Part shown: positions 1 through 64,000 of the stretch, piece after piece
Layout of the letters: the number at the start of each line of letters is the position of its first letter
How positions within the stretch are numbered: position 1 is the stretch's first letter
Origin: a virus
Virus record (IMG/VR): IMGVR_UViG_3300034073_004654
Location: 1-64,000 of that record
DNA: 64,000 nt
Strand: one strand, 5' to 3'
Notes under the pieces: model-generated
Databases searched by the model: none
Seen by the model: the letters and a program-made list of their open reading frames with translations, nothing else
What the model was told of the DNA's origin: nothing
Program-made: the position numbers and the translations under genes

Positions 1-98
1 GTGGAGAATTATCGAGGGATTTGTCAAAGGTGCGGTCAAACCGGACAAGTTCATATTTCGGAAGTGAAGTGTCTCAGGCATAAGTGAATGAAAAAGAG

Positions 99-126
99 AA
101 ATGCGCCATTGGGGGTGGCGCATTTT
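99..126. terminator. Hairpin between convergent genes
   Basis: aaatgcgcca/tggcgcattt inverted repeat with A and T runs on either side. Confidence 0.6.
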
Positions 127-151
127 AAAATTAATCAATAAGATTTAATTC

Positions 152-565
152 TCAATAGGCTTCTGGATCGCATTTTCGACAAGTTCCATCACATGATCCA
201 TTTCCGCAAGCTGGAGCATAATATTCTTTTTGCCAACGATATTTCCTATCCTCATAATCGCGATCTATTATTTTTGCTTCAAGCATATCTTCATTATCAT
301 AAAGAGTAATTTTTCTTTTATTGATGTCTACATAGTTTTCCATGCCAATTTTACGACCTTTTAGAGATTCTATGTTTTTGACTTTCTCTACAACATCTTC
401 CCAATTTTTTCCAGTTACATCATATCTTTCAGTCACATCTCCAAATAAAGGCGATATCATTACAAAATAATTTGTTTCTTTTGCTTCTTCAGAAGATTCC
501 AAGGAACCAAGCTTATATTTAACGCTATAATAATTTGCAACTTTAAGAATTGATTTTAATGACAT
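152..565 (-). CDS. Leader-family hypothetical protein with C-terminal Cys cluster
   Basis: Starts MSLKSILKVANYYSVKY (shared leader); ends CGNGSCDGTCRKC. Confidence 0.8.
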   Translation of the reverse strand: MSLKSILKVANYYSVKYKLGSLESSEEAKETNYFVMISPLFGDVTERYDVTGKNWEDVVEKVKNIESLKGRKIGMENYVDINKRKITLYDNEDMLEAKIIDRDYEDRKYRWQKEYYAPACGNGSCDGTCRKCDPEAY

Positions 566-716
566 AGTAATTATCCTTTTGACAACTGGTATTGTAAACA
601 GACATATGTTTTATAGAAGCATATAACTAAATGTAGAAAAATGTAGAAAATTATTTATTATTTTTTTTATTTTGCAAATTTTATTTTGCAAACAGGTAAT
701 ATGAGTACATATACTT

Positions 717-1934
717 GTGCAATTAGTAGAGAGGCATAGAATCAATAAAAATTCCTATAAAGGAAAGATTCTTGATAAGAAATTATTTTTATCAAAAAAT
801 CTTTATAATTCTGCCGTCTATCATTTTAGAAAACATTTTGAAATTACCGGAACTTATCTAGGTTATCATGTCTTAGATAAACAGTTCGCTTTAGAAAATC
901 AAATAGATTACAGGGCGCTACCGGCTAAAGTCGCACAACACGTATTGATGCAAGTTGATGACGCTTTTAAAAGCTTTTTTAAGGCACTTAAATCATTTAG
1001 AAAGAATCCTGTCAAGTTTACCTCAGCTCCAAAATTACCAGGATTCAAACACAAAACTAAAGGTAGAAATTTATTAATTTTCACTTCTCAAGCAATATCT
1101 AAGAAAAAAATGTCACCTTCTGGAATTGCTGAATTGCCATTACCAACAAAAATTCCACACAAAGATATCTGTCAAGTCAGAATAACTCCCGGCGACATTT
1201 ATCACACAATTGAAATAGTATACAATAAAACTGAAAAGCCTAAATCTAATGGTAATGTTATTGCTGCGTTAGACCCTGGAGTATCTAATTTAGCTACGGT
1301 TACTTTTACAAAAGGATCTCCTATAATCATTCCAGGTGGTCCGCTAAAATCTATAAATCAGTTTTATAATAAAAAACGATCTGAATTGCAGTCCAAATTA
1401 ACAGGAGATCAAAAAACTTCAAAACAAATTAAAAAACTTACTTCTAAGCGCAACGATAAAATATCTGATTATATGCATAAAGCTAGTCGATATTTAGTTA
1501 ATCATTTAGTTTCTCATGGAGTGTTCAAATTAGTTATCGGACACAACAAATCCTGGAAACAAGAGACTAATATGGGTAATAAAAATAATCAAAATTTTAT
1601 TAATATCCCGCATAGCAAATTTTTTGCTTTGTTAAAATATAAATGTGCTTTAGAAGGAATAGATATTGTAGAAAGAGAAGAAAGTTACACTAGCAAATGT
1701 AGTTTTCTAGATTTAGAGCCCATTAAGAAGCAGAAAAAATATATGGGAAGAAGATTGAAAAGAGGCTTATTTAAGTCTAAATCTGGAACCAAAATAAATG
1801 CTGATGTTAATGGCTCTTACAATATCTTGAGAAAGGAAATCCCAGAAGCTTTTAGTGATGGGATAGAGGCTGTATTAGTTCAGCCAATAAGGATAAAACC
1901 TTATAAAAATAAATTGTGGAATATTTTTCTATAA
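717..1934 (+). CDS. tnpB: IS200/IS605-family RNA-guided endonuclease TnpB (no TnpA nearby)
   Basis: SKNLYN N-terminus, RuvC-I ALDPG, EESYTSKCS, INADVNGSYNI RuvC-III. Confidence 0.9.
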   Translation: MQLVERHRINKNSYKGKILDKKLFLSKNLYNSAVYHFRKHFEITGTYLGYHVLDKQFALENQIDYRALPAKVAQHVLMQVDDAFKSFFKALKSFRKNPVKFTSAPKLPGFKHKTKGRNLLIFTSQAISKKKMSPSGIAELPLPTKIPHKDICQVRITPGDIYHTIEIVYNKTEKPKSNGNVIAALDPGVSNLATVTFTKGSPIIIPGGPLKSINQFYNKKRSELQSKLTGDQKTSKQIKKLTSKRNDKISDYMHKASRYLVNHLVSHGVFKLVIGHNKSWKQETNMGNKNNQNFINIPHSKFFALLKYKCALEGIDIVEREESYTSKCSFLDLEPIKKQKKYMGRRLKRGLFKSKSGTKINADVNGSYNILRKEIPEAFSDGIEAVLVQPIRIKPYKNKLWNIFL

Positions 1935-1970
1935 TTTATTGAACTATAATTTAATATTTAATTATTGATT

Positions 1971-2384
1971 ATGAAGTACAAAAACAATCTCAGCAATATT
2001 TCCGGCAATTCTTATTTTGAGGTGATTGAGCCGTTTGAGGCATATATTCCTGTGGGGAAATATCTTTCCAATAGTTTTGTTGGAAGTTCTCAGATGCTTG
2101 GAATAGCTTATCAAAAGATTACTCTACAGCCCAAGGATCAAATTCATGATTTGTTTGGAGGAGTTTTTGTAAGTTATCAGAATCGAATGGTTCCAATAAA
2201 GATGCAACTATCCGATAAGCATCCTTTTGAAAAGGTTTATGGATACGAAGAAGAAATTTTCCCTGTAGAGAAGCTAAAGAAAATTGATTTGGTAGAAGGC
2301 AAGAAGTATTGCAATGATTTGCCGGATGTACCTAAGCCCAAACAATATTTTGGACGTGGGATTGATTCCGTGATTGGGGCTTGA
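1971..2384 (+). CDS. Hypothetical protein
   Basis: ORF track; start moved to first ATG. Confidence 0.6.
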   Translation: MKYKNNLSNISGNSYFEVIEPFEAYIPVGKYLSNSFVGSSQMLGIAYQKITLQPKDQIHDLFGGVFVSYQNRMVPIKMQLSDKHPFEKVYGYEEEIFPVEKLKKIDLVEGKKYCNDLPDVPKPKQYFGRGIDSVIGA

Positions 2385-2408
2385 CAAGTAAAGATTCGGT
2401 CTTATACT
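2381..2408 (+). promoter_or_regulatory. Sigma70-type promoter
   Basis: TTGACA-N16-TATACT, AAGATT in spacer. Confidence 0.8.
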
Positions 2409-2430
2409 GGTGAAAGCTATGGGAGGCGAT

Positions 2431-2628
2431 ATGGATATTACCACGGTTTGCGGCGAGAAGTTTAATTATGAAGATTCTTGCGATATGGCATTTATGATTT
2501 ATCGTCGATTCGGGCGGGAAATGGAATCTGCTCATATTGCTTGGAAGCGCCTATTGCAGAATAGTTGCGAGTTCTCTCAGTTTGAGAAAATGGTTCTTAA
2601 TGGTCGGAGCCGTCATTATAAGGATTGA
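2431..2628 (+). CDS. Hypothetical protein
   Basis: GGAGG SD before ATG 2431. Confidence 0.65.
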   Translation: MDITTVCGEKFNYEDSCDMAFMIYRRFGREMESAHIAWKRLLQNSCEFSQFEKMVLNGRSRHYKD

Positions 2629-2798
2629 GATATGGGTTTGACAGCAGGATTTATCAAACTTCCTACCGAACCTGGATTTTATTTTTCTAATAAAATTAGA
2701 CTTACAATTATTCCATATGCCAGCTTGTATTTAATTAATGTTATTTGTTTTGGATATAAGCTTTATTTCGGGATAGATAATGGCTGGAAAGGTTTGAA

Positions 2799-3005
2799 AT
2801 GAAAGTTTGGATGCTGTCAATTCATCATAATAATGGCGAATGGTCAATTATTGATCTTTATAGTTGTAGGGAATTGGCTTTAAAAGCTGCCCATAGACAA
2901 AAGCATCCTGATGAAGATTTGACTTGGAATGAAGTGGGTTTTGATGCCTGGGATGCTGGAGCTTATACTATGAGAATCGAAGACTATAAAGTTAAGGGAA
3001 TTTGA
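2799..3005 (+). CDS. Hypothetical protein
   Basis: ORF in operon. Confidence 0.6.
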   Translation: MKVWMLSIHHNNGEWSIIDLYSCRELALKAAHRQKHPDEDLTWNEVGFDAWDAGAYTMRIEDYKVKGI

Positions 3006-3008
3006 AAA

Positions 3009-3314
3009 ATGAGCCCCAAAGAAATTCAAGAACGTAAAAAAGTGGTTCAAAGACTAGCTGCCAATTATCGGTGGGGTGATATACCTATGCCTAAAGGAGA
3101 TAAGCTGGTTTTTAAAACCATTAATGGAATTGACTTTTATATGGTAGGTCATAATTCCAGCCATGAGTTTTATTTGGGACTAGATGAAGCGGGTAATTAT
3201 TGGGCTCGTTCTTTTGGAGAAGAAATTTCTTATGATGAAGATAGTGAACCTGAATATAAGGAGCACATTCATCAAGTAGATAATTTGGAAGATGCTTATT
3301 TGGGGCATCTATGA
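3009..3314 (+). CDS. Hypothetical protein, paralog of 36149..36445
   Basis: Shared GIxxYMVGxNxxxxFYLGxD motif and terminal YxGH. Confidence 0.75.
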   Translation: MSPKEIQERKKVVQRLAANYRWGDIPMPKGDKLVFKTINGIDFYMVGHNSSHEFYLGLDEAGNYWARSFGEEISYDEDSEPEYKEHIHQVDNLEDAYLGHL

Positions 3315-3505
3315 AGATCGAAGTTATAGAGATCAAAGATAATCCTGACGGATCTGCTGAATATATTTTTGAGGTAGATGAGGAAGCCAAAGCTAGTATT
3401 ATGAAAGCTACTGGAATGAAACGCTGGAGCAAAAAGAAGTTTCAGGAGTTTGTAATTCAAGCTTTGGATCATCATATTCGTTTAGGTGATTCTGAGAAGA
3501 TTTAA
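3311..3505 (+). CDS. Hypothetical protein
   Basis: ATGA start/stop overlap with upstream gene. Confidence 0.65.
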   Translation: MKIEVIEIKDNPDGSAEYIFEVDEEAKASIMKATGMKRWSKKKFQEFVIQALDHHIRLGDSEKI

Positions 3506-3546
3506 GTCAAAGTTTGAACTGGGTTATAACATAGAGTGAAAGGGTC

Positions 3547-3574
3547 TTGACAAGAAAAGATCCTGTGTTATCTT
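3547..3574 (+). promoter_or_regulatory. Sigma70-type promoter
   Basis: TTGACA-N16-TATCTT, AAGATC in spacer. Confidence 0.75.
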
Positions 3575-3596
3575 ATTGGCAGGAAGGTACAAGATC

Positions 3597-3785
3597 ATGC
3601 CGAATATGAGTTATTGTCGATTTGAGAACACATGCCAAGATTTTCAAGATTGTTTGGAAGCCTTGGAAAATAATGGAATTGATAGCTTGTCTGATAATGA
3701 GCGATATTATGCTGAGAAGCTATTGAATCTTTCTAAGAAGTTAATTCAAGCTATTGATTCTGAAGATTCAGAAGATTCTGAGTGA
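3597..3785 (+). CDS. Hypothetical phage protein
   Basis: NMSYCRFENT motif, which I recall from small phage proteins. Confidence 0.7.
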   Translation: MPNMSYCRFENTCQDFQDCLEALENNGIDSLSDNERYYAEKLLNLSKKLIQAIDSEDSEDSE

Positions 3786-3806
3786 AATTATTTAAGGAGA
3801 ATTATC

Positions 3807-4577
3807 ATGCCTAACTGGTGCAATAATAGTGCAACGATTACTGGTCCCATTGACATTCTTAAGGAATTGGAGGCTGTTCAGCTTTCTTTTCAGGAGCTTT
3901 TTCCTTGTCCTCAAGAATTGCTAGATACTACTGCTCCTGCTGTTTATAATGATAAGGACAAGGTAAAGATTAACGAAGAGAAGTTTGGATATTCTGATTG
4001 GTATAGTTGGCAGGTTGGCAATTGGGGAACTAAATGGGATCTATCGCTTCAAAGTCTTGATTTGGATGATAACGGAGATGGTACAGGTTGTTTACATGCC
4101 GGATTTGATACGGCTTGGAGTCCTCCTGTAGAATTTATGAAAAATCTTTATGAGAAGTATAAGGATCGAGGTTTGAATATTCGGATGGAATATTTTGAGC
4201 CTGGCTGTGGTTTTCTTGGAATTGTAGATACGAGCGAAGGTGAATTTATTGATGAATATCATGAATTTGAAACGGCGTCTGAGCTAGAAGATTGCATTAA
4301 GGAATTGGGCGAGCATTGTCTGGCGAAGTATGAGCTGGAATATCTACAGGAACGAGAAGAAGAAGAACGTCAAGAGCGAGAAAAAGCCGAAGAAGCAAAG
4401 ACCGAGGAAAAGGTAACTGTAAAAGCGGCTGCTAAGAAGTCGGCAAAGACTACTGTAAAGAAAGCTGCTGCTAAGAAAACCGTTAAGAAGGCAGCGGTTA
4501 AAAAGGCGGCAGTTAAGAAGGCTGCAAGTAAAAAGGCAGTTAAAGCTCCTGCAAGTAAAAAGTCAGTTAAGAAGTAA
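3807..4577 (+). CDS. DUF1281/YubB-like ferredoxin-fold protein with histone-H1-like Lys/Ala tail
   Basis: MPNWCNN, WYxWxxxNWGTKWD, FDTAWSPP, YFEPGCGFLG; C-terminal KKAAxKK repeats. Confidence 0.8.
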   Translation: MPNWCNNSATITGPIDILKELEAVQLSFQELFPCPQELLDTTAPAVYNDKDKVKINEEKFGYSDWYSWQVGNWGTKWDLSLQSLDLDDNGDGTGCLHAGFDTAWSPPVEFMKNLYEKYKDRGLNIRMEYFEPGCGFLGIVDTSEGEFIDEYHEFETASELEDCIKELGEHCLAKYELEYLQEREEEERQEREKAEEAKTEEKVTVKAAAKKSAKTTVKKAAAKKTVKKAAVKKAAVKKAASKKAVKAPASKKSVKK

Positions 4578-4578
4578 G

Positions 4579-4929
4579 ATGGAAACTTCAGAATTTGCAA
4601 TTCCCAAGAATCTTTCTGTAGCGGGAAGTTCTGCTTATTCGGCGATTATGAATATCCTGAATAAGTATGAGGCGAAATCGGGAGGTTGCAAGACATTTTA
4701 TTCTCCTAGCGAATGGGCAGAGCGAGGAGAAAAATATGGTAAGACTTCTCATTTGATTATTGTTTATGATGGTGGGGATGTTGGAAATTTTTTCAATATG
4801 AATCATGAGCAATATAAATTGTATGAGGAAATGCAGCAAGAATTGCGGAAGGCTGGGTTTTATTTCGAGGAATGCACTGGCTGGTATTCTGCTGTTTACG
4901 ACTTTATCAATAACTACATTTATCCTTAG
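4579..4929 (+). CDS. Hypothetical protein
   Basis: ORF directly after upstream stop. Confidence 0.7.
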   Translation: METSEFAIPKNLSVAGSSAYSAIMNILNKYEAKSGGCKTFYSPSEWAERGEKYGKTSHLIIVYDGGDVGNFFNMNHEQYKLYEEMQQELRKAGFYFEECTGWYSAVYDFINNYIYP

Positions 4930-4941
4930 TGACATTACATA

Positions 4942-4997
4942 AAATGACACTACATATATTGTAATGTAATGTATATACAATATATGTAGTGTCATTT
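4942..4997. repeat. Perfect 22-bp inverted repeat with 12-nt loop
   Basis: aaatgacactacatatattgta / tacaatatatgtagtgtcattt. Confidence 0.9.
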
Positions 4998-5021
4998 AAT
5001 TATAAGTATTGGGAGGCGGCT

Positions 5022-5318
5022 ATGATTTGCAAATTTTGTCAAGGCGTTGGAGTTCTTGGATATTTTGTGGAGGGGTGTTATTTTGAGGAATCTTGCGAGG
5101 AGTGTCAGGAAACCGGACATTTATCGGATTCTCAAATTCGGGAGAATGAAAAGGATTATTTGGTAGATTATTTGGCGGATTTGGAATTTGGGAATAAGTT
5201 ATATTCTTTGGGGGAATTTCAGGAGGTACAACTTCGAGTATTTCGAGAGTTGAATCAAATGGACAAGGTAGAACCTGAGAAGGTAAATCTTTTATTGAAT
5301 TGGGCTAATGCTTATTGA
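5022..5318 (+). CDS. CxxCxGxG zinc-finger protein, related to 39030..39506
   Basis: CKFCQGVG...CEECQETG; GGAGG SD. Confidence 0.7.
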   Translation: MICKFCQGVGVLGYFVEGCYFEESCEECQETGHLSDSQIRENEKDYLVDYLADLEFGNKLYSLGEFQEVQLRVFRELNQMDKVEPEKVNLLLNWANAY

Positions 5319-5329
5319 ATATGAGCGGT

Positions 5330-5342
5330 AATAATGACATAT
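5330..5342 (+). promoter_or_regulatory. Candidate late-promoter motif AATA-N5-ATAT
   Basis: AATAatgacATAT upstream of leader gene 5361. Confidence 0.55.
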
Positions 5343-5360
5343 TAAAATAAGGAATTAAAT

Positions 5361-6635
5361 ATGTCGTTAAAAGATTTAATTAAAGTTGGAAATTATTACG
5401 AAATTAAATATAAATTTTTAAAATTTGCGGAAGATGATGCTCATGCTCGTTCTATTGCTTTAATGAAATTTCTTTCTGGGATAGCTAAAGAATTAGGAAT
5501 TGCAGAGCACGTTTATGTTGTAGGTGGGGCGGTTAGAAATTATCTTATTGGTCAGCCTATAAAAGATATAGATGTAGTTATTGATTCTGTATTATCTGGT
5601 TATGATTCTGAATGGTTTGCTGAGCAGATAGCAAAGAAAATACAACCTGTTAAAAGTAAATTGACTACCAATAATTACGGGGTAGCGATTTTATCTATTG
5701 ATCCATCTTGGGTATTAGATGGTCATTCTATGTTAGGTCCAAAAGGAACTGGAGAAACAATAGAAATAGCCAATGCTAGAAAAGAATCTTATGGTGGATC
5801 GGAGGGTAAAGGATATAAGCCTCATTCAGTAGAAACTGCTACCATTGAAGAAGATTTATTGCGTAGAGAATTTACATTTAATACTCTTTTGTGGAGGCTA
5901 TCTAACTTAGCAGAAGGACCGGAAAAAGCTGAAGTATTAGATTTATTGGGTCGAGGCAAGTCAGATTTATCTGAAAAAATTTTAAGAACTCCGGCAGATC
6001 CGGATAAAACATTTTCTGATGATCCTACCAGGATGTTACGAGCTATTAAGTTTGTAGCTAAATATAATTTTAAAGTTCCTGAAGATATGTTGGAGAGTAT
6101 TAGGCGCAATGCTTTTAGATTAAATCAAATGCCTTGGAATGCTGTTAGAAATATTTTAATAGATGATATTTTAAAAGCTCCGAATCCAAGAAGGTCAGTA
6201 ATGTTATTGAAGGAGATGAGGCTAGCAGATGCATTAAAAGAAATGATTGAATCCAATCCTGAATTTAAGACTTCTTTGGGAAGAAGTTTTAATGATAATA
6301 CAGATCCGATGTTATTGTTGGATCTATTGGATTTGGATTGGGACATGAAAACGCCTATAAGTTTCTTAAACAATATACAACAAGAAAGATTACGAGAATT
6401 ATTGTTAGAAATGGATGAATCCGATGGTCGCGAATATGTTAAGGCTCTAATTAAGCCTCCTGTTGATTTGCAGTTCTTTTTTAAGAATTTTAACATTCCA
6501 GAAAAAGAGCGCAAGGGAGTTATTTCTATTGCAAGAGATTCTCTTTTAGAAAATCCAAATTTATTAGAAGATCTTAAAAGTCTAACAAGTGAAGTTGAAA
6601 GTAAGTTGGGGAAAATCTGGCGTCGCAACGATTGA
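5361..6635 (+). CDS. cca: Class II tRNA nucleotidyltransferase (CCA-adding/poly(A) polymerase family) with N-terminal leader
   Basis: VYVVGGAVRN...DID, EEDLLRREFTFN, DDPTRMLRAIKF motifs; leader MSLKDLIKVGNYYEIKYKFLKFA. Confidence 0.88.
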   Translation: MSLKDLIKVGNYYEIKYKFLKFAEDDAHARSIALMKFLSGIAKELGIAEHVYVVGGAVRNYLIGQPIKDIDVVIDSVLSGYDSEWFAEQIAKKIQPVKSKLTTNNYGVAILSIDPSWVLDGHSMLGPKGTGETIEIANARKESYGGSEGKGYKPHSVETATIEEDLLRREFTFNTLLWRLSNLAEGPEKAEVLDLLGRGKSDLSEKILRTPADPDKTFSDDPTRMLRAIKFVAKYNFKVPEDMLESIRRNAFRLNQMPWNAVRNILIDDILKAPNPRRSVMLLKEMRLADALKEMIESNPEFKTSLGRSFNDNTDPMLLLDLLDLDWDMKTPISFLNNIQQERLRELLLEMDESDGREYVKALIKPPVDLQFFFKNFNIPEKERKGVISIARDSLLENPNLLEDLKSLTSEVESKLGKIWRRND

Positions 6636-6646
6636 CATTTTAGGTG

Positions 6647-6674
6647 TTGACAAGTAAAAGATCGTGGCTATGTT
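6647..6674 (+). promoter_or_regulatory. Sigma70-type promoter
   Basis: TTGACA-N16-TATGTT, AAGATC in spacer. Confidence 0.75.
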
Positions 6675-6727
6675 GTAGTGGACGGTAGAGATACCGTGCT
6701 AAAATTCTCGTTAACTGAGAGGTAATC

Positions 6728-7447
6728 ATGGATCTTGATAAGGTTATTTCCAAAGTTCAGAAGCTCTTGGCATTGTCGAAGTCGGATAATGCTGGAGAAG
6801 CGGCAGCGGCGATGAATGCGGCAAATAAGCTGATTGATCAGTATCGTTTGTCGTTGGCTGATCTGGAAACTTCTGAGGATACTTTAGATCCTATGATGGA
6901 AGATTCCGAGGCGGTTTATGAAACCGGCAGGATTGTCCAATGGAAATCTTTTTTGGTTGGAGTATTGTCGAAGCATTATGGTTGTGCTTTGTTCAATCAA
7001 ACGACTTTTCCCAAGGGTCGTAAAGTTTCGCATTATAAGTTGGTGGGGCGAAAGAGCGATATTGCCATTGTGCGATATTTCGTTTCATATCTTATGAATG
7101 AGTGCCAGCGTCTTTGTGAAAAAGAGGCGCATGGTAAGGGCAAAGTTTTTGCTAACTCGTATTGTACGGGATTCGTGGCAGGAATTCAGTCACAATTGGC
7201 GGCTAGTCGAAAAGAAGCGGAAAAGGAAGCCACTGGTTCGGCAATTGTAGCAATTAACCGCCGAGTGGAGGAAGCCAATAATTTCATGAATACTTTGTAT
7301 CGTTTGAAATCTTCTAATTCTTCTTCTCAGGCACGCACGGATTATAGCGCGTATTCGCGTGGTTTGCAGCAAGGAAAGAATTTGCATTTGGGAGCGGGCT
7401 TGAATTCCGGTGGTTCTACTTCTGGGATTCGTTTGCTGGGCAATTGA
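6728..7447 (+). CDS. DUF2786 domain protein
   Basis: KVQKLLALSKS.NAGEAAAAM..A.KL N-terminus. Confidence 0.8.
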   Translation: MDLDKVISKVQKLLALSKSDNAGEAAAAMNAANKLIDQYRLSLADLETSEDTLDPMMEDSEAVYETGRIVQWKSFLVGVLSKHYGCALFNQTTFPKGRKVSHYKLVGRKSDIAIVRYFVSYLMNECQRLCEKEAHGKGKVFANSYCTGFVAGIQSQLAASRKEAEKEATGSAIVAINRRVEEANNFMNTLYRLKSSNSSSQARTDYSAYSRGLQQGKNLHLGAGLNSGGSTSGIRLLGN

Positions 7448-7459
7448 AAATATAGGTTT

Positions 7460-7487
7460 GGGGCGGTTCCTAATAAAAACCGCCCGC
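7460..7487 (+). terminator. GC-rich hairpin
   Basis: gggcggtt...aaccgccc after stop codon. Confidence 0.5.
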
Positions 7488-7519
7488 ATTTATTTATATT
7501 TTAAAATTAAGGCAAAAAT

Positions 7520-7864
7520 ATGTCAATTGATAATTTTGTTAGAAAGAATAAAGATCTAGGATTTCGACCTGCTAAGTATTTTCGTTATGAGGGGTCGGAG
7601 GGAATTCGTAATTTAGCTCGATTGGCTAAGGGATTGGGATATGAAGATCCCATGAATCTTGGTTATTTTGATGGGGCATGTTATGGTGATTTGATTTATT
7701 TGCTCGAAGATAATCCTGGGCTTGTAGAAGTGATGCTGGATTGGTTGGAGGAAAATTTCGAGTCTGAATTGGATGATGATTCCGAGGATGATGATTCTGA
7801 AGATGACGAGGACGATGATTCTGAAGATTTGGATAGCGACGATAAAGATGATGAGGAAGATTGA
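7520..7864 (+). CDS. Hypothetical protein with acidic tail
   Basis: ORF; D/E-rich C-terminus. Confidence 0.75.
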   Translation: MSIDNFVRKNKDLGFRPAKYFRYEGSEGIRNLARLAKGLGYEDPMNLGYFDGACYGDLIYLLEDNPGLVEVMLDWLEENFESELDDDSEDDDSEDDEDDDSEDLDSDDKDDEED

Positions 7865-7875
7865 GGAGTTAAATC

Positions 7876-8364
7876 ATGGCTGAATATTATACATTGTTTT
7901 GCGAAAAGCTTGAGATTCGTACTTCTGAGGAATATGAGTGGCTAAAGCGAGTTTATGCTTGGACGCCAGAAGAAGATGGGGGAATAAATCTCGAGGATAT
8001 GGAAGCAGAAATTGAGCGAGTAAAGGAAGAACTTGGCTTTGATCTAAGTTATGAAGATTTTGATACTTTTCCAGAACATCAATATGAATTGACTTCTGAA
8101 TCTCTCAGGGTATATTCTGAGGAAGATTTAAGTACGGGAACGGTTAGCAGGATTATTCAGGGATTTCTGCGGAAATTTCGCCCTGATGAATGTTTTTCAA
8201 TTACTTGGGCTTTTACTTGTAGTAAAACTTGGGTAGGGGAATTTGCGGGAGGGGCGGTATTTATCACGGCAGATAAGATTGAAGATCATCATGTTCGTAA
8301 TTTCGTGATGCAAAAAGAAATGGAACATGAGAAAAGAATTGCAGCTAAGAAAAAGGCAATTTAA
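7876..8364 (+). CDS. Hypothetical protein
   Basis: GAGGAG SD; WAFTCSK...EFAGGAVFITA. Confidence 0.75.
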   Translation: MAEYYTLFCEKLEIRTSEEYEWLKRVYAWTPEEDGGINLEDMEAEIERVKEELGFDLSYEDFDTFPEHQYELTSESLRVYSEEDLSTGTVSRIIQGFLRKFRPDECFSITWAFTCSKTWVGEFAGGAVFITADKIEDHHVRNFVMQKEMEHEKRIAAKKKAI

Positions 8365-8388
8365 GAAAGCATAAAAGTAAGGTAAATT

Positions 8389-8640
8389 ATGGCAAAGGCA
8401 TTTGAATCTCCTGTAACTTTGGATATGGTTATTTACGATAGTTTTGATTATGTAGATGGAAAGGGAGCGACCAGAAATGTTGTTCGAAAACTAATTCCTA
8501 AAAAGCTTCCTACTTCTAAGAACGAGTCTATTCTATTTAAGGTCTATGAAGATAATGATGTGGAATTTGGTTTAATGATGATGCCAATTTCTGAGTTTAA
8601 CAAGTATGTAAACAGAGGTGAATTTAAGATTGCTTGTTAA
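8389..8640 (+). CDS. Hypothetical protein, probable paralog of 12355..12636
   Basis: Shared MPxSEFxxxVxxGxx C-terminus. Confidence 0.7.
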   Translation: MAKAFESPVTLDMVIYDSFDYVDGKGATRNVVRKLIPKKLPTSKNESILFKVYEDNDVEFGLMMMPISEFNKYVNRGEFKIAC

Positions 8641-8646
8641 AAACAA

Positions 8647-8685
8647 ATATCTCTCAAGGTAAAAATCTTGAGAGATATTTTTTTT
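8647..8685 (+). terminator. Intrinsic terminator
   Basis: atatctctcaag/cttgagagatat plus T run. Confidence 0.75.
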
Positions 8686-8724
8686 GGTTATAATTTAACA
8701 TTATAATATACTTAAGGAGAAATT

Positions 8725-9282
8725 ATGTCATTAAAAAGCATGTTAAAAGTAGCTGATTATTATAATGTTAAATATGGTTTTGATAAATATAGCGGAGATG
8801 TAAGGGTAGAACAAACGGGTCAGGGCAAAGTAGCGGAGTTGCTTTTCTCACAAAATCCTGCGGCGAATTTGTTGAGCTTAAAACAAGCTAGCAATGATCT
8901 AATCACTATGACATTTGTAGATAAAATTAGAAAGTTATCAGAAGATAAAGCTGAAGGAAATAATCTTACTGTTTCTTTATATCCTGAAATTTTGGTAGCA
9001 TCTCAAAACTCAGGGACTATTACTCCCAAGGCAACTATAGATATTACCATGTCTCCTGGTGAGAAGTCTTTTATAGGAGATCCTGAAACTCAAAAATTAA
9101 TTAATGAATTACAAGTAGCTTATAATCAAGAATATAAAAAATTATCTCGTCAGAGTTTTGAAGCCAGAGCAAAAGAGATAAGTAGCAAAAATCAATTTTA
9201 CGAAAATTTGAATGCAGCTGGAAACGATGAAAATACTGTTAAATCTAAATTCACTGTTTCTCAAACGGATGTGTTTGAATAA
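8725..9282 (+). CDS. Leader-family hypothetical protein
   Basis: MSLKSMLKVADYYNVKYGFDKYS; AAGGAG SD. Confidence 0.8.
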   Translation: MSLKSMLKVADYYNVKYGFDKYSGDVRVEQTGQGKVAELLFSQNPAANLLSLKQASNDLITMTFVDKIRKLSEDKAEGNNLTVSLYPEILVASQNSGTITPKATIDITMSPGEKSFIGDPETQKLINELQVAYNQEYKKLSRQSFEARAKEISSKNQFYENLNAAGNDENTVKSKFTVSQTDVFE

Positions 9283-9409
9283 TTTAAAAGTTTCATGATT
9301 CAATTAATCAAAGATCTTTCGGCAACTCTTGCTGTTATTAGCGGAGTTGCCATTTTCTTTTACTATTATTTCTTGTTTTGATAGCTGCAAACTATCTGCA
9401 ATTAAGTTG

Positions 9410-9437
9410 TTGACAGGTAAAGATCGCGCCTTATGTT
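9410..9437 (+). promoter_or_regulatory. Sigma70-type promoter
   Basis: TTGACA-N16-TATGTT; AAGATC spacer; upstream AACTATCTGCAATTAA box. Confidence 0.75.
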
Positions 9438-9476
9438 GGTAGGGTCGCAGATAGAAGCGATCAAAGGAAGCAAATT

Positions 9477-9986
9477 ATGAACTATACTCTTGAGATTGTT
9501 CCCGATATCGATCCGATTAATCCTCGTGAAGATAGGGAATTTAGCACTATCTATTATAGTTCTTATCGTTATACTCTTGGTGATGAGTGCGTTTCTAAAG
9601 AGGAGATTGATCGCATTATCGAAGATAAGGATATGGTGTATCTTCCGGTTTATGCTTATATCCATGGTGGGGTAATGCTGAATACTTCTGGATTTTCTTG
9701 TCCTTGGGATTCTGGAATGAGCGGTATTATTGCGGTATCCAAGGATAAGATTCGCCGGATTTACAATACCAAGCGAGTTACTAAGAAGATTCTGGAGCAA
9801 GTTAATAATCGTCTTAAGGCGGAAGTTGAGGAGTTTTCTCAATATCTGAACGGTGAAGTCTACGGTTTCCAGGTTAAGGACGCAAACGGAGATATTGTGG
9901 AAAGCTGTTACGGATTTTATTCCGAGGAGGATGCAGAATCCGAGGGTAAGACAGTTTTGGATTATTTCAATAAGAAGGCGGCTTGA
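9477..9986 (+). CDS. Conserved hypothetical phage protein
   Basis: NPRE...LPVYAYIHGG...CPWDSG...YLNGEVYGF. Confidence 0.8.
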   Translation: MNYTLEIVPDIDPINPREDREFSTIYYSSYRYTLGDECVSKEEIDRIIEDKDMVYLPVYAYIHGGVMLNTSGFSCPWDSGMSGIIAVSKDKIRRIYNTKRVTKKILEQVNNRLKAEVEEFSQYLNGEVYGFQVKDANGDIVESCYGFYSEEDAESEGKTVLDYFNKKAA

Positions 9987-10142
9987 TATGATTCAATATT
10001 ATTCCGGGGAGAATTTCGATAAGATTACGAACCTAGCATTGAAACTGGCAGATCAAGCCAGAAATAATGGTAGGGTTAATCCTCAATATGGATATTCTTC
10101 TGAGGATTGGGCGGAAGCTCAAAAGTTGATTCATAACAAGGC

Positions 10143-10170
10143 TTGACGTTAAAAGATTCTGAGTTATCTT
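10143..10170 (+). promoter_or_regulatory. Sigma70-type promoter
   Basis: TTGACG-N16-TATCTT, AAGATT spacer. Confidence 0.7.
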
Positions 10171-10197
10171 ATAAGGTAAAGGATAAGGGAGGTTATT

Positions 10198-10644
10198 ATG
10201 GGTTTGGATATGTATCTCAGCCGTAAGACGTATGTTAAGAATTGGGGATACGATACTTGGAAGGTTACAGTTACCTTTGAGGGTAAGCCTTCTCATATCG
10301 ATCCGGCAAAGATTGCTTATATTGAGGAGGAGATTGGATATTGGCGAAAAGCCAATCAAATTCATAAGTGGTTTGTGGATAATGTCCAAGATGGAAAGGA
10401 CGATTGTGGGGATTATTATGTTTCCCATGAGAATTTGGCAAAGTTGAAGGATCTTTGTCAAAAGGTTTTGGACAATCCTAATTTGGGATCTCAATTGCTT
10501 CCTACTACCAGTGGTTTTTTCTTTGGTAATACGGATTATGACCAGGATTATCTGGATGATCTGAGGGAAACTATTAAGATTTGCGATGATGCCATGTCGG
10601 TGGAATCTGGCAAGGCAAGTCTTTACTATAGTTCTAGTTGGTGA
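10198..10644 (+). CDS. Conserved hypothetical phage protein
   Basis: MGLDMYL...YWRKANQIHKWF...LLPTTSGFFFG...YSSSW; GGAGG SD. Confidence 0.85.
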   Translation: MGLDMYLSRKTYVKNWGYDTWKVTVTFEGKPSHIDPAKIAYIEEEIGYWRKANQIHKWFVDNVQDGKDDCGDYYVSHENLAKLKDLCQKVLDNPNLGSQLLPTTSGFFFGNTDYDQDYLDDLRETIKICDDAMSVESGKASLYYSSSW

Positions 10645-10701
10645 AATTAAGTAGCTCCAAGGGATAATCTTTAGAGTGAGGTTATCCCTTGGAGTTATAA
10701 T

Positions 10702-10995
10702 TTGAGAAAGTTGTTTCATATGAACAGAATTGGATATTGGCAGCATCTTATGTTGAAAAACATCTTTAATACCAGGCAAGGAGCTTTTTATTCTCTTATG
10801 GAGCTGCGGGGAAATGCCAGGAAATACGAGCCAGTATATCAAAGGCATTTGCTAAAGGCGATTGAATTGCATAATGCTGGTGTGATTTCTGGAAAAAATC
10901 GAAAGCGTTGTTCGCCTATTCCTATGGGATATCGAATTGAGATTGGAAAATATGGTCCTAAAGGTGGTAAGGGATATTTGCTGGTAAAGATTTGA
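10702..10995 (+). CDS. Hypothetical protein
   Basis: ORF track; start uncertain. Confidence 0.55.
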   Translation: MRKLFHMNRIGYWQHLMLKNIFNTRQGAFYSLMELRGNARKYEPVYQRHLLKAIELHNAGVISGKNRKRCSPIPMGYRIEIGKYGPKGGKGYLLVKI

Positions 10996-11012
10996 GTGAA
11001 TATGTCGCTGTG

Positions 11013-12260
11013 GTCAATTACCACCAGCACAAGGCTGGTGGCTTGTAAGTAGCATTTCTGCCCCTACAATAGGCTGATTGACAACAGCCCCATTGGATAG
11101 CTTATAGCTATCCAATGCTCTAATGCTAATATTTCTACTAGCATTCAAGTCTGCATTTAGTTTAAATCCACAGCTTTTACAGCAAAAATTAGCTTGATTT
11201 TTCCTGTTCTTTTTATCTATGTTTCCACACTTGCTACATTTTTGACTAGTATAAGCTGGATTTACATAAACTACATTTATGCCTTTTGCTATTGCTTTAT
11301 AAATCAAAAACTGTTCTAACTGATAATAATTCCAGCTATTTAAAGCTGCTCTTTGACGTTTTCTGACTTTTTGATTTCTAATACCAGTCAATTTCTCTAA
11401 AGCAATAGTGTCACCTGAATTTAAACTGTTTATTATTTCTTTACTTATCTTATGATTAAGATCTGCCTTAAACCGTTTTTCCTTACCTGATAATTTCTTA
11501 AGGTGTCTTTTAGCAGATTTGCTTCCATTTTTTTGTAAGTTACTTCTTAATGTTTTACGTTTCTGGCAAATTAATTTTAATTTATCTCCAGAATAAAATT
11601 TATTATTTGAAGTAACAGCTAGTTTGTTTATTCCTCTATCAACTCCTAAAAATTTTCCATTCGATTTAATATCTTCAATATCTTTTTCAAAAGATATGTG
11701 TAAGTAGACCTTTCCTTTTTTAAGGACAAGATCAGCACTGGTATATTTCCATCCATCAAAATAATGCTGATAATATACTGGAATATTTAGTTTAATTTTT
11801 TTCCTACCATCAATTGTTAAAATTGACACTTCTCCAGATTTAAGCAAAGAATAGCTATTACAATCTAATCTAATAGAGGACAGTTTGGATTGTGGACATT
11901 TGCTGTATTTATTTTTACTTTTAATGCTTTTTAAAGCTTCTACTGCTTTGGTTCTGGCTGAAATAGCTAATTGTGATGGTAGGTTAAAATTGGCTCTACA
12001 ATCTTGGTAAGTTAATTTATGAAGTTCAATAGCGTTAGATATTTTATTATCATAGCCAACTTGACAAACTAAGTTAAATGCATTAGTATAGGCTTGCAAC
12101 GATGGTAGAATTTGATCTACCTTCATATTAAGTTTTAACTTAGCAGTCCTACATAGCTTCATATATGAATATATAAAGTTATGCATAGAAATTTAAAAAA
12201 ATTAGAAAGGGGCAATTCCTCCACCAGCACGAGGCTGGTGGTATCCTTGCCAAGAAGATT
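11013..12260 (-). mobile_element. IS200/IS605 (IS1341-like, TnpB only) element
   Basis: Matching subterminal hairpins caccagcacRaggctggtg at both ends; inserted 3' of TTCAT on minus strand; right end TTGAC; no target duplication. Confidence 0.9.
11014..12162 (-). CDS. tnpB: RNA-guided endonuclease TnpB
   Basis: GVDRG, IALEKL, YTSQKCSKCG...FCCKSCG zinc finger, NADLNASRNI. Confidence 0.93.
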   Translation of the reverse strand: MKLCRTAKLKLNMKVDQILPSLQAYTNAFNLVCQVGYDNKISNAIELHKLTYQDCRANFNLPSQLAISARTKAVEALKSIKSKNKYSKCPQSKLSSIRLDCNSYSLLKSGEVSILTIDGRKKIKLNIPVYYQHYFDGWKYTSADLVLKKGKVYLHISFEKDIEDIKSNGKFLGVDRGINKLAVTSNNKFYSGDKLKLICQKRKTLRSNLQKNGSKSAKRHLKKLSGKEKRFKADLNHKISKEIINSLNSGDTIALEKLTGIRNQKVRKRQRAALNSWNYYQLEQFLIYKAIAKGINVVYVNPAYTSQKCSKCGNIDKKNRKNQANFCCKSCGFKLNADLNASRNISIRALDSYKLSNGAVVNQPIVGAEMLLTSHQPCAGGN

Positions 12261-12354
12261 ATGAAATTGGCAAACATCGGGCTCTTAAAAAGCCCCGCTT
12301 AACGGTTTATCGGTTCAAATCCGATCAGCGGCACCAATAATTCAACATAAAACC

Positions 12355-12636
12355 ATGAGTGATTTACAAGTTTTAGAAGATATCCAGGTTTGCACGGTAG
12401 TAATTGATAGAACACCATATACCAGTTCCGGTGCAATTTTAAGGAAACATGAATTAATGGTGGTTTCAATTGCTCCAAAATGGAATCATGACTTTATCAG
12501 TTTAGCCAAATTCATTGTTTTGGGGAATGGAAATTCCGATATTCGGATTTTTAAGATGCCTTTTTCTGAATTTAAAGATAAAGTGGAAAAAGGCGATTAT
12601 GTAGTGGTAGATATTGTGGCAGATCAATCGCAGTAA
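12355..12636 (+). CDS. Hypothetical protein, probable paralog of 8389..8640
   Basis: Shared C-terminal motif. Confidence 0.7.
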   Translation: MSDLQVLEDIQVCTVVIDRTPYTSSGAILRKHELMVVSIAPKWNHDFISLAKFIVLGNGNSDIRIFKMPFSEFKDKVEKGDYVVVDIVADQSQ

Positions 12637-12962
12637 TCAACTTCTACCAAATAATAATTTGGCAAATCATCTTCGATTAAGATTCCATGTTCTTCTAACA
12701 TGGGAGTAAGTTCAAGAACTTCGATCAATCTTTCATTTTCTTTTTCAAAAGACTTTGAGATATCAGGATCTTCAGAGTTTCTTTTAACCCAATCATTCAT
12801 TAATCTATGATAAGCCTGCTTTAATCCTTGGAAAGTGGCTAATTTCAAATGATTATCTCTTAGTAAGGATTCGGCTTTCTCTTTGTTAGAAAAAATTTTA
12901 ATAGGAATCGAGATAGATTCATTATTGGAACGATAATGTTGCATTAAAACATAAACCTTCAT
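12624..12962 (-). CDS. Hypothetical protein
   Basis: MKVYVL...IKIFSNKEKAE, typical small phage protein start. Confidence 0.65.
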   Translation of the reverse strand: MKVYVLMQHYRSNNESISIPIKIFSNKEKAESLLRDNHLKLATFQGLKQAYHRLMNDWVKRNSEDPDISKSFEKENERLIEVLELTPMLEEHGILIEDDLPNYYLVEVDYCD

Positions 12963-13002
12963 AATAATATGATGTTTTATGCAATTGCTAAGAAGGAGAG
13001 AT

Positions 13003-13209
13003 ATGAGCAAGCAATCTTTTGAAGATAATGCAATTAGTTTTCCAATTTGCGATGGGGTAGAACTATCTGTTTCTGCATCGGATGATAGCAGGAAAGTAAA
13101 TATTCATGTTGGAAATCAAGATGTTGGAATTTATTTAGAGCCGAATAAGAAGCAATTGCAGCGATTGATTCGAAATTTGAAGCAAATTGAAAGCGGGCTA
13201 AAGGGTTAA
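13003..13209 (+). CDS. Hypothetical protein
   Basis: AAGGAG SD. Confidence 0.65.
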   Translation: MSKQSFEDNAISFPICDGVELSVSASDDSRKVNIHVGNQDVGIYLEPNKKQLQRLIRNLKQIESGLKG

Positions 13210-13211
13210 AA

Positions 13212-13424
13212 ATGTCTTATATTCAAAAAGGTGATAAAATTTTGGTTTATGGAAAGCCTGCTATTGCCACTTCTAACGAATACACCAAGTTAGTTTATGA
13301 TTCTTATGATTATGATTTAGAATCTTGGGGTTACGAAGGAGGAACCGCAACGGGCTACATTAATGTAGAATACGAAAACGGGGTTGTAGCATCGGTTCCA
13401 ACGCGAATTTGCAGCAAGGCATAA
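13212..13424 (+). CDS. Hypothetical protein
   Basis: ORF in operon. Confidence 0.65.
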   Translation: MSYIQKGDKILVYGKPAIATSNEYTKLVYDSYDYDLESWGYEGGTATGYINVEYENGVVASVPTRICSKA

Positions 13425-13441
13425 CAAATTGATTTAACGGC

Positions 13442-13469
13442 TTGACAAGAAAAGATCCTGCATTATGTT
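13442..13469 (+). promoter_or_regulatory. Sigma70-type promoter
   Basis: TTGACAAGAAAAGATCCTG..TTATGTT. Confidence 0.75.
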
Positions 13470-13492
13470 ACAGGGTGAGGCTAGGGGCAATT

Positions 13493-13708
13493 ATGAAAGA
13501 AAAGGCTAATTCTGACATGATTCAAGAAGATATTTTTCATCAATTGAAGGTTACGATTCAAGAAGCAATTGTAGCGGAGTGCGGAAAATCTGAATCTGTG
13601 GTTAAATTGGATGATTGGGAGGATCTATTTTGGGCAAGTAGGGCTTTGGGTCGATATTTGACCGATCAAGAATGGAATGCAATTGGCAAGTCTGCCGGAT
13701 ATTTTTGA
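13493..13708 (+). CDS. Hypothetical protein
   Basis: First ORF after promoter. Confidence 0.6.
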   Translation: MKEKANSDMIQEDIFHQLKVTIQEAIVAECGKSESVVKLDDWEDLFWASRALGRYLTDQEWNAIGKSAGYF

Positions 13709-13719
13709 TGTAGATGGTC

Positions 13720-13747
13720 TTGACAAGAAAAGATCCTGAGTTATACT
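13720..13747 (+). promoter_or_regulatory. Sigma70-type promoter
   Basis: TTGACAAGAAAAGATCCTGAGTTATACT. Confidence 0.8.
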
Positions 13748-13767
13748 GATTGGAGATGGAGGCAGCT

Positions 13768-14298
13768 ATGAGTTTTTTTAATGATCTTTCGGTTATTCGT
13801 CCTGATTCTACCTTTTTGACTCTGAAAGGTTATCGTTCGCAGTTTGACGAGGTGGCAGATTATAACATTGTATTTCATGTTAGTTATGAAAATGCTTTGA
13901 AGAAGTCGGTTGCTATTCTCGAGAATTATGTTCCCGGTGATCTTTTGGAAGAAAAGGCTAAGAACGAGCTAATTGCAGGTTACAAGGCTTCTTTGTATAA
14001 GATTGCCAATGATTCCGAGAGTGAATCGGAGCATTATGCAAAGGTTTTGGATGAGGCTGGCAAGGCAATTAAGGGAGTAAAGGTTCACCGAGAGACGGGT
14101 ATTGCTTATATTTTCGGTTTGCTTCATCGAAAGCATGTGATTAAGGCTGGAGAGTATAAGAACAGCAATAAGCAGGCTTTTACTTTGGTTAAGGATAGTC
14201 TGAGGAAGCTAACTCCTGTCAATAAGTGGCGACAATTTATTGTTAAGCCTGGGCAGGTTGAGGCGATTAAGGTTGAGAATTTGACTTTGCTTCCTTGA
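13768..14298 (+). CDS. Hypothetical protein
   Basis: GGAGG SD; long ORF. Confidence 0.75.
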   Translation: MSFFNDLSVIRPDSTFLTLKGYRSQFDEVADYNIVFHVSYENALKKSVAILENYVPGDLLEEKAKNELIAGYKASLYKIANDSESESEHYAKVLDEAGKAIKGVKVHRETGIAYIFGLLHRKHVIKAGEYKNSNKQAFTLVKDSLRKLTPVNKWRQFIVKPGQVEAIKVENLTLLP

Positions 14299-14345
14299 TT
14301 CAGGTTTCTGAGAGTTATTACTTTAGCTATAAGGGAATTGATAAC

Positions 14346-14579
14346 ATGAAGATCGGACAGCGAGTAATGATTAACAATGTTGATGGTCCCCATACTTTTG
14401 GGGTATATGCTGGAACCGCTGTAATGCAGCGGTTTGAGAATTCCGATATGGAAACTATGGCAATTGTCCGATTGGATATGGGAGATTGTGGATATATTTT
14501 GCCGGATGGTCGAGGAAAGAAGCCTGTAAATTTTGTGAGTTGTGTGGTTGTTCATCCTAGTAATTTGACGGTTGCTTGA
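14346..14579 (+). CDS. Hypothetical protein
   Basis: ORF in operon. Confidence 0.6.
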   Translation: MKIGQRVMINNVDGPHTFGVYAGTAVMQRFENSDMETMAIVRLDMGDCGYILPDGRGKKPVNFVSCVVVHPSNLTVA

Positions 14580-14590
14580 GGGAGGTTATT

Positions 14591-14965
14591 ATGGGATATT
14601 ATATGAGCCAGGTAGATGCGGATTTCTTTATTTCCAAAAAGAATTTCCCTGATGTAATTAGGGCAATTCACCAGATGGATTCTGATGGTTCTTGGGTTCG
14701 TTCTGATTTCCGAGAAACCAAGGATCTTGAGGAGATTTTTAATTGTTGGCGATGGGAAATCTTTTTCGACGAAGATGGGGATGTGACGGATATTTCTTTC
14801 CGTGGTGAGAAGTTGGGGGATGATGAACTTTTGTTTAAGGCAATTGCGCCATATGTGAAGAAGGGTTCATTTATTCAGATGAATGGGGAGGGTACGGATC
14901 AATGGCGTTGGGTCTTTAATGGGGTTAGTTGTTACGAGCAACATCCTAGGGTAATTTGGGATTGA
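14591..14965 (+). CDS. Conserved hypothetical phage protein
   Basis: GEKLGDDE.LF.AIAPYV..GS.I.M.GE...WRW.F; GGAGG SD. Confidence 0.75.
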   Translation: MGYYMSQVDADFFISKKNFPDVIRAIHQMDSDGSWVRSDFRETKDLEEIFNCWRWEIFFDEDGDVTDISFRGEKLGDDELLFKAIAPYVKKGSFIQMNGEGTDQWRWVFNGVSCYEQHPRVIWD

Positions 14966-14979
14966 AAGGAAAAAAAACA

Positions 14980-15276
14980 ATGACAAAGATTACTGTTGTA
15001 GTTAAAGAGCCTGGTAAGACTCCTGAAGTTAAAGAGATTGATGATACTTTGGAGTCTATGCAGGAAGTAGTTGGTGGATATATTGAACTGGTAGCTATGC
15101 CCAATAATCTTGATTTTTATGTTAATGAGGAGGGGTTAGCCGAGGGATTGCCGTTTAATACCCATATTCGAGGAGTTCCGGTAGTGGGTACGGTTTTTGC
15201 AGCTTCGAGGAATTCTAGTGGAGATACCATTGGATTGACTAAATCTCAGATTGACAAGGTAATGACCTTAATTTAA
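14980..15276 (+). CDS. DUF3846-like protein
   Basis: LESMQEVVGGYIE...NEEG...GLPFN. Confidence 0.75.
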   Translation: MTKITVVVKEPGKTPEVKEIDDTLESMQEVVGGYIELVAMPNNLDFYVNEEGLAEGLPFNTHIRGVPVVGTVFAASRNSSGDTIGLTKSQIDKVMTLI

Positions 15277-15287
15277 AATAAGACTTT

Positions 15288-15364
15288 CCGACCTTAGCTC
15301 AATTGGTTAGAGCATCCGACTCATAATCGGCAGGTTTTCGGTTCAAGTCCGAAAGGTCGGACCA
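15288..15364 (+). tRNA. tRNA with CAU anticodon (Ile2 or elongator Met)
   Basis: ccgacct/aggtcgg acceptor, ctcataa loop, ttcaagt T-loop, encoded CCA. Confidence 0.92.
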
Positions 15365-15578
15365 TTTACATATAACTATACGGAGTTTATTATGAGCCAA
15401 TTTTATATCCGAGCGGTTAATGAGTTCGATGACAATGGTGCGGCATTGTTTTGGAACAATGAATTTGGTTGGGTAAATCAATCCGAGGCGGATATTTTTT
15501 CTTCCGAGGAAATGATTGAGTTTGATTTGCCGATGGGCGGAGTTTGGCAAAAGTTTTTTAATTGAGGGAGGTTAAATC

Positions 15579-15809
15579 ATGAATATTATTAATCACGAGA
15601 GTATTGTTGATGTTAAACCCATTCAGATTGTTTCGGGGTGTCGTCCTCACCGAAAGGTTTTGAGGCATATTCCTGAGAATAAGATCACTCCTTATGTGAT
15701 TCATATTGAAAATCTCGAGGTTGAAGGAGATAATCTTGTTCATTTGGATTTTCATGCAGGTCATTACTTTAGGGATCTAGAGTCTGCCAAGCTAGCTTTT
15801 GGTAATTGA
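15579..15809 (+). CDS. Hypothetical protein
   Basis: GGAGG SD. Confidence 0.65.
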   Translation: MNIINHESIVDVKPIQIVSGCRPHRKVLRHIPENKITPYVIHIENLEVEGDNLVHLDFHAGHYFRDLESAKLAFGN

Positions 15810-15828
15810 AATAATAAGGAAAATCCTC

Positions 15829-16035
15829 ATGGAAGCTATTATTAAAGAAGCGGGCAACGGATTTCCTACAATTGGTGATGTTCTGGAGAATGACGAAGGA
15901 TGTTTTAAGGTAACATCTTATATTGGACCAATCCATACCAGCGGTTTTGGGAAGCCCAATTATATTTATGCGACTGTAGAGCCGACTCAAGATTCTGATG
16001 ATATTTTCCAGGCTCATTTAATTGTCCAGAATTAA
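15829..16035 (+). CDS. Hypothetical protein
   Basis: AAGGA SD. Confidence 0.6.
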   Translation: MEAIIKEAGNGFPTIGDVLENDEGCFKVTSYIGPIHTSGFGKPNYIYATVEPTQDSDDIFQAHLIVQN

Positions 16036-16040
16036 AGTAG

Positions 16041-16069
16041 TTGACTTGGAAAAGAACTTGTGTTAGAAT
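16041..16069 (+). promoter_or_regulatory. Sigma70-type promoter
   Basis: TTGACT-N17-TAGAAT. Confidence 0.7.
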
Positions 16070-16095
16070 AGTTGTGCAGAGTGAGGGAGACTAAA

Positions 16096-16308
16096 ATGAA
16101 CAAATACGGTATGATTATTGAGGAAAAGCGGGTCCATTTCGTGATTGTGGAAGCCGAGGATGAAGATCGGGCAATTGAAATTGCAGCGGAAATGGGCGTT
16201 GATGATTATGACCAAACGGATATTGGCGGAGATTGGGATGTGACTACTTGCCAAAAGTTTAAGATTAGTGAATCTGACAAGGTAATTGCTAAGAAGGTAC
16301 TTGGCTGA
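16096..16308 (+). CDS. Hypothetical protein
   Basis: VEAEDEDRA motif; GGAG SD. Confidence 0.65.
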   Translation: MNKYGMIIEEKRVHFVIVEAEDEDRAIEIAAEMGVDDYDQTDIGGDWDVTTCQKFKISESDKVIAKKVLG

Positions 16309-16345
16309 GTTAAGTAGACTTGCTAAACAAAGATGTTTTGAGGTG

Positions 16346-16374
16346 TTGACGGGGTAAAGATCATGCGTTATGGT
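16346..16374 (+). promoter_or_regulatory. Sigma70-type promoter driving tRNA-Leu
   Basis: TTGACG-N17-TATGGT, AAGATC spacer. Confidence 0.7.
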
Positions 16375-16432
16375 GTAGCTATGAGTGCAAGGGGACCGCC
16401 TAATCATTGATAGTTGTGGGATTGTGAGATAT

Positions 16433-16514
16433 GCCACGGTGGAGAAATCGGAAAACTCAGGAGACTCAAAATTTCCCGCTTAACAGCTTGTCGGTTCGAT
16501 CCCGACCCGTGGTA
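16433..16514 (+). tRNA. tRNA-Leu(CAA), no encoded CCA
   Basis: gccacgg/ccgtggt acceptor, ctcaaaa loop, long variable arm, ttcgatc T-loop; followed by CAA. Confidence 0.88.
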
Positions 16515-16546
16515 CAAAGATATTTTAATTAGTGAGGACAAAGCAA

Positions 16547-16765
16547 ATGGCAAAAATTCAGTTCTGCGATGGTTGTCATAAGGAACGTAAGAACGTAATT
16601 TCTTGTGGTCGCGATTCTAATGGCGATCCCGACGCTCCTGATTTGTGTTTTATTTGTCGCAAGGAAGCTGAGAAGTTTCGTTGTTGGTCGCATAAGGCAG
16701 GAAAGTATATTCCTAACACTTGGGTCTATACTTTTAATGAAGTAACTGATTCGGTTGTTTACTGA
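16547..16765 (+). CDS. Small zinc-finger-like protein
   Basis: CDGC...CFIC. Confidence 0.6.
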   Translation: MAKIQFCDGCHKERKNVISCGRDSNGDPDAPDLCFICRKEAEKFRCWSHKAGKYIPNTWVYTFNEVTDSVVY

Positions 16766-16784
16766 TTACCTGAGAGGATAGAAA

Positions 16785-17174
16785 ATGGGCGCTGAACTTA
16801 TTTCTGCGGTTCTTGAGATTGATCACAATGTCCAGCCTGATTGGGATAAGGCTGAGAATTTCATCCGTAATATGGATGATTTGACGATGGTTAATCTGTA
16901 TTTCAAGATTATTGACCTAGGTAATGAATATATCCAGGAAGATTTGCCTGAAATTGTCAAGGATATTGAACATGCTCGTCAAGGATTTTTGGATGCTTTG
17001 AATGATTGTTTGGCAGGTTGGCAAAACAGTCATAGGTTTATGAATAAGATTCGGCTTAAGAATAGCACGATTTTGCTGGCGGCTGGTGAAACTTGGGGAG
17101 ATAGTGTTCATCAATGCGACAGTATTATGTTGTTTGATGGTTGCGGGGCAGCAAAAGAAGCCGGATTTTACTGA
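16785..17174 (+). CDS. Hypothetical protein
   Basis: GAGG SD. Confidence 0.7.
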   Translation: MGAELISAVLEIDHNVQPDWDKAENFIRNMDDLTMVNLYFKIIDLGNEYIQEDLPEIVKDIEHARQGFLDALNDCLAGWQNSHRFMNKIRLKNSTILLAAGETWGDSVHQCDSIMLFDGCGAAKEAGFY

Positions 17175-17194
17175 AACAAGATTTTAGGAGCAAT

Positions 17195-17428
17195 ATGAGC
17201 AAAGTTCTTTTATCTACCAGCGGTTATGGCGGCTATTATGCCAGTCTTTTAAGTGATGAAGAAGCTCCAGGTTATGAAAATGATGGTTGCTGCGTGGTAG
17301 AAATTCCTGAATCTAAAGCCGCCGAATGGAAAGAGCTTTGTTACAAAATGGATGAATTTCAAAGGCTTTGGAAAAAGCTTAGTAATGAATGGTATGATGA
17401 GTTTGGGTTTGATCCTAAGAAGGGTTAA
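17195..17428 (+). CDS. Hypothetical protein
   Basis: AGGAG SD. Confidence 0.65.
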   Translation: MSKVLLSTSGYGGYYASLLSDEEAPGYENDGCCVVEIPESKAAEWKELCYKMDEFQRLWKKLSNEWYDEFGFDPKKG

Positions 17429-17437
17429 ATAAGTCTA

Positions 17438-17644
17438 ATGCAGCTTTATTGTATAGGATATACAGAAGATGATTCTCCTACGGGCAAAGTTCTTTCTTGG
17501 AAAAAGAAGGCTAACGGAGAAGATGATGTTTATGAAGATTATGGGTTAGCTTTAGAGGCTATTGAGAATGATGGTTGGTGGGGTTATGTTTTAGAATATC
17601 CTCAAGGAATCCATCCTGGGTGGAAAGATAAGATTAAAGGTTAA
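17438..17644 (+). CDS. Hypothetical protein
   Basis: ORF in operon. Confidence 0.6.
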   Translation: MQLYCIGYTEDDSPTGKVLSWKKKANGEDDVYEDYGLALEAIENDGWWGYVLEYPQGIHPGWKDKIKG

Positions 17645-17646
17645 TT

Positions 17647-17856
17647 ATGGAATTTCAAACTCGTTCTGAAGTCAACGGCATGGGGTATTACGATTCTTTG
17701 GGTGCGGCTATGAAAGCTGCTGCAAAGGATTCGACTATCTGGAAGATTTCCTTTACGGTTGGAAAGGAAAGCGTTAGATTGGTTAAGCGAGATGGTCAAT
17801 GGATTTACGAGCCATTGTTTCCGATGGATCGAGTTAATTTGGAATTCATGGATTGA
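17647..17856 (+). CDS. Hypothetical protein
   Basis: ORF in operon. Confidence 0.65.
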   Translation: MEFQTRSEVNGMGYYDSLGAAMKAAAKDSTIWKISFTVGKESVRLVKRDGQWIYEPLFPMDRVNLEFMD

Positions 17857-17865
17857 GGGGTAAAT

Positions 17866-18054
17866 ATGGAATTTTCTCAAGAAGATTTGGTTATTATTCG
17901 CAAAGCTCTTTGTGCATATCAGGAGCATTTGACACCATCTGCATCGTATGTTAAAGAAATTGCAGATTGGTCTGGTAAGGTTGCCAATGTTCAGCACAAG
18001 CTAAACAAGATTTTGCTCAACAGCGAAAGTTTGATTAATCGAGATAGTCGTTAA
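17866..18054 (+). CDS. Hypothetical protein
   Basis: GAGG SD. Confidence 0.6.
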   Translation: MEFSQEDLVIIRKALCAYQEHLTPSASYVKEIADWSGKVANVQHKLNKILLNSESLINRDSR

Positions 18055-18070
18055 ATTAGGAAAAACGATT

Positions 18071-18298
18071 ATGGAAAAATACATTGACAGGGTTGATATC
18101 CAAGATATTGCCGAGGAGCATCATCTTGGAAATGTTTATTTCGAGTGGCGAACGGCGGTCAATACAGGAAAGCAATTTGAGGCTGGATATGTAATGCGAG
18201 ACAATAGGAAAGTCTTGTTTTGCAAGAGTAGTATTTTTGCTCCAAAGGGTCATTTCTATCTTTGCAATGAGTTTCGGGAAATCAACGGAACTGACTAG
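18071..18298 (+). CDS. Hypothetical protein
   Basis: ORF in operon. Confidence 0.6.
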   Translation: MEKYIDRVDIQDIAEEHHLGNVYFEWRTAVNTGKQFEAGYVMRDNRKVLFCKSSIFAPKGHFYLCNEFREINGTD

Positions 18299-18355
18299 AA
18301 TTTCTGTCTAGTGAAAAAATCTGTTTATTTACAAATAATTTTAAATTTTCAAATT

Positions 18356-18387
18356 AAAAAACCAGGAATTATTTTCCTGGTTTTTTT
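18356..18387. terminator. Bidirectional intrinsic terminator
   Basis: aaaaaaccagg/cctggtttttt between convergent genes. Confidence 0.8.
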
Positions 18388-18390
18388 ATT

Positions 18391-19056
18391 TCATAAATAT
18401 GTTAGATTTACTAAGCCCGAAAGCTCTTTAAATTGCTTCAAGTCATATTCATCTTCTATATCAGATAGCTTTTGAATAATATTTTCAATTGCCTGGTTTC
18501 TTTCTTGCCATTTTTCAGGGAATTTTGGTAGTTTTTTCTTTAAGAGAATATTATATAATTTTTTTAATTCCTTTTCTGCTTCAAATAAACGCTCATCTTT
18601 GGAGCCTTTTTTTAACAATCCTGTTATTGCTTCATATAAAGACTGTATGCGATTTCTAATTATGCTTTCTTGGGGGTGTAATTTCGGGCTCGAGCTTTCA
18701 AATTTTATATGATTATATAATGTTGTAAATTTTGGAGATTTTAAATATGATTCTCTTATTTTTATAAGCCTTTGAAAAGCATTTTCAATTTTTTCAGAGT
18801 TGCGTGGATCTGTTTGTAAATCGTACACTATTTCTTCTAGTTCTTTTTTTGCTAAGGCTAATTGTTGCTGTTCGGCAGCAGAATATTTAACAGCTTCGGT
18901 AGGACTTAATGCTTGTTTTAATCCGCCGTATAAACTTCTCATGCCTTTCATAATGGATAAATTATCAGGTTTTTGAATATTATTTTGAGACAATTTATCA
19001 AAACCATATTTAATATTATAATAATTTGCTACTTTGATAATTGAATTTAATGACAT
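18391..19056 (-). CDS. Leader-family helical hypothetical protein
   Basis: MSLNSIIKVANYYNIKYGFDKLS. Confidence 0.8.
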   Translation of the reverse strand: MSLNSIIKVANYYNIKYGFDKLSQNNIQKPDNLSIMKGMRSLYGGLKQALSPTEAVKYSAAEQQQLALAKKELEEIVYDLQTDPRNSEKIENAFQRLIKIRESYLKSPKFTTLYNHIKFESSSPKLHPQESIIRNRIQSLYEAITGLLKKGSKDERLFEAEKELKKLYNILLKKKLPKFPEKWQERNQAIENIIQKLSDIEDEYDLKQFKELSGLVNLTYL

Positions 19057-19084
19057 GTCGATTACCCTTTAAACTCTTACATTA

Positions 19085-19097
19085 ATATTTAATTATT
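19085..19097 (-). promoter_or_regulatory. Candidate late-promoter motif
   Basis: AATAattaaATAT on minus strand upstream of 19056. Confidence 0.55.
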
Positions 19098-19220
19098 AGT
19101 AAAAAGTTAGCAGAAGCTTTAGAAGATCAACGAAACTAAATGGTTTTCCAGTCATCCAAAAAAGCCGACCCAGCTATTCCGAAAATTTGCCACCCTAATA
19201 AACTATCTGCAATTAAAGCG

Positions 19221-19249
19221 TTGACTTGGAAAACATCCCGACTTATACT
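19221..19249 (+). promoter_or_regulatory. Sigma70-type promoter
   Basis: TTGACT-N17-TATACT; upstream AACTATCTGCAATTAA box. Confidence 0.8.
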
Positions 19250-19269
19250 GTAGATCGAGAGGTAGTACC

Positions 19270-19683
19270 ATGCCGAAAATTGATCCTATTTCTGGTTGTT
19301 CTGTTATGACTATGACTGAGTTTTGGGCTGCTGAAGCTCAAAAGGAAGGAAAAGATGTAGCAGAAGTTATGGAAGATTTCCATAATGATATTGCTGCCGA
19401 TGAGGAAAAGACTCGACAAGGAATGTTGAAAGATTTTTCGGGAGCTTTGGAGAAGCTTAAGGAATATTATGATCCTGAATATGATGATTCAGGATTGGTT
19501 CCGGTAGAAGTTCTGGAAATTACCGACGCTGATTGTTCTTATGGTTATAGCAAATCAAAGAGCAGCTTTGTCGCAAAGGTTCGATTTGAAGATCAAGTGC
19601 GAAATGTTCAGTATTCCGAGGTTTCGCACAATGGCAGCTTTTACGAGCCGCCCGATTTTGAGGCTAATTGCGTAATTCTTTGA
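19270..19683 (+). CDS. Hypothetical protein
   Basis: GAGGT SD. Confidence 0.75.
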   Translation: MPKIDPISGCSVMTMTEFWAAEAQKEGKDVAEVMEDFHNDIAADEEKTRQGMLKDFSGALEKLKEYYDPEYDDSGLVPVEVLEITDADCSYGYSKSKSSFVAKVRFEDQVRNVQYSEVSHNGSFYEPPDFEANCVIL

Positions 19684-19697
19684 GAGGAGAAAATATT

Positions 19698-19979
19698 ATG
19701 AATAAAACAATTCTTTTGGTTACGATCTTTTGTAGCGGTTGTGCAAAGGAAACAGTTGTCCAATCGCCAGATAAAGTAGTTGTTATTCAAGCTCCGTGCG
19801 GGTCAAATCCTGATAATTTTGATCAAGCGGGAAATATTCTTGTCAATGGGGCTCGTTGGACATATAATCAAGCAAAGAATACTTACGAATGGGTGTTTTC
19901 TGAGGAAAATCAGAAAAAAGCTATGGATTTGCTAACTGACGCTAAGAAGAAGGCTGAAAATTTCGTTCAATCGGAATAA
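19698..19979 (+). CDS. Putative lipoprotein
   Basis: MNKTILLVTIFCSGC lipobox-like signal. Confidence 0.6.
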   Translation: MNKTILLVTIFCSGCAKETVVQSPDKVVVIQAPCGSNPDNFDQAGNILVNGARWTYNQAKNTYEWVFSEENQKKAMDLLTDAKKKAENFVQSE

Positions 19980-19991
19980 AGGAGAAATATC

Positions 19992-20534
19992 ATGAGCGCA
20001 GATAATGCCATTGTTATTGGTAAGTTCCTAGTTAATGGAAAGGTAGCATTTTCCGTAGTAGAAACAAGTGCCATCGACAATGTTGATTATTATCGAAATC
20101 GAGGCAATTCTCGAGAATTGCAAGAGTACGTTCATGATATTTGGAAGCGTGGAAAATTTTTCCTTGATGAAAAGGAAGCTTTGACTTATGCTCATACCAC
20201 AAATAATGAGTGTGGAACCGAATACGGAGTAATCAGCATTGATTTCTCCGATATTTCTCCTATGCCAAGCTTGGTGAGTTTCGTGGATGCTGCAAAGTTT
20301 GCCGAAAACTATGAGTCAAAAGATATGAGAAAGACTCAGCCGGAAATCAAACTGGATAAAGAGTGGGTGGCTGAAACTCTAGGCATTTTCAAAGGTTTAC
20401 TAGCAGCATGTCCAATGACCGAATCAAAAGAATTTGAGCTTTGGATGATGCACCAAATTCACAAAATGTGGCAAGACAAAAAAATTTCAGGAAATCAAGT
20501 AGCTTTGCTGTTGGATGAAGTTTGCTGTTACTGA
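19992..20534 (+). CDS. Hypothetical protein
   Basis: MSADNAI...TEYGV; AGGAG SD. Confidence 0.75.
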   Translation: MSADNAIVIGKFLVNGKVAFSVVETSAIDNVDYYRNRGNSRELQEYVHDIWKRGKFFLDEKEALTYAHTTNNECGTEYGVISIDFSDISPMPSLVSFVDAAKFAENYESKDMRKTQPEIKLDKEWVAETLGIFKGLLAACPMTESKEFELWMMHQIHKMWQDKKISGNQVALLLDEVCCY

Positions 20535-20540
20535 GGTAAT

Positions 20541-20768
20541 ATGGAAAATCTAACTGTAGCAGAATTGTTGGCAAAGCGAGCTAAAGAAAAAGAACAAGGT
20601 GATTGGTATCCTGCTAGTGGAGGAACAGAAACTCCATTTCTTACTAGATCGAGACGCCGATTGCTGTATGTTTGGCAACCGTCTACTGGTAAACATGCTT
20701 ATTTGGACTGCGACACTGATCTAATTCTTTCAGATGAAGAAGCTGAAATAGCCTTGTCCATGTATTAA
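20541..20768 (+). CDS. Hypothetical protein
   Basis: WYPASGGTETPF...LLYVWQPSTGKHAYL. Confidence 0.7.
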   Translation: MENLTVAELLAKRAKEKEQGDWYPASGGTETPFLTRSRRRLLYVWQPSTGKHAYLDCDTDLILSDEEAEIALSMY

Positions 20769-20788
20769 AAAAATCTTATTATGTGGTC

Positions 20789-20816
20789 TTGACAAGATAT
20801 TATCCGTGTTTATGTT
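20789..20816 (+). promoter_or_regulatory. Sigma70-type promoter
   Basis: TTGACA-N16-TATGTT. Confidence 0.7.
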
Positions 20817-20929
20817 AGCGGGAAGGGCAACACAGACCAAGAAAGAAATAATTATGTTGAGTTTAATTGAATTCCTGGTTGTTTCCAGTCTTTTGTCGGT
20901 TTCCTTTTTCTTTCAAGGATCGAATTAAA

Positions 20930-21184
20930 ATGGCTAAGAAGTGCAATTGTCATAAGAATCGAGAAGCTGCCGTTGCTAAAGGCATGGATTGGCACGAGGC
21001 TCATCGCAAATATTCTAAGTCTGGATATCATGAGCATCGTTGCGAGTGCAATTGTGGTTGTAAAAACGATACTCTTGGTTATAAGCATTGCGTAAGCTGT
21101 AGCTTTGACAAAAACTGTTGTAAACTCCGAGATCAAATTGGCATGAATATTCTTGGCTTGCCAGTTTTTGCCAGCGACAATTGA
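20930..21184 (+). CDS. Small Cys/His-rich protein
   Basis: CNCH...CECNCGC...CVSC...CC. Confidence 0.6.
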   Translation: MAKKCNCHKNREAAVAKGMDWHEAHRKYSKSGYHEHRCECNCGCKNDTLGYKHCVSCSFDKNCCKLRDQIGMNILGLPVFASDN

Positions 21185-21196
21185 TTTAGAGGGAAT

Positions 21197-21508
21197 ATGT
21201 TTGAAGTAGTTTACAATGATTGTTATGGCGGGTTTAGCCTAAGCAATAAAGCTCTGAATTGGCTTAAGGAAAATGGGATGGATTTGGGAGATAATTGTTA
21301 TCCTCTTGATAGCGAACTGCCCCGCCATCATCCTCTTTTGGTGAAATGTGTAAAAGAGCTTGGTCAGGAAGCTGGAAATCAATATTCTAATCTTGTTATT
21401 GCTGAAGTTTCCAGCAAATCTGGAAAATATTTGATTCGAGAATATGATGGATTGGAGTGGGTGGAAACTCCAGATTCTATTAATTGGGTAGATGCAGCTG
21501 TTCTTTGA
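21197..21508 (+). CDS. Conserved hypothetical phage protein
   Basis: VVYNDCYGGFSLS...RHHPLLV..V.ELG...YDGLE. Confidence 0.8.
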   Translation: MFEVVYNDCYGGFSLSNKALNWLKENGMDLGDNCYPLDSELPRHHPLLVKCVKELGQEAGNQYSNLVIAEVSSKSGKYLIREYDGLEWVETPDSINWVDAAVL

Positions 21509-21519
21509 AAGGAAATATT

Positions 21520-21843
21520 ATGTTTAATCTTGATACTTGTAAGAATCTTGGGAATCAATTTCAAGCGGAAGTTACTCCTTGCTACCAAGAAGATAAGGTA
21601 AAAGGAGTTCATCTAAAACTTCGTAATTCTTGGACAGTTTCAATTCAGTGGGGATATGGAACTTATACTAACAATCGAAATTCTATGGAACATGATTCTT
21701 GCGAAGATGCGGAAATTGCCGCTTGGGATCATAATGATGAATGGTATGATTTTGGTTATGACCAAGTAAAGGGCGGCTGTAATTTTGAGACAGTCAAAAA
21801 CTTTATTAAGGAAATTGCCAGCAAACCAAGTCATCTAAACTAA
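21520..21843 (+). CDS. Hypothetical protein
   Basis: AAGGA SD. Confidence 0.7.
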   Translation: MFNLDTCKNLGNQFQAEVTPCYQEDKVKGVHLKLRNSWTVSIQWGYGTYTNNRNSMEHDSCEDAEIAAWDHNDEWYDFGYDQVKGGCNFETVKNFIKEIASKPSHLN

Positions 21844-21857
21844 GAAATATTGTTCCA

Positions 21858-22067
21858 ATGCATTCTTTTACGATCTACTGGAGTTATAATTTTCCTTTTT
21901 GCCACGCTATTCCGCAAATTGGAACTACTATTGTCCGAGCAGAATCCAAAGAGAAGGCATTGGAACAATTCAAAGATATTGGTTATCCCACTATTAGCCT
22001 TAATGGTAAAGGCTATTATAGAGTAGAGAAAATTGAATCAGGCAGTTTGATTAATTACAAGATATGA
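21858..22067 (+). CDS. Hypothetical protein, paralog of 24600..24800
   Basis: Shared IxW...VxA...A...F...GYxRxExI. Confidence 0.65.
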   Translation: MHSFTIYWSYNFPFCHAIPQIGTTIVRAESKEKALEQFKDIGYPTISLNGKGYYRVEKIESGSLINYKI

Positions 22068-22320
22068 TTTATTTTGTAATCTTGACTTTGATTTTTTGTT
22101 TAATTTTTTCCATTGCATTAAGTTAATAATTTAACTTAATTAAGAGAGGTTAACGTGAAAATTAAACGTAGAAAAAAGAAAGAGCCAAGAAACATTGTTG
22201 TAATGGATATGATTCTTAATCCAAAGGATTGCAAAATTACAAATCGAAATTCCAAAAGATTAAACAATCCAAGAAAAAAATTTTGGGATTTTGAAGATTG
22301 ATAAGATCTTTTTTTGTGCC

Positions 22321-22348
22321 TTGACAAGAAATAAATCGTGATTAACTT
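22321..22348 (+). promoter_or_regulatory. Sigma70-type promoter
   Basis: TTGACA-N16-TAACTT. Confidence 0.6.
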
Positions 22349-22387
22349 GCTTGTAGTGGATGGCTTTCCACTATATACAAGGACATT

Positions 22388-22588
22388 ATGAATAAAATAA
22401 TTGTTAATTTCGACAATGTTCGTCCTGGCGATGTTTTTGAAATTTGCGAAGATGGTAACTGGACGGCAATTAGTACGATTAAAAAGTCTGACCCTGATAG
22501 TTTTGCAGAACTTTTAACAGCCTTGCAAAAGGGATTTGTTGATTTTGGAAGAATGGTTCCTTGTCGAGCTGTCCGATTTCTTAATTGA
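22388..22588 (+). CDS. Hypothetical protein
   Basis: AAGGA SD. Confidence 0.6.
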   Translation: MNKIIVNFDNVRPGDVFEICEDGNWTAISTIKKSDPDSFAELLTALQKGFVDFGRMVPCRAVRFLN

Positions 22589-22595
22589 TTAAATT

Positions 22596-23042
22596 ATGCT
22601 CACTATTCAAGAGAAAAAGCAAGCCGTTCAATTAAAAAAGATTGCCCTGGATAAGCTTTCTTCTCATGGAATTCAAGACAAGTTTACTGTTAAAATTAAA
22701 CCTGTTCAAAAGAACTGGGTAGCTCAATATCGGGGCAAGAGTCAGTTTTCTTCTGGCGGATCAATTTTTTGGCTTTCTTCTGAGTTGCTAAATAATCCAG
22801 ATGAGTTTGTCATTTCTGTTTTACATGAGTATGGTCATGTCATTGCAGAATTTGCTTGGATGCAAAGCCCTGATTTAAGTCAACTTATCCAAGATAATTG
22901 GAAAGGTGAATTTCATGGTCGTCCTTGGAACGAAGAAAATTTTGCAGAAGAGTTCGCTCAATATTTGGCAGGTAGATTCTGTTCTTCCAAAGAAATTCTG
23001 AATCAAGTAATTGTTCAATTTATTAAGGATGCATTAACGTGA
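22596..23042 (+). CDS. Zincin-like metallopeptidase domain protein
   Basis: VLHEYGH ... EENFAEEF. Confidence 0.7.
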   Translation: MLTIQEKKQAVQLKKIALDKLSSHGIQDKFTVKIKPVQKNWVAQYRGKSQFSSGGSIFWLSSELLNNPDEFVISVLHEYGHVIAEFAWMQSPDLSQLIQDNWKGEFHGRPWNEENFAEEFAQYLAGRFCSSKEILNQVIVQFIKDALT

Positions 23043-23131
23043 AAAATATTTTAATCAATGTTTCTGTAGCAGCAGTTACAGTTTTTCCATTTGTTTTTGG
23101 AATTGCTATGATTATTTTTTAGGAGGTTATT

Positions 23132-23323
23132 ATGTTTTTGGCAAAGCTATATGACAAGGGAAGTGGAACTCCAATTTGTTTGGATTTTGAAAACAAACCG
23201 CATTCTCATATTTTTCTAAATGGAAAACTTTATTCGCTGATTAATAATGAGCTTGTTTCTGAACATGGTTACAAACAAACTTATTATTATGGTCAATCGT
23301 ATTTCGAGAGCGTTACTAGGTGA
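23132..23323 (+). CDS. Hypothetical protein
   Basis: AGGAGG SD. Confidence 0.6.
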   Translation: MFLAKLYDKGSGTPICLDFENKPHSHIFLNGKLYSLINNELVSEHGYKQTYYYGQSYFESVTR

Positions 23324-23350
23324 TCTTGTTTACTTTCTTGCATTGCAGTG

Positions 23351-23378
23351 TTGACACTTAATTTTGAGTGGTTAAGTT
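23351..23378 (+). promoter_or_regulatory. Sigma70-type promoter
   Basis: TTGACA-N16-TAAGTT. Confidence 0.6.
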
Positions 23379-23419
23379 CATTGTGTGGCTGAGAGTCACG
23401 CCTAACGGAGAGGTAATTT

Positions 23420-24142
23420 ATGAGCAAGAATAATTTTTCCGCCGCATACGTCAGCAATTCCAAGAACGTCAAGCTTTCCAAGACTGGAAAGGGTGTAGAT
23501 GCTACTTATTCCAGCATTAAGGCTACCTGTCCTAAAGATTGTAAGCTTAAGAATGAGGGGTGCTATGCCCAAATCGGAAATACTTTCTTTACCGTAAAGC
23601 GTTTGGATCAAAACGCTGGTAAGAAGTCTGGAATTGCGGTTGCCAATGAGGAAGCATTGGCAATTGATAATGCTTGGAAGGGCGGAAAGGTGCCTAATGG
23701 GCAGCTTTTGCGGCTTCATGTTTCGGGGGATTGCACTACGGATAATTCCGCAAAGATCGTTAGTAGTGCGGCAGAACGCTGGCTTAATCGTGGCGGAAAG
23801 AATGTTTGGTCTTATACCCATGCTTGGCGTAGGGTTAAGCGAAATTCTTGGGGTAAGGTCAATGTCCTGGCAAGTATGGAAAATCCCAAGGACGGAAAGC
23901 TGGCAATTAAGCGCGGCTATGCACCGGCTTTGGTAGTGGGCTCTTTCAAGAACGATAAGGCATTTGTGAAGGAGGGAATTCGTTGGATTCCTTGTCCGGC
24001 GCAAACCAAGGAAAATGTAACTTGCGCTGATTGCAAGTTGTGTCATAATGTCGATAAGCTGGTAGAGCGTAATGCCGGAATTGCTTTTGAGACTCACGGA
24101 GCCCAAAAGAATAAGGCAAAGCGTCATTTGACGGTTCTTTGA
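23420..24142 (+). CDS. Gp88/DUF7227-like Cys-rich protein (radical-SAM-like Cys motif)
   Basis: TCPKDC...GCYA, RLHVSGD, WSYTH, CPAQ..CADCKLC. Confidence 0.65.
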   Translation: MSKNNFSAAYVSNSKNVKLSKTGKGVDATYSSIKATCPKDCKLKNEGCYAQIGNTFFTVKRLDQNAGKKSGIAVANEEALAIDNAWKGGKVPNGQLLRLHVSGDCTTDNSAKIVSSAAERWLNRGGKNVWSYTHAWRRVKRNSWGKVNVLASMENPKDGKLAIKRGYAPALVVGSFKNDKAFVKEGIRWIPCPAQTKENVTCADCKLCHNVDKLVERNAGIAFETHGAQKNKAKRHLTVL

Positions 24143-24225
24143 ATTGAAAAGGTAAGCTATTAATAGAATAGCGAGAATGGTTGCGAGGTTGGGGCAAACC
24201 ATTCAAAGATTTAAGGAGGATAATT

Positions 24226-24579
24226 ATGAGCTTTTCCTTTGTTTATAATGTGGAGCGATTGCGTCATATTGAAACGGGCAAATTGATCACTGAATCTCAA
24301 TTTGAAAAAATGGCAGAGCTTCTTAATTTCGAAGTAGTAGCAATTGATGTATTAAATGCTCAATATGAGCTGGTAGACATATCCTTGGACGTAGAAGGAA
24401 GTGGATATTATTCTCCTGGTCGAATTCATGGCGATCCCTTGGATTGTTATCCTGAAGAATTCGAGTATGAACTTTGCTCTATTACCTATGATGGTCAAGA
24501 CTGGGAAAATTTGGTAACGGACAGTGAGCGAGAAGCTATTTTGGAAGAGCTTTCTGATAAAGTCTATCATGGAGAATAA
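24226..24579 (+). CDS. Hypothetical protein
   Basis: AAGGAGG SD; PG...GDPxDCYPEE. Confidence 0.7.
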   Translation: MSFSFVYNVERLRHIETGKLITESQFEKMAELLNFEVVAIDVLNAQYELVDISLDVEGSGYYSPGRIHGDPLDCYPEEFEYELCSITYDGQDWENLVTDSEREAILEELSDKVYHGE

Positions 24580-24599
24580 CCGTTAATGGTGGTTAAATT

Positions 24600-24800
24600 A
24601 TGAATAATTATAAAATTCATTGGCGATTTTGTTTGTCTAATTGGCTGGCACATACTTTCCCCGATTCCGTTAAAACTGGAGTTGCAGAAGTTTCTGCTAA
24701 AAATACTTCCGAAGCAAAAATTAAATTTCGAGAAGCCGGATATTATGATGTAACCCAAGATAAGAATGGTTACTTTAGAATAGAAAATATTATCCAATAA
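24600..24800 (+). CDS. Hypothetical protein, paralog of 21858..22067
   Basis: Shared motif pattern. Confidence 0.65.
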   Translation: MNNYKIHWRFCLSNWLAHTFPDSVKTGVAEVSAKNTSEAKIKFREAGYYDVTQDKNGYFRIENIIQ

Positions 24801-24851
24801 CATCTGCACAATTACAAAAATTAAAATCTAGGATTAGAAAGAAATAATAAT

Positions 24852-25235
24852 ATGAAAATTTTAATCCTAGATGATATGAAACACAGACATGATGCTTTTG
24901 ATGAAAGATATTCTAGCGATCAAATTGATCATGCCTATACTTATTCTGATTTTTTAGATCTTCTTATAAATAAATCTCCCTATGATATCATCATGCTAGA
25001 TCATGATTTAGATGACTTGGTTAAAAATTATGATTATTATTATGATGGCTGGGGAAGAAAAAGACCCTATAACGGACAACACGCAGCTATAAAAGTTACA
25101 GAACTTCCCGAAGAATTGCTGCCTCAAAAAGTGATCATTCAATCCGTTAACAAACAAGGCGCTCAAGCCATATTTAATATCATTCAAAATCGTGGACTAG
25201 ATGTGGTTTTGGAACCTTTTGATTCAAATCAATAA
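24852..25235 (+). CDS. Cyclic-phosphate-processing receiver-like domain protein
   Basis: ILILDD...R, LDHDL, NG, IIQSVN..GA. Confidence 0.7.
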   Translation: MKILILDDMKHRHDAFDERYSSDQIDHAYTYSDFLDLLINKSPYDIIMLDHDLDDLVKNYDYYYDGWGRKRPYNGQHAAIKVTELPEELLPQKVIIQSVNKQGAQAIFNIIQNRGLDVVLEPFDSNQ

Positions 25236-25237
25236 TT

Positions 25238-25456
25238 ATGATTTTTTCTGTTGATTATCTTAACGGTCTTTGGAAAATCAATATCAACAATTCTCTGGCA
25301 GAAAATGAGTTGTTTGATTCTTCTCTGAAAACATTAAATCAAAACTGCAAAATTAAATCAGTTTTTTTGAACAATACCGTTTGGGCTTTTGAGGATATTC
25401 GTATGTTTGCAGACGCATGTGTTAGCTTACGAGAACGTGGCTTTGTTCAAGATTAA
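25238..25456 (+). CDS. Hypothetical protein
   Basis: ORF in operon. Confidence 0.55.
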   Translation: MIFSVDYLNGLWKININNSLAENELFDSSLKTLNQNCKIKSVFLNNTVWAFEDIRMFADACVSLRERGFVQD

Positions 25457-25463
25457 TTTAATT

Positions 25464-25497
25464 AAAAGCCCGTTGACATTATCGTCAACGGGCTTTT
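25464..25497. terminator. Intrinsic terminator (contains TTGACA)
   Basis: aaaagcccgttgac/gtcaacgggctttt. Confidence 0.75.
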
Positions 25498-25521
25498 CTT
25501 TATGATTGCAAGGAGATAAAT

Positions 25522-25938
25522 ATGGGATGGTTTGGTTACGGAATTTATGATGGAGATGAAACTCAAACTTGTCATTATGCTTATATCCGTTGGGCAAAGA
25601 TAGAATCCAACAAAAAAAAGATCAATGACTGGCTAACTGTTTCTGGTACAGTCTTGCCAGAAGATAAACGTCAACTACTTGTTACAAATTCCAATCTAAT
25701 TCTTAAAAAACTAAAGAAGCCTAAGTTCTGGGACGAAGAATCGGCTATTGAATGGCAAATGCTTTTAGCTTTGTTCGTCGATAATAATTTAGCGACTCCA
25801 GAACTAATTCATAATACTGGAGTTGAAGCTACTGAATTTCTAATGGGTCAACATGCCGAAGAATTCGACTCCCCCAGGAAACGAAAATATCGGTTGCGAA
25901 AGTTTTTGAACAAAGCAAAAGAATTGAGAAACTCATGA
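25522..25938 (+). CDS. Hypothetical protein
   Basis: AAGGAG SD; MGWFGYGIYDGD. Confidence 0.7.
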   Translation: MGWFGYGIYDGDETQTCHYAYIRWAKIESNKKKINDWLTVSGTVLPEDKRQLLVTNSNLILKKLKKPKFWDEESAIEWQMLLALFVDNNLATPELIHNTGVEATEFLMGQHAEEFDSPRKRKYRLRKFLNKAKELRNS

Positions 25939-26192
25939 TTTATCGAGTCTCTATCTTAACCGAACTTCTTGTCGAAGCCGATAACGAAACCGAAGCCCGC
26001 AAAATTGGCTTTAGGAATGTTGTTGAAGAAATCAAAAATGGAACAGCAAAGTTATATCGTATGGAGCTTTTAGAATCTCAAGAAGATTTAAAAGGAGATG
26101 AACGAGGCTCTTTACCTTGGCGTTCTTCCGATAGAAAAACTCTACCAGAGTTAAGGGTGGAAGAAATTTTACCATCAGGTTTGGACTTGTAA
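25935..26192 (+). CDS. Hypothetical protein
   Basis: ATGA overlap. Confidence 0.65.
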   Translation: MIYRVSILTELLVEADNETEARKIGFRNVVEEIKNGTAKLYRMELLESQEDLKGDERGSLPWRSSDRKTLPELRVEEILPSGLDL

Positions 26193-26425
26193 TCATGAAT
26201 GATTTTAATATCTTCGGATTTCATTTCCACAAAACCAACCCCGGAGAAATCAGCCACCAAGCAACTTGGGTTTGTTTCTACGGGGATTGCTATTTTCAAA
26301 CCAATGACTCTTTAATTAAATTAATTTTAGAAATCATCAAAGAATATAAACAAGATAAGCATTTAACAGGATGATTATTCCTCATATTCATTCTCATCCT
26401 CATCATCTTAGTCTTCGTCTTCATC

Positions 26426-27547
26426 TTAGTCTTCGTCTTCATCCTCATCCTCATCCTTAATATATGAAAGGAATTTACCTAAATCATTATTAACTAATTC
26501 TTCTTCCCACCCATGTTCAAAATAGTTTAATAATTCCTTCATTTTTGATAAACATCCAATCATCCAGCTTCTTAAAGCTGAGGAATCTGTCTGCTCTATG
26601 ATAGATGATTCTGTAATTTTTTTATTATATTCATCAAAAATATTTTGTAATTTAAAAGCGTTCCATGCATTTGAAGATGTGAAACCTTCTAATGGCTTTA
26701 AAGCAAAAGCTATAAAATTGTCCACATTGGACAGCATTTGATGTTTTAATTTTGACAATATACCATCTACCAATTGTTTTACTTTTGGCGGCACTTCTTT
26801 GGATTTAGAAATATAACTTTCTGATAAATTTGGTTTGATTTTATCAAATTTATTTCTAAGCTCTGCTTTGGCAATATGAAATATTTCTTCAATGGTTTGA
26901 ATTATTTCTCTTTTAGAGTGCCCTTTAAAATTCTTTATGAATAAAAATCTTATATACCCAGCTAGTCCTTGAGAGGTTTCATTTATAGGCTGAAATCCGC
27001 TTAAAGATGAAGCTAAATCTTCATTTAACTGATCCATCAATGTAATAACTTCCTTATTATCTTTGTCTTTTTGAGTTGTTAATTGATTAACAAAGTCATG
27101 TTCTATTACTTGGTGAATTAAATCATGAATTAATATAAAAATAGGACTTTCAACATTTTCGCTTTTGGAATCTAGAACACCTTGATTTTCTAAATGATTT
27201 AAAATATCATAAGCGTTAATTTTTGGAAATTTCTGATTATAAGAATCGCAAATAAATTTAATTAATTCTTTGGTTTTATCGTGAGATAAATAAAATGACT
27301 TTATGTCCTTATCTGAAGAACTACCTATGATTCCATAATTAATTTCTAAATTCTTAATAGCATTTTTGATTTTATTATCGAAAATAGCAAAATTATTTAT
27401 ATCGTTATTAATTTTTGCCATTCTATTGCCAAACCAAAGACCTGAATGTAATTTTTTACCGAGCGGCTCTCTTAACTGAAATAACTCAGGAGAAGCAGCC
27501 AGTTTGGCAAATAAATTAACAGCTCTATTTAACAGCTTAATATCCAT
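26426..27547 (-). CDS. Leader-family protein with HDxxH zincin-like motif
   Basis: Start reassigned to MDIKLLNRAVNLFAKLA; FILIHDLIHQ...NEDLAS. Confidence 0.7.
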   Translation of the reverse strand: MDIKLLNRAVNLFAKLAASPELFQLREPLGKKLHSGLWFGNRMAKINNDINNFAIFDNKIKNAIKNLEINYGIIGSSSDKDIKSFYLSHDKTKELIKFICDSYNQKFPKINAYDILNHLENQGVLDSKSENVESPIFILIHDLIHQVIEHDFVNQLTTQKDKDNKEVITLMDQLNEDLASSLSGFQPINETSQGLAGYIRFLFIKNFKGHSKREIIQTIEEIFHIAKAELRNKFDKIKPNLSESYISKSKEVPPKVKQLVDGILSKLKHQMLSNVDNFIAFALKPLEGFTSSNAWNAFKLQNIFDEYNKKITESSIIEQTDSSALRSWMIGCLSKMKELLNYFEHGWEEELVNNDLGKFLSYIKDEDEDEDED

Positions 27548-27553
27548 GAAATA

Positions 27554-27566
27554 ATATCTTGATATT
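27554..27566 (-). promoter_or_regulatory. Candidate late-promoter motif
   Basis: AATAtcaagATAT, 6 nt before ATG 27547. Confidence 0.55.
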
Positions 27567-27592
27567 AACATATTAAACTTACAAAGGGCATT

Positions 27593-27868
27593 ATGAGCGG
27601 CGGACATTTTAATTACAGCGGCTATATCTATTTCCAAGTAGAAGAATTTGCCGATCAATTAGAAAAAGATATTGCCAATAACAATACCCCAGATGAATAT
27701 GGTTATTCCCCAGGCTATAATGATGAAGTCATAGCTTATCTGAAATCCCAAGTTTCTAAGATTAGACAAATGGCGGAAACTATGCGAGCTATTGATTACC
27801 TGTATTCAGGAGATCATGGCGAAGATTCTTTCATGGAAATTGTTAAGAAAATTGAGAAGTCTAAGTGA
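27593..27868 (+). CDS. Conserved hypothetical phage protein
   Basis: MSGGHFNY...IDYLYSGDHGEDSF. Confidence 0.75.
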   Translation: MSGGHFNYSGYIYFQVEEFADQLEKDIANNNTPDEYGYSPGYNDEVIAYLKSQVSKIRQMAETMRAIDYLYSGDHGEDSFMEIVKKIEKSK

Positions 27869-27936
27869 TATTGTTAATCGAATAATGTCATAGCTTTTTG
27901 TCATAGCTTGTCATAGCTTAAACTTACTATTAAGTG

Positions 27937-27949
27937 AATATTTTCATAT
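27937..27949 (+). promoter_or_regulatory. Candidate late-promoter motif
   Basis: AATAttttcATAT, 6 nt before ATG 27956. Confidence 0.55.
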
Positions 27950-27955
27950 TCAAAT

Positions 27956-28624
27956 ATGAAAATATCAAGTTTAATTAATACCATTAATAAATTTGCAACA
28001 TTAGTTAAATTAGCATCCAATTCTCTTGAAAAAGAAACCATGGGTATAATACATATTCCCTTTGGGCGAGAGTTTATGCTCAAGGAAACCATAAGAATTC
28101 CCAGTTCCAAAGAAGGTCAATTTTATTATTTGAACCCAGGAACGGCTCTTAAGATAGTCGATTATACTTCAGATGGGACTCCTAAATGGAGCGTCTCTGG
28201 ATGGTATTCAGAAAGAATTTTTAATTTATCAGAAGAAGATAAATTAAAACTTTTAGATTTAAGAAGCTTTTTTTCAGAGGCAGCTAGCCTTTTAAAAGGT
28301 GGTAAATTTTTTCCACCAGAATCAAATAATATTAAAGTTTTTAAAATTATTAATGACGAAAATTTAGAAATCTTTATTAGTTTTGATCCGGAACTTAACA
28401 TTGAAACTTATGGTCTTGAAGAAGATCAATATCTTAGCCCCTCCCAAACTTATAAAGAAGAGCAATCCAAAAACGATCCAAATAAAAAATTTAAATCTTT
28501 AAGAAAAGAAGCCATAAGAGCTTTTTCTTCACCCCTTGCATTTCTTCGATTCTGTGGAGTTCCTATCAAATTAGATGTGTTAGGCGATGACCCATCTATC
28601 TTAGAAGAAGAACAAGAAGATTGA
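27956..28624 (+). CDS. Leader-family hypothetical protein
   Basis: MKISSLINTINKFATLVKLA. Confidence 0.75.
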   Translation: MKISSLINTINKFATLVKLASNSLEKETMGIIHIPFGREFMLKETIRIPSSKEGQFYYLNPGTALKIVDYTSDGTPKWSVSGWYSERIFNLSEEDKLKLLDLRSFFSEAASLLKGGKFFPPESNNIKVFKIINDENLEIFISFDPELNIETYGLEEDQYLSPSQTYKEEQSKNDPNKKFKSLRKEAIRAFSSPLAFLRFCGVPIKLDVLGDDPSILEEEQED

Positions 28625-28639
28625 TTCGCCCAAGGAATT

Positions 28640-28831
28640 ATGAGCAGTAAAACTTCTTCAGTCTTTTCTGGCTTCCTCGTTGTCATCGAAGGTAAATCCG
28701 AAAAACTATTCTCGGATTCTAAAGATGCCATTAACTTCGTGATTAAAGAAAAATCCAAACCAGTTACCCTCTACCATCCAGAAGGATATGTCATTCTTAG
28801 CAAAAACCAAGAAGCCGCTAAGAAAAATTAA
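28640..28831 (+). CDS. Hypothetical protein
   Basis: AAGGA SD. Confidence 0.55.
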   Translation: MSSKTSSVFSGFLVVIEGKSEKLFSDSKDAINFVIKEKSKPVTLYHPEGYVILSKNQEAAKKN

Positions 28832-28832
28832 T

Positions 28833-29744
28833 TTATATTTTTACGTTCCTCAAATATCTTAAATAATGTTCTACTGGAGTTTCTTTATTTTCTTGTCGAG
28901 AGGTTTTTCCGGCTGGCTTTGGAAGTCGATTCTCTGCCGGTAAAATTTCTTCAATCCCTGCACGATCTAACATATCACTGTGAGTTGTTTTAATTTTTCC
29001 AGCATTGTCCTCCACAAATGATATGAAAACCCTTCCAGGCATTTTATTGTTATTCATAAATGATCCAATCTCACCAGCCAATGAATTAATCGCCGCTTCA
29101 TAAGCCTCTTTATCAAATGGAATGATTTCCTTCTTACCCAATGGAGTTTTTGGATAATCTTTTGTCTCTAATCCACCAGCTCTCATTACCGGATCTTTAA
29201 ATAATCCAGGATTATCATATTGAGGAAAATCATCCCAGAAATCTTGAGGCACTACCCCTAAAGGTTCGCTAATCGTCACAAAATAAATTTCTCCATTGAT
29301 CGGCAATTCCCCAGACTTTGCCATCTCTAAAATTCGATGATAAGCATTGTATAAATCAGATTTTTTAGGTCTGGTTAATCCCCAAGGCTTTGTCTTTGCA
29401 CAAGGTACTAAAATAATTACCTTGTAACGCTTAGGGATTTTAAACCCCCTCATCTTATCCATCCATCCTTTAATTTTAGGATGATTCAATAATTTAACAG
29501 TTTCTCCAGGAGTATAAGCCGTCAGTTCCGAATCCAATTTCGGATTAGATCTCTTGCTTCGATTTAATAAATACTCTCTAAAAGGTTCCCATTTCTCACG
29601 ACCTACATATGGAAAGTTTGAACCAGAACGAGATTGCCCTAATTGCCCCCTCTCAATATCAGATAAATCTATAGATGCTCTTTCATTCTCAGATGCTAAT
29701 CTGTAAAAGGCGTCTACTGCTTGAGCTAATTTCCAAATTTTCAT
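28833..29744 (-). CDS. DUF5591 / archaeosine-synthase (ArcS)-like domain protein with leader
   Basis: ILVPCAKTKPW...S.LY...TISEPLGVVP...PQYDNPG; leader MKIWKLAQAVDAFYRLA. Confidence 0.7.
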   Translation of the reverse strand: MKIWKLAQAVDAFYRLASENERASIDLSDIERGQLGQSRSGSNFPYVGREKWEPFREYLLNRSKRSNPKLDSELTAYTPGETVKLLNHPKIKGWMDKMRGFKIPKRYKVIILVPCAKTKPWGLTRPKKSDLYNAYHRILEMAKSGELPINGEIYFVTISEPLGVVPQDFWDDFPQYDNPGLFKDPVMRAGGLETKDYPKTPLGKKEIIPFDKEAYEAAINSLAGEIGSFMNNNKMPGRVFISFVEDNAGKIKTTHSDMLDRAGIEEILPAENRLPKPAGKTSRQENKETPVEHYLRYLRNVKI

Positions 29745-29802
29745 ATAGTTATGTTTGCTAAATGATATGCCGCTGACCAAATATTATTCAACTTTGTCGA
29801 GC

Positions 29803-29831
29803 TTGACAGCGTAAAGTAAGAGTGTTATAGT
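29803..29831 (+). promoter_or_regulatory. Sigma70-type promoter; transcript probably leaderless
   Basis: TTGACA-N17-TATAGT immediately before ATGs 29832/29838; TGTCGAGC upstream. Confidence 0.75.
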
Positions 29832-30026
29832 ATGAGCATGAACGAGGTCGAGACAAACCAAAATCAACTAAGCCTACTCTTTGAATCTATCAGAGATTCC
29901 TTGGATAGACTCCAAAAAGTTGAGCCAAAAACCGCTTCCAGATGGATGGATAAAATTCAATGGCTGAAAGAAGATTTGGAAAAAGATGCCAGACAGGCGG
30001 AAAAATGGAGCGAAATGAAGGCTTGA
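29832..30026 (+). CDS. Hypothetical protein
   Basis: ORF after promoter. Confidence 0.6.
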   Translation: MSMNEVETNQNQLSLLFESIRDSLDRLQKVEPKTASRWMDKIQWLKEDLEKDARQAEKWSEMKA

Positions 30027-30050
30027 CAGGAAAAAAGGAAGGGTTATAGT
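30023..30050 (+). promoter_or_regulatory. Sigma70-type promoter driving tRNA genes
   Basis: TTGACA-N16-TATAGT. Confidence 0.75.
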
Positions 30051-30096
30051 AAGGGTGTCGAGAGTGTGAGAGAGAGTAAGTAGTTAAGATATATAT

Positions 30097-30166
30097 GCCT
30101 TGCGGGACGGATTCCCAGTGAAAACTTCTAATTTTTACGTTCTATGTTCGACTCATAGGCAAGGCG
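30097..30166 (+). tRNA. Atypical tRNA-Arg(UCU) with non-canonical D-arm
   Basis: gccttgc/gcaaggc acceptor, gaaaa-cttctaa-ttttt anticodon arm, ctatg-ttcgact-catag T-arm; no U8, no CCA. Confidence 0.6.
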
Positions 30167-30299
30167 CTAACCTTAAAGGTTCGAATCTTAAATTAAAAAA
30201 TAAAAGCATAGGTAAAATAAAAAAAATGATGTAAGTAAAAAAATCTTGATATAGAATAAGAAGCTAAAAACAAAACAAGCAAAGACACTGAACATATAT

Positions 30300-30579
30300 T
30301 CTGGAGTAGCACAATAGGTGGTGCAATCGGCTGTTTATAAATGGCAGCTTTCTATAGTAATGTAGATTGAAAAAGACTCTAAATTCAGGGAACCCTTCAT
30401 CGAAAGATATGGCAATCCTGAGCCAAACCGGGAAACCGGGAGGTGCAGAGACTATAATGGGTCCATCCTTTAAAGAGGATGATGGGATAGTCCAGACTAC
30501 AAACAATAGAAATATTGGTAATGAAAATTATAGTAGCAAAGTAACCGATTGGTTATTGGTTCGACCCCAATCTCCAGAG
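30300..30579 (+). tRNA. tRNA-Asn(GUU) with intron (exons 30300-30334 and 30542-30579)
   Basis: tctggag/ctccaga acceptor, G73; splicing gives atcgg-ctgttaa-ccgat anticodon arm. Confidence 0.9.
30335..30541 (+). ncRNA. Group I self-splicing intron (IC3-like), 207 nt, in the anticodon
   Basis: P aaattcagggaa, Q aatcctgagc, R gcagagacta, S gggatagtcc; 5' exon ends in U, intron ends in G; P1 gctgt/gcagc. Confidence 0.9.
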
Positions 30580-30662
30580 CAAATAAAACGAGGCTAGTTA
30601 ATTCTAGTCTCGTTTTTTTTATTTCTAGTCGAGAGGCTATAATAATTACACATCATAGCCTT

Positions 30663-31232
30663 ATGAGTAATCGTTCGGAACATGTAAAAAAATGGAGAAA
30701 AAATTCTAAACAAAGGATCATTGCTGCTATGGGCGGATCTTGTTGTATCTGCGGATATAACAAATGCGACTCTTCTTTGGCAATGCATCATTTGGATCCG
30801 TCTAAAAAAGATTTTACTTTTGGCTCAGTAAGAGCCAGTCCAGTAAATTGGCAGACCGTTGTTGAAGAATTAAGAAAGTGTATTTTGGTTTGTCACAACT
30901 GCCATTCTGAAATACACGCAGGCATTACACCTGTTCCAGAAAATCATCCAAAATTCGACGAGTCTTATGCCGATTATAAGATGGATAGAAAATATAGATC
31001 TTATACTCCATGTTTGTTTTGCAATAAATTAAAGGGTAAAAGTTTTAAATATTGTTCTCCAGAGTGCGCTTCCAAATCATCTCGTAAAGTGGATTGGGAT
31101 CTTATAGATTTAGAAGAAGAATTAAAAACAAAATCAGTTTTAAAGCTATCAAAAGAATTAGGCTGTTCCGATGTTGCCATTCATAAAAGATTAAAAAGAA
31201 TGGGGTTAAAAAATAAATCCCCCTCCCCTTAA
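30663..31232 (+). CDS. HNH endonuclease with C-terminal zinc finger and HTH (free-standing homing endonuclease-like)
   Basis: CCICGY...MHHLDP...ELRKCILVCHNCHSEIH; LSKELGCSDVAIHKR. Confidence 0.85.
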   Translation: MSNRSEHVKKWRKNSKQRIIAAMGGSCCICGYNKCDSSLAMHHLDPSKKDFTFGSVRASPVNWQTVVEELRKCILVCHNCHSEIHAGITPVPENHPKFDESYADYKMDRKYRSYTPCLFCNKLKGKSFKYCSPECASKSSRKVDWDLIDLEEELKTKSVLKLSKELGCSDVAIHKRLKRMGLKNKSPSP

Positions 31233-31366
31233 TCAACTTTCCTTTACCAGTCCTCCTTCTTAGTAAAGGATCATTTACTAGTAACTTTGGATAATAAAGG
31301 ATCGTTTACTAGCTAGCGACCTTTGATTAATTCGGTATAATGACATTGGAACATTAAGGATAGCTC

Positions 31367-32389
31367 ATGTCAAAAATCTCAAAAATCCTAGAAGCCTGCG
31401 ATATTTTCTCTCGTCTTGTAAAAAAAGCTGATTATTCAGCTGACATTACAGATGGCAAGAAAGCTTTAAATAATTTGAAATCCGTCATTGAGGGATTGGA
31501 TATTGAATCTTTTAGAAGGATTTTAGAAGAGGAAAATGACGAATATCGTTATTTACCTGGAAGATTAATGGGGGATAAATATAAAGATTGCAGGGTTCAA
31601 TTTCAATATAAGGATGAACCGCAAAAAGAAGATAAGTTTATTAATTTTGAAATAGTTAACAGGGATGATTACGAGGATTATGAAGCTTATGAGGATGATA
31701 AGCCAATATCCACTCCAATTGGACCTGCCATTTTACAAGACGGCTATGATTTAGAATTAATATTAGATATTGATAGTTTTTCAAGTCATCGAAATTATTT
31801 ATTTAGTGAAGGTCGAACTCGTCCCAGTGAATTTTTTGAATTTAAAATAGAAGAAGGAGCTGAAGAAGATGAATACATTAATGACTTAGATGAGGCTTAT
31901 TTAATTGGATTAAAGAAAGCAATTATTAAGGCTTGTTCAAAGGAGCAGCCTGCATTTTATCATGAGGTGGCTCATTTAAGAAGAATGAGAAAGCAAAACC
32001 CTATAGAATTTATTAAGCAATGGAACCCATCAAAATCGCCCAATGTACCATTAAATTTGATGAAAGCTAATTTTAAAACTGATACTGAGTTATATCCACA
32101 GGAGTTGGAGCGATTTTCTAATGAACTTCGCAAATTAATTAATGAATTTAATTTAAGAAAAAGCAAAAGAGATCCTTCTTGGGAGGAGCTAAGTTTCTTG
32201 GATTTCTTGGATCAAATTTATGATATGCGGTCCAAACATAATTTTATTACATCTATGAAGGGAAGAATGGATATCGGTCTTGGTTTCTATGATGAATATG
32301 ATGATTATTCAAAATCCGCGATAAAAAGAATTTCCAAGTTTTACGATGACATGGTAGCTGGGAAATTTAAAGATACGCTTGGCATTTAA
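31367..32389 (+). CDS. Leader-family protein with HExxH motif
   Basis: MSKISKILEACDIFSRLVKKA; FYHEVAH. Confidence 0.75.
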   Translation: MSKISKILEACDIFSRLVKKADYSADITDGKKALNNLKSVIEGLDIESFRRILEEENDEYRYLPGRLMGDKYKDCRVQFQYKDEPQKEDKFINFEIVNRDDYEDYEAYEDDKPISTPIGPAILQDGYDLELILDIDSFSSHRNYLFSEGRTRPSEFFEFKIEEGAEEDEYINDLDEAYLIGLKKAIIKACSKEQPAFYHEVAHLRRMRKQNPIEFIKQWNPSKSPNVPLNLMKANFKTDTELYPQELERFSNELRKLINEFNLRKSKRDPSWEELSFLDFLDQIYDMRSKHNFITSMKGRMDIGLGFYDEYDDYSKSAIKRISKFYDDMVAGKFKDTLGI

Positions 32390-32406
32390 TAATTGAACAT
32401 AAAGTT

Positions 32407-33255
32407 ATGTCAAAGATTGTGAAACTTTTAAAAGCCTGCGAGATATTTTCTCAATTGGTTAAGAGTGCTCAAGAGCAATTAGAATTACCTTTTGGTGAAG
32501 ATTTGAAATATGGCGATCCTGGATATTGGGAATATGCCAACGATGAATCAATTAATTATGATTTTGATGAATGGGTTAATGGATACATCACCATAACGTA
32601 TACTGATTTATTTAAGTTTTTTGACAGGTTAGAAATAAAATATAAAGCTTGTGGAAAAACTTTGCAACCAGCATGGGGATTGGTTTTTAATCATGATGAT
32701 GAAAAATACGTTTTAACTTTTGAAGGAAAAGTTAGTAACATTGAGGAGTTAAGACGATCTGAGAATGAATGTGATTCTCCTACTGAAGCTAAGAGTTTTG
32801 TTGTTGGGGCTGATGAAGATGATTTAGATAGATATGTAGGAGAATCTACGATAAGCGAAGATTTTTGGGAGTCTCCATCGGTCTTATATCATGCTACAAG
32901 TTTTGATAATAAAGAAGACATTTTAGAGGATGGATTAATTGCAAAAAATGATGCTAGGGCGATTATAAATAAATCTGTTGGTTCGGCAGTTTTTACAAGC
33001 ACCAATCCTGATGCAATTGATGCTTATGGTGGATTAATCTTTGAAATTGACACTCAAGCAATGAAAGCAAATGGTTACACTCCAGAGATCGGAATAGAGC
33101 CAGACATCATTGAAGGCGAAAGAAAGCAATCATTGGCTCATATGGTTGGATTAGAAGATTATAATTATGATTATACCGACATTGGGGTGGACCCTGATAC
33201 CATCATTGTTTTTGGCGATATACCTAGTGAATATTTAAAGGTTTACCAAGAATAA
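32407..33255 (+). CDS. Leader-family protein with ADP-ribosyltransferase/Tpt1-like domain
   Basis: LYHAT....EDILEDGL...AVFTS...YG.LIFEID...IP.EYL; leader MSKIVKLLKACEIFSQLVKSA. Confidence 0.65.
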   Translation: MSKIVKLLKACEIFSQLVKSAQEQLELPFGEDLKYGDPGYWEYANDESINYDFDEWVNGYITITYTDLFKFFDRLEIKYKACGKTLQPAWGLVFNHDDEKYVLTFEGKVSNIEELRRSENECDSPTEAKSFVVGADEDDLDRYVGESTISEDFWESPSVLYHATSFDNKEDILEDGLIAKNDARAIINKSVGSAVFTSTNPDAIDAYGGLIFEIDTQAMKANGYTPEIGIEPDIIEGERKQSLAHMVGLEDYNYDYTDIGVDPDTIIVFGDIPSEYLKVYQE

Positions 33256-33387
33256 TCAATTTCGTTTGACACAATAGTTGTCGAGAGTTATATCATCCCC
33301 ACCGCATCTAAACCTTAGATGCAAAATAAACCTACAAATCTAATCGTTTACTGATTAGTTTATTAATTATTTAAAAAGGAAAGCAAT

Positions 33388-33750
33388 ATGAGTATTTTAG
33401 ATCAAATTAATGCATGGGCAAATGAGCGAGGGCTACTTAACATTGAATGGGATAAAACAGCTCATGCTTCATTTATTGCGGAGGAGTTAAGCGAGTTTCT
33501 TCGGGCTAAGAATGGCAATGAAGAAATGGATGCTTTATGTGACATTATTGTTTTTGCGGCAAATGCCATGAGGATTCGGGGATATGATCCTAATGTAGCG
33601 ATGGAAGAAACGTTGAAAGAGATTAATAGTCGAACGGGGGCATTTAATCCTGCTACGGGCAAATGGGAGAAGTTCAAGACTCCTGAAGCCATGGCATTGT
33701 GGTATGCGGCAGATTATGATAAGGCTAAGTTAGATTCATCGAAAAGTTGA
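33388..33750 (+). CDS. MazG/dUTPase-like all-alpha NTP pyrophosphohydrolase
   Basis: WANERGL...EELSE...DALCDIIVF...EINSR. Confidence 0.75.
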   Translation: MSILDQINAWANERGLLNIEWDKTAHASFIAEELSEFLRAKNGNEEMDALCDIIVFAANAMRIRGYDPNVAMEETLKEINSRTGAFNPATGKWEKFKTPEAMALWYAADYDKAKLDSSKS

Positions 33751-33783
33751 TTAGAGTGGTTTGTTAAATCTTTTAATTCAGAC

Positions 33784-33796
33784 AATAATTAAATAT
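33784..33796 (+). promoter_or_regulatory. Candidate late-promoter motif
   Basis: AATAattaaATAT upstream of 33821. Confidence 0.55.
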
Positions 33797-33820
33797 AAGT
33801 CTATAGTTATAGGAGATGAA

Positions 33821-34624
33821 ATGTCATTAAAAGATTTAATTAAAGTAGCGAATTATTATAATGTTAAATATAGTCTTGAAGCCGAAGAATCTTTAATAAA
33901 GGAAGCGGCTGGCAAATATGATCATATTGATTTTAGACCACCTGAATCTGTGGCAAAAGCAGCGGCGAGGGGATTGGAGCTGCGTAAGAAGAATAAAGGC
34001 AAAGGCGGATTATCTGTGCAGCAGGCACATAAGCAAGGAATAGGATCTGGGGTAGCTAGGGCTGCGTCTTTAAAAAATCGAAAAACTTTAAGTCCAGCTA
34101 CTGTGCGTAGGATGAAGGCATTTTTTGATCGTCATGAAAAGAACAAGGGCGCTAGCGGTGGAAAACCTTTAGCACAAGATAAAGGGCATATTTCTTGGTT
34201 GCTTTGGGGTGGCGATCCTGGTCGAAGCTGGGCGAATAAAATAGTAAATCAAATGAATGCAGCAGATAAAAAAACAGTTAGAGCGGCTATTGAATATTTA
34301 TTACGCAAGAATGGCAGTGCTTCTATTTACCCTCATCCAAGCTCCGAGGAAAGGTTATTTAATCCTGACATGGTGGGGCAAGTCATTCAAGAAATTGGTG
34401 GTCGGGAAAATTTCGATTCTCTTTTGCCGAGAGAAAACCAAATAGCTGATTTTATATCTGCTAAGGAAATTCTATTAGAGAAAGTAAAGAACGCTTATGA
34501 AGAATATAAGGCTTTAAATCCATATAGCTTTGATGATGATGATGAGAAAGCTCAAGCATATCAATTGGTAATTCAATATATTGAGAATTCTATTGATGAT
34601 GCGAAAAATTTGTACAGGAACTGA
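33821..34624 (+). CDS. Leader-family protein with a basic domain recalled from phage head-associated proteins
   Basis: AGGAG SD; MSLKDLIKVANYYNVKY; ARGLELR...GVARA...RMKAFFDRH...WLLWGGDPG..WA. Confidence 0.75.
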   Translation: MSLKDLIKVANYYNVKYSLEAEESLIKEAAGKYDHIDFRPPESVAKAAARGLELRKKNKGKGGLSVQQAHKQGIGSGVARAASLKNRKTLSPATVRRMKAFFDRHEKNKGASGGKPLAQDKGHISWLLWGGDPGRSWANKIVNQMNAADKKTVRAAIEYLLRKNGSASIYPHPSSEERLFNPDMVGQVIQEIGGRENFDSLLPRENQIADFISAKEILLEKVKNAYEEYKALNPYSFDDDDEKAQAYQLVIQYIENSIDDAKNLYRN

Positions 34625-34626
34625 GT

Positions 34627-34992
34627 ATGTCAAAGGCTATTAAAATTCTACAAACCTGTGAGGCGTTTTCTTCCTTGGTAAGGAAAGCGGATTATCTAAC
34701 GGACCCAATAGATGATAGGAAGGAGTATTCTATTTATTCGGAAGATGAGGTTAGTCTATTGGACTTAGAATTTAGCAACCTAATTAGAAAATTTTATATA
34801 GAGAAGAATTTACAAAATCCTGGATTTACTTTTCCTGATTATTTACTTGAAAAGTACAAGATATCTACTAAAGAAGAATTTATTAAATACATAACTGAAA
34901 AATTAAATGTAAATGAATATGACGAGATTGACAAGATGGGTAAATTTTACGATCGAATGACCAGGGGAGATTTTGATCAATTGATTCAATAA
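34627..34992 (+). CDS. Leader-family protein, short paralog of 31367..32389
   Basis: Shares LVxKADY N-terminus and KFYDxMxxGxF C-terminus. Confidence 0.75.
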   Translation: MSKAIKILQTCEAFSSLVRKADYLTDPIDDRKEYSIYSEDEVSLLDLEFSNLIRKFYIEKNLQNPGFTFPDYLLEKYKISTKEEFIKYITEKLNVNEYDEIDKMGKFYDRMTRGDFDQLIQ

Positions 34993-35017
34993 TCGGGCAT
35001 CAAATTAAAGGAAATAA

Positions 35018-35383
35018 ATGTCGATAGCAAATCTTGTTAAATTAGCCAATTATTATGAAGTTAAATATAAATTCGCATCTGGATATGATTTAAGAGAGCG
35101 TTCCGTCGATTTTTGGAATGAAGTAGAGTCTGAATCAAAACAATTGGTTACAAATTTTATGGCAGTAAATGCCGAAGGTGATCTTGGGGGAGAAGAAGCG
35201 GCTAAGTTAGCCTTCAATATGCAAAGTGAAATTGATAATTTGGTTGAAAATTTTTCATTAAAATTTAATGAAAAATTTTCGAAAAATCTTGACAAAATAA
35301 AATTAAAAGAATACATTGAGCTAACCATACAAGAAGAATTAGAATCAATTTCTGAAACATTAAACATTGAATTGCCTAATTAA
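35018..35383 (+). CDS. Leader-family acidic protein
   Basis: MSIANLVKLANYYEVKYKFA. Confidence 0.8.
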   Translation: MSIANLVKLANYYEVKYKFASGYDLRERSVDFWNEVESESKQLVTNFMAVNAEGDLGGEEAAKLAFNMQSEIDNLVENFSLKFNEKFSKNLDKIKLKEYIELTIQEELESISETLNIELPN

Positions 35384-35435
35384 GAAAAATCATATGATGA
35401 TGAAGAATTTCACAAATAATTATTCATTAAAAAAT

Positions 35436-36143
35436 ATGAAAAAAATAATTTTATCTTTTTTATTTTTAGTTTCTTGTGCTAGGGGCAATCACGAAACTTT
35501 TGAAGATGATGGAGCTGGGGCTGATTCTAGCTATATCGCAAACGGATCTGGCGCTGCTACTTCTGTAGCATCATCTAATTCAAGCACTTCTAACTCTGTA
35601 ACTTCGACCACAGGCTCTAGTAATTCAGTAACAATTGCCAGTAGCAGTTCTGGAGAAATGGTTTGTGTTCCTGGAACGACTCAATTATGCAACGGTCCTG
35701 GGGCATGTTTTGGGGCACAGTCTTGCAATTCGGATGGAATGAGTTATGGTGACTGCATATGTTCTAGTTCTTCTAGCGATGTGACTAGTGCAGGAATAAC
35801 TAGCGCCGGAGTAACTACTGGGGGTCAAAATTTCACATGTGATCCTTTAAACCCTGCAATTGCTTGCGGTTCTGGAAAGCAATGTTTACCTCAAACGAAT
35901 GGTGAACCTATTTGCGCTCCCGCTGGCAATGGAAACTTTTTCGATTTATGTGTAGATTTTTCTCAATGTTTACCTGGACTAGACTGTGTTAATGAAGGTG
36001 TTAATTCTTGTTGCATGGCATGGTGCAGATTGGGATATAATGATTGTCCCAATGGATTTAGTTGTGTAGAGGTTTTAGGAAATCCCTCTATTGATGGGGT
36101 GATATATGGAATATGCTGGGATGGTTTGCCCTGCATTCTTTGA
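35436..36143 (+). CDS. Cys-rich lipoprotein, myxobacterial style
   Basis: MKKIILSFLFLVSC lipobox, Ser/Thr linker, CVPG...C.GAQSC..DG..YGDC repeats. Confidence 0.7.
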   Translation: MKKIILSFLFLVSCARGNHETFEDDGAGADSSYIANGSGAATSVASSNSSTSNSVTSTTGSSNSVTIASSSSGEMVCVPGTTQLCNGPGACFGAQSCNSDGMSYGDCICSSSSSDVTSAGITSAGVTTGGQNFTCDPLNPAIACGSGKQCLPQTNGEPICAPAGNGNFFDLCVDFSQCLPGLDCVNEGVNSCCMAWCRLGYNDCPNGFSCVEVLGNPSIDGVIYGICWDGLPCIL

Positions 36144-36148
36144 GGATT

Positions 36149-36445
36149 ATGACAGAAAATACAATTTTAGTTAGAAAATTAGCTTATATTTATAAATTTA
36201 AGACTGAGCCCGAATCATTGAAAGAGATGTTTTATTCTTTATTTTACCCCGTGGTAAAAGATGGGATTGAATATTATATGGTAGGTAGAAACAATACTCA
36301 GCAATTTTATTTGGGAATAGATAATTTTGATCAGATTTGGAAATTATCTGAAACCAATGATTTTGATGAAGAATCAGAAGTAATGAATTTTCATTTAGAA
36401 TCAGAGAAGGTATATTCTGATTTGGGATACATAGGTCATTGTTAA
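36149..36445 (+). CDS. Hypothetical protein, paralog of 3009..3314
   Basis: Shared motif; GAGG SD. Confidence 0.7.
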   Translation: MTENTILVRKLAYIYKFKTEPESLKEMFYSLFYPVVKDGIEYYMVGRNNTQQFYLGIDNFDQIWKLSETNDFDEESEVMNFHLESEKVYSDLGYIGHC

Positions 36446-36446
36446 T

Positions 36447-36875
36447 ATGTCAAATGATCGAGCAATTGTTTCTAAATCTTCCACTTATCCTTTGAGCAGG
36501 TTGAGTGCAGGTTTTGAGCCTGTTAATCAATTGCAAACTTTGCAAGAAGCAGAGAAGATGTTGGGAGTTGTGGCTCATGGCAAGTTACAAGTAATTGCCG
36601 AGCAGATTCGTTATTTGCAAGAACAAGCTAAGAAAATTATTATAGAAGCGGAGATTAATATGGAATTGCATCAAGCTAGTTGTGCTTTTGAAAAACGAGT
36701 AGGTCATATTTATCATTTATATAAGAGAGAATCTGGAGAAACATATTTTTCCATGTTGTCTGTAGAAGATTGGAATGGAAATCCTCCTCATGAATTTTTG
36801 GGTTCATATAAACTAGAGCCTGATATGTCATGGGTTAAGGCGGATTCTACTGATATTGTAGATTCTGAGCCTTGA
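36447..36875 (+). CDS. DUF2452-like protein
   Basis: YP.SR...GHIYHLY...FSMLS..DW...FLGSYKL..DMSW. Confidence 0.75.
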   Translation: MSNDRAIVSKSSTYPLSRLSAGFEPVNQLQTLQEAEKMLGVVAHGKLQVIAEQIRYLQEQAKKIIIEAEINMELHQASCAFEKRVGHIYHLYKRESGETYFSMLSVEDWNGNPPHEFLGSYKLEPDMSWVKADSTDIVDSEP

Positions 36876-37060
36876 AAATGAGACATTACATTATTTCCGA
36901 AGAAGAATTAAATAAGCTTCGTTCAGCAGCTAGAAGTTTGTTTAATTCTAATATTCCAATGTTTACTGGTCAGCCTGAAACCACCAGGGATCTTTCTTTT
37001 AAAATCAAAGAAGTTATCGAAGCTGTAAGAGAATTGAATTTAGAATCTGTCAAGGATTGA
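36872..37060 (+). CDS. Hypothetical protein
   Basis: Overlap with upstream stop. Confidence 0.55.
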   Translation: MKMRHYIISEEELNKLRSAARSLFNSNIPMFTGQPETTRDLSFKIKEVIEAVRELNLESVKD

Positions 37061-37090
37061 GTTGGTTTGAAACTTTCTAGCGTTAGAGCG

Positions 37091-37119
37091 TTGACAGGTT
37101 AACTTTCCGGCATTATGTT
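37091..37119 (+). promoter_or_regulatory. Sigma70-type promoter
   Basis: TTGACA-N17-TATGTT. Confidence 0.7.
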
Positions 37120-37323
37120 GAAGGGGAGTGAGGAGATTCATTTATGAAGTTCAAGGTTTGGATTGAAATTGAGGCAATTGACGAAGAAAATGATGTTTAT
37201 GAGACGGCATCTCCATTCCCTGTATGTTTAGGAGAGTTTGATTCCCTGGAAGATGCGGACAAGGCTATTGTTGATTTGACTGGGCAGACTACTTTGAAGT
37301 GACTTTAAAAAAAGGAAAACATT

Positions 37324-37593
37324 ATGAGTTTCAATATGTCTACTTTGGCTGAGATTGATGTTAGTTCTTTGGTGGATGAGCACGGCGAGGATTCTGATTT
37401 TTATCGTTGGCTGAATGATAATGCAACTTTTGAGCATGTAGATTCTTTTGAGTTTATTCATCATTTGTTTCCCGAGGAAACTGAGGAGTTCTTTGTGAAA
37501 GAGGAGCTTTATCCTGGAATTCCCGATACTCTGAGGGCTGATATTCTGGAAGCTCGTCGAAAGGGCGCTGTTAGGGTTTGTTTTTATTGCTGA
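37324..37593 (+). CDS. Hypothetical protein
   Basis: AAGGA SD. Confidence 0.7.
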   Translation: MSFNMSTLAEIDVSSLVDEHGEDSDFYRWLNDNATFEHVDSFEFIHHLFPEETEEFFVKEELYPGIPDTLRADILEARRKGAVRVCFYC

Positions 37594-37600
37594 GGTAATT

Positions 37601-38095
37601 ATGGTTTGGGTTCGTCAACATAAAGATTATAACGATAATAAGGTTCGAATTTCGGTTTTTGATACTGAAATTGCGGCAGCGAAACATGCTTGCGCTGAAA
37701 TTTTAGCTTTGCTTTCTAGCTTTGTTTTAACAGAGCAGCATCTTTTGCAAGAAGCTAGAGAGATTAATGATTTAATTGCTAAGGGTACAGTCCCAGATTA
37801 TCTTTCTGCTATTAAGAAGTGGAATAATGGACAGATTAATGATAGCGAATACCCTGAGTTTTGGAAGGTATATGAGCGTCAAATCAAAGATGAATCTCAA
37901 GCTGATAAGATTACTTTGCTGCCAGATGAATTTTTTGGAGAAACAGAAGAAGAAACTGTTATAGAAAATCATGTTGTTGCCTCTGGCGCAACGTGCAGAA
38001 AATGCAACAATCATAATGAATATGCTACCGCTGATAATGTAGATGGTACTTATCTTTGTCGAACTTGCAATATGTTTTTTAAAGTTTTCAGTTGA
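37601..38095 (+). CDS. Protein with C-terminal zinc ribbon shared with 60924..61415
   Basis: CRKC...YA..N..DG..LCRTC. Confidence 0.75.
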   Translation: MVWVRQHKDYNDNKVRISVFDTEIAAAKHACAEILALLSSFVLTEQHLLQEAREINDLIAKGTVPDYLSAIKKWNNGQINDSEYPEFWKVYERQIKDESQADKITLLPDEFFGETEEETVIENHVVASGATCRKCNNHNEYATADNVDGTYLCRTCNMFFKVFS

Positions 38096-38102
38096 GGTAA
38101 AT

Positions 38103-38291
38103 ATGATTCTTCCTAAGAACAAAATTCTTTCTTTTATGCGATCTCATTTGGGTGATGTTCGAGATAATCGAACAGGCGAGATTAATCATACTTTGCTGGC
38201 AGAGATGGCAGCAAATGAACTTAATTTGTATCTAAATGATAACTATGATATTCCCGAAGAAGTTTTTGAACTAGCAACCAAATTTAACTAA
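38103..38291 (+). CDS. Hypothetical protein
   Basis: GAGGT SD; TGEINHTLLAE. Confidence 0.65.
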   Translation: MILPKNKILSFMRSHLGDVRDNRTGEINHTLLAEMAANELNLYLNDNYDIPEEVFELATKFN

Positions 38292-38309
38292 TAAAACGCA
38301 ATATTAATT

Positions 38310-38726
38310 ATGAAAGCCTGGCTGTTAATAGTTACAATTGTATTATTCGGCGTCTCGGCTTTCTTTAGGAAACTGGCGGTTGATAAAATTAGCCCTTATC
38401 AATTGCAATTATTTTCCAGTTTGATTTACACGGCATTAATTCCATTTTGGGCATACTTAATTAAGTATGATGGAATACAAATAAGCTATGACACATCGGC
38501 GATAATATTTGGCATTGCCTGCGTATTAACAAATGTTGCTGGAGCAATTTTCTTTGGTAGATTATTACAATCTTCTAATAGTATTGGGAGTTTAACTGTT
38601 TTAATTGCTATTAATCCTATTGTAACATTTTTGTTGTCGATGATATTTTTGGGAGAAACTTTGACGATAAAAAAAGTTATTGCATGTGGATTGGCGGTAA
38701 TTAGTTTAATTGTATTTCACATTTAG
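38310..38726 (+). CDS. EamA/DMT-family membrane protein
   Basis: About five hydrophobic helices; NPIVTFLLSMIFLGE.L. Confidence 0.8.
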   Translation: MKAWLLIVTIVLFGVSAFFRKLAVDKISPYQLQLFSSLIYTALIPFWAYLIKYDGIQISYDTSAIIFGIACVLTNVAGAIFFGRLLQSSNSIGSLTVLIAINPIVTFLLSMIFLGETLTIKKVIACGLAVISLIVFHI

Positions 38727-38734
38727 AAAGAATT

Positions 38735-39028
38735 ATGGAAGTCACAAATTCAAAAGATGCAATGACAATGTTGTTGGTAGCCATGCGCCGTGAAACTGTT
38801 TTGGCTTATCAAGACATGGATGAATTTACTTATGATGATGCTAATTATTATTTAGCTACTTATGTTGAACATGTTAGGAAGGCTAGGAGTTATGGTATCA
38901 AGCTCAAAGATGTTAAGAACATGTATAATTATATTGATACCATGATGAAATCACGGACGGTGATGGCTGGAGATGATGCTTTGAAATTTTACTTTGCTAA
39001 TAAGCAGTCAACTTCTCAAATGAATTAA
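38735..39028 (+). CDS. Hypothetical protein
   Basis: ORF in operon. Confidence 0.65.
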   Translation: MEVTNSKDAMTMLLVAMRRETVLAYQDMDEFTYDDANYYLATYVEHVRKARSYGIKLKDVKNMYNYIDTMMKSRTVMAGDDALKFYFANKQSTSQMN

Positions 39029-39029
39029 A

Positions 39030-39506
39030 ATGCGATATCCTGTAATTAAGTGTGTTGGATGTGAGGGTTCTGGGTTAGCATATTTTCGTCAAAATTTTGA
39101 TGGAGATATTGTGGATGAAGAATATTGTTTAGAATGTTTGGGTACTGGTGAAATTGATTTAGAAGAAGATTTCATTAAAGATATTGAGCCTCTTGCATTA
39201 AAGCTGGCATTAATTGAATTAAGAGATTTAGAAAAAGAAATTAATTGTTTTCAACTAGATCGGTCTCAGGCTGATTTAGTTTTTTCTCATTATAAAGAAA
39301 TGTTTCATGTTAGAAAACAAGAAATTATTAATGAGATTTCTCAGCTAAGAGAAAGCCAAGAAGGCTGGGATAAAATTGATTTATTGCTTCATTGGAACGA
39401 GCAAGTTTATCTGGAGGATAGATTTGCTCCAATTTCCAATTCTGTTATAATTCCTGCGGAGATGCAGGTTTATGACGATTGGATTTTTGACGAAATTCCA
39501 TTTTAA
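39030..39506 (+). CDS. CxxCxGxG zinc-finger protein
   Basis: CVGCEGSG...CLECLGTG. Confidence 0.7.
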   Translation: MRYPVIKCVGCEGSGLAYFRQNFDGDIVDEEYCLECLGTGEIDLEEDFIKDIEPLALKLALIELRDLEKEINCFQLDRSQADLVFSHYKEMFHVRKQEIINEISQLRESQEGWDKIDLLLHWNEQVYLEDRFAPISNSVIIPAEMQVYDDWIFDEIPF

Positions 39507-39527
39507 TTAAAATATTCATATCTTAAT

Positions 39528-39569
39528 GTCAATGACCACCAGCACAAGGCTATCCTTGCCAAGAAGATC
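39528..39569 (-). mobile_element. 42-bp internally deleted remnant of the 11013-12260 IS element
   Basis: gtcaatgaccaccagcacaaggc + tatccttgccaagaagatc match its two ends; same ATGAAA flank. Confidence 0.88.
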
Positions 39570-39617
39570 ATGAAAAAATGATTAATGTTGTCATTCAATA
39601 ATTCCTTATCTTAATAT

Positions 39618-40913
39618 ATGTTTAGAAATAAATTTGATAAGATAGCTTTTTGCATAGATGAATTTGAAAAGATGGTGCGCCTTAATAAAGTCGCAGATTG
39701 GGCAGGCTTTGCGCCGACAGCCACAATTACTTCAATTTTAGCGGCTCCGGCAATGGCTCCAGCGGGACTTGCATTGGATTTGGTAGGGAAAGCCATGAAA
39801 AAAAATAAAACCCAAGCACCACCTACAATAAACGCTCCAGCATCACAACCATCGGAGATGGTCGAAGAACCTGGAGATGCCATTCCAGTTCCTTCTGCCT
39901 CAAAGGCAGAGCCTAAGAAAAAAGAGACTTCCGCAGAAAATAAAACAAAGACTCCTCCTAAAGATGAAGAAGAAGAAGAAGAATATGATGCTGATCTTAA
40001 TACCGAAAGCGATGATGAAATTCTAGCTGATAATGAAAACGAAACACCTGTTTCCAAACCAAGTGTAAGGGGCGGTGGAGGTTCTAAAAAAATCGATTCT
40101 AAATATCAAAAAATAATTAATTTTTATTTAGAAAAATGGCAACAAGACAAAATTGAAGAAGATGGTTTATGGGGACCAAAAACTCAAAAAGCCCTTGATT
40201 TTATCAGCTCTTTATACGAAAATAAATATAAATTCAAGTCATCTAGCGACTTGGGCAATTTAGAACAATTATACAATAATTTAGTAGAAAGCCTAGAGTC
40301 TGAAAAAACATCGCCTGCAAAGCCATCACCTGAAAAAACATCACCTCAAATGGGATTAATTGCATCTCATAAGACAATGCAAATAAAAACCGCATCAGAT
40401 CCAGGTCAAAAATTTTCTGCACAACTTATTAATATTCAAAAAGGACTTGGATTTTTAAAAGATCTCTTTGGCGAAGATGATAGCATTGGAGACTTGAAAA
40501 ATGAAATTATTGGCTTATGGCAAGATGCCCAACTTTCTTCTATACTTAAGAATTTAAGCAACAGATATGTTCCCATAAGAGAAAATCTTATTAAGCATAT
40601 TAATGGAAATTTATATTACTCAGAATTTGCTAACAATCCTAAGAATCCAATGGCTGCTGAAAACTATAAAACATATGTAAATGAAGTTTCTAATTTTATT
40701 AATTCTTTAGATAGAAACTTTGGAATTGCCTCATCTCAACAAATTATGGGACAAGTTGAACAAAGAGAATCTAGCCCGCAGCCAGCCTCTCAACCAACTT
40801 CACTTGATTCGCCAACAGTTCCAAAAGTCCAATCACCAAAAGTTTCACCATTTGTAAATAAAGACTCATTAATTTCAGCAGTAACTACTAAATACAATCC
40901 CGAAACCATTTAA
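39618..40913 (+). CDS. Leader-family protein with peptidoglycan-binding-like motif
   Basis: MFRNKFDKIAFCIDEFEKMVRLNKVA; hydrophobic segment; DGLWGPKTQKAL. Confidence 0.7.
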   Translation: MFRNKFDKIAFCIDEFEKMVRLNKVADWAGFAPTATITSILAAPAMAPAGLALDLVGKAMKKNKTQAPPTINAPASQPSEMVEEPGDAIPVPSASKAEPKKKETSAENKTKTPPKDEEEEEEYDADLNTESDDEILADNENETPVSKPSVRGGGGSKKIDSKYQKIINFYLEKWQQDKIEEDGLWGPKTQKALDFISSLYENKYKFKSSSDLGNLEQLYNNLVESLESEKTSPAKPSPEKTSPQMGLIASHKTMQIKTASDPGQKFSAQLINIQKGLGFLKDLFGEDDSIGDLKNEIIGLWQDAQLSSILKNLSNRYVPIRENLIKHINGNLYYSEFANNPKNPMAAENYKTYVNEVSNFINSLDRNFGIASSQQIMGQVEQRESSPQPASQPTSLDSPTVPKVQSPKVSPFVNKDSLISAVTTKYNPETI

Positions 40914-40980
40914 TCAAGCTGCTTAAATTATTTTTTTAATTATTTTAGATATCTTATTAACTATAAGATTATTTTTTAAT

Positions 40981-41343
40981 TCAGCCTTTGCCAGGCTTCT
41001 TGGCAGCTTTAGAAACTTCAATTCCTGGATAATGTTTCTTGACAGCTTTGGCAACTGCATTAACTAATGATTCAAGGGAGCCATTATACCATTCAGGAGC
41101 TTTGGAATATTGGTTAGCACGAGCTAAAGCATTTTGAGCTTGAGCTTTGTTGGTAATTGGAAAATGATCTTTGTCATCCTTGACTTTAGGATGCTCAGCA
41201 GGAAATACACATTTGCCCCGGCTTCTGACAGCGGCTTTTGGATCGTGTTTTTTCTCTTTCTTTTTGGCGGTTTTAATGTTTTCATAGACGACCGTCTCAA
41301 AAGCCTCTACTTCTAACAATAATTGATCGACTGAATTTTCCAT
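40981..41343 (-). CDS. Leader-family small basic protein (DUF6582-like motif)
   Basis: ...EAFETVVYENIKTA; HFPITNKAQAQNALAR. Confidence 0.7.
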   Translation of the reverse strand: MENSVDQLLLEVEAFETVVYENIKTAKKKEKKHDPKAAVRSRGKCVFPAEHPKVKDDKDHFPITNKAQAQNALARANQYSKAPEWYNGSLESLVNAVAKAVKKHYPGIEVSKAAKKPGKG

Positions 41344-41376
41344 ATTACCTCTTAATTAATAGGAGAATATTAATAT

Positions 41377-41625
41377 ATGTCAAAGATAGCTTTTTGGAAT
41401 TATAGAGTTATTAAAAGCATAGATGATTTTGGAGAATCAACTTTTGCTATTCATGAAGTTTACTATGAAGAGAATAATCAACCTATAGCTTGTTCTGAAA
41501 ATCCTATAGGTATAATTTCAGAAACATTAGACGGATTAACAAAACAATTTGACCTTTTTAAATTGGCTTTAGATAAACCAATTTTAGAAATGAATTATTT
41601 TGAAAACTTAGAAAAAAAACCATGA
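41377..41625 (+). CDS. Conserved hypothetical phage protein
   Basis: WNYRVI...IHEVYY; AGGAG SD. Confidence 0.75.
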   Translation: MSKIAFWNYRVIKSIDDFGESTFAIHEVYYEENNQPIACSENPIGIISETLDGLTKQFDLFKLALDKPILEMNYFENLEKKP

Positions 41626-41790
41626 CAAAAATCATTATCTCTAATGAGCAGCATAATCATCTTATCTCTCAAGGAATTAAAGATCTATTAAAGGAGTTAA
41701 CTGTTGAGGGTTTAAGCGATGAAGAAAGAAAACAGATTCTTAAAAAATATGAATGGATCAACAAATTGTTTGGTCATAGTTAATTTAAAT

Positions 41791-41815
41791 GGCTGCCTAA
41801 TTGGCAGCTTTTTTC
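41791..41815 (+). terminator. Intrinsic terminator
   Basis: gctgcc/ggcagc plus T run. Confidence 0.65.
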
Positions 41816-41846
41816 TTTAAATCATTGTTTTTTTAGATATACAGTT

Positions 41847-42080
41847 ATGTCTGATGCAAATGATAATTTCGAAAATAGTTCGGAAGATATTGTTCTTGAA
41901 CCCAAAGAACATGATTGGTATGATCCTGAGATTGTTTGGACTTCTACTTATAGTCCTGATTCCATTCGCATTTCAAATTATGCTTTAAGATTTGTTTGCA
42001 AAAATTGTTTAATAGAAGTTATCGGAGTAACTGGAAGCTCTGAATTAATTGAAAAATTAAACAAAAAATCTTGTATATAA
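41847..42080 (+). CDS. Hypothetical protein
   Basis: ORF track. Confidence 0.55.
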   Translation: MSDANDNFENSSEDIVLEPKEHDWYDPEIVWTSTYSPDSIRISNYALRFVCKNCLIEVIGVTGSSELIEKLNKKSCI

Positions 42081-42110
42081 CCGGGCTATATATTGGTATA
42101 ATTATCAACC

Positions 42111-42515
42111 ATGGAAAATAATTTTTTAAAAAACCTGTATGCCGCCATTGATGTTTATTATGGATATATTAAGATTGCCCAAGAAACGGGTGAAAAAATA
42201 GTTCCATTCGATCATTTAATGCAAATCGGTGAGCGTCTTGCAGGGATAAGGTCTTATCCTTATTTAAATTTAATTACAAGAATGGATAAAGAATATAATT
42301 ATATTAATCAATATAATCGCTTAAAAGAAAAATACAAAGATTTAGACGATAAAAATATAATTAATGTTGCATTTAAACTTTGGGTAGAATATTGTTTTGA
42401 AAATAACATAATATCCCAAGTAGAACAAGATGATCTTTTGAAATTGCTTGAGGATTTGAAAAAGCCAATTAGCGAATCTGAAGTTAAGGAATTATTTAGT
42501 AATGAGTTGACCTGA
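42111..42515 (+). CDS. Leader-family hypothetical protein
   Basis: MENNFLKNLYAAIDVYYGYIKIA. Confidence 0.7.
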   Translation: MENNFLKNLYAAIDVYYGYIKIAQETGEKIVPFDHLMQIGERLAGIRSYPYLNLITRMDKEYNYINQYNRLKEKYKDLDDKNIINVAFKLWVEYCFENNIISQVEQDDLLKLLEDLKKPISESEVKELFSNELT

Positions 42516-42535
42516 TTCTTTCTGTCGAGCCAGTG

Positions 42536-42564
42536 TTGACACCTCAAAGTGCCCGCCTTATAGT
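42536..42564 (+). promoter_or_regulatory. Sigma70-type promoter
   Basis: TTGACA-N17-TATAGT; TGTCGAGC upstream. Confidence 0.8.
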
Positions 42565-42613
42565 GTAGAGCGTAGGGGAACGGACCCCCTGTTTAGAGAG
42601 GATATTTTTTAAA

Positions 42614-43630
42614 ATGGCACATCAGCTTGTTGATTCGGTTAAGGTTCCTGGCAAGGTTCTCATGCTTTATCGGTCGTTTGAGGGTAATTCCCTTCCTTGG
42701 CATCGTCTTGGAAAGGGTGCCGAAAAGTGGACCACCGATGAAGTCAAGGATTTCCTTGAGGTGGAAACCGAGGTTAATGTCAAGGATCTTTATGCCGAGG
42801 ATTTCCGAGTCCCCGACCGTCGTGCGGTTTTTTGGGGCGAGCGTTATCTTGGCACCATTGGTCCCGATACCGTGATTCTCCAGAACAACGACTTCTTTGA
42901 GAATCTTCGTGGTTGGGAAACGAACGGTTACGAGATCGAAACTGCCGGTTATCTTCGCGCCGGTAGTCGTGCTTGGTTTCAAGTTAACATCCCTCACGAT
43001 AAGGATGAGTTTACTGTTCGTGATGGTGATCGTATTGCGCCTTATTTCTTTATGGCGCATAGTCACGATGGCTCTTTGAGCCTAGCAAGCGGCATGGTGC
43101 AAACCCGAATCGTTTGCAACAACACTCTTTCGGTGAGTCTTAAGGAGGAAGGTGTTAGCAAGCGTAAGCATACCGGAAATGTTATCATGAAGGCAAGCGA
43201 GATTAATCACGCTGCTCGTAAGGTTCTGGATGCTGCAAAGAAGCATGTTCAGCAATATCGTTATCTGGACAGTGTTGAAGTTCCTGATAAGGAGCAGGAT
43301 GTTCTTCGTTTTGCCGAGGCTTTTGCCAAGGATATGAAGGGCAAGGATCTGGAGGTTATTGTTAAGTCCAAGGTTTTGGAGCCTGGTCGTGTTCACGAGG
43401 ATATCGTGGCTCGCTTTATGGGCGGGATTGGTTCTGAGGCTAAGACTTGTTGGGATTTGTTCAACGCTGTAACTGAGCGTAATTCCCATTCTCTTGGGAA
43501 TGCGATGGCAGATGAATCGGACGGAGATCGCATTGCTCGCCGGTTCGATAACTCGATGTTTGGTGGACAGCGAGATATTGCTAAGGCTTTGCGAGTGGCT
43601 ACAGATATGGCAAAGCTCTGGGCTGCGTGA
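42614..43630 (+). CDS. DUF932 (phage/plasmid TIGR03299-like) protein
   Basis: PWHRLG, QN, ETAG.L..G, SHDGS, RIVCNNTL, WDLFNAVTE. Confidence 0.85.
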   Translation: MAHQLVDSVKVPGKVLMLYRSFEGNSLPWHRLGKGAEKWTTDEVKDFLEVETEVNVKDLYAEDFRVPDRRAVFWGERYLGTIGPDTVILQNNDFFENLRGWETNGYEIETAGYLRAGSRAWFQVNIPHDKDEFTVRDGDRIAPYFFMAHSHDGSLSLASGMVQTRIVCNNTLSVSLKEEGVSKRKHTGNVIMKASEINHAARKVLDAAKKHVQQYRYLDSVEVPDKEQDVLRFAEAFAKDMKGKDLEVIVKSKVLEPGRVHEDIVARFMGGIGSEAKTCWDLFNAVTERNSHSLGNAMADESDGDRIARRFDNSMFGGQRDIAKALRVATDMAKLWAA

Positions 43631-43708
43631 AAAAGAAAAATAATGGTTGCCTGATTCAATTATGGATCGGGCAACCATTATTTAACCTCCATCTAAAACA
43701 GGTAAACT

Positions 43709-43999
43709 ATGATTTTGTATTTGGTGGCGCAAGGCGAGAATCCTGATGGTACGGAAATTCCGTCTAATAATGGTGGAGTATCTGTTTATGGCTGGGTTCG
43801 TAATCCTGAGGTAATCAAAAAGATTTATGAGGTACTGCGTCAATCTGCGATGGAGGACGGTATTGGGGAAGTAAAGTCTGTGCCATTTACTGAAAGTGAT
43901 TTGGCATTCATGACTGAGAAGAAGGCAAAGATTAGAGCGCAATCAGAAAAGGAATCTGATAAAACGCTAGACTCTTTGTTTGACAAGATTTCGATGTGA
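43709..43999 (+). CDS. Hypothetical protein
   Basis: AGGT SD. Confidence 0.65.
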   Translation: MILYLVAQGENPDGTEIPSNNGGVSVYGWVRNPEVIKKIYEVLRQSAMEDGIGEVKSVPFTESDLAFMTEKKAKIRAQSEKESDKTLDSLFDKISM

Positions 44000-44000
44000 A

Positions 44001-44035
44001 GAAAAAGCCCGCAGGAAACTGCGGGCTTTTTCTTT
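44001..44035. terminator. Bidirectional intrinsic terminator
   Basis: gaaaaagcccgcag/ctgcgggctttttc. Confidence 0.85.
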
Positions 44036-44297
44036 TGGTAAGCTACATCTTCTGCATTATTAATAACAGGAGATGTTATGGAAATTTTCGAAGAAGATAC
44101 TGACAAAGATATTATTGAAGATAATATCATTCATGCTTTGCATTTAATTTTAAAAACAAAATGCAAATTCGAAGATCATGAAATTATTTCGGAGGAATTG
44201 GAGAAAGCGGAATTGGCTCTGGAAAATTTCTTGATTAAATTCTAATTTTAGAAAAACTAGGCTGGCTACTTTGGAAGATTCACTAATTGTGAGAAAT

Positions 44298-45665
44298 TTA
44301 AAATTCTCTGATTCGAGCTGGTGGCTTAACCGCAAGGGCTCTTGATGCTGCTTCTTCGAGATACTTTTTTAAATCTGGTTCAATATTTTTAAAAGAATTA
44401 CCTTGTATTGCTCTGCTCATTTGATTTAAAAATGTAACTCCAAATAAATCGGATCCAGCCAGTTCAATCATTTGATTGATGCTCATTTGTTCATTTGATT
44501 CAATATTTTTCTGCTCTATTTCCCTAGCCAAATTAATTATTGAAGATCCCAGCTTATTCATTTTAATGATCTCTGCGTAAATTTGGGAAATTTCTGATCT
44601 GGTTTTATTTTCCTTTATGATTTTCTCTTTAATGTTTTCTATTGAGTTTACTATTGATGATGAATGGCTCTTCATTTCTTGATATATTGTATCTTTAGGT
44701 CTATTTAACCCAGGAGCACCAGCTTCTCCTTTTACTAAATATTTTTGCATTAAGTCATTAATTACTCTGCTATTATCTCTGCGTTCGGTGGCGGCTGCGG
44801 GAGTGGAAGAATTAGAGGGTGCGGTGCTTTGAGCGGGTTTTGCCCCTCTATAATATTCTAAATATTGTTGTCTCCATTCTTTGGAACCAAAGTCAGCCTT
44901 GCTTAATCTGGCTATTTTAGCTAAATTATTATAAATAGTAGTCCCTACAGAAGAAAGTTGTTTGTTTGTAGTTTCTAAAAACGCTTTATAAAATGATGGT
45001 TTATCAGTTGGTGGGTTTGCAGAGCGATCATAAATTGATTTTAATAGCCTTGCTGCCATAAAGGCTGATTGCATATTATTAAATATTTGAGGGTTTATTT
45101 CTTTAAGATTTGAATTTCCATAGTTTGCCCACCAATTTTTTAATTGGACATAAACTTGCTTCCCATTTTCAGACCATGTTGGGTCAATTTTTCCTTTTGT
45201 AAAACTCAGCCCCGTAGTGGCTACATATTTAGCAGGCTCTAATAAAGAAGCTGCAATCTTGACTGCTGCCATTTTTGCTTTTTTAACATCCCCTGATTCT
45301 AATGCTTGTATTTGAGTTTCATTTTTTGGTGAAACTTTATTAGATGAAACTTTATTAGATGAAATTTCTTTAAATAGGTTAGGAAGATCTTTATCAGAAT
45401 AAAACTTTCCATTTGTAGGAATTGATTTAAAAGCATTGCTTTTTGTATCTCCTTTTACATACCAATATCCAGGATCTCCTAAAACCCAAAAATAATAGAT
45501 CTTATCTTTTATTAAGACCAAAGCCCCTCTGGTATTTCTTCCCGAAAATTCAAATCCAAAATCAGCCGCATATTGCCCAAGTAAAGACAAATTAACATCT
45601 TTTAGTGGTGTATCTGCTTGTTGAGCCCATTTTAATAATTTTTTCATTCTTAATGAATAAGCCAT
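44298..45665 (-). CDS. Leader-family large hypothetical protein
   Basis: MAYSLRMKKLLKWA; GAGGA SD; internal LAKIARLSKA. Confidence 0.75.
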   Translation of the reverse strand: MAYSLRMKKLLKWAQQADTPLKDVNLSLLGQYAADFGFEFSGRNTRGALVLIKDKIYYFWVLGDPGYWYVKGDTKSNAFKSIPTNGKFYSDKDLPNLFKEISSNKVSSNKVSPKNETQIQALESGDVKKAKMAAVKIAASLLEPAKYVATTGLSFTKGKIDPTWSENGKQVYVQLKNWWANYGNSNLKEINPQIFNNMQSAFMAARLLKSIYDRSANPPTDKPSFYKAFLETTNKQLSSVGTTIYNNLAKIARLSKADFGSKEWRQQYLEYYRGAKPAQSTAPSNSSTPAAATERRDNSRVINDLMQKYLVKGEAGAPGLNRPKDTIYQEMKSHSSSIVNSIENIKEKIIKENKTRSEISQIYAEIIKMNKLGSSIINLAREIEQKNIESNEQMSINQMIELAGSDLFGVTFLNQMSRAIQGNSFKNIEPDLKKYLEEAASRALAVKPPARIREF

Positions 45666-45695
45666 GTATATTCCTCAAAGGTGTTATTATTCAAT

Positions 45696-45729
45696 ATATC
45701 TTAATATTGCAGCAATATATATTAATATT
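45696..45729 (-). promoter_or_regulatory. Two tandem candidate late-promoter motifs
   Basis: AATAttaatATAT and AATAttaagATAT on minus strand. Confidence 0.55.
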
Positions 45730-45753
45730 GCAACAACTTTGTTCAATTAGCTC

Positions 45754-45781
45754 TTGACACTTAATTATACCGCGCTATAGT
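45754..45781 (+). promoter_or_regulatory. Sigma70-type promoter
   Basis: TTGACA-N16-TATAGT. Confidence 0.75.
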
Positions 45782-45896
45782 ATATCTGCCTAGCGTAAGA
45801 ATCTTTACGCTCAAGTAAAATCGTTGAACCAATTACAAATTCGTGTAAGTCAATTCAACATTATCAACAATATATAACAAATATTAAAGAGGTCAT

Positions 45897-46253
45897 ATGA
45901 CAACATCAACTCGTTCACGTTCAACTCGCTCGACAGATTCATCAGAATCAACAACATCACGTTCAACTCGAACAGAACCTGCTTCACGCTCAACTGCTCG
46001 TAAAACCGCTGCTAAAAAAACCACAAAACCTAAACCACCCAAAGATACCAAAAAACCCGTCAAACGTGCTTCTGGCACAGCCTCATCAGTGACGAAACGA
46101 GCTACTAAAAAAGTAGCTTCAAAGTCAGCTCCTAAAGTAGCTCGTAAGACCGCTTCAAAAAGCCAAGACAAGGGCAAAGATGGCAAAAAGGGCGGCAAGG
46201 GAACCAAGAGCAAAGGTAAGCGAACAGAAACAGTTACTTCAACTGTAAGCTGA
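45897..46253 (+). CDS. Histone-H1-like basic low-complexity protein
   Basis: K/R/S/T/A-rich; GAGGT SD. Confidence 0.75.
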   Translation: MTTSTRSRSTRSTDSSESTTSRSTRTEPASRSTARKTAAKKTTKPKPPKDTKKPVKRASGTASSVTKRATKKVASKSAPKVARKTASKSQDKGKDGKKGGKGTKSKGKRTETVTSTVS

Positions 46254-46341
46254 CTTTTTCCCTAATAATCATGCAGAGGAGAATAATTAAACTCGTTCAT
46301 TTGAAAAATAACTGGTGAAAATCCAGTCGCATGATATTTTT

Positions 46342-46545
46342 ATGAAAATTAAACTATTAAATCCAATTCTTTATCTGATGGGCGACTATGACGGCAAAAC
46401 TGTTTATTTCGAATGCACCATGAAAGATCTTAGAGCCCCAGATAAAGAAGTTCAAATTTCTTGGATTGTTAACAGTGGAGAAGTTAAAGTAGATTACATT
46501 CCCATTGGTTTAATTCAAAATATTCGGGAAGAAAAATTAAAGTAA
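46342..46545 (+). CDS. Hypothetical protein
   Basis: ORF track; start uncertain. Confidence 0.5.
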   Translation: MKIKLLNPILYLMGDYDGKTVYFECTMKDLRAPDKEVQISWIVNSGEVKVDYIPIGLIQNIREEKLK

Positions 46546-46588
46546 ATTTCATAATTTAAAATTATGATTTATATAGCATAATCATGCT

Positions 46589-47197
46589 ATGATTTTAAAA
46601 TCACGTCCTGGAAAATTAAATTTACCCTTAGTTTCTGCTCCTGCTCCAAGCTATTCTACTCCTGATACAAATTCAGAAAATTATAATAAAAATAAATTAC
46701 CCTCCGGATTAGAATCAGTTAAAATTTCTACTCCATCAGGATATACGGTTCCTTCTAGAATTCCTCCGGAAATTTTAGCCAAAGCTCAGTCTTTACTCAA
46801 AGCGAGAGCTTCAAAAAATTTACCATTTAATTATTCCGAAACTTTCTTCTTTGAAGAAGACGGAAAAATTAATGAATATCTTGCTTTGATTACTTTGCAT
46901 TTTGATAATCATCCCAAAAGATTTTTAGAATCTCTAGATGGAGAAAAAGAACCGCACCCGCCTTTTTGGCACCCTGGAGTTTCTATATTTAAAAAAATAA
47001 ACGCTTCATCTTTAGAAGATAGAAAAAGAAAGAAAAAAATTAGAAAAGAAAAATCAAACAACTCCCTTCTGGAGGATGATTTAACAAAAAATTTAGAACA
47101 ATTTCTTGAAGAGAATTCTTCTTCAAATTTCAACGTTGAAAAACTTTCTTTCTTAGTTGAAGAGTTTAACAATTTAATTATTAAATTTTCAAAATAA
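46589..47197 (+). CDS. Hypothetical protein with leader-like helix at its C-terminus
   Basis: Ends VEKLSFLVEEFNNLIIKFSK; WHPGVSIF. Confidence 0.65.
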   Translation: MILKSRPGKLNLPLVSAPAPSYSTPDTNSENYNKNKLPSGLESVKISTPSGYTVPSRIPPEILAKAQSLLKARASKNLPFNYSETFFFEEDGKINEYLALITLHFDNHPKRFLESLDGEKEPHPPFWHPGVSIFKKINASSLEDRKRKKKIRKEKSNNSLLEDDLTKNLEQFLEENSSSNFNVEKLSFLVEEFNNLIIKFSK

Positions 47198-47199
47198 TT

Positions 47200-47565
47200 A
47201 TGACTGAATGGCAAGATAATCTTAAAAAGAAATATCCTTTAACCTTATCTCATCTAGGATATTTTGAATGTGATGAAGGTTGGTCATCTATTTTAGACGA
47301 TCTTTGTTCAGTTATAGAAAACCATCTCAAGCATCAAAAGATTGAAGAGCACTATGCCGTTCAAGTAAAAGAAAAATTTGGCGGACTTAGATTCTATATG
47401 AGTTCATATGATGAATTTATTGAAGGTGCTATTACTTTAGCTGAAAAACAATCCGTTCATATTTGTGAAGTTTGCGGTAATTCTGGTAAAACAGAAAATC
47501 TAAAAGGCTGGTCTAAAACTCTTTGTTTAGAGCATTTAAACCAATTAAAAAAAGATGATCGATAA
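47200..47565 (+). CDS. Conserved hypothetical phage protein
   Basis: CDEGW...QVKEKFGGLRFY...CEVCG..G...GW.KTLC. Confidence 0.8.
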   Translation: MTEWQDNLKKKYPLTLSHLGYFECDEGWSSILDDLCSVIENHLKHQKIEEHYAVQVKEKFGGLRFYMSSYDEFIEGAITLAEKQSVHICEVCGNSGKTENLKGWSKTLCLEHLNQLKKDDR

Positions 47566-47836
47566 TTTTGAAACCAACATCAAAAGCATTAAGAAATTAA
47601 TCTCTGTTATCTCTGGCAGAGATTCCGATGTAACCATTACTTATAAAGGCAATAGTTATGGAATTACTAAATGCTGGAACATTAAATGCGATAATCGAGA
47701 ATTAAATCACGAAAATTATCAATTGGGCGCAGAAGAATTAGTTGCAACTCTTAAAAAGGAATTGCAAGACAAAATTAATTCTGCCGAGCAGCAAGCCGCT
47801 AATTACCGTCAACTTCTTGGTGAACTAAGCAATTAA
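47555..47836 (+). CDS. Hypothetical protein
   Basis: Overlapping ORF in operon. Confidence 0.65.
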   Translation: MIDNFETNIKSIKKLISVISGRDSDVTITYKGNSYGITKCWNIKCDNRELNHENYQLGAEELVATLKKELQDKINSAEQQAANYRQLLGELSN

Positions 47837-48057
47837 TTTCAATGATGGCGATAATTTTGCATATTATTGATGTGGTGGGCATGGTTCCTCCTTCTAATAA
47901 TATCATTTCTACCTTTGTTGTTAGATTGGCGGAATAGCTTATTAATATTATTATTCGTTCCTTTAATTATAGAATTTTATCTTTGCTATTGTAAAAAATA
48001 ATTTCCATTGAGTTAATTAAAAGATATTATGATTTGATATATATTTTGAGGTAAATT

Positions 48058-48273
48058 ATGATTGGATATGTACGACAATTAGATCTAGATGGAACTTTAA
48101 GAATTAGAGAATCGGATTATTCTTATTCTCCAACATTATTTGAAGGTAAATTTGATAGCAGCAATGTAGAAATTTTAACAGAAGCTTTTAAAAAAAGTTT
48201 GCCAGTAGAATTTGATGTTAAAGATGGCTGTTTAGTTTCGGCTAAAATCTTTAAACATCCTAAGATTTACTGA
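48058..48273 (+). CDS. Hypothetical protein
   Basis: GAGGT SD. Confidence 0.6.
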   Translation: MIGYVRQLDLDGTLRIRESDYSYSPTLFEGKFDSSNVEILTEAFKKSLPVEFDVKDGCLVSAKIFKHPKIY

Positions 48274-48661
48274 TTCTTTTATCTAGTCTTTTTTCTTTAG
48301 CAATTTTCCAAATTTCTTCAAAGGTTTTTTCTTTTTTAAGAATTTGGCTAATATATTCGTCTATATTTACAGAATATTTGGTAAACGATCCGCCATGACC
48401 TATTCTTAGGTGGCACTCTTGAGTGCTCATACATAACGTAATTAAATTTTTAGGGTCTAATTCTAATTCTGGATAATCATCAAATGGCAACTTGTGATGC
48501 ACTTGCAATCTTATTTTAGATCCGCAAGCGGCACAATGATTATTCTTTAGAAGAAATTCTTCTCTAACTTTCCTCCAATGTGGCGAACGTTTTTTTGTAC
48601 TATGTAAATCTCTGGTGGCGTTTTTTAATAAGCTCCACCCATATTTAATAGTTTTAATCAT
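48260..48661 (-). CDS. HNH endonuclease
   Basis: WRKVR...CAACG...LQVHH...NLITLC...CH. Confidence 0.85.
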   Translation of the reverse strand: MIKTIKYGWSLLKNATRDLHSTKKRSPHWRKVREEFLLKNNHCAACGSKIRLQVHHKLPFDDYPELELDPKNLITLCMSTQECHLRIGHGGSFTKYSVNIDEYISQILKKEKTFEEIWKIAKEKRLDKRISKS

Positions 48662-48669
48662 TTGTTAGT

Positions 48670-49281
48670 TCAATAATATTTATTTTTTGATCTAACTTTC
48701 GCTGCTTCTGTATTGGGGACTATTGGTTTTTTGCTTCTTTTTTTCTTTTGGTCGGTAGCTTTTCTTTGTTTTGGAGTTAAGCTACGCCATTTCTTCTCTG
48801 GAAGATATCTGCCTTTGGCATCATTGGAATCTAACAAAATATCATTTGCTTTATTTTTATCTTTTTTCTTAGATTTTTTCTTGTAATCAGAAAGATACAT
48901 CCATTTTTGCTTGGTCCACTTTTTCATTTTATTAGTTCTGGCGGTGGGTTTTTTACCACGATAACCGCCTCCACGTTGTTTATAAAGTTTAGTGGCAAGC
49001 TGCATTGCTCTGGCAGAATGTTTTCCGCCCATTCTAGATTTGGCTTCGCTTTTACACTTTGCCCATAAAGAAGGATTGGTTTTTGTGGCAATTCCAGATT
49101 TTTTCTTTTGCTTCTTTTTAGCAGATTTAAAAATCTCTTCTTTTTTCATTTGGGCTTCGATTTGTTTTAAATCATCTAACAAATCTGAATAAGCCATTTC
49201 TTCTTGATATTTGTCTTTATAAATATCTGCCACTTCTTTAACGCTAAGGTCTCTAGATTGAGTGAATTGCTTAAAAGACAT
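48670..49281 (-). CDS. Basic DUF5872-like protein with acidic leader ending KSA
   Basis: TNPSLW...SARAMQLA...YK.RGGGY...KWTKQKW...RYLP. Confidence 0.7.
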   Translation of the reverse strand: MSFKQFTQSRDLSVKEVADIYKDKYQEEMAYSDLLDDLKQIEAQMKKEEIFKSAKKKQKKKSGIATKTNPSLWAKCKSEAKSRMGGKHSARAMQLATKLYKQRGGGYRGKKPTARTNKMKKWTKQKWMYLSDYKKKSKKKDKNKANDILLDSNDAKGRYLPEKKWRSLTPKQRKATDQKKKRSKKPIVPNTEAAKVRSKNKYY

Positions 49282-49293
49282 TTTGTTCCGTTA

Positions 49294-49785
49294 TTAAAAT
49301 CTTTTTCTTTGTTTTAGATATTCTTCCCGCAATTCTTTAGAAGAAAAATCTGTTTTATAATATTTTGAAGCTCTTATAATTTTCTCTGATGCTTTCAATG
49401 ACGAATCTTTAATTGCGTTAGAGAGTTCTTCCCAATAACCCTGCCAAGACTCGGGCGATCCTTCATGCCAAGGAGTGCTTTGAAACAATTCAAATGCTTC
49501 TTTAGCTTTATTCATTTCTTCAAAAGCTTGATTTAAAAGCTTAGCTACTTCAGATCCAGCAGCAGATAACTTTGAATAAGATGTTAATTTCCATTCTTTT
49601 AAAGAACGATAAATAAATTTTCCACTTTTACTCCACTCTGTAAAGTTCCACTCTTCCCCCATAGTATCGGGTGGAAGATTTTTCATGTTATTAATGACTT
49701 TAATATGAGGCATCAATGAATTAATAATTTTCATTGTTTGACTTGGTATATTTTCTAACATTGCTAATTTAATATTTTTATTCAT
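49294..49785 (-). CDS. Hypothetical protein with short leader (IKLA)
   Basis: MNKNIKLA; preceded by AATA-N5-ATAT. Confidence 0.65.
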   Translation of the reverse strand: MNKNIKLAMLENIPSQTMKIINSLMPHIKVINNMKNLPPDTMGEEWNFTEWSKSGKFIYRSLKEWKLTSYSKLSAAGSEVAKLLNQAFEEMNKAKEAFELFQSTPWHEGSPESWQGYWEELSNAIKDSSLKASEKIIRASKYYKTDFSSKELREEYLKQRKRF

Positions 49786-49806
49786 ATCTGTTCTCACTAT
49801 ATCATA

Positions 49807-49819
49807 ATATGATAATATT
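49807..49819 (-). promoter_or_regulatory. Candidate late-promoter motif
   Basis: AATAttatcATAT. Confidence 0.55.
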
Positions 49820-49844
49820 GAGCGAAACTATCTTCTTAATGTGC

Positions 49845-49872
49845 TTGACATTAAATTGTTGCGCCTTATCTT
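49845..49872 (+). promoter_or_regulatory. Sigma70-type promoter
   Basis: TTGACA-N16-TATCTT; AACTATCT box upstream. Confidence 0.7.
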
Positions 49873-49904
49873 GTTGTGTGTAAGTTGGTTTGCCAAGGAA
49901 AATT

Positions 49905-50492
49905 ATGAATACTCTAGAAAGAATTAAGAATGCATGTGATTGGGTCAATGCCAAGGGCAAGGGATCTAAGGATACTACTAAAGTAACTACTCAAGTAAAG
50001 TGGGCAGATTGGGAGCGTAAGTGGTTTTCGCCTGCGATGGCAGTTCTTTGGTATTCGGAAGTTCATCAGTCTGGCGAAAATGCTTACGATACTTTTTGGA
50101 TTCCAAATAATGCCACTTGGATTAGCAAGGTAGCTTCTTATCTTGAAGTTACTGAAGAATGGGTAGAGACATTTGTTAATCAATGTTATGGCAAGTGTCC
50201 TTCTGAGCAATATACATTTAGCATTACTTTTGATGGATTGGGACCAGATCCTTCCGGCTCATACAATAATGTTAGCTTGAAGAATCCTAAGTTTGAATTT
50301 CAAAAGGTAAATACTAATGTAGAAATGCTTGAAGAAGTCAGGTATTGTCTTGAGAATTACGGAGATATTTCATCGGGGGTTTCGGTTCCTTATTGGACCA
50401 AGAACCCCCCAATTGAAGTATATAAGGGCAAGCTAATGAAGGCTGCTTATGAATTATTTGCGGCTATGGAAGCTTGCAATCATAATGATTAA
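49905..50492 (+). CDS. Hypothetical protein
   Basis: AAGGA SD. Confidence 0.7.
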   Translation: MNTLERIKNACDWVNAKGKGSKDTTKVTTQVKWADWERKWFSPAMAVLWYSEVHQSGENAYDTFWIPNNATWISKVASYLEVTEEWVETFVNQCYGKCPSEQYTFSITFDGLGPDPSGSYNNVSLKNPKFEFQKVNTNVEMLEEVRYCLENYGDISSGVSVPYWTKNPPIEVYKGKLMKAAYELFAAMEACNHND

Positions 50493-50497
50493 TTAAA

Positions 50498-51034
50498 TCA
50501 ATCTTCTTCGTCATCTTCCTCGTCATCTTCTTCAATTTCTTTAAAGAAAACGGCGATGCCTCCTTCATATGCTGAATTTACTATATTGTAATCAATATTA
50601 TCAAGTGGGACATATTCTACATACATATCTTGATCGCTATATGTAGTATATTTTTTTAATAAACTTAAAGCATATGCCTTTTGCTCTTCAATGCTTTTAT
50701 ATGGTTGTTCCGTAAACATGCCAAATCTAAAAACAAATGTCGGTTTTTTGCTGAAATAATTAGCGTCTGGTATTGCCATTGTAGATTCAATGATGCATAC
50801 TGGTGCGTCTGATCTGGGTGGCTTACCTTTTTGAGGTTTAAATACAGACTGCCTAGGAAATACAGTTTTAATTATATTTTTAGTAGATGGGTCTAAAAGT
50901 CCCACCCAAGAATCAAATATAGCTTTTTGCTGACCTTCGTCTTTGACCTTTGGAAGCTTTGCTATTTTTGTTAAGTATTCACTTGTTCTTCTTAATAAAA
51001 GATCGGAAGCTTTATTTAAAAAATCATATTTCAT
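50498..51034 (-). CDS. Leader-family hypothetical protein
   Basis: MKYDFLNKASDLLLRRTSEYLTKIA; GAGGA SD. Confidence 0.7.
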   Translation of the reverse strand: MKYDFLNKASDLLLRRTSEYLTKIAKLPKVKDEGQQKAIFDSWVGLLDPSTKNIIKTVFPRQSVFKPQKGKPPRSDAPVCIIESTMAIPDANYFSKKPTFVFRFGMFTEQPYKSIEEQKAYALSLLKKYTTYSDQDMYVEYVPLDNIDYNIVNSAYEGGIAVFFKEIEEDDEEDDEED

Positions 51035-51068
51035 ATTTAATTTCCTCTAGGCAATTATAACCGCTAAT

Positions 51069-51081
51069 ATATTTAATTATT
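51069..51081 (-). promoter_or_regulatory. Candidate late-promoter motif
   Basis: AATAattaaATAT. Confidence 0.55.
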
Positions 51082-51120
51082 ATTATGTGCGATAATATCC
51101 TATAATTATATAGGATATTT

Positions 51121-51315
51121 GTGAAGCTTCCATATGAATATGTTTCAAAACATGTAGAACTCTTATATCAAAAACAATTTAAATCTCATCAGATTAGTGA
51201 AATTAATCAATGGTGTGATTTTATAATTGGATATATTGAGCTATGTGGCTGGACTACGGAAGAATATATAATTGCTATGTTTGAAGAATTAAGGAAAAAG
51301 CAAAAACCTCCTTAA
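51121..51315 (+). CDS. Hypothetical protein
   Basis: AGGA SD, GTG start. Confidence 0.55.
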   Translation: MKLPYEYVSKHVELLYQKQFKSHQISEINQWCDFIIGYIELCGWTTEEYIIAMFEELRKKQKPP

Positions 51316-51324
51316 TATGAACCC

Positions 51325-51352
51325 TTGACAAGATAAAGAAGATGATTAAGCT
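51325..51352 (+). promoter_or_regulatory. Sigma70-type promoter
   Basis: TTGACA-N16-TAAGCT. Confidence 0.65.
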
Positions 51353-51393
51353 AGGGTGGTCAAGGGCAACGGCTCATCAAATATGGAGTAATT

Positions 51394-51597
51394 ATGGATC
51401 TTAAAAGTTTAATCAATAAAAGCATTGAAACAAACAAGCCTGTAAAACTTTCGCCAAAGTTAACCTTGGCGGCGCAACAAAAAAACAATCAAGTTCTCGT
51501 AAAGTTAAGTATGCGTGGAAATTTAATTTGGACAGACTCTAATACACTGGATAAGATTACAGAAGATTTAGCAATTGAAATTGATAATTACGAGTGA
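51394..51597 (+). CDS. Hypothetical protein
   Basis: GGAG SD. Confidence 0.6.
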   Translation: MDLKSLINKSIETNKPVKLSPKLTLAAQQKNNQVLVKLSMRGNLIWTDSNTLDKITEDLAIEIDNYE

Positions 51598-51776
51598 ATT
51601 TAATTATGAGTAAGCGTCGAAATTCTAATATGGACAATTTTAATGATGACTTTCAAAATCTTGATTTCAAAGATGATTTCTTTGAAGATCGAGAAGAAAA
51701 CTTTGGGCGCAAGTTTCGAGAGAAAAATCTAAGAGACTTTAAGAAAGAGCGTCGTCGTCAAAAAGAATCATGGTAA
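51594..51776 (+). CDS. Hypothetical charged protein
   Basis: ORF in operon. Confidence 0.5.
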   Translation: MNLIMSKRRNSNMDNFNDDFQNLDFKDDFFEDREENFGRKFREKNLRDFKKERRRQKESW

Positions 51777-51808
51777 CAGTTGATGTGAAACTAACTACAA
51801 TTTGACTC

Positions 51809-51836
51809 TTGACGCTATTAAGTTGATGGTTATCTT
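51809..51836 (+). promoter_or_regulatory. Sigma70-type promoter
   Basis: TTGACG-N16-TATCTT. Confidence 0.65.
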
Positions 51837-51855
51837 GTAATCAGAGGCAAGAGCT

Positions 51856-52194
51856 ATGCGTATTTGTATTGAGTGTGAAATTGAATTTGATGAGCGTTCT
51901 CCTGAAAAGCGCAGGGTTGGTGGATTGATTTCTTGTTGCCCAGATTGTAGCAAGGAAACTACTATTAAATATGCTGGTGTGCAAGCCGCTGATGGCAAGC
52001 AGGCTCAAGCTACTATTTTGAAATTTAAGTCTGAGCAAGATAAGAAACAATATATTAATTTCTGGCAAAATAACAGTGGTTTCCATAAAGGAAAAAGTTG
52101 CCAGTTAGGAGCGCATCTTTCCACTACTCCTAACATAAGTTTTCAAACTATTACAGCCTTTAATCCTACTAATCATAAAGGCAAAGCTCTGTAA
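51856..52194 (+). CDS. Zinc-ribbon protein
   Basis: CIEC...CPDC. Confidence 0.7.
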   Translation: MRICIECEIEFDERSPEKRRVGGLISCCPDCSKETTIKYAGVQAADGKQAQATILKFKSEQDKKQYINFWQNNSGFHKGKSCQLGAHLSTTPNISFQTITAFNPTNHKGKAL

Positions 52195-52206
52195 CTAAAA
52201 ATAATT

Positions 52207-52239
52207 AAAATCCCCAGGAAAAATCCTGGGGATTTTTTT
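52207..52239 (+). terminator. Intrinsic terminator
   Basis: aaaatccccagg/cctggggatttt. Confidence 0.85.
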
Positions 52240-52253
52240 ATTTCCAGTTTAAT

Positions 52254-52266
52254 AATATTAAGATAT
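52254..52266 (+). promoter_or_regulatory. Candidate late-promoter motif
   Basis: AATAttaagATAT, identical to the copy at 45696-45708 on the minus strand. Confidence 0.6.
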
Positions 52267-52285
52267 ATTTGCATCGGAATAAAAT

Positions 52286-53221
52286 ATGAATAAATACGAA
52301 AAAATACTTTTATCATGTGCTGCCTTTGATGAAATGATAAAACGAGCCGTCAGACGGACTTTATCTACACCCGTTTCTCCTAGACCTTCATTTAGGGCTC
52401 CAAGGTCCAGCCCTCCAAGCATTCCGGTATTAGATCCTCCAACAATTAGAACGCCATCAAGTCGAGCACCTACAACCACTTTAGATGGAGGTCCTCCAAC
52501 AGTTGTGGATAGTCGCCCACCTATGTCCTCTCCTGTTTCATCTCAATCAGCCGCAACAGTTGTGGATAGTCGTCCCCCTATTTCATCTTCTATGTCATCT
52601 CCTTCTCTTGTTCCGCCTGCTAGTAAAGTTCCACCAGCGGCAGCCACTGCTTTGAAAACTAGATTGAGAAGTCTTTTAACTAGCGGCTTAACTGGTGGCA
52701 AAGACTTATTCTCAAAGAATCCCAAAAAAGCCGCAGCAGCAGTTTTATTAGGTGGCGTTGCACTTATTTATTATGCTTTAAAAGGAAAATCTCCCTCAAC
52801 TGACAATGAAGAAATGAAAGAAGTTATTGATATTGCGATAAAAAACAATCTATCAGAACTTCCAAAGCCTGCCGAATTATTTAACAAATTAAATGATATT
52901 AATTCTTTTTTCCAAGAAAAAGCTGCTAAAAATACAAAAATTGCAGAGAAGTTTGGGGTATACATAGAGAAGACAAGTGATATAATTAATGATTTAAATT
53001 CATTATCTAATATTCAATTAGATGTTAATAATACGCAATCTGTTGTTAATTTCATTAAAGAATCTAAAAGAATGGAACCTAAGTTGGGTGAATATCTTGC
53101 CATTTCAAAATTAACTCAAGATAAGATTGTAATGCCAGAGTTAAACCAAGAAATTGGTGAAGTTAATTCCATGTTAGAACAATATCAAGTTCTTTTTAGC
53201 CAAGTCAAAAATATAAGTTAA
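52286..53221 (+). CDS. Leader-family protein: Pro/Ser-rich region, TM helix, helical domain
   Basis: MNKYEKILLSCAAFDEMIKRA; AAAAVLLGGVALIYYAL. Confidence 0.8.
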   Translation: MNKYEKILLSCAAFDEMIKRAVRRTLSTPVSPRPSFRAPRSSPPSIPVLDPPTIRTPSSRAPTTTLDGGPPTVVDSRPPMSSPVSSQSAATVVDSRPPISSSMSSPSLVPPASKVPPAAATALKTRLRSLLTSGLTGGKDLFSKNPKKAAAAVLLGGVALIYYALKGKSPSTDNEEMKEVIDIAIKNNLSELPKPAELFNKLNDINSFFQEKAAKNTKIAEKFGVYIEKTSDIINDLNSLSNIQLDVNNTQSVVNFIKESKRMEPKLGEYLAISKLTQDKIVMPELNQEIGEVNSMLEQYQVLFSQVKNIS

Positions 53222-53227
53222 GAAGTT

Positions 53228-54373
53228 ATGAAAAAAATAAAAAACATATTAGATCAGTCGATTGAATTTGAATCTATAGTTAAAAAAGCTTTTTGGAAGT
53301 CATTTAAAAGTCTTGTGACTGGGACTCGACCTATGAGAGTTCCCCCTGGAGGAACTAGACCAATACCTAGAAGGGTTCCACAAGGCTTTAATGTTATGGA
53401 AGCAACGCCTACCGGACCAGTGTTAAAAAGAGGAATAAAAGAAATCAGTCCAGGAGTTTATGAATTAGAACCGGGATTTAAAATAAATCAAACTGCTGGA
53501 ACAATAGAACCAATTAAGCCAAGTTTGCCACCTGGATATTCTCCTGAATCTGGAGGAATGTTAGCTAAATTGACTGATGCTGAATTATTAAGTTTATATG
53601 ATACAGACTTAAAGCAACTACAATTTAAAATTTCAGATTTAGACAAATTGCCCGATGCCTGGAAAAAGCCCGATGGTAGTGATATAAATCTAACCCCGGA
53701 ACAAATCGCAACAGTGCAATCAGAAGTTCGAATTCAAAATCAAAAAATCAGAGATAAAATAAAAGAATTAAAAAAAATAGATCGCAGCACGGTTCGAGGT
53801 GAAGCTTGGTCTGAATTAAAAGGTTCTAAGGGATTTAAATTTACCGCTGGTACGAGTGCTTTAATTGGTCTTGTTACAATTTATAAATTATTTTCCAATG
53901 ACGATCCAAAAACGGATAGCGATGAAAAGAAAAACGTCATCAATAAAAGTCCTTTATCAAGTTATTTGGCAGGAGCACCAAACTCATTAGAAGTGATTAA
54001 GAATTTAAATTCGCTATTAGCAATTTTAAATTCTGTCATGAATCAATCAGGTGAGCTTCGCTCACAAGATCTTGCTACGCTAAATAATTTTATTAGAGAA
54101 ACTAGAACGGCTAAAAGATCCATGGAAAATTTTGCTAAATTAAAATTAGATTTAGATGATATGAATTCAGTTCAGCAATATATAATAAATTTAAATTCTT
54201 TAGAAGAAGCATTAATGAAATTTAATGTTACATTGATGGATATATCTGATATTGCTGCCAAATCAAGAAATATGAAACTATTAAGCATTGTCAACCAATT
54301 AGATGAAGCTTTTTCTGAATATTCCAATATAATCACAAAGGCAAAAAGCTTATCAGCTTCTGACAATATTTAA
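53228..54373 (+). CDS. Leader-family protein with TM-like helix and helical domain
   Basis: MKKIKNILDQSIEFESIVKKA; TAGTSALIGLVTIYKLF. Confidence 0.8.
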   Translation: MKKIKNILDQSIEFESIVKKAFWKSFKSLVTGTRPMRVPPGGTRPIPRRVPQGFNVMEATPTGPVLKRGIKEISPGVYELEPGFKINQTAGTIEPIKPSLPPGYSPESGGMLAKLTDAELLSLYDTDLKQLQFKISDLDKLPDAWKKPDGSDINLTPEQIATVQSEVRIQNQKIRDKIKELKKIDRSTVRGEAWSELKGSKGFKFTAGTSALIGLVTIYKLFSNDDPKTDSDEKKNVINKSPLSSYLAGAPNSLEVIKNLNSLLAILNSVMNQSGELRSQDLATLNNFIRETRTAKRSMENFAKLKLDLDDMNSVQQYIINLNSLEEALMKFNVTLMDISDIAAKSRNMKLLSIVNQLDEAFSEYSNIITKAKSLSASDNI

Positions 54374-54385
54374 TAAGAAAAAATT

Positions 54386-55159
54386 ATGAACAATAAAATT
54401 TTAAACTTAGTCGGTTCTATTGATAAATTTCAAACCTTAATTAGAAAAAATGCCGTTGCTCCTGCCGCTGCTGGTGCCGCCGCGAGCACCACTCAAATAG
54501 CAATATTAATAGCTCTAATTCCAATTGTTAGTCGCGGGATAGACAAATTTTTTAACACTACTAAACTCCCAGATGATGCTAAAAGAATTCAAGAAAATTT
54601 ATTAGATTATAAAGAAGATTATCAAGATGAAGATTGGTTTAAGCCATTTGCTAATGAATATAATAGTTTTTTAGATAAATTAAATATTTTAATTAAAGGA
54701 AATGAAGAAATAATTAACTTATTAGCCCTTCCTAAGGGCGAAGAAACTAACGAAAAAATTGCTATAGAAATACAAAAATTTCTAACTGCCCTGGGAGAAG
54801 CTGAAAGATTAGCCCCTGGAGTAAATGCATTTCTGGAAGAAAACAAAAATTCTGCCACCAAAGCCCTTGATTTTGTCGGAGAAACCTTTGGCGCTCTTGG
54901 AATAAAAACAGATTCCATGGCTGCACAAGCTGGAATAATGTCATTTTATCAACATTCTCAATACGAGAGACTCAAGTTAGAACAAATATTAATTGACGCT
55001 ACTAAAGAAAAAAAATCTACTCCTTCACAGGGCAGAAAATTCGATCTCAATCAGCCATTAATTGAAGAAGAAAAACAGAAGGGATCGGAAAGAAATCCTC
55101 CAGCTCAAATTTCTTCCGTTGAAGATTTTGCAAACATATTTAATGTTGAAGCCGAATGA
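54386..55159 (+). CDS. Leader-family protein with hydrophobic helix
   Basis: MNNKILNLVGSIDKFQTLIRKNA; IAILIALIPIV. Confidence 0.8.
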   Translation: MNNKILNLVGSIDKFQTLIRKNAVAPAAAGAAASTTQIAILIALIPIVSRGIDKFFNTTKLPDDAKRIQENLLDYKEDYQDEDWFKPFANEYNSFLDKLNILIKGNEEIINLLALPKGEETNEKIAIEIQKFLTALGEAERLAPGVNAFLEENKNSATKALDFVGETFGALGIKTDSMAAQAGIMSFYQHSQYERLKLEQILIDATKEKKSTPSQGRKFDLNQPLIEEEKQKGSERNPPAQISSVEDFANIFNVEAE

Positions 55160-55188
55160 ATAAGACCACTTTACATCTTGGAATATAA

Positions 55189-56676
55189 ATGAGAAACTAT
55201 TCAAAAATTCTTAAACAAGCAAAAAATTTTGAAAAAAAAGTACATGAAGTCAATCCTTCAGTTGTCGTAACAGAACATGAAGGCGTAGACCCTGTTTCTT
55301 ATATGGCTTTTAATAATTTAAAAACCGTTATCAATGATGCCACCGAATTATTATCTATTTTAAATAATGAAGATGATCTTCCTCAATGGGTAGATGAAAT
55401 GTTAGCTATGTCTAAAGGCAATGTGTCTAAAGCTTTAGATTATGTCCGATCTGAAAAAACTGAAACAGAATCTTTGCTAGAAGATGAAGACCATGATCAT
55501 GAATTAATAGCAGAGGGTCAATATCGAGGCTTCTTATCTTCTGTTAAAGACGTTTTTAATAGACCTAAAACAGATCTCGAAATTAAATTGGTACAAATTG
55601 ACGAAGAACTTAGAGATGCTTTCTTATCTTATGGTCCATCAGAATTATCATTGACTAAAAATTTAAATTTGGCTCAAAAATCAATTAATGAAAATAACTT
55701 CTTAAAAGCAAGAAAGCATTTAACGGATTTTAATAATGCCTTGCAATTCATGTCAAATAGAGCAACTGATTTTATTAATTATTCTAAGCTCCCAGGTAAA
55801 CAAGCTGGGTTTTTCGATTTTTTTAAAAGTAAAAAAGAACAACCTGTTCGCACAGAGATTTCTCAATTATTGTTTGAACAATTTAATAAATTAATTCTTG
55901 CTGGGGAAAGTACCTTAATAGCGGTTAAATCTATTTTTGAAATGCTGGATAAATATCGTTCAGATAAAAATATTAATGCTTATATAAGCATGTTAGAATC
56001 ATTGAAAAATGAACAAAGAATTTTTAGTGAAAAATTCGACACTCTTAAAAAAGAATATTTTATGTATTTAGGCGAAACTGGCAGTGAAATGATTGGTAGT
56101 ACTTTAAAAGAAATGAAAAAAGACCTGTATCAGCCTAAAGAAGATAAATATGTTGGAGTTGGCGGATTGGAAACATCTCAAGCTCCAATTAAAGCATTAA
56201 AATTTGAAGTTCCGCCACCAGAAGCTAAAAAAGATCAATTTACAGGATATGATGTTTCCGCTCCAGAATCTGAGTTATCTCCTTGGGCAAAACAAATGTT
56301 GCCAGTTTCTCCCAAATTTGATCGTGTAGATGAAACGGGAGAATGCCCATGCGGTAGTAGATTGCCATGGCTTGCATGTCATGGATTTGACGAGAATAAA
56401 TTTGAAAAAATGAGGGATGAAATAACGGACAAAATGGCAAAAGACATAATGATTAAAAAGAATATTTCTTACAAAGAAGCAAAAGAAGAAGTAAAAGAAG
56501 AAGCAGAAAGACAAGCAGAAATTAGATATTATAACTGGGTTAATCTTTATCTTGCTCGTAAAGCCAGGATAGAAGCAGAAAAAGAAGCTAAAAAAGAAGA
56601 GAATCGTCAAAAGAGAATTAAAGATTATTTAAAATTTGAATCTAATGTTGAACATATATTTCCACAAAGAGCATAA
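55189..56676 (+). CDS. Leader-family multidomain protein with SEC-C motif
   Basis: MRNYSKILKQAKNFEKKV; DLPQWV; internal KQAGFFDFF; CPCGSRLPWLACHG. Confidence 0.75.
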   Translation: MRNYSKILKQAKNFEKKVHEVNPSVVVTEHEGVDPVSYMAFNNLKTVINDATELLSILNNEDDLPQWVDEMLAMSKGNVSKALDYVRSEKTETESLLEDEDHDHELIAEGQYRGFLSSVKDVFNRPKTDLEIKLVQIDEELRDAFLSYGPSELSLTKNLNLAQKSINENNFLKARKHLTDFNNALQFMSNRATDFINYSKLPGKQAGFFDFFKSKKEQPVRTEISQLLFEQFNKLILAGESTLIAVKSIFEMLDKYRSDKNINAYISMLESLKNEQRIFSEKFDTLKKEYFMYLGETGSEMIGSTLKEMKKDLYQPKEDKYVGVGGLETSQAPIKALKFEVPPPEAKKDQFTGYDVSAPESELSPWAKQMLPVSPKFDRVDETGECPCGSRLPWLACHGFDENKFEKMRDEITDKMAKDIMIKKNISYKEAKEEVKEEAERQAEIRYYNWVNLYLARKARIEAEKEAKKEENRQKRIKDYLKFESNVEHIFPQRA

Positions 56677-56737
56677 TCCACTGGTTATTTAATCCAGCCT
56701 ATTCTACAAAAATTTCTATAAGCTAAAAACAATTGAC

Positions 56738-56766
56738 TTGACTCGGACCTTGGTTGGTGCTACACT
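56738..56766 (+). promoter_or_regulatory. Sigma70-type promoter
   Basis: TTGACT-N17-TACACT. Confidence 0.7.
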
Positions 56767-56787
56767 CTTCATATTGAGGAGTGTAAC

Positions 56788-57387
56788 ATGATTCGTTTTC
56801 TTGATAAGCTTCCCCGAGAATGTGTTGTTGCTTGTTCTGGTGGTGCTGATTCTATGGCAGCATTGTCTTTTCTTACCAATCATACTAAACGCAATGTTAC
56901 CGTTGCTTATTTTGATCATGGTACAGAATTTGGCACTCAAGCTAAAACCTTCGTTCAAGATTTTTGCTCGTTCAATGGTTTGTCATTAACCATTGGCTCT
57001 ATTAATTCCGAAAAGCCTAAGGATGAATCTTGGGAAGAATATTGGCGGAATCAACGCTATCGCTTCCTGCATAGCTTTGACTTGCCTGTTATTACCGCCC
57101 ATAACCTTAATGACCAAATGGAAACCTGGCTGTTCACAGGCTTTCATGGAAATTCTCGACTAATCCCATATCAAAACAAGAACGTTATTCGACCATTCAT
57201 GTTGACTCTTAAGTCTGAATTGATCGAGTGGTGCAAATTCAAAAATGTTCCCTGGCTGGAAGATCCGTCAAATCAGAACACCAACTTCATGCGAAATAAA
57301 ATTCGACATGATATTTTGCCGGAAGTTCTAAAAGTTAATCCGGGATTCGATAAAGTCATTCTTAAGAAAGTTATGGAATTGATTTAA
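56788..57387 (+). CDS. tilS: tRNA(Ile)-lysidine synthetase, catalytic domain only
   Basis: ACSGGADSM PP-loop, DHG, RNQRY, TAHNLNDQMET, RP, EDPSN, RNKIRH. Confidence 0.9.
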   Translation: MIRFLDKLPRECVVACSGGADSMAALSFLTNHTKRNVTVAYFDHGTEFGTQAKTFVQDFCSFNGLSLTIGSINSEKPKDESWEEYWRNQRYRFLHSFDLPVITAHNLNDQMETWLFTGFHGNSRLIPYQNKNVIRPFMLTLKSELIEWCKFKNVPWLEDPSNQNTNFMRNKIRHDILPEVLKVNPGFDKVILKKVMELI

Positions 57388-58391
57388 TGCCAAATTTTTT
57401 AACTATATTAGGTTTTGCAGCCACTTCTTTTATTTCTATTTGGGCATTCCTTAAATATCTTGTTCTTGGTCAATATCGCCTAGACAATGATACTAGTAAG
57501 CGCTTGATTTCTACCATTATTAAATCAAACGCTAAACAGTGGATCTTAAATAAAGATCTTGTTATTCCTCCCAAATTTCCAGAGCAATACGAAGCTTTTG
57601 TTATCTTAAATGGTTTGTATTTTTTCTTTTCCAAAACAGAGAGATTAATGACCGCAGGATGGCAATCTAAAGAAAATATTTCTTTTATTTCTTTTCCTAG
57701 ATGGCAAAGAACAAGAATCGATGCCCTTTTAAGAGGCGAGGGTTTTAGCGATAACACAATTCCAGTTATGGCATTATTGCCTTCATCTACGGATCGTTTA
57801 GGAGAATTAGTTTGCGATCCTAATCCACCTTTATATTTAGATCCTTCCTTATATCAAGACATTGAAGATGATGTAATTCAGGTTTTAGGAGGCAAGAAGA
57901 ATAAAACGGGCTGTTTGTTATATGGTCCTCCTGGTAATGGCAAAACTCAATTTGCTAAATATCTTGCCAGGAAATATCAGCTACCAATCTATGCTATCTA
58001 TTTAAATCCCGAATATAACAATTTGGATTTAGCAATGATGTTTGCTTCTATCCCTCAAAGATGCATTATTTTGATGGAAGACTTTGATAATTATTTTAAC
58101 AAAAGAAATTGCATTATCAAAAATGAAAATGTCAGATTTACTTTTGATGCCATCATTAATGCTTTAGATGGAATTCATAATGATTACAAACAAGTTGTTT
58201 TCATTATGACTGCGAATAATATTTCGCATATTGATTCGGCAATTAAAGATAGAAGGTCTAGATTTCAATTCGTTAAAAGATTTGGACCACCATCTGATAA
58301 GATTAGGTTAAAGATTCTTGGAGACCCAAGTTTGGTTAAAGAAACCAAGGGATTATCCTTAGATCAAGTTTTTGCTAGGAAAACCAAGTAA
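57387..58391 (+). CDS. BCS1-like AAA+ ATPase with N-terminal TM helix
   Basis: LLYGPPGNGKT Walker A, IILMEDFD Walker B, INALDG, MTAN. Confidence 0.85.
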   Translation: MPNFLTILGFAATSFISIWAFLKYLVLGQYRLDNDTSKRLISTIIKSNAKQWILNKDLVIPPKFPEQYEAFVILNGLYFFFSKTERLMTAGWQSKENISFISFPRWQRTRIDALLRGEGFSDNTIPVMALLPSSTDRLGELVCDPNPPLYLDPSLYQDIEDDVIQVLGGKKNKTGCLLYGPPGNGKTQFAKYLARKYQLPIYAIYLNPEYNNLDLAMMFASIPQRCIILMEDFDNYFNKRNCIIKNENVRFTFDAIINALDGIHNDYKQVVFIMTANNISHIDSAIKDRRSRFQFVKRFGPPSDKIRLKILGDPSLVKETKGLSLDQVFARKTK

Positions 58392-58453
58392 ATCAATGTA
58401 ATAAGCGGGCATATAATTCGTTAGAACTTGTTTTAACGCACAACGGAGATTTA

Positions 58454-58645
58454 ATGAATTATATTGAACATGAGAGCGGCTATCGTTTAGCGATGGCAAT
58501 GATGCGTAAGAAGGTAGATTATTATCTTGATAATTTAGAAAATTCTGGAATGTCGGAGCAATCTAAAAAAGAAATGCGAAAAATCCTTCAAGATATTTTT
58601 GAAACTACGGAATTTGATTATGAAGAGGCGGTAGCCGATGATTGA
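58454..58645 (+). CDS. Hypothetical protein
   Basis: GGAG SD. Confidence 0.6.
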   Translation: MNYIEHESGYRLAMAMMRKKVDYYLDNLENSGMSEQSKKEMRKILQDIFETTEFDYEEAVADD

Positions 58646-58647
58646 AC

Positions 58648-58677
58648 AAAAGCCCTCGAGAAATAGAGGGCTTTTTA
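58648..58677 (+). terminator. Intrinsic terminator
   Basis: aaaagccctc/gagggctttt. Confidence 0.75.
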
Positions 58678-58765
58678 ATTTGAACTATTAAGTAATTCTT
58701 ACAAGTTGATTGCCTTGACATTATGATTTCCTTGTCGAGCCAAGATTCCTTCAAGAAATAGAGGC

Positions 58766-58793
58766 TTGACAGCGAAACAAAGTGAGTTATAGT
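58766..58793 (+). promoter_or_regulatory. Sigma70-type promoter driving tRNA
   Basis: TTGACA-N16-TATAGT. Confidence 0.75.
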
Positions 58794-58836
58794 ATGAAGG
58801 TGAGACGAACAAGACTGTAAAATAGTGAATAATTTC

Positions 58837-58913
58837 CCGACCTTAGCTCAATATTTGGTTAGAGCAGTGCGCTCATAACGCAACGGTTCACGGTTCAAGT
58901 CCGTGAGGTCGGA
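58837..58913 (+). tRNA. Second tRNA with CAU anticodon (Ile2 or Met), no encoded CCA
   Basis: Same ccgacct/aggtcgg acceptor as 15288; ctcataa loop; followed by CAA. Confidence 0.9.
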
Positions 58914-58968
58914 CAAATCGCCCGCTTAATAGCAATGTTAAGCGGGATTCCTTTTTAAGGAGAAAAAA

Positions 58969-59268
58969 ATGAACATCTATCAAATTCCAACCCACAGAGA
59001 TTTAATTTATTTTTGGCTGGAAACTCATTTTCCAGATGCACCTGCTGCTGTCTTTTTTGATCCATTAGGAAATGGCAATAGAATTGATGATATTGCTGAA
59101 TTTGTAGACTTGAATTCTAAAGAAATCGGAAAGCTTATCACTGCTGACATTTTAATTCTTCCTATGGATTTGGAAAAACTAACCAATTTTGTTAATAACC
59201 TTGATGAAGATGTTTACGGTTACGTCGAGGCTTGGGACGGCAAAGCTATCATCACCACCAACTCCTAA
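58969..59268 (+). CDS. Hypothetical protein
   Basis: AAGGAG SD. Confidence 0.7.
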   Translation: MNIYQIPTHRDLIYFWLETHFPDAPAAVFFDPLGNGNRIDDIAEFVDLNSKEIGKLITADILILPMDLEKLTNFVNNLDEDVYGYVEAWDGKAIITTNS

Positions 59269-59295
59269 CCATTAATATTATCGCATTTAATTGAC

Positions 59296-59325
59296 TTGAC
59301 ACAATGTAGCACATTGCGTTATAGT
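59296..59325 (+). promoter_or_regulatory. Sigma70-type promoter
   Basis: TTGACA-N18-TATAGT. Confidence 0.6.
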
Positions 59326-59401
59326 TACCTACATCAAGTAAACTCGGAGCGTTCGCTCTTTAACCAAGCTTTGTAACCGAAGCTTATAGGATACTTTTTT
59401 T

Positions 59402-59959
59402 ATGGAAACACTATCAACATGGATTTTTGCTGTTCTTGTTACTCTTTCTAATCCTGAAAGAGCAGCTAAATATTCAAAAGAATCAGTAGAAGAAATGAAG
59501 ACCCGCTATCAATCTATCGCAAATGATATGGCAGAAGTTATTACTACTTCAGATCCATTATTTGAATCCTCAGATAATCTGTATCGTACTGCTGCCGTGC
59601 TATCTTCATTGGCTTTATATGAAAGCAGCTTTCATAAATCCGTAGATGAAGGACATTCTCGTGGAGATAACGGACGCTCTTGGTGTCTTATGCAAATCAA
59701 TCTAGGTAAATCCAATGTTAAAATTGGCTCTGAAGAAATGAAAGCTTGGAAAGGCAAAGATCTAGTAGAAGATCGCAAAAAATGCTTTAAAGTTGGTTTG
59801 GAAATGGTTCGAAAATCAATCAATGCCTGCAATTCTAATAATGACGTATTAAGTGTGTATACCAGTGGTAAATGTTTGAAGAATGAGCCCAAAGCTAAGC
59901 AACGCTGGGGAACGGCTATGAAAATTCTTAAACGCCACCCAAGAGAAGAAAAACCCTGA
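59402..59959 (+). CDS. Lysozyme/transglycosylase-like secreted protein
   Basis: N-terminal hydrophobic segment; ALYESSF...GDNGRSWCLMQI...Y.SG.C. Confidence 0.65.
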   Translation: METLSTWIFAVLVTLSNPERAAKYSKESVEEMKTRYQSIANDMAEVITTSDPLFESSDNLYRTAAVLSSLALYESSFHKSVDEGHSRGDNGRSWCLMQINLGKSNVKIGSEEMKAWKGKDLVEDRKKCFKVGLEMVRKSINACNSNNDVLSVYTSGKCLKNEPKAKQRWGTAMKILKRHPREEKP

Positions 59960-60090
59960 TACTTGAGGTTGGGATTTTAGAATATCTACCAATTAATAAT
60001 CATATTTTAAGTTAAAATGATTTATTTGTTTTGGTTAGCAGTGATATTAATTCCTTCTCTAATGGTTTTTTCTTTAGTTAAAAGGTAATT

Positions 60091-60387
60091 ATGATAAAAG
60101 AGCAATATAATCAGCTATTATTTTTAAAAGTTTCTGGGCTAGCTAATCAATTAAATCAGCTAGTTGAAGAGTTTAAAGTTGAACCAACAGCAGAAAACTT
60201 TGATTCTTTTCAGAAATGGCAAAAATTAAATAGCTTGCATATTGCTCTTTTAGATTTGCAATTAGAAGTTGGAAGAGATTTTCACAATCAATCTAAACCA
60301 ACGAGCCCAGAATCCAATTCAAGCAAATCATTTTTCTCAACAATGAGTTATCAAGATTATGAAAAACTTACCAGAAAAAAGAAATAG
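60091..60387 (+). CDS. Hypothetical protein
   Basis: AAGGT SD. Confidence 0.6.
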   Translation: MIKEQYNQLLFLKVSGLANQLNQLVEEFKVEPTAENFDSFQKWQKLNSLHIALLDLQLEVGRDFHNQSKPTSPESNSSKSFFSTMSYQDYEKLTRKKK

Positions 60388-60598
60388 AATTTTAAAACTT
60401 GCCAAGGTTTTAAAATTAACTCCAACTGGAAAAACCAGATTGGAAAAAGATCTTGCCAGTCAGATTTGGTGGATTTTAGGTTGTGTTGAAGGGGAACAGC
60501 CTTTGCCTGGAACCCGAGGATGCGCTACTATGATGGAAGCCTTAGAAAACGTCGAGGGCTGGTTAGCCCCCGAATTTACCGCCATGGATAAATCATGA
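60359..60598 (+). CDS. Hypothetical protein
   Basis: ORF in operon. Confidence 0.55.
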   Translation: MKNLPEKRNRILKLAKVLKLTPTGKTRLEKDLASQIWWILGCVEGEQPLPGTRGCATMMEALENVEGWLAPEFTAMDKS

Positions 60599-60688
60599 GT
60601 CAATATTTATTATTAGCTTTATATTGGGGCTTGGTGCAACAGGGCTCTAAAAAATAACTCTATTAATGTTATTAGGTTTAGATTAATA

Positions 60689-60919
60689 ATGATAAACAAA
60701 ACTAGAGTCATTCAGATATTATCCGATGCTATTGTTGCTACCTTTGAACAAGGACTGGATGATGGAGAGCATTTTAGAACTTCTTTAGCAAATTCTTGCA
60801 CTTCTGAACAACTCTCTGAGATTACTCAAGATGATATTAAAGCTGCTCTTTTAGAGTCTAAGGCAGATCTATTAAATTTAACCTTTGTAATGATTGACGA
60901 ATTAATTAACAAAAAATAA
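60689..60919 (+). CDS. Hypothetical protein
   Basis: ORF in operon. Confidence 0.6.
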   Translation: MINKTRVIQILSDAIVATFEQGLDDGEHFRTSLANSCTSEQLSEITQDDIKAALLESKADLLNLTFVMIDELINKK

Positions 60920-60923
60920 AATT

Positions 60924-61415
60924 ATGTCAGTAACATTTAAAGATTTAGCCACAGGCTATACAGTAGAAGTTAAAATTGAAAATCAAAGTAATGGAAAAAT
61001 TGCTTTATTCGATCATATTCCTTATAATGTAAATTTAGAAAAATTACCAACATTACCATTTAAAATTATCGGGTTAAATTCTACTTATTTAAGTGACGGT
61101 AACGATGTTTGTGTTATGATTCAGATTCCGGACGATTATCCAAATTTAGGCTGGAGCTTCATTGATCAAGATGAAATTGATGAGTGGAAAAGCTTGGGGT
61201 GGAAGCTAATTGATAATATTGATAAATCTATCACTGTATATCTAATTAATATTCAAACAGTAGATTCTATTAAGTCTAAAGGCGTTTCTTTAAAAAGCTA
61301 TGGTCATAGCTGCGTTGAATGCAAAGATTATTTCCCGTATGCCGAAGCTAATATGTCAGATGGGCGTCTGCTATGTTATTCTTGCCGATCGACTTGCGGC
61401 TGGAAATATCGATGA
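60924..61415 (+). CDS. Protein with C-terminal zinc ribbon shared with 37601..38095
   Basis: CVEC...YAEAN..DG.LLCYSC. Confidence 0.75.
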   Translation: MSVTFKDLATGYTVEVKIENQSNGKIALFDHIPYNVNLEKLPTLPFKIIGLNSTYLSDGNDVCVMIQIPDDYPNLGWSFIDQDEIDEWKSLGWKLIDNIDKSITVYLINIQTVDSIKSKGVSLKSYGHSCVECKDYFPYAEANMSDGRLLCYSCRSTCGWKYR

Positions 61416-61478
61416 TTTAGTTGTCGAGCCTATTAATTATCCTACATATCTTATGTTAACTTACATGGAGGTAGGATA

Positions 61479-62123
61479 ATGTGGCATAGAATGATAATAT
61501 ATTTTATAGTTTTTTCAGTGTGTTTATATCCAATACATGTATCAAAATCTTCCGAGCTATCCAATTCTATAATAAAAGAACAAGTGATAGTATCATTGCC
61601 CATGGAAGAAAAGATAGAACTTCCGATTCAAAGCGTTGAAAATAATCTTGTCAAGAAAGAAACTGATTCTAAAAAACTTAGAGTAAAAAAAATTCTCACG
61701 GAGATTTCGGAAACAGACTTAAAAGAACTTCTAGCCAAAACTCATTTAGAAGTTTTTAATAAACCAGCCTCAGATAAAAGAATACATATGGCTTGGGCGC
61801 AAATTGCTTTTGAAAACGGCAGAGGCAAAAAGGTATATAATTATAATTTAGGTAATATTGGAGGTCATCCTACAACTCCGGTGTTACCATATTATCGAGT
61901 GGCGGGTTCTAGATTCAGAAGTTTTGAATCCTTTGAAGAAGGAGCCAAATTTTACTGGCAACATTTAAAAGAGCGATGTTCAGGAGCTTTACCTTATTTT
62001 GATTTGGGAGATCCTTATACTGCCAGCATTGCTCTTGGAAAATGCGGATACTATCGCTCAGATGTAGAACATTATTTAAAAAATTTATCTTCTTTGTATT
62101 TCGAGTCTTATAAAAAACTTTAA
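61479..62123 (+). CDS. Glucosaminidase/FlgJ-like peptidoglycan hydrolase with N-terminal anchor
   Basis: AQIAFENG.G...YNLGNI...FRSFESFEEG...Y...GYY; GGAGG SD. Confidence 0.7.
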   Translation: MWHRMIIYFIVFSVCLYPIHVSKSSELSNSIIKEQVIVSLPMEEKIELPIQSVENNLVKKETDSKKLRVKKILTEISETDLKELLAKTHLEVFNKPASDKRIHMAWAQIAFENGRGKKVYNYNLGNIGGHPTTPVLPYYRVAGSRFRSFESFEEGAKFYWQHLKERCSGALPYFDLGDPYTASIALGKCGYYRSDVEHYLKNLSSLYFESYKKL

Positions 62124-62432
62124 ATGTCAACGATAACAATTGACAATTTTAATTATCTAAAAAAGATAATTTCCTCCATCGAAAATAAACGTCGCAGGAG
62201 GAAATTATCTTTTATTTTTTATCGTCCTGCTTGCGTGTGCTGCAAAGAAAAAGCTTATGCTGTTTCTTTTGAAAATGATATGATTCGGTTCTTAACCAAA
62301 GATTCTTTTTTGACTTTAGATCATATCATTCCAGTTTCTTTGAAAGGAAAAAAAGAAGCCATTGGCAATTGGCAAGTCATGTGCTTGAAATGCAATCAGC
62401 GTAAAGGTAATAGAATTAATTTTTCAGCTTGA
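62124..62432 (+). CDS. HNH endonuclease
   Basis: CVCC...LTLDHIIPVSLKG...NWQVMCLKCNQRKG. Confidence 0.85.
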   Translation: MSTITIDNFNYLKKIISSIENKRRRRKLSFIFYRPACVCCKEKAYAVSFENDMIRFLTKDSFLTLDHIIPVSLKGKKEAIGNWQVMCLKCNQRKGNRINFSA

Positions 62433-62456
62433 CGATTTATCGAGACGTAGTATCAT
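62429..62456 (+). promoter_or_regulatory. Sigma70-type promoter
   Basis: TTGACG-N16-TATCAT. Confidence 0.65.
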
Positions 62457-62505
62457 TGTTGTGCCATCAGCAAGATGGTCTTTTAATAAAGAAAGGAAAA
62501 GCATT

Positions 62506-62847
62506 ATGAATTTTCGAGTGGACCCTCTTACCGTTGTTACAACGCTTCATTCAATGATTGAACAAAATAACGGTCGAATGACCGTTATCAAAGCAGTTCA
62601 CCGGCTTGCAGCTAAAGGACTTGCTTTGCCTGGAAAAACAGACAAAGAACAGGCTCAAGTGCTTAATTCTCTTATTTCATTGTGTAGCCCTGGTATTTTT
62701 GATATTCGACCAGGGAAGAACGGCGGGATCGGTCTGCCTTCTATGCACTCTCTTGCTTCTAGGGGCTCTCTGGCAGGGCTAGTGTCACAAGCCGCCAGCG
62801 ACGCAGAAGGGCAGGAGGAGCTTTCAGAATTTAAAACCGGCACTTGA
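62506..62847 (+). CDS. Hypothetical protein
   Basis: AAGGA SD; RPGKNGGI. Confidence 0.65.
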   Translation: MNFRVDPLTVVTTLHSMIEQNNGRMTVIKAVHRLAAKGLALPGKTDKEQAQVLNSLISLCSPGIFDIRPGKNGGIGLPSMHSLASRGSLAGLVSQAASDAEGQEELSEFKTGT

Positions 62848-63065
62848 AAGATCTTATGGATTTAGCAATCCAAATTTGGAACGATACATTAAGGGGATTT
62901 AAAAATAACCCCAATACAATCACTGTTTACGCTTCAATTTCAGATACTTGGAATAATAAAATTACACCTGCCATAATCAAAGATATAAAAAAATATGCAA
63001 AATCATTAGGTTATAAGGCAGAAGTTGAGTTGAGCAAGTTCAATTGGCTAATTCTTAGAAAGTGA
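62844..63065 (+). CDS. Hypothetical protein
   Basis: Overlap with upstream stop. Confidence 0.55.
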   Translation: MKDLMDLAIQIWNDTLRGFKNNPNTITVYASISDTWNNKITPAIIKDIKKYAKSLGYKAEVELSKFNWLILRK

Positions 63066-63078
63066 GCAAGGAGATTTT

Positions 63079-63300
63079 ATGGCTTTATATTTAGAAAATA
63101 CAGGAAAAGTTTTTTTTCGAAATGGTTTGCCCAGTTCTATTTTTTGGAAACCAGAAGTTTTAGACAAGGGTCTCACTGTTGACGCTTTACAAAATCAAGC
63201 AGATGAAGAACTTAGAGTTTGTGGATTTCGAGTTAAAGTAGGTCAAGTAAAATTTGAAGAAGAAAATCACGTTTTGTTTGCCAGGGTTTGGTGGCAGTAA
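63079..63300 (+). CDS. Hypothetical protein
   Basis: AAGGAG SD. Confidence 0.6.
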   Translation: MALYLENTGKVFFRNGLPSSIFWKPEVLDKGLTVDALQNQADEELRVCGFRVKVGQVKFEEENHVLFARVWWQ

Positions 63301-63305
63301 ATCAT

Positions 63306-63758
63306 ATGACTCATAATCATTTGCCTGCAAGATTATATCATCTTGCTTCGAGTGATCATGGGTCTTTTATCAATTGGCATCCTAGAAGCTTTGGAATCAA
63401 TCGACCATCTTTTGAGCCCCAAACTTCTAGGATTTGTTTTTCTTTATCTGTTTCTGGTTGTTTGCTATCTTTGGGTTACATCGCCACTCAATATAAAGAA
63501 TGGCATCTTTATTCAACTATGAGCTCATATTACCAACCAAAAACAACTGACGTTGTAGATTCTAGTGTCACTGAAGAAGTTTGGAGGCTATCAGAAACCG
63601 CAATGAATAAAATTCATATCTTTTCTTCTCAGGAAAAATCAGAGCTAGAAAAACATTTGTATTTTACTTCTGGTAATCCATCTGCTATTAAATATCAATT
63701 ACAGTCTAAGATTAAAATAGAAAAAGTTTTAAGGAAATTTATTGATGCCAAAACATAA
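63306..63758 (+). CDS. Hypothetical protein, possible ADP-ribosyltransferase-like fold
   Basis: LYHL...P...EP.T.RICFS..V.GC...TEEVW. Confidence 0.55.
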   Translation: MTHNHLPARLYHLASSDHGSFINWHPRSFGINRPSFEPQTSRICFSLSVSGCLLSLGYIATQYKEWHLYSTMSSYYQPKTTDVVDSSVTEEVWRLSETAMNKIHIFSSQEKSELEKHLYFTSGNPSAIKYQLQSKIKIEKVLRKFIDAKT

Positions 63759-64000
63759 TTCAAAAACCCCCGAATATTTATATCATATTACTCAAGAAGA
63801 TGTTTCAGACCAGCCTTTTACTTGGGTGCCTAAAAAAGTTGGCTCACATAGATGTTACCTAGAGCCTAAAACTCCAAGAATTTGTTTCTCAAAAAATATT
63901 TCAGGTTGCTTTATTACCCTTGGAGAGTGCTTGAAATCCAATAAAGATATTTCAATATTAAAAACAATCAAACCGGTGCATTATTATACTCCAACCTCCA
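63745..64000 (+). CDS. Tandem paralog of 63306..63758 (runs off the window; absent from ORF track)
   Basis: My translation: MPKHNSKTPEYLYHITQ...EPKTPRICFSKNISGC. Confidence 0.7.
   Translation, partial: MPKHNSKTPEYLYHITQEDVSDQPFTWVPKKVGSHRCYLEPKTPRICFSKNISGCFITLGECLKSNKDISILKTIKPVHYYTPTS

Follow-up and report, generated by a model that had tools for sequence, protein, structure and literature searches.

Internal proteins of bacteriophage T4 (IPI, IPII, IPIII and Alt, the last an ADP-ribosyltransferase) carry a capsid-targeting sequence, a short amphipathic N-terminal tag of about 10 residues on otherwise unrelated proteins, which closes with the conserved word (L/I)-x-E and is cut by gp21; the tag genes lie in variable (hyperplastic) loci with body exchange. 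The MuF polymorphic toxins, which belong to temperate phages, have an invariant N-terminal part that targets the head, followed by enzymatic or toxin domains that vary at the C-terminal side and are delivered together with the DNA, and encapsulin cargo-loading peptides, usually C-terminal and not removed, bring unrelated enzymes into an HK97-fold shell. In the giant phages phiKZ and SPN3US, propeptides of head and ejection proteins are cut by gp175 and gp245, respectively, at (S/A/G)-x-E, often internally, and no shared portable leader family has been described for them (PMC5694885, PMC10052503). Bacillus phage G (Donellivirus) is the only cultured megaphage, and the portions of its literature available to us make no mention of an N-terminal tag (PMC12484599, PMC8570332).

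The window analysed here, a stretch of 64,000 nucleotides, is a fragment of an uncultured giant phage with Bacillus phage G as kin, and its 77-kb contig makes up about 21% of the genome, some 360 kb long, of a phage G-like megaphage. In the window at least 17 proteins, for the most part unrelated, open with one type of short, swappable helix that closes with hydrophobic-hydrophobic-Lys-x-Ala. The T4 features of a short N-terminal amphipathic tag, a conserved closing word, tag genes in variable loci with body exchange and an ADP-ribosyltransferase-like enzyme in the cargo are all found here. The tag is, however, about 20-23 residues long, its closing word is hh[KR]xA (h, hydrophobic) and not the gp21 motif, and this lineage has an HK97-like protease of the kind found as gp19 in phage G. 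With at least 17 genes in 64 kb the system also exceeds that of T4 in size, its packaging and cleavage being presumed. A giant phage with many putative head-internal proteins that one protease would process at a short motif also recalls phiKZ and SPN3US; the word is not (S/A/G)-x-E and the phage lineage is another. The MuF toxins share the constant N-terminal part with variable bodies, yet use a whole portal-proximal domain without a cleavage word instead of a 20-residue peptide; the encapsulin peptides share the delivery of unrelated enzymes by a short peptide, and here neither a shell gene of encapsulin type nor a corresponding context is present.

The first-pass annotation had counted about 23 members of a single leader. 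All 23 start sites are present in the window as given, and 17 members are supported: six of group A, three of group B and eight looser forms with profile or homologue support; the remaining six are only plausible. The genes are as follows, and are named below by start position, a trailing minus marking the complementary strand.

152-565, complementary: group A tagged gene, 137 aa, by HMM; tag in the first 23 codons (497-565)
5361-6635, forward: group A tag and CCA-adding/poly(A) polymerase-type nucleotidyltransferase (PolyA_pol head domain, residues 51-209)
8725-9282, forward: group A tagged gene by profile, 185 aa, body without assignment
18391-19056, complementary: group A tagged gene by profile, 221 aa, helical body
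33821-34624, forward: group A tag, K-E-A, widespread phage head-module domain ('AGKYDHIDFKPP...', residues 30-150) and C-terminal helices
35018-35383, forward: group A tagged gene, 121 aa; relatives P0163 and P0167
31367-32389, forward: group B tagged gene, 340 aa, acidic body
32407-33255, forward: group B tag and probable ADP-ribosyltransferase-like region (residues 155-206; own match weak)
34627-34992, forward: group B tagged gene, 121 aa; C-terminus weakly resembles that of 31367
26426-27547, complementary: looser tag (MDIKLLNRAVNLFAKLAAS) by alignment, lost in leave-one-out; 373 aa from the chosen ATG
27956-28624, forward: looser tag ending LVKLA, 222 aa; 11.6 bits, first non-seed rank
28833-29744, complementary: looser tag and DUF5591-like domain (slightly below the Pfam cut-off)
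39618-40913, forward: looser tag, Ala/Pro-rich hydrophobic stretch and 'DGLWGPKTQKAL' (peptidoglycan-binding-like, by eye); 12 bits with an HMM built without it
52286-53221, forward: looser tag (..MIKRA), Pro-rich region, one hydrophobic helix and coiled region
53228-54373, forward: looser tag (..IVKKA), Pro-rich region and hydrophobic helix; weak paralogue of 52286
54386-55159, forward: looser tag and Ala-rich hydrophobic helix; similar protein in the related genome G001 at 282122
55189-56676, forward: 'hhKxAxxFEKK'-type tag, 'VVxEHEGVxPVSYMA..DDLPQW' pro-domain and unrelated body
40981-41343, complementary: plausible member only (..ENIKTA; G001 homologue ..LFKTA), without profile support
42111-42515, forward: plausible member only (..YIKIA), without profile support
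44298-45665, complementary: plausible member only (short form ..KLLKWAQ), without profile support
48670-49281, complementary: plausible member only (VKEVADIYKDKY, displaced group-A-like), without profile support
49294-49785, complementary: weak candidate, unsupported by profiles
50498-51034, complementary: plausible member only (..YLTKIA), without profile support

Groups A (MSLKxhhKVANYYxVKY; 565-, 5361, 8725, 19056-, 33821 and 35018) and B (MSKIxKhLxxCxxFSxLVKKA; 31367, 32407 and 34627) are unambiguous families, as had been proposed, with leave-one-out HMM scores of 15-26 bits, whereas reversed-sequence controls do not exceed 7 bits. An HMM seeded with only seven looser tags (27547-, 27956, 29744-, 52286, 53228, 54386 and 55189) scores the group B tags at 14-21 bits and 39618 at 12 (control maximum 7.3), and since group B is recovered in this way the looser set and group B form one family. 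HMM comparison leaves group A unconnected to this family, and it is a common pattern and exchange on the same body family that tie group A to it. Six members (41343-, 42111, 45665-, 49281-, 49785- and 51034-) were recovered by no profile and are plausible by eye only, and three further members fail in leave-one-out. The bodies behind the tags are mostly unrelated, BLAST among the 23 proteins giving just 3 weak pairs. The tags are amphipathic, with a mean hydrophobic moment of 0.42 as against 0.32 for other N-termini (p = 0.006), and are predicted to be helical over residues 3-30 in an AF2 model and 3-24 in a second prediction. Conservation acts on the protein and not on the DNA: Ala10 of group A is encoded by GCA, GCC, GCG and GCT, other invariant or nearly invariant residues likewise use several codons, and the six group-A copies in the genome show 35 synonymous codon differences and differing upstream DNA. 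A Sec or Tat signal peptide, which would call for a hydrophobic core of at least 10 residues ahead of A-x-A and, for Tat, for twin-Arg, was considered and rejected on inspection of the sequences: the tags lack a hydrophobic core, and in their amphipathic run a Lys, Asp, Asn or Glu recurs every 2-4 residues.

Nearly all leaders had been said to end in K/R-x-A/S. As a mark of the tag this bare tripeptide is weak, being found within residues 13-30 of 18 of the 23 tagged proteins and also of 27 of 69 other proteins (39%). The five-residue word hh[KR]xA is specific: 14 of the 23 claimed proteins have [LIVMF][LIVMF][KR]xA within their first 32 residues, as against 1 of the 69 others. When all proteins of the contig are taken without pre-selection, hh[KR]xA is 12-fold enriched in the first 30 residues (p = 5e-12), and N-terminal enrichment is also seen in the related genomes G001 (2.1-fold) and G004 (2.5-fold) and in phage G (1.9-fold). 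An independent regex test in G001 placed 6 of 7 matches 5-8 residues past the start Met, with 0.77 matches expected overall. Relatives with 30-51% GC show related words.

That the tag is portable, as had been suggested, is borne out by a search of 1.84 billion proteins with the group-A profile. It matched 65 protein clusters, of which 64 start at residue 1, and the bodies behind the matches fall into 45 BLAST-unrelated groups; column information drops to background past residue 23, the end of K-x-A (K21 in 42 and A23 in 30 of the 64). The tag is thus shown to be a portable module, strictly N-terminal on many unrelated proteins and ending at K-x-A. Protein P0310 is identical to 32407 in 21 of 21 tag residues and diverges directly after K-S-A. 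In blastn comparisons of close relatives the homology covers the upstream DNA and the tag only (about 60-140 nt) and the bodies are swapped, which shows that the tag is exchanged between bodies together with its upstream DNA. For instance, L105 and L124 have the upstream DNA and tag of the 8725 gene with a different body, and L116 and L102 carry tagged orthologues of the 5361 CCA-type enzyme. Also, the upstream motif AATAA[TG]-N4-9-YAT precedes 8 of 17 tag genes as against 2 of 137 others, in line with co-regulation of the tag genes; it is not visibly shared by the head genes of G001.

A circumstantial link from the tags to the head is suggested by the body of 33821, which in cultured phages is a domain of head modules. 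Synechococcus phage S-CBS4 has it between the portal and capsid genes, in Vibrio phage 1.013.O it forms the N-terminus of a 657-aa protein just upstream of the capsid gene, and in P0091 and P0100 it is fused to Peptidase_S78_2. Homologues of this body with N-terminal extensions of 19-227 aa number 82, and in 61 of them [KR]-x-A-[AQSG] directly abuts GKYDH, while ten tagless homologues begin with M(A)GKYDH, i.e. right after K-x-A. Most homologues are headed by the 55189-type tag and pro-domain, and on this body family group-A and 55189-type tags replace one another.

The 77-kb contig itself has no head gene and no head maturation protease gene, and the link between protease and tag is therefore drawn through relatives that are 35-60% identical in core genes. 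These relatives have genes for an HK97-like capsid protein and for a head protease of the type of phage G gp19. In G004 the major head protein matches phrog_2522 (E = 8e-63). It shares 45% identity with phage G gp27, and this, together with the protease type, makes phage G the nearest cultured relative. At L139:3882-7691 of G004 a match to phrog_18299 (head maturation protease domain, E = 7e-14) was obtained, and this protease type keeps 'DH' and 'VSMG', with the conserved His and Ser, in alignment to gp19; an HK97-like protease in a head module is found in the relatives only. Searches with Pfam S78 and S78_2 gave no match, and PF03420 (gp21-type, Peptidase_S77) and PF07068 (gp23-type) gave none in G001-G005, where it may be noted that no control genome matched either. 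Phage G gp19 has four hhKxA words in 300 aa. The capsid proteins of the lineage have an N-terminal extension of about 42 aa, absent from gp27, with [IL][VT][KR]xA at about residues 22-27; this K-x-A is not singled out because the capsid N-terminus is conserved along its whole length. No clear clustering of hhKxA words was seen in head proteins of G001 or G004. The scan with tag HMMs that the first-pass annotation had proposed matched no capsid, scaffold or protease protein in G001, and hhalign of the tag profile with the capsid N-terminus profile was not significant. The capsid-targeting idea is partly supported, by circumstantial evidence: the head-module cargo domain, in relatives the gp19-type protease and the capsid word, and cargo types that recall T4 Alt and ejection proteins.

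Our preferred reading, to which we give nearly even but not quite even weight, is that the tags may be address-and-release peptides of a phage G-like megaphage that load proteins into the head. The N-terminal amphipathic helix (about 20 residues) would dock the protein inside the assembling prohead, on scaffold, protease or capsid protein, and the closing hydrophobic-hydrophobic-Lys/Arg-x-Ala would be the site at which the HK97-like head maturation protease of the lineage removes the tag. The freed cargo would remain in the head and then enter the host along with the DNA. Docking to the head, cleavage and injection are steps that we infer from the sequences. The cargo set would include ADP-ribosyltransferase-like enzymes, a CCA-adding enzyme, the head-module domain, which is basic and helical, and proteins that combine a single membrane helix with a peptidoglycan-binding-like motif.

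The predicted helix and its amphipathic character would also serve a docking peptide that is never cleaved, whose partner is a part of the virion other than the head interior or a hub outside the virion, with K-x-A as helix C-cap and domain boundary. We consider this unlikely, as in the 33821 family K-x-A tracks the body boundary across the whole range of extension lengths, independent of the N-terminal helix, and the tagless forms begin right past it; such behaviour is more readily expected of a processing site than of a helix cap. Somewhat less probable in our estimate is a recognition peptide for a non-capsid machine, such as AAA ATPase-driven export or membrane insertion, a modifying enzyme or regulated proteolysis. 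A membrane-anchored AAA ATPase gene (57387-58391; 62% identical in G001) does lie just downstream of the 52286-56676 cluster, and several tagged proteins have one membrane helix, but the ATPase link is a single adjacency and the head-module location of the 33821 body would be left unexplained. Nor was a maturase gene (e.g. radical-SAM/SPASM) seen beside tag genes among the Pfam and PHROG matches of the window and related loci, where most neighbours are unannotated.

If the looser members were chance look-alikes, and only two small paralogous families (A and B) shared N-termini by descent, there would be no common system. The six members without profile support, the three lost in leave-one-out and the missing HMM link between A and B point that way; the unrelated bodies behind the same tag, the interchange of group-A and 55189-type tags on one body family and the N-terminal enrichment of hh[KR]xA in four genomes argue against it, and we regard it as improbable. 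The conserved 5' end might also serve chiefly as a cassette for recombination and expression, made up of promoter, ribosome site and initial codons, by which new genes are captured and expressed and whose peptide has no sorting role. The swapping of bodies behind shared upstream DNA and the common upstream motif are what such a cassette would give, yet the group-A copies keep their residues while differing upstream and at synonymous sites, and the residue pattern is kept in 65 clusters, with related words across the wide GC range of the relatives, and we rate the cassette about as improbable as the chance look-alikes.

In its wider form the address-and-release reading, which we hold slightly more tentatively, is that phage G-like megaphages may possess a large evolvable protein-delivery system, in which a portable 8-23-residue tag with hydrophobic-hydrophobic-Lys-x-Ala loads dozens of interchangeable enzymes (ADP-ribosyltransferases, tRNA CCA-adding enzyme, membrane and cell-wall proteins) into the capsid, an HK97-like protease of so far undescribed specificity frees them, and the customised set is injected with the DNA. 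PARP-like domains are found behind the tags (in P0310 directly after K-S-A) and recall T4 Alt, and the tagged membrane-helix proteins with the peptidoglycan-binding-like motif resemble ejection proteins; for a CCA-adding enzyme as virion cargo we know of no precedent. If the reading holds, the T4 strategy of loading into the head and then cutting would be a general one, independently tuned in giant phages and not confined to T4; here both the tag and the protease family would differ from those of T4, and the cargo would be far more numerous. Injected proteins, which are the first weapons a phage has against host defences, could then be predicted from megaphage genes by a sequence rule, and a short tag would suggest itself for packaging foreign proteins in large capsids. 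A direct test is possible in phage G, the cultured relative, which has its own version of the tag. That version differs in being only about 8 residues long; its bearers include gp13, gp38, gp126, gp251 and gp610, and MKRL[IFM][KRS]K(A) heads at least nine phage G ORFs, of which three are ADP-ribosyltransferase-like.

The first-pass annotation had listed 23 genes that share an N-terminal helix (the tag, which is about 20-23 residues long), and all 23 start sites are present as written. Its groups A and B are supported by leave-one-out profile scores of 15-26 bits, with reversed sequences reaching no more than 7 bits. MSLKxhhKVANYYxVKY (h being a hydrophobic residue, [LIVMF]) is common to the six genes of group A (565-, 5361, 8725, 19056-, 33821 and 35018, named by start coordinate with '-' for the minus strand), and MSKIxKhLxxCxxFSxLVKKA to the three genes of group B (31367, 32407 and 34627). 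A profile made from seven looser tags alone (27547-, 27956, 29744-, 52286, 53228, 54386 and 55189) scores 14-21 bits on the three group B genes and 12 bits on 39618; the looser tags, group B and 39618 therefore form one family. Seventeen of the listed genes are confirmed as tag-bearing, and the remaining six (41343-, 42111, 45665-, 49281-, 49785- and 51034-) have no profile support and are plausible by eye only. The bodies behind the tags are mostly unrelated, as had been proposed, since BLAST linked only three pairs of the 23, and those weakly, and searches of Pfam and PHROGs with the tagged proteins gave almost no matches. Amphipathicity is higher in the tags than in other N-termini. It is the protein that is conserved: the invariant residues use several codons, and both the upstream DNA and the synonymous sites vary among within-genome copies, for which reason an element acting at the DNA level was rejected. 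It may be noted that in 55189 the tag is accompanied by a pro-domain, 'VVxEHEGVxPVSYMA...DDLPQW', which recurs on dozens of homologues elsewhere.

Nearly all of the tags had also been described as ending in K/R-x-A/S. The bare tripeptide discriminates only weakly, as 39% of other proteins have one at residues 13-30, but specificity is gained with the five-residue word [LIVMF][LIVMF][KR]xA. How far this word is enriched within the first 30 residues was calculated over all proteins of 100 aa or longer.

Table. N-terminal enrichment of hh[KR]xA.
This contig: 12-fold, p = 5e-12
G001 (related viral record): 2.1-fold, p = 0.004
G004 (related viral record): 2.5-fold, p = 5e-5
Phage G: 1.9-fold, p = 0.02

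The body of 33821 has 693 homologues. N-terminal extensions of 19-227 residues are present on 82 of the best 120, nearly all beginning with a tag of the type hhK[LIV]A[EDQ]xF, and in 61 of these 82 the word [KR]-x-A-[AQSG] stands immediately before the conserved GKYDH. Another ten of the best 120 lack any extension, their sequences beginning with M(A)GKYDH. Since K-x-A abuts GKYDH across the extension lengths, the word moves with the body boundary and not with the helix. A cut after it would leave a mature N-terminus equal to that of the tagless forms. This pattern is the strongest single argument for K-x-A as a functional site.

The group A profile (first 30 residues) was searched against 1.84 billion representative proteins at E <= 0.001. 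It found 65 clusters, with the match starting at residue 1 in 64 of them and at residue 5 in one, and their consensus is MSLK[NS][IL]IKVANYYNVKYGF[DN]KxA. Column information is at background beyond residue 23, and by BLAST the tagged bodies make up 45 groups unrelated to one another. Group B tags are seldom met in databases. The tag of one database protein, P0310, is identical to that of 32407 at 21/21 residues and the two diverge directly after K-S-A, behind which P0310 has a PARP-type domain above the Pfam cut-off. A scan of IMG/VR with the back-translated group A tag gave no match, and a metagenome scan gave 26 loci, of which about nine are true relatives of the contig. At the tag genes of the nine close-relative loci, DNA homology is confined to the upstream region and the tag, some 60-140 nt in all, after which the bodies differ, as in the relative locus L126:

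L126 8975-9112, homologous at the DNA level to window 33878-33741.

A regular expression derived from group A, without use of G001, gave 7 matches in that record vs 0.77 expected; six of the seven lie 5-8 residues past the start Met in ORFs of at least 197 aa. Tag HMMs gave only one clear match in G001. In their exact form, the tag families are lineage-specific.

The window makes up the first 64 kb of a single 76,892-bp contig of about 35% GC, recorded as a linear virus that is 21% complete (IMG/VR, CheckV). BLASTP matches in G001 (361 kb, 97% complete) were found for 42 contig proteins, most of them at its 250-337 kb. A more remote relative, G004 (371 kb, terminal repeats, 51% GC, 100% complete), shares the structural module with G001. 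The G004 protein for the major head subunit hits phrog_2522 at E = 8e-63 and shares 45% identity with Bacillus phage G gp27. The contig is therefore a piece of a roughly 360-kb megaphage, uncultured and belonging to the phage G lineage. Past the window end, at 65084-69556 of the contig, lies a trio of YeaH-, SpoVR- and PrkA-like genes (names assigned by eye), 72-87% identical to G001 263164-267839 and the best conserved block between both phages. Two TnpB-type ORFs with OrfB_IS605 and Cas12f1-like_TNB domains were also seen in the window:

717-1934, plus strand, TnpB-type ORF
11014-12186, minus strand, TnpB-type ORF

No head genes are present on the 76,892-bp contig. Between its portal and capsid genes, G004 encodes a 1269-aa protein with a domain matching the head maturation protease phrog_18299 at E = 7e-14; in the alignment of this protein with phage G gp19 and a 1582-aa G001 homologue, 'DH' and 'VSMG' are conserved. 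The Pfam families S77, S78 and S78_2 found no prohead protease, and PHROGs alone revealed the one in G004. In phage G gp19, hhKxA occurs four times within 300 residues. The capsid proteins of the lineage (120 sequences) are extended at the N-terminus by about 42 residues that phage G gp27 does not have, and [IL][VT][KR]xA lies in this extension at about residues 22-27. The product of G001 95133-97136 (phrog_1645) was rejected as a capsid protein, being a cyanomyophage-type 'virion structural protein'. Three head genes of G001 (L083-L101; 103146-105406, 118554-123302 and 140963-143971) contain selfish inserts: one with a homing-endonuclease-like ORF splits the capsid gene, a LAGLIDADG insert lies in the portal, and an intein-like insert ending ..VANWIVVSN|C stands directly before the protease domain of the protease protein.

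The tags had been read as portable addresses by which cargo is loaded into the head, cut at the KxA word and injected. Modularity and the K-x-A boundary are borne out by the sequences; head loading and cleavage we infer, at a little under even confidence, as the best-supported explanation of the tags. Against it, the tag HMMs had been expected to match head proteins and those of G001 were not matched. A profile-profile comparison (hhalign) of the tag with the capsid-protein N-terminus was not significant, nor was the clustering of hhKxA in head proteins, and the capsid-protein N-terminus of the lineage is conserved throughout. It is also possible that the tags serve export or membrane insertion. 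There is room for this because a conserved membrane-anchored AAA ATPase, 62% identical in G001, adjoins one tag-gene cluster and could be an alternative partner of the tags:

56788-58391, plus strand, PP-loop (TilS-like) gene, then membrane-anchored AAA ATPase, directly downstream of the tag-gene cluster 52286-56676.

Among known systems, the tags would work most like the capsid targeting sequence of T4, also a portable N-terminal tag with a closing protease word at variable loci; a probable Alt-like ADP-ribosyltransferase is among the cargo of the window phage. However, the closing word of the window tags is not (L/I)-x-E, and the protease and capsid protein of the lineage are of the phage G/HK97-like kind; the tags are therefore outside the T4 family. 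They also differ from the phiKZ and SPN3US propeptides, whose motif is (S/A/G)-x-E (PMC5694885, PMC10052503). Phage G has a short tag of its own: at least nine of its ORFs, unrelated to one another, start with MKRL[IFM][KRS]K(A), and three of these have FFHGT/LYHGT ADP-ribosyltransferase-like bodies.

Tagged ORFs of phage G (NC_023719.1): 11937, 28218, 73330, 179204(-), 207449, 245994, 255160, 258975, 446709.

The multi-omics study of phage G (PMC12484599) mentions neither such tags nor that of phage G itself, and they are also missing from a recent jumbo phage review (PMC13282480).

The window cargo includes a CCA-adding-type nucleotidyltransferase, whose normal N-terminal helix begins directly behind the tag, and a DUF5591-like protein. 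The 32407 product is probably ART-like; its AF2 model made without alignment (pLDDT 33) is unusable. Four tagged proteins combine a single hydrophobic helix with a segment rich in Pro or Ala, and one of the four has a peptidoglycan-binding-like motif as well. The motif AATAA[TG]-N4-9-YAT was found upstream of 8 of 17 window tag genes vs 2 of 137 other genes, and may be the promoter of a single temporal class. The G001 head genes do not visibly have it, which counts against the capsid reading.

AATAA[TG]-N4-9-YAT sites: 20-70 nt upstream of 5361, 19056(-), 32407, 33821, 35018, 39618, 52286 and 55189.

Residues 31-160 of 33821 (gene 33821-34624) form a widespread basic phage domain, 'AGKYDHIDFKPP..RGLELRKKNKGKGGL..WGGDPGRSWANK', which has no Pfam family and matched only viral hypothetical proteins in the ESM Atlas. 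Its AF2 model is all-helical (pLDDT >90), but it matched no PDB fold and therefore adds nothing on function. Its gene context suggests a link to the head: the body lies between the portal and capsid genes in Synechococcus phage S-CBS4, and in Vibrio phage 1.013.O it is the N-terminus of a 657-aa protein directly upstream of the capsid gene. The domain is often joined to others, including Peptidase_S78_2 in two metagenomic proteins and an intein in the database protein P0095. In locus L002 of the record G002, a homologue of the body is adjoined by more than 20 small tandem ORFs of MORN-like 'HREDGPA(I/V)E' repeats (5327-20122).

Follow-up and report, generated by a model that had tools for sequence, protein, structure and literature searches.

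The window analysed here, 64,000 nt of the 76.9-kb record of an uncultivated giant phage (the record is 21% complete), contains about 25 textbook host-type TTGACA promoters (class I). Phage tRNAs and a TilS-family PP-loop enzyme lie behind promoters of this class. The window also contains leader genes, which have an N-terminal leader in common and include types A and B; before them a first-pass annotation reported the motif AATA-N5-ATAT. Each of these exact matches (5330+, 19085-, 27554-, 27937+, 33784+, 45696-, 45717-, 49807-, 51069- and 52254+) was confirmed in coordinate and strand. The motif ends 6-34 nt from the start codon, close to the gene as claimed, and the tandem copy 51 nt from it; the starts at 33821, 27547 and 49785 used for these distances are those set by leader alignment rather than by the longest ORF. 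The near-matches before genes 32407, 39618, 41343 and 8725 are also as that annotation described them. Sites and neighbouring features are collected in Table 1; the matches before gene 41377 are its weakest members because the region is a 33-nt divergent gap.

Table 1. Motif sites in the window and features beside them
Position	Strand	Site	Distance to start codon	Downstream gene	Remarks
1945..1957	+	near-match TATAATTTAATAT	13 nt before ATG 1971	non-leader	exact 'orphan' match at 1954(-) overlaps the reverse complement of this near-match
5330..5342	+	AATAATGACATAT	18 nt before ATG 5361	type-A leader fused to CCA-adding/poly(A) polymerase domain	Shine-Dalgarno AAGGA between motif and ATG
8689..8701	+	TATAATTTAACAT, one-mismatch variant	23 nt before ATG 8725	type-A leader gene	directly 3' of hairpin and T-run
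12336..12348	+	AATAATTCAACAT	exactly 6 nt, then ATG 12355	non-leader	no Shine-Dalgarno sequence
19085..19097	-	AATAATTAAATAT	28 nt before ATG 19056	type-A leader gene	single-gene unit, opposite strand to early operons
27554..27574	-	overlapping pair AATATGTTAATAT and AATATCAAGATAT	14 and 6 nt before ATG 27547	leader-like (MDIKLLNRAVNLFAKLA)	no Shine-Dalgarno sequence
27937..27949	+	AATATTTTCATAT	exactly 6 nt, then ATG 27956	type-B leader gene	no Shine-Dalgarno sequence
31336..31346	+	variant TATAATGACAT	20 nt before ATG 31367	type-B leader	GGTA(A)TAATGACAT stretch similar to that at 5330, here with a perfect TATAAT
32388..32400	+	AATAATTGAACAT	exactly 6 nt, then ATG 32407	type-B leader	listed at first pass as near-match, is exact AATAWT-N3-AYAT; overlaps 3' end of preceding gene
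33784..33796	+	AATAATTAAATAT	24 nt before ATG 33821	type-A leader	Shine-Dalgarno AGGAG between motif and ATG
39597..39609	+	AATAATTCCTTAT, one-mismatch variant	8 nt before ATG 39618	leader gene, HMM E 0.003	
41358..41378	+	two overlapping exact matches	one ends 6 nt from ATG 41377, the other overlaps it	non-leader	
45696..45729	-	tandem GCAATATTAATATAT and GCAATATTAAGATAT	51 and 30 nt before ATG 45665	leader-like, 455 aa	Shine-Dalgarno GAGGA between motif and ATG; class I promoter of divergent gene nearby at 45754
49807..49819	-	AATATTATCATAT	21 nt before ATG 49785	opens three-gene minus-strand unit	identical 13-mer also precedes leader operon of relative L091
51069..51081	-	AATAATTAAATAT	34 nt before ATG 51034	leader-like	TATAAT and Shine-Dalgarno GAGGA downstream of motif
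52207..52236	+	intrinsic terminator, 13-bp stem and T-run			closes upstream early unit; immediately 5' of the 52254 motif
52254..52266	+	AATATTAAGATAT	19 nt before ATG 52286	first of four leader genes (52286-56676)	

The wording AATA-N5-ATAT holds but is under-specified, and yAATAWT-N3-AYAT fits better. All 10 core sites have AATAAT or AATATT, hexamers that agree with TATAAT at 4-5 of 6 positions and keep A-11 and T-7; a pyrimidine stands just before the hexamer in 9 of the 10, and the variants at 8689, 31336 and 42094 contain a perfect TATAAT. This anatomy suggests a -10-like hexamer, three variable bases and a predicted start site, for which AYAT would give a pyrimidine at -1 and A at +1. 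Upstream of the hexamer, the TGn extension that defines an extended -10 promoter is absent at the core sites, the best -35 box scores 1-4 of 6 (mean 2.1 over ten sites), which is within the random distribution, and no column in the 20 nt upstream of the motif is informative or conserved. Measured against canonical sigma70 promoters such as those of class I, the sites have the -10 element and lack the -35 box.

The motif is always 5' of any Shine-Dalgarno sequence. Five of the 16 start-proximal matches lie exactly 6 nt from the ATG (Bonferroni P 4e-4), and AATAWT-N3-AYAT-N6-ATG occurs three times against 0.11 expected; this fixed 6-nt subclass has no Shine-Dalgarno sequence. Transcripts may accordingly be of two kinds, one with a 15-35-nt leader containing a Shine-Dalgarno sequence, the other with a leader of about 8 nt, no Shine-Dalgarno sequence and the motif exactly 6 nt before the ATG. 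At sites of the second kind a role in translation is not separable from a promoter role. The same subclass, found in the window and in distant relatives, would suit an RNA-level signal (for translation initiation or processing, an A/U-rich element at a set distance from the AUG or an RNase site) on transcripts that begin somewhere else, as would the site at 32388, within a possible operon and just 17 nt past the preceding stop. This is nevertheless the least probable of the readings we weighed. At the remaining half of the sites the ATG is 14-34 nt away and a normal Shine-Dalgarno sequence lies between, which means that the motif does not serve as ribosome-binding site in those cases; the minus-strand and post-terminator units described below need a promoter and show no other conserved element, and cassettes in the relative L091 directly follow terminators.

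The 64-kb window holds 26 matches to AATA-N5-ATAT, against 10.1 expected, and 17 of the 27 matches in the 76.9-kb record are intergenic (8.2 kb of intergenic DNA), while 10 sit within coding sequence. Tested against AT-matched background, the excess stood: 12 distinct intergenic loci were found versus 2.8 expected from dinucleotide or 30-nt block shuffles, and none of 2000 shuffles reached 12. The count alone is marginal (P about 0.06) because the pattern was picked post hoc among all 4-Nk-4 patterns, the best of which equals the observed count in 5.5-6.5% of AT-matched shuffles. It is further evidence that makes the case convincing. The intergenic 13-mer AATAATTAAATAT, with four copies, shares first place among repeated 13-mers with the early-promoter word, and at least three copies of one 13-mer are reached in 1.7% of shuffles. 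When EM was seeded on 50 non-TTGAC upstream regions, the first-pass motif ranked first of 160 seeds, with a low information content (8.4 bits) and a likelihood not clearly above that of junk motifs. Matches made up of A and T alone are inflated by the AT-richer upstream regions of AT-richer genes.

Leader genes, defined by an HMM criterion, make up 15 of all 147 genes but seven of the 13 that have a match near the start (Fisher P 3e-5). Among leader genes that open a transcription unit, 7/9 have a forward match at no more than one mismatch, compared with 2/9 on the reverse strand and with 5/34 other non-TTGAC units. The motif is thus enriched before leader genes, but to say that it marks them, as first proposed, is an overstatement, since the non-leader genes 12355 and 41377 carry it and the unit-opening leader genes 565 and 31367 have no match at that stringency, just poorer variants. 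Gene 41377 had been given as the one non-leader exception; it is an exception, and gene 12355 is another.

The motif and the class I promoter are mutually exclusive. None of the 25 TTGAC units carries the motif, versus 10 of 47 other units (P 0.01), in keeping with the earlier statement that leader genes with the motif use no TTGAC promoter. Five of eight minus-strand units carry it, and the sites at 52254 and 8689 come just after intrinsic terminators; in such minus-strand units and post-terminator positions a promoter is logically required. The motif marks a second set of transcription units (class II), to which belong leader genes, genes on the minus strand and genes that directly follow terminators. 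Its genes differ in composition from those of class I, with GC of 33.2% versus 38.1%, GC skew of 0.085 versus 0.20 and ATA+AGA+TTA codons at 9.3% versus 3.1%, an approximately three-fold higher use (P 4e-6). The codon and composition contrasts, along with the tRNAs and TilS-family enzyme behind class I promoters, hint at a possible late expression of class II.

In metagenomic relatives the orthologous site is conserved despite diverged flanks. The block yAATATTAAGATATA of the 52254 site is identical in L090 and L092, and L091 has AATAATTAGATAT at its position; the terminator stem and the spacers differ. All five exact matches in L090, L091, L092 and L098 precede leader genes, and none was found outside leader-gene upstream sites in 21.5 kb of related DNA. 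In the distant relatives L094, L095, L098 and L103, AATAWW-N4-CAT-N6-ATG precedes the orthologous leader gene. G001-G004, which are more distant, show no enrichment of the strict motif, so its conservation is limited to close kin and the fixed-phase variant.

L091 differs from the window by two insertions (1536 and 912 nt), which fall at 58680 and 58958-58966 of the window between flanks of 86-94% identity. They consist of 22 and 37 nt of upstream DNA including a motif variant, with which each insertion opens, followed by one leader-gene ORF, and are located just 3' of terminators. Present in one phage and absent from the other, these cassettes have precise borders that take in the candidate promoter. 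The suggestion that cargo genes travel as self-contained units of promoter, leader and payload is supported by these two precise indels, each a motif stretch plus an ORF.

A separate promoter class is the most likely explanation, because the motif is conserved in relatives and comes and goes there along with its gene. We consider it probable that this jumbo-phage fragment has a second class of promoters, independent of a -35 box, whose core is the motif; of the late promoter first proposed, the distinct -35-less promoter-like element stands. The candidate promoter and a short leader region, together with the N-terminal leader peptide and its payload, form a compact unit, which is gained and lost in one piece among related phages.

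The motif could instead be an operator that overlaps the true promoters and binds a regulator of phage or host origin, a dimeric repressor or activator, and not itself what the polymerase recognises. Partial palindromes are found at 45717 (GCAATAT-N6-ATATTGC), 27937 (GAATAT-N4-ATATTC) and 27553 (AATATC-TT-GATATT), the palindromic gapped words TAAT-N8-ATTA and AATA-N6-TATT are among the commonest intergenic words, and there are tandem copies at 45696/45717 and in L091. However, the inverted arms vary in spacing (2, 4 or 6 nt), as in AT-only sequence and not as for one dimeric binder, the motif is directional relative to genes (12/16 forward versus 5/16 reverse), and the L091 cassettes offer no other candidate promoter, all of which makes an operator very unlikely.

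The alternative with the best claim, though still an unlikely one, is that host sigma70 uses the sites as ordinary weak promoters, or that they are just AT-rich words resembling a -10, and that neither a dedicated factor nor a temporal class is involved. AATAAT and AATATT would then be the normal look of a -10 in intergenic DNA of 68% AT, and the leader genes would be expressed constitutively at a low level. The resemblance of the 5' half to TATAAT, perfect in three variants, favours this, as do the family-wise P of the count, the many such hexamers yielded by a generic sigma70 scan and the lack of a sigma or polymerase gene in the fragment. Against it, an AYAT conserved at fixed distance from the hexamer is not a sigma70 promoter feature, the -35 box and TGn extension are both missing, the two gene sets are sharply split in composition, and the four exact 13-mer copies, the footprint in relatives and the fixed 6-nt phase exceed composition effects.

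For the favoured promoter class, the missing -35 box and TGn extension imply that unaided host sigma70 holoenzyme should use the sites poorly. They are probably read by host core polymerase with the help of a sigma or co-factor that the phage encodes, for which T4 and SPO1 are precedents, and the need for such a factor would have class II fire after the TTGACA units. The 21%-complete fragment encodes no sigma factor (Sigma70_r2) or phage RNA polymerase. Its relatives are jumbo phages of 257-361 kb, and those that are 60-97% complete encode one or two sigma70-family proteins each; these contain region 4, with which a -35 box would ordinarily be expected.

That the reader is rather a phage non-canonical multisubunit RNA polymerase, of the AR9/phiKZ non-virion type, in place of host core plus sigma, we regard as highly improbable. 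AR9 and phiKZ bring their own virion polymerase, whereas early genes here use consensus host-type promoters, and the relatives encode sigma factors. No match to PF00562 or PF00623 was found in the record or four relatives (one 97% complete), and no Rpb2_6, Rpb1_2 or T7-type polymerase domain by Pfam in the 97%-complete relative or three others, a search that divergent subunits could escape. The jumbo-phage size of the relatives favours such a polymerase, as does the geometry of the candidate promoter. The late promoter of the AR9 non-virion RNA polymerase is A(-11)ACA-N6-U-A/G(+1) (PMC7598289). Both have four conserved bases, six variable ones and a pyrimidine-purine step at the start (predicted here) in a jumbo-phage setting, and AATA-N6-Y-A differs only at -9, with AACA there and AATA here; unlike the class proposed here, AR9 has its own polymerase reading template-strand uracils.

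Among sigma70 promoters, the motif is closest to the -10-only and extended -10 types in its TATAAT-like AATAAT or AATATT with A-11 and T-7 and no -35 box; it differs in having no TGn, a conserved downstream block and a fixed phase to the ATG. The subclass 6 nt before the ATG with no Shine-Dalgarno sequence recalls promoters of leaderless or short-leader mRNAs, although a leader of about 8 nt, not 0 nt, is predicted, and genes whose leaders have a normal Shine-Dalgarno sequence stand behind the same motif.

T4 late promoters, TATAAATA, are read by host core polymerase with gp55, gp33 and the gp45 clamp. Like the sites here, they have an AT-rich element in the -10 region that is short and unaccompanied by a -35 box, and in both phages early genes have strong host sigma70 promoters; T4 late promoters serve a second temporal class that includes virion-packaged proteins, a use that the motif may share. 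The T4 consensus itself is not enriched in our sequence (8 versus 8.95 expected, none at motif sites), and the motif has a second conserved block, AYAT, at the presumed start. In the sigma cascade of Bacillus phage SPO1, gp28 and then gp33/34 act in turn, with GATATT as the late -10. Its middle and late promoters have -35 elements of their own, whereas none was found here. SPO1 is comparable to the proposed class in that sigma factors of phage origin steer the core polymerase of the host towards new classes of promoter, and some of the sites here contain GATAT(A/T).

Large phages time their programme by second promoter classes, which to our knowledge have almost never been defined for uncultivated jumbo phages. 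The motif described here is probably the core of a class of promoters that need no -35 box and serve mainly the units of leader genes, that is, genes sharing a common N-terminal leader. The whole virus record is 76,892 nt long, the window being its first 64 kb; it is rated 21% complete by CheckV and originates from subsurface metagenomes. Its closest relatives, IMG/VR contigs, measure 128-361 kb, so we regard it as a jumbo-phage fragment. Small genes on the plus strand are numerous, and the record also holds two TnpB elements, a PrkA-YeaH-SpoVR trio, DUF932, DUF2786 and DUF1281 proteins, a TilS-family PP-loop enzyme and four tRNA genes. With PHROGs and Pfam, no structural genes were recognisable across the 77 kb and most leader genes received no assignable function; the phage collection gave zero matches to this phage at the DNA or protein level.

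The first-pass annotation had listed AATA-N5-ATAT sites before leader genes, and all of its coordinates are exact matches. The enrichment over AT-matched intergenic background that it anticipated was found: 17 of the 27 matches in the whole record fall within 8.2 kb of intergenic DNA, at 12 distinct loci where 2.8 are expected, a number reached in 0 of 2000 AT-matched shuffles. As the pattern had been picked by eye, shuffles were also scored for the best of all 4-Nk-4 patterns, which equals the observed count in 5.5-6.5% of them, so the intergenic count taken alone is marginal. The word AATAATTAAATAT is present four times, making it the most repeated intergenic 13-mer, tied with the early-promoter word; three copies of one intergenic 13-mer are reached in 1.7% of shuffles. 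Ten aligned sites gave yAATAWT-wAn-ATAT, with no conserved signal in the 20 nt upstream of them, and an EM search recovered the motif without setting it clearly apart from junk motifs of low information. The repeated word, the information at variable positions, the link to leader genes and the exclusivity described below rescue the observation despite the marginal count. The motif is real, and its better form is yAATAWT-N3-AYAT (class II).

Leader genes were defined with an HMM built from 14 N-termini (threshold E<0.01), which recovers 15 of them in two types, A (MSLKxxIKVANYYxVKY) and B (MxKIxKLLxxxxxFxxLVKxA); several further genes previously counted as leader genes are merely helix-like. 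Of 13 genes bearing the motif near their start, 7 are HMM leader genes, against 15 of 147 genes overall (P 3e-5). Among unit-opening leader genes, 7/9 have a forward motif with at most one mismatch (2/9 on the reverse strand), compared with 5/34 at the same tolerance among the remaining non-TTGAC units, whose AT content is similar. The proposal that the motif marks leader genes therefore stands as an association and fails as a strict rule: the non-leader genes 12355 and 41377 carry it, and leader genes 565 and 31367 have poorer variants only. Ten matches lie inside coding sequence, and the exact match at 1954(-) arises from reading a near-match upstream of gene 1971 in reverse.

The other signal in the record, TTGACA-N16-18-TATnnT (class I), has about 25 plus-strand sites, many with the common spacer AAGnAAAGATC, upstream of operons that look early as well as of the TilS gene and all four tRNAs. 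The class II motif occurs in 0/25 class I units and in 10/47 other units; the two signals are mutually exclusive. Class I sites span window positions 2381-62456 (e.g. 3547, 13442, 13720). Beyond TTGACA and TTATnnT they keep the spacer AAGnAAAGATCC and a start rich in G (GTAG...), a conservation exceeding the needs of sigma70 recognition that hints at an additional factor or at a recent duplication of promoters. In a scan of IMG/VR, matches to the early-promoter word, TTGACAAGNAAAGATC, were single and chance-like only.

Class II sites have neither a -35 box nor a TGn extension. Their 5' half, AATAAT or AATATT, agrees with TATAAT at 4-5 of 6 positions, and a perfect TATAAT is found there at 8689, 31336 and 42094; a less probable reading is that the sites are plain weak host promoters. 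Two arrangements relative to the start codon are seen. One places the motif 14-34 nt from the ATG with a Shine-Dalgarno sequence in between; the other places it exactly 6 nt away without one (12336, 27554-, 27937, 32388, 41358). This single spacing is shared by 5/16 matches, a strong departure from uniformity (Bonferroni P 4e-4), and AATAWT-N3-AYAT-N6-ATG is observed three times against 0.11 expected. Less probably, the motif is an operator or an RNA-level signal. If it is a promoter core with AATA read as -11 to -8, Y falls at -1 and A at +1; we infer a start site at the A of AYAT and an mRNA leader of about 8 nt at fixed-phase genes.

Some short leader regions resemble each other: ACATCTTGGAATATAA-ATG before 55189 (55160-55188) and GCATCGGAATAAAAT-ATG before 52286 (52267-52285). 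TTGGAAT stands at the equivalent place in two relatives, L090 and L092, and GGAAT may serve as a conserved, non-canonical region for ribosome binding.

Loci of relatives were found by profile scan of IMG/VR and of metagenomes; scans of IMG/VR with the single proteins of genes 44298-45665 and 55189-56676 gave no close relatives, and a scan with the type-A leader peptide confirmed none. Homologues of the 495-aa leader protein (55189-56676) share 36-59% identity with it, and three metagenome contigs (L090, L091, L092) are syntenic with window 51.8-59 kb. At the orthologous position these close relatives have a terminator, then the motif, then the first leader gene. Terminator stems and spacers diverge among the window and the three contigs; L090 and L092 keep yAATATTAAGATATA unchanged; in L091, AATAATTAGATAT is found together with a further copy, AATATTATCATAT, the same 13-mer as at window 49807. 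In 21.5 kb from these contigs and the more distant L098, all five exact AATAWT-N3-AYAT matches lie just upstream of leader genes. AATAWW-N4-CAT-N6-ATG precedes the orthologous gene in the distant L094, L095, L098 and L103 (GC 28-43%); the fixed-phase form thus recurs before orthologues in phages differing widely in GC content. The leader HMM from this phage barely detects the leaders of distant relatives. In the distant relatives G001-G004, the strict motif YAATAWTWANATAT and the variant TAATAGTT-N3-CATAT, from the 128-kb relative L055, are either not enriched or not gene-associated.

The suggestion that promoter, leader and payload travel together is borne out by two precise indels. Around 56.7-59.0 kb, L091 and the window are 86-94% identical apart from two insertions, each carrying a variant of the motif and one leader gene (505 and 283 aa) that the window lacks. 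Both lie directly after conserved terminators, with just 22 or 37 nt brought in ahead of the gene, which directly supports promoter-plus-gene cassettes. The motif moves with leader genes as a cassette.

Positions of fixed-phase class II motifs and of leader-gene insertions
Feature	Position	Position in window	Boundaries
Motif 6 nt from ATG		12336-12357	
Motif 6 nt from ATG		27937-27958	
Motif 6 nt from ATG		32388-32409	
Motif 6 nt from ATG	L098:243-264		
Motif 6 nt from ATG	L091:7762-7783		
1536-nt insertion	L091:7759-9294	58680	starts AGTAATAGTTTAACATTAAAAT-ATG, ends at stop codon of 505-aa leader gene
912-nt insertion	L091:9587-10498	58958-58966	...CATATTTAAACATTAAAAT-ATG and 283-aa leader gene

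Genes of the two classes differ in GC content (33.2% in class II, 38.1% in class I), GC skew (0.085 and 0.20) and the share of ATA, AGA and TTA codons (9.3% and 3.1%, P 4e-6), a contrast that is confounded in part, since the DNA upstream of AT-rich genes is itself AT-rich. The compositional split of the whole record's gene set follows promoter class. A tRNA-Arg(TCT), a CAT-anticodon tRNA and the TilS-family enzyme lie downstream of class I promoters; with the codon contrast, this is compatible with class I acting first and class II later, a circumstantial case for the order.

Late timing of class II, like its reading by a phage sigma factor, would be a sub-claim with less support than promoter function. 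This fragment has no Sigma70_r2 domain, and relatives that are 60-97% complete each encode one or two sigma70-family proteins (209-328 aa) that contain regions 2 and 4. A phage polymerase is a less probable reader; searches of the relatives with Pfam families found no multisubunit or T7-type RNA polymerase domains. The late promoter of phage AR9, AACA-N6-U-A/G (PMC7598289), has the same geometry as the class II motif, a resemblance rather than membership. The word TATAAATA of T4-type late promoters is not enriched here.

A tentative, rather doubtful extension is a 'late cargo' module coupling promoter, leader peptide and codon regime, by which jumbo phages of this uncultivated lineage would trade genes for virion cargo as minimal cassettes able to express themselves. 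Such a cassette would combine a -35-less promoter of about 20 nt with a targeting helix at the N-terminus and a free payload, the promoter starting either an 8-nt or so Shine-Dalgarno-free leader or a short Shine-Dalgarno-bearing one. A phage sigma factor or co-factor would switch all cassettes on together, after early-expressed tRNAs and TilS had made ATA/AGA/TTA-rich codons readable. The motif, which separates two gene populations, is conserved in relatives, travels as a cassette and in one form is fixed 6 nt from the start codon, offers a testable handle on the members of the putative packaged-cargo set, their switch and the movement of cargo genes between phages. Annotators of this lineage can also use it to identify real start codons and to delimit transcription units.

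The TnpB genes at window 717-1934(+) and 11014-12186(-) are OrfB_IS605 with a Cas12f1-like TNB, and have no detectable DNA similarity to each other. The former has a class II near-match 6 nt upstream of its GTG start; the idea that its element split a promoter from gene 565 found no support, the ends of the two elements not being definable. The complete YeaH(DUF444)-SpoVR-PrkA stress-kinase operon (record 65084-69556, L001:5084-9556) is preceded by TGGTATAGT, an extended -10-like box of neither class. At window 5361-6635 a poly(A) polymerase/CCA-adding head domain (PF01743, E 2e-16) is fused to a type-A leader. L055 carries long arrays of small paralogous genes (5546-9836, 12793-20091) with the MORN-like repeat YYxNGxLHREDGPAxE, each closing with the same ...AAAGCTTTATGGTAA junction.

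Follow-up and report, generated by a model that had tools for sequence, protein, structure and literature searches.

A viral record encodes a class II tRNA nucleotidyltransferase whose first residues form a leader that also begins five unrelated proteins of the same record. Orthologues of this enzyme carry an equivalent peptide either at the N-terminus or at the far C-terminus, and this exchange of a tag between the two ends of one orthologous enzyme is what is new here. Our best reading, which we hold tentatively and regard as close to an even call, is that the tag is a signal for packaging into the phage head. A literature search found no paper describing any such tag or a virion-packaged CCA enzyme.

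The window, i.e., the whole stretch of DNA under study, covers the first 64 kb of a viral record of 76,892 bp (GC content, 35%). CheckV rates the record as 21% complete, and hence the phage genome is expected to be about 360 kb. Comparison of 25 kb of the record with phage records using megablast gave no match.

The enzyme and its N-terminal extension

The gene and the elements around its start codon are as follows.

5330..5342, + strand: promoter-like motif AATAATGACATAT (AATA-N5-ATAT), 19 nt upstream of the start codon, assessed by a shuffle test
5349..5353, + strand: Shine-Dalgarno-like AAGGA, eight bases before the ATG, read from the sequence
5361-6635, + strand: intact ORF of 424 amino acids with an ATG start, class II tRNA nucleotidyltransferase
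5361..5429, + strand: leader (putative address tag) MSLKDLIKVGNYYEIKYKFLKFA, residues 1-23, with core motif K-V-G-N-Y-Y, common to five other ORF starts
5430..6635, + strand: enzyme body (head, neck, body, and tail; stop codon included), delimited with Pfam, PDB, AlphaFold, and Foldseek

The initial annotation had reported class II nucleotidyltransferase motifs in this ORF, and all of them are present (GGAVRN...DID within residues 54-71, RRE at residues 168-170, and DDPTR at residues 220-224). Residues 51-209 match the PolyA_pol head domain (PF01743) over profile positions 1-126 (E, 2e-16; 60.9 bits, with a curated Pfam cut-off of 23 bits), and the protein matches the PHROG tRNA nucleotidyltransferase family phrog_2244 (E, 3e-33). 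Motif A, expected as GGxVRD followed by the DxD carboxylates, reads GGAVRN at residues 55-60 and D69-I-D71; G55, G56, R59, D69, and D71 are invariant among 80 orthologues. At the motif B position (R168-R169-E170), Glu replaces the Asp of RRD, and this replacement is nearly invariant across the subfamily. Motif D, the nucleotide template with consensus (E/D)DxxR, reads D220-D221-P-T-R224, with D221 and R224 invariant in the same 80 sequences, and a motif-E-like helix, AVRNILIDDILK, lies at residues 261-272.

Sequence searches of the PDB matched the CCA-adding enzymes 6ibp and 7otr (E, 1e-18). An AlphaFold model with the 80-orthologue alignment as input reached a pLDDT of 95.1, and its best Foldseek matches are 6qy6, 7otr, and 5hc9, all of which are CCA-adding enzymes (358 to 410 columns; E, 1e-13; probability, 1.0); A-adding enzymes and a poly(A) polymerase appear among the lower-ranked structure matches. 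The head domain, motifs A, B, D, and E, and the full-length head-neck-body-tail architecture all place the protein among the class II nucleotidyltransferases. The identity of the enzyme is secure because the Pfam and PHROG matches, the conserved class II motifs, the AlphaFold model, and the fold matches all point the same way. We conclude that the ORF encodes a working class II tRNA nucleotidyltransferase, most likely one that adds CCA (CCA-, CC-, A-adding, and poly(A) activities are indistinguishable by sequence).

An enzyme of this kind is ordinary for a huge phage. CCA-adding enzymes (tRNA nucleotidyltransferases) have already been described for huge phages (Al-Shayeb et al. 2020, PMC7162821), and the present case resembles them in that a phage with many tRNAs also encodes the enzyme. 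Bacterial class II CCA-adding enzymes (PDB 6qy6, 5hc9, and 1miv) have the same fold over their full length and the same catalytic motifs. The subfamily described here (at least 50% identity) was, in contrast, found only on huge-phage and metagenome contigs. Its head domain contains an insertion specific to the family, and it bears a terminal tag, features that are lacking in the cellular enzymes and in those of phage G and Tunturi 5 (the latter two enzymes belong to a different lineage).

Hundreds of close relatives of the enzyme were detected on metagenome contigs, which are as long as 760 kb. Among these relatives, the leader is confined to the two nearest orthologues (80% and 74% identity). 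Orthologues at 60 to 66% identity start at "DAHGRSIALMKFLS", i.e., at about residue 25 of the window enzyme. The nearest prokaryote match among 185,579 species, represented by one genome each, is 45% identical and lies on a contig from an "uncultured bacterium" bin; true bacterial homologues are at most 32% identical and have ordinary N-termini. The proposal that the leader is an extension, for which an alignment of homologues had been suggested as a check, was therefore borne out, since the orthologues at 60 to 66% identity and the cellular homologues start without it; cellular homologues with the same N-terminus, which would have counted against the proposal, were not found. We conclude that the leader is a clade-specific extension that does not belong to the family fold. 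In some CCA orthologues, Pfam identifies a fused HD, 2H-phosphoesterase, or GIY-YIG domain, and such fusions would fit a role in tRNA-end repair.

Leader copies and exchangeable terminal tags

The first ~20 residues of the enzyme (MSLKDLIKVGNYYEIKY) are also N-terminal on five unrelated ORFs of the window, which were identified with a six-frame scan and a leader profile.

152..565, - strand: 137-amino-acid ORF with the same leader; no Pfam or PHROG match
8725..9282, + strand: 185-amino-acid ORF with the same leader
18391..19056, - strand: 221-amino-acid ORF with the same leader; AATAATTAAATAT 29 nt upstream
33821..34624, + strand: 267-amino-acid ORF in which the same leader precedes a "GKYDHIDF...WGGDPGRSWA" domain (phrog_2859; E, 1e-12); AATAATTAAATAT 25 nt upstream
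35018..35383, + strand: 121-amino-acid ORF with the same leader

The six-frame scan located the leader at exactly six ORF starts (5361+, 33821+, 8725+, 35018+, 565-, and 19056-) and detected no further copy in the 76.9-kb record. With the six-copy profile, each copy scored an E value of ~1e-15, and the next ORF scored 0.18. The leader core is M-S-[LI]-x-x-[LIM]-[ILV]-K-[VL]-[AG]-[ND]-Y-Y-x-[VI]-K-Y. The copies had been described as nearly identical, which overstates a match of 12 to 14 of 23 residues to the CCA leader. That they stand on five unrelated proteins was correct and, if anything, understated, the leader being one variant of a tag family that extends across the megaphage lineage (see below). 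Searches of the tagged window ORFs against Pfam and PHROG returned almost no matches.

Codon pairs that are synonymous but different number 40 between the copies (Ala10, for example, is encoded by GCA, GCC, GCG, and GCT), and the 30 nt upstream of the copies are only 35% identical. Because conservation is at the protein level, with many synonymous codons and divergent upstream DNA, the leader is neither a DNA repeat nor an RNA signal. We conclude that it is under selection as protein.

The AATA-N5-ATAT motif occurs 26 times in the window, compared to 10.1 ± 3.2 times in shuffled sequences, and none of 100 shuffles reached 26. Thirteen copies are on the same strand as a gene whose start lies at most 70 nt downstream, and almost all of these copies precede leader-type genes; the motif is just upstream of the CCA gene and of about ten other leader-type genes. 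This common promoter-like motif suggests that the leader-type genes are coregulated, and it hints that the CCA gene may be expressed late.

In the AlphaFold model, the leader forms a helix at residues 3-9 and the start of a long helix at residues 12-44, with pLDDT values of 70 to 85, below those of the body. One continuous helix running from residue 12 to residue 44 into the body is what would be seen if the leader had no sorting role and were either part of the enzyme (an extension of the first helix involved in tRNA binding or dimerization) or a neutral mosaic module spread by recombination. We consider such a leader very improbable, however, given that the same peptide begins five unrelated proteins here and is found on other proteins in other phages, that orthologues place an equivalent tag at the far C-terminus, and that the peptide is conserved across synonymous change.

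The placement of the tag was scored in 112 single-domain orthologues with the strict motif [RK][LIVM][LIVMA].[RKE][FYW]. This motif stands at the N-terminus of 13 orthologues and at the C-terminus of 60, and no orthologue has it at both ends; this is the distribution looked for in a modular shell-cargo peptide. The core regions, 44,650 residues in all, contain the motif once. At least 10 of the 39 orthologues unmatched by the strict motif have variant tags by eye. The typical tag is [KR]-V-A-x-[KR]-[FY] ("ERVAARF"), and its usual C-terminal form is ..PERVAARFLLR at the very end of the protein; in an example from the N-tagged minority, M..APKVVDRFLQKRA is followed by the core. An AT-rich orthologue (P0065) has a different leader, MRISSIIENF... 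(MRISSIIENFYNLA), which resembles the leader of window ORF 27956.

A second family behaves similarly. Among 120 proteins homologous to the ORF 33821 body, the MSLK..KVANYY leader is present in 5, ..LLK[VL]A.KFE.KL is present in at least 48, and 17 start at the core domain; in this family, the MSLK..KVANYY leader is swapped for "..LLKVADKFEEKL". By motif and position, KVANYY, KVADKF, and RVAARF (KVGNYY in the window enzyme) represent variants of a single motif, [KR]-[VIL]-A-x-[KRY]-[FY], carried by terminal helices that can be exchanged. The six-leader profile misses the GC-rich RVAARF tags and finds only its own leader type and one protein from a 78-kb relative, G004 (E, 0.001); the equivalence of AT-rich and GC-rich tags is based on their position in orthologues and on the six-residue motif, not on profile homology. 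A strict back-translated DNA pattern of the leader had no match in viral contigs, and a looser pattern matched one contig, G004. Because tags are swapped between termini or between leaders in two families, we conclude that the leader belongs to a modular, lineage-wide, position-swappable tag.

A swap between termini is how a modular address peptide behaves, and the observed swap fits an address function. A degron or stability signal might look similar, with recognition by an AAA+ protease giving each tagged protein a timed lifetime: the N- and C-terminal positions of the tag are mutually exclusive, ClpXP-type degrons likewise lie at either end, and phage-encoded ClpX and ClpP have been reported for phage G (PMC12484599). 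We regard a degron as improbable. The relatives G001 (87% complete) and G002 (76% complete) and the other fragments yielded no ClpP gene, and a degron leaves the clustering of tagged genes beside the capsid gene, described below, unexplained. To our knowledge, known degrons are also shorter and less conserved than this ~20-residue helix.

Tagged genes, head genes, and the proposed address of the tag

The relatives of the enzyme on viral contigs (363 to 416 kb) are phages that we class, from their sequences, as phage-G-like megaphages. One of these, G001 (416 kb), has a capsid protein with 40% identity to gp27 of Bacillus phage G and 48% identity to the capsid protein of Tunturi 5. The head genes of G001 lie in the order terminase, portal, head maturation protease, and major head protein (phrog_2522; E, 2e-49), and these are followed by four consecutive small genes that start with the tag. 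G001 also encodes a tagged type IB topoisomerase (Pfam E, 4.5e-24). In G004 (34% GC), the same MSLKSIIKVANYY leader as in the window is on a 195-residue protein. Two tagged genes of G004 adjoin the capsid gene (phrog_2522 family; E, 1e-77), with only two homing-endonuclease genes between, and the tail and baseplate genes of this contig have no tag. A J-domain-like protein of G004, recognized by eye, is also tagged. Within the genomes, tagged genes occur at scattered positions.

Phage G has its own recurrent start, MKRLIKK..., on at least nine proteins, three of which are encoded within the portal-protease-capsid block. Three other MKRLIKK... proteins contain a "YHGTS" motif, and window ORF 32407 encodes a similar "YHATS" protein with another leader. 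We read the "YH[GA]TS" proteins as possibly ADP-ribosyltransferase or Tpt1-like, with one weak PHROG match (E, 0.027). There is also a weak DUF5591 match among the tagged proteins. Purified phage G particles yielded 104 proteins, many nucleic-acid enzymes among them (PMC12484599); the main text of that study does not mention the tagged phage G proteins by name.

A head maturation protease is present in relatives, and the N-terminus of the prohead protease, MAF[LS][KR]YA.A, is conserved in three of them and loosely resembles the tag. Resemblance between the leader and the N-terminal helix of G004-type capsid proteins (..SSLKDALQTLVKYAAVLEE..) was considered and rejected, because the score of 23 compares with a background mean of 22.8 and is equaled by 47% of background windows. 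A complex prediction for the G004 capsid protein with the 40-residue leader region, run without controls, scored 0.00, and we take it as evidence neither for nor against binding.

For the window phage, no capsid, scaffold, or protease gene was found on the 77-kb fragment; the neighbors of the CCA gene are accessory genes (DUF1281_C and DUF2786/DUF7168), not a head module. Because the head genes of the window phage are off the fragment, the link to the head is drawn from relatives that share almost no other genes with it; indeed, the gene content of the window phage has almost nothing in common with that of G001 or G004 besides the enzyme and the leader.

Head loading fits best because the tag is a terminal helix that works at either end and marks many unrelated proteins, because tagged genes cluster around the capsid gene, and because tail proteins lack the tag. 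The case for packaging is circumstantial and consists of the capsid-adjacent tagged genes in relatives, the presence among tagged proteins of enzyme kinds that other viruses package, and the very large particle proteome of phage G. T4 packages the ADP-ribosyltransferase Alt, and poxviruses package a topoisomerase.

The tag could instead be a docking peptide for another hub, phage-made or from the host, with the CCA enzyme acting only in the producing cell; a multi-enzyme RNA/DNA repair assembly, a replication or translation compartment, the membrane, and a chaperone are candidates. We judge this unlikely, if less so than a degron. At whichever terminus they lie, the tags are short amphipathic helices that contain basic and aromatic residues, and for a membrane hub in particular they resemble short amphipathic membrane-targeting helices, such as that of MinD. 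The tagged RNA/DNA enzymes (the CCA enzyme, topoisomerase IB, the Tpt1-like protein, and the weak DUF5591 match), the J-domain-like protein of G004, and the dispersal of tagged genes among non-structural genes would also suit such a hub. However, the near-invariance of the V-A-x-R-F core suggests a specific groove on a protein as the binding site and speaks against generic membrane binding, and the four consecutive tagged genes inside the G001 head module, together with those that adjoin the G004 capsid gene, weigh against an address other than the head. No candidate hub was identified.

If the tag does direct proteins to the head, the first ~20 residues of the enzyme would be an amphipathic-helix address tag from a family used throughout phage-G-like megaphages, acting from either protein end and on many unrelated proteins. 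The most likely address would be the interior of the assembling head, reached by docking to the scaffold, protease, or capsid protein. Some of the packaged enzyme would enter the next host together with the DNA, and there it could complete the phage tRNAs without CCA or restore tRNA 3′ ends that host defenses have damaged. The initial annotation had counted four tRNA genes without an encoded CCA, and we likewise found four in the window.

16433..16515, + strand: tRNA-Leu(CAA) without encoded CCA, a possible substrate
30097..30167, + strand: tRNA-Arg(TCT) without encoded CCA
30300..30580, + strand: tRNA-Asn(GTT) with a 207-nt intron, without encoded CCA
58837..58913, + strand: CAT-anticodon tRNA without encoded CCA, downstream of a TilS-like PP-loop gene (Rfam, 57 bits)

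In a further tRNA gene, tRNA-Met(CAT) at 15288-15364, CCA is encoded. The tRNA genes lacking CCA had also been placed behind sigma70 promoters. Sigma70-like sites were checked for tRNA-Met and tRNA-Leu only: a TTGACA-17-TAAAAT site (11/12) ends 9 nt before tRNA-Met, and a 9/12 site lies about 59 nt before tRNA-Leu.

A broader possibility, plausible to us if on balance doubtful, is that phage-G-like megaphages use one family of terminal helices as a general address by which dozens of unrelated enzymes are brought into the head. Among the loaded enzymes would then be a CCA-adding enzyme, a type IB topoisomerase, and ADP-ribosyltransferase-like proteins. On arrival in the host, the DNA would be accompanied by a ready enzyme kit, in which a builder or repairer of tRNA 3′ ends would be at work from the first minute, and it would become possible to predict the injected proteome of uncultured megaphages from sequence alone. 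Several anti-phage defenses attack tRNAs, CCA ends included, and hence tRNA repair delivered by the virion would be relevant. Were the tag a head-loading signal, this enzyme would be the first one for tRNA maturation or tRNA repair known to be delivered by a virion. A short tag that acts from either terminus could also be exploited to bring foreign proteins into large capsids. Should the address prove to be something other than the capsid, a position-swappable tag found on many unrelated proteins throughout a phage lineage would still point to an undescribed sorting system.

Comparison with known targeting systems

In T4, a short N-terminal peptide, the capsid targeting sequence (CTS), is present on the internal proteins IPI-III and Alt. 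The leader described here is likewise a short N-terminal peptide that one phage places on several unrelated proteins (six ORFs in the 76.9-kb record). A further likeness is in the cargo, since one of the T4 cargo proteins is an enzyme that begins to act on the host immediately after injection, and the tagged proteins here include candidates that are ADP-ribosyltransferase-like. The two systems differ in that there is no sequence similarity between the peptides and the tag lacks an L/I-x-E cleavage motif; in seven aligned copies, no prohead-protease cleavage motif is conserved after the KY[KG]F end of the leader. The tag is, moreover, also C-terminal and on far more proteins than the CTS, and it is known from sequence alone. 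As a head-loading signal, it would amount to a far larger version of the T4 internal-protein system. The CTS of IPI-III and Alt is cited in PMC5694885.

The second comparison is with phage HK97, which has in common with the present case a capsid of the HK97-fold lineage. Duda, Oh, and Hendrix reportedly described, in 2013, a C-terminal capsid-targeting tail of the HK97 maturation protease. In HK97, the terminal peptide is said to suffice for entry into the procapsid, and it is C-terminal, as is the tag in 60 orthologues of the enzyme studied here. The tail serves one protein in HK97, whereas the tag would serve a family of cargo proteins.

Encapsulin cargo-loading peptides and the encapsulation peptides of bacterial microcompartments have other motifs than the tag, which we know only as a sequence, and their shells are cellular organelles, not virions. 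These peptides are nevertheless short, often helical, and modular, and they work from either terminus, as the tag appears to do. Encapsulin shells have the HK97 fold, and it is on the inner face of the shell that such peptides dock their cargo enzymes.

A second leader type and an upstream motif

Three unrelated ORFs that lie close together in the window begin with a second leader type (a short terminal peptide common to unrelated proteins), MSK[IA].K[IL]L..C..FS.LV[KR]KA. Looser forms, in which a helix ends in ..F..L[VI]K.A, occur at further ORF starts.

ORFs with the second leader type
31367-32389 (+), second leader type
32407-33255 (+), second leader type
34627-34992 (+), second leader type
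27547-, 27956, 29744-, 39618, 42111, 51034-, 52286, 53228, 54386, 55189, ORF starts with a looser form

In many phages (homologues P0247-P0336), the leader is followed by a conserved stretch, ..VDPSVVVEEHEGVEPVSYMA.., and the counterpart in the 495-aa product of window ORF 55189-56676 (+) is ..EVNPSVVVTEHEGVDPVSY... This stretch might serve for processing or for docking.

The motif AATA-N5-ATAT was found at 26 sites in the window, a 2.6-fold over-representation, and lies 7-56 nt upstream of leader-type genes. Examples are at 5330, 19085(-), 33784, 45696(-), 51069(-), and 52254. The motif is a candidate for a class of promoters specific to the phage and different from the TTGACA-type sites that precede the tRNAs.

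tRNA genes and a TilS-like protein

ARAGORN placed a 207-nt intron at position 36 of a tRNA-Asn(GTT) gene at 30300-30580 (+); no Rfam match to this gene was obtained at the gathering threshold. The second tRNA in the window with a CAT anticodon (58837-58913 [+]) lacks CCA and is preceded, in order, by a gene for a TilS-like PP-loop protein (56788-57387 [+]; Pfam ATP_bind_3, E 6e-33) and an AAA ATPase gene. Together, this tRNA and the TilS-like protein are probably a tRNA-Ile2 with its own lysidine synthase.

Mobile genes and head-module neighbours

Two TnpB/Cas12f-like genes in the window matched Cas12f1-like_TNB (E 6e-24) and OrfB_IS605:

717-1934 (+), TnpB/Cas12f-like gene
11014-12186 (-), TnpB/Cas12f-like gene

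A homologue of these genes is carried by G004, a 78-kb contig. Directly downstream of the G004 major capsid gene (L048 10773-11783 [-]) are two homing-endonuclease-like genes (7714-10648 [-]), both matching phrog_4645 (E 1e-32 and 1e-49) and one fused to a methyltransferase region. The capsid protein belongs to an abundant clade with P0121-P0240 (85-100% identical; contigs of 420-480 kb), in which an N-terminal extension of ~44 residues is conserved. This extension, which may be a propeptide, is absent from the capsid proteins of phage G and the 416-kb relative G001.

In the G001 head module, a uracil-DNA-glycosylase-like ORF, recognized by eye (L017 10071-10727 [-]), directly follows the four tagged genes. 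Beyond the window, at 65084-69556 of the record, three large ORFs (396, 442, and 653 aa) resemble, by eye, the YeaH/YhbH, SpoVR, and PrkA trio.

A leader-bearing protein with a YHATS motif

The 282-aa product of leader-bearing ORF 32407-33255 (+) contains '..VLYHATS..ILEDGL..' and weakly matched RNA 2'-phosphotransferase (phrog_5470, E 0.027). Because of this match, and because three phage G proteins that start with the MKRLIKK tag contain 'YHGTS', which we took to be the same motif, we regard the product as a possible ADP-ribosyltransferase or Tpt1-like enzyme that carries a tag.
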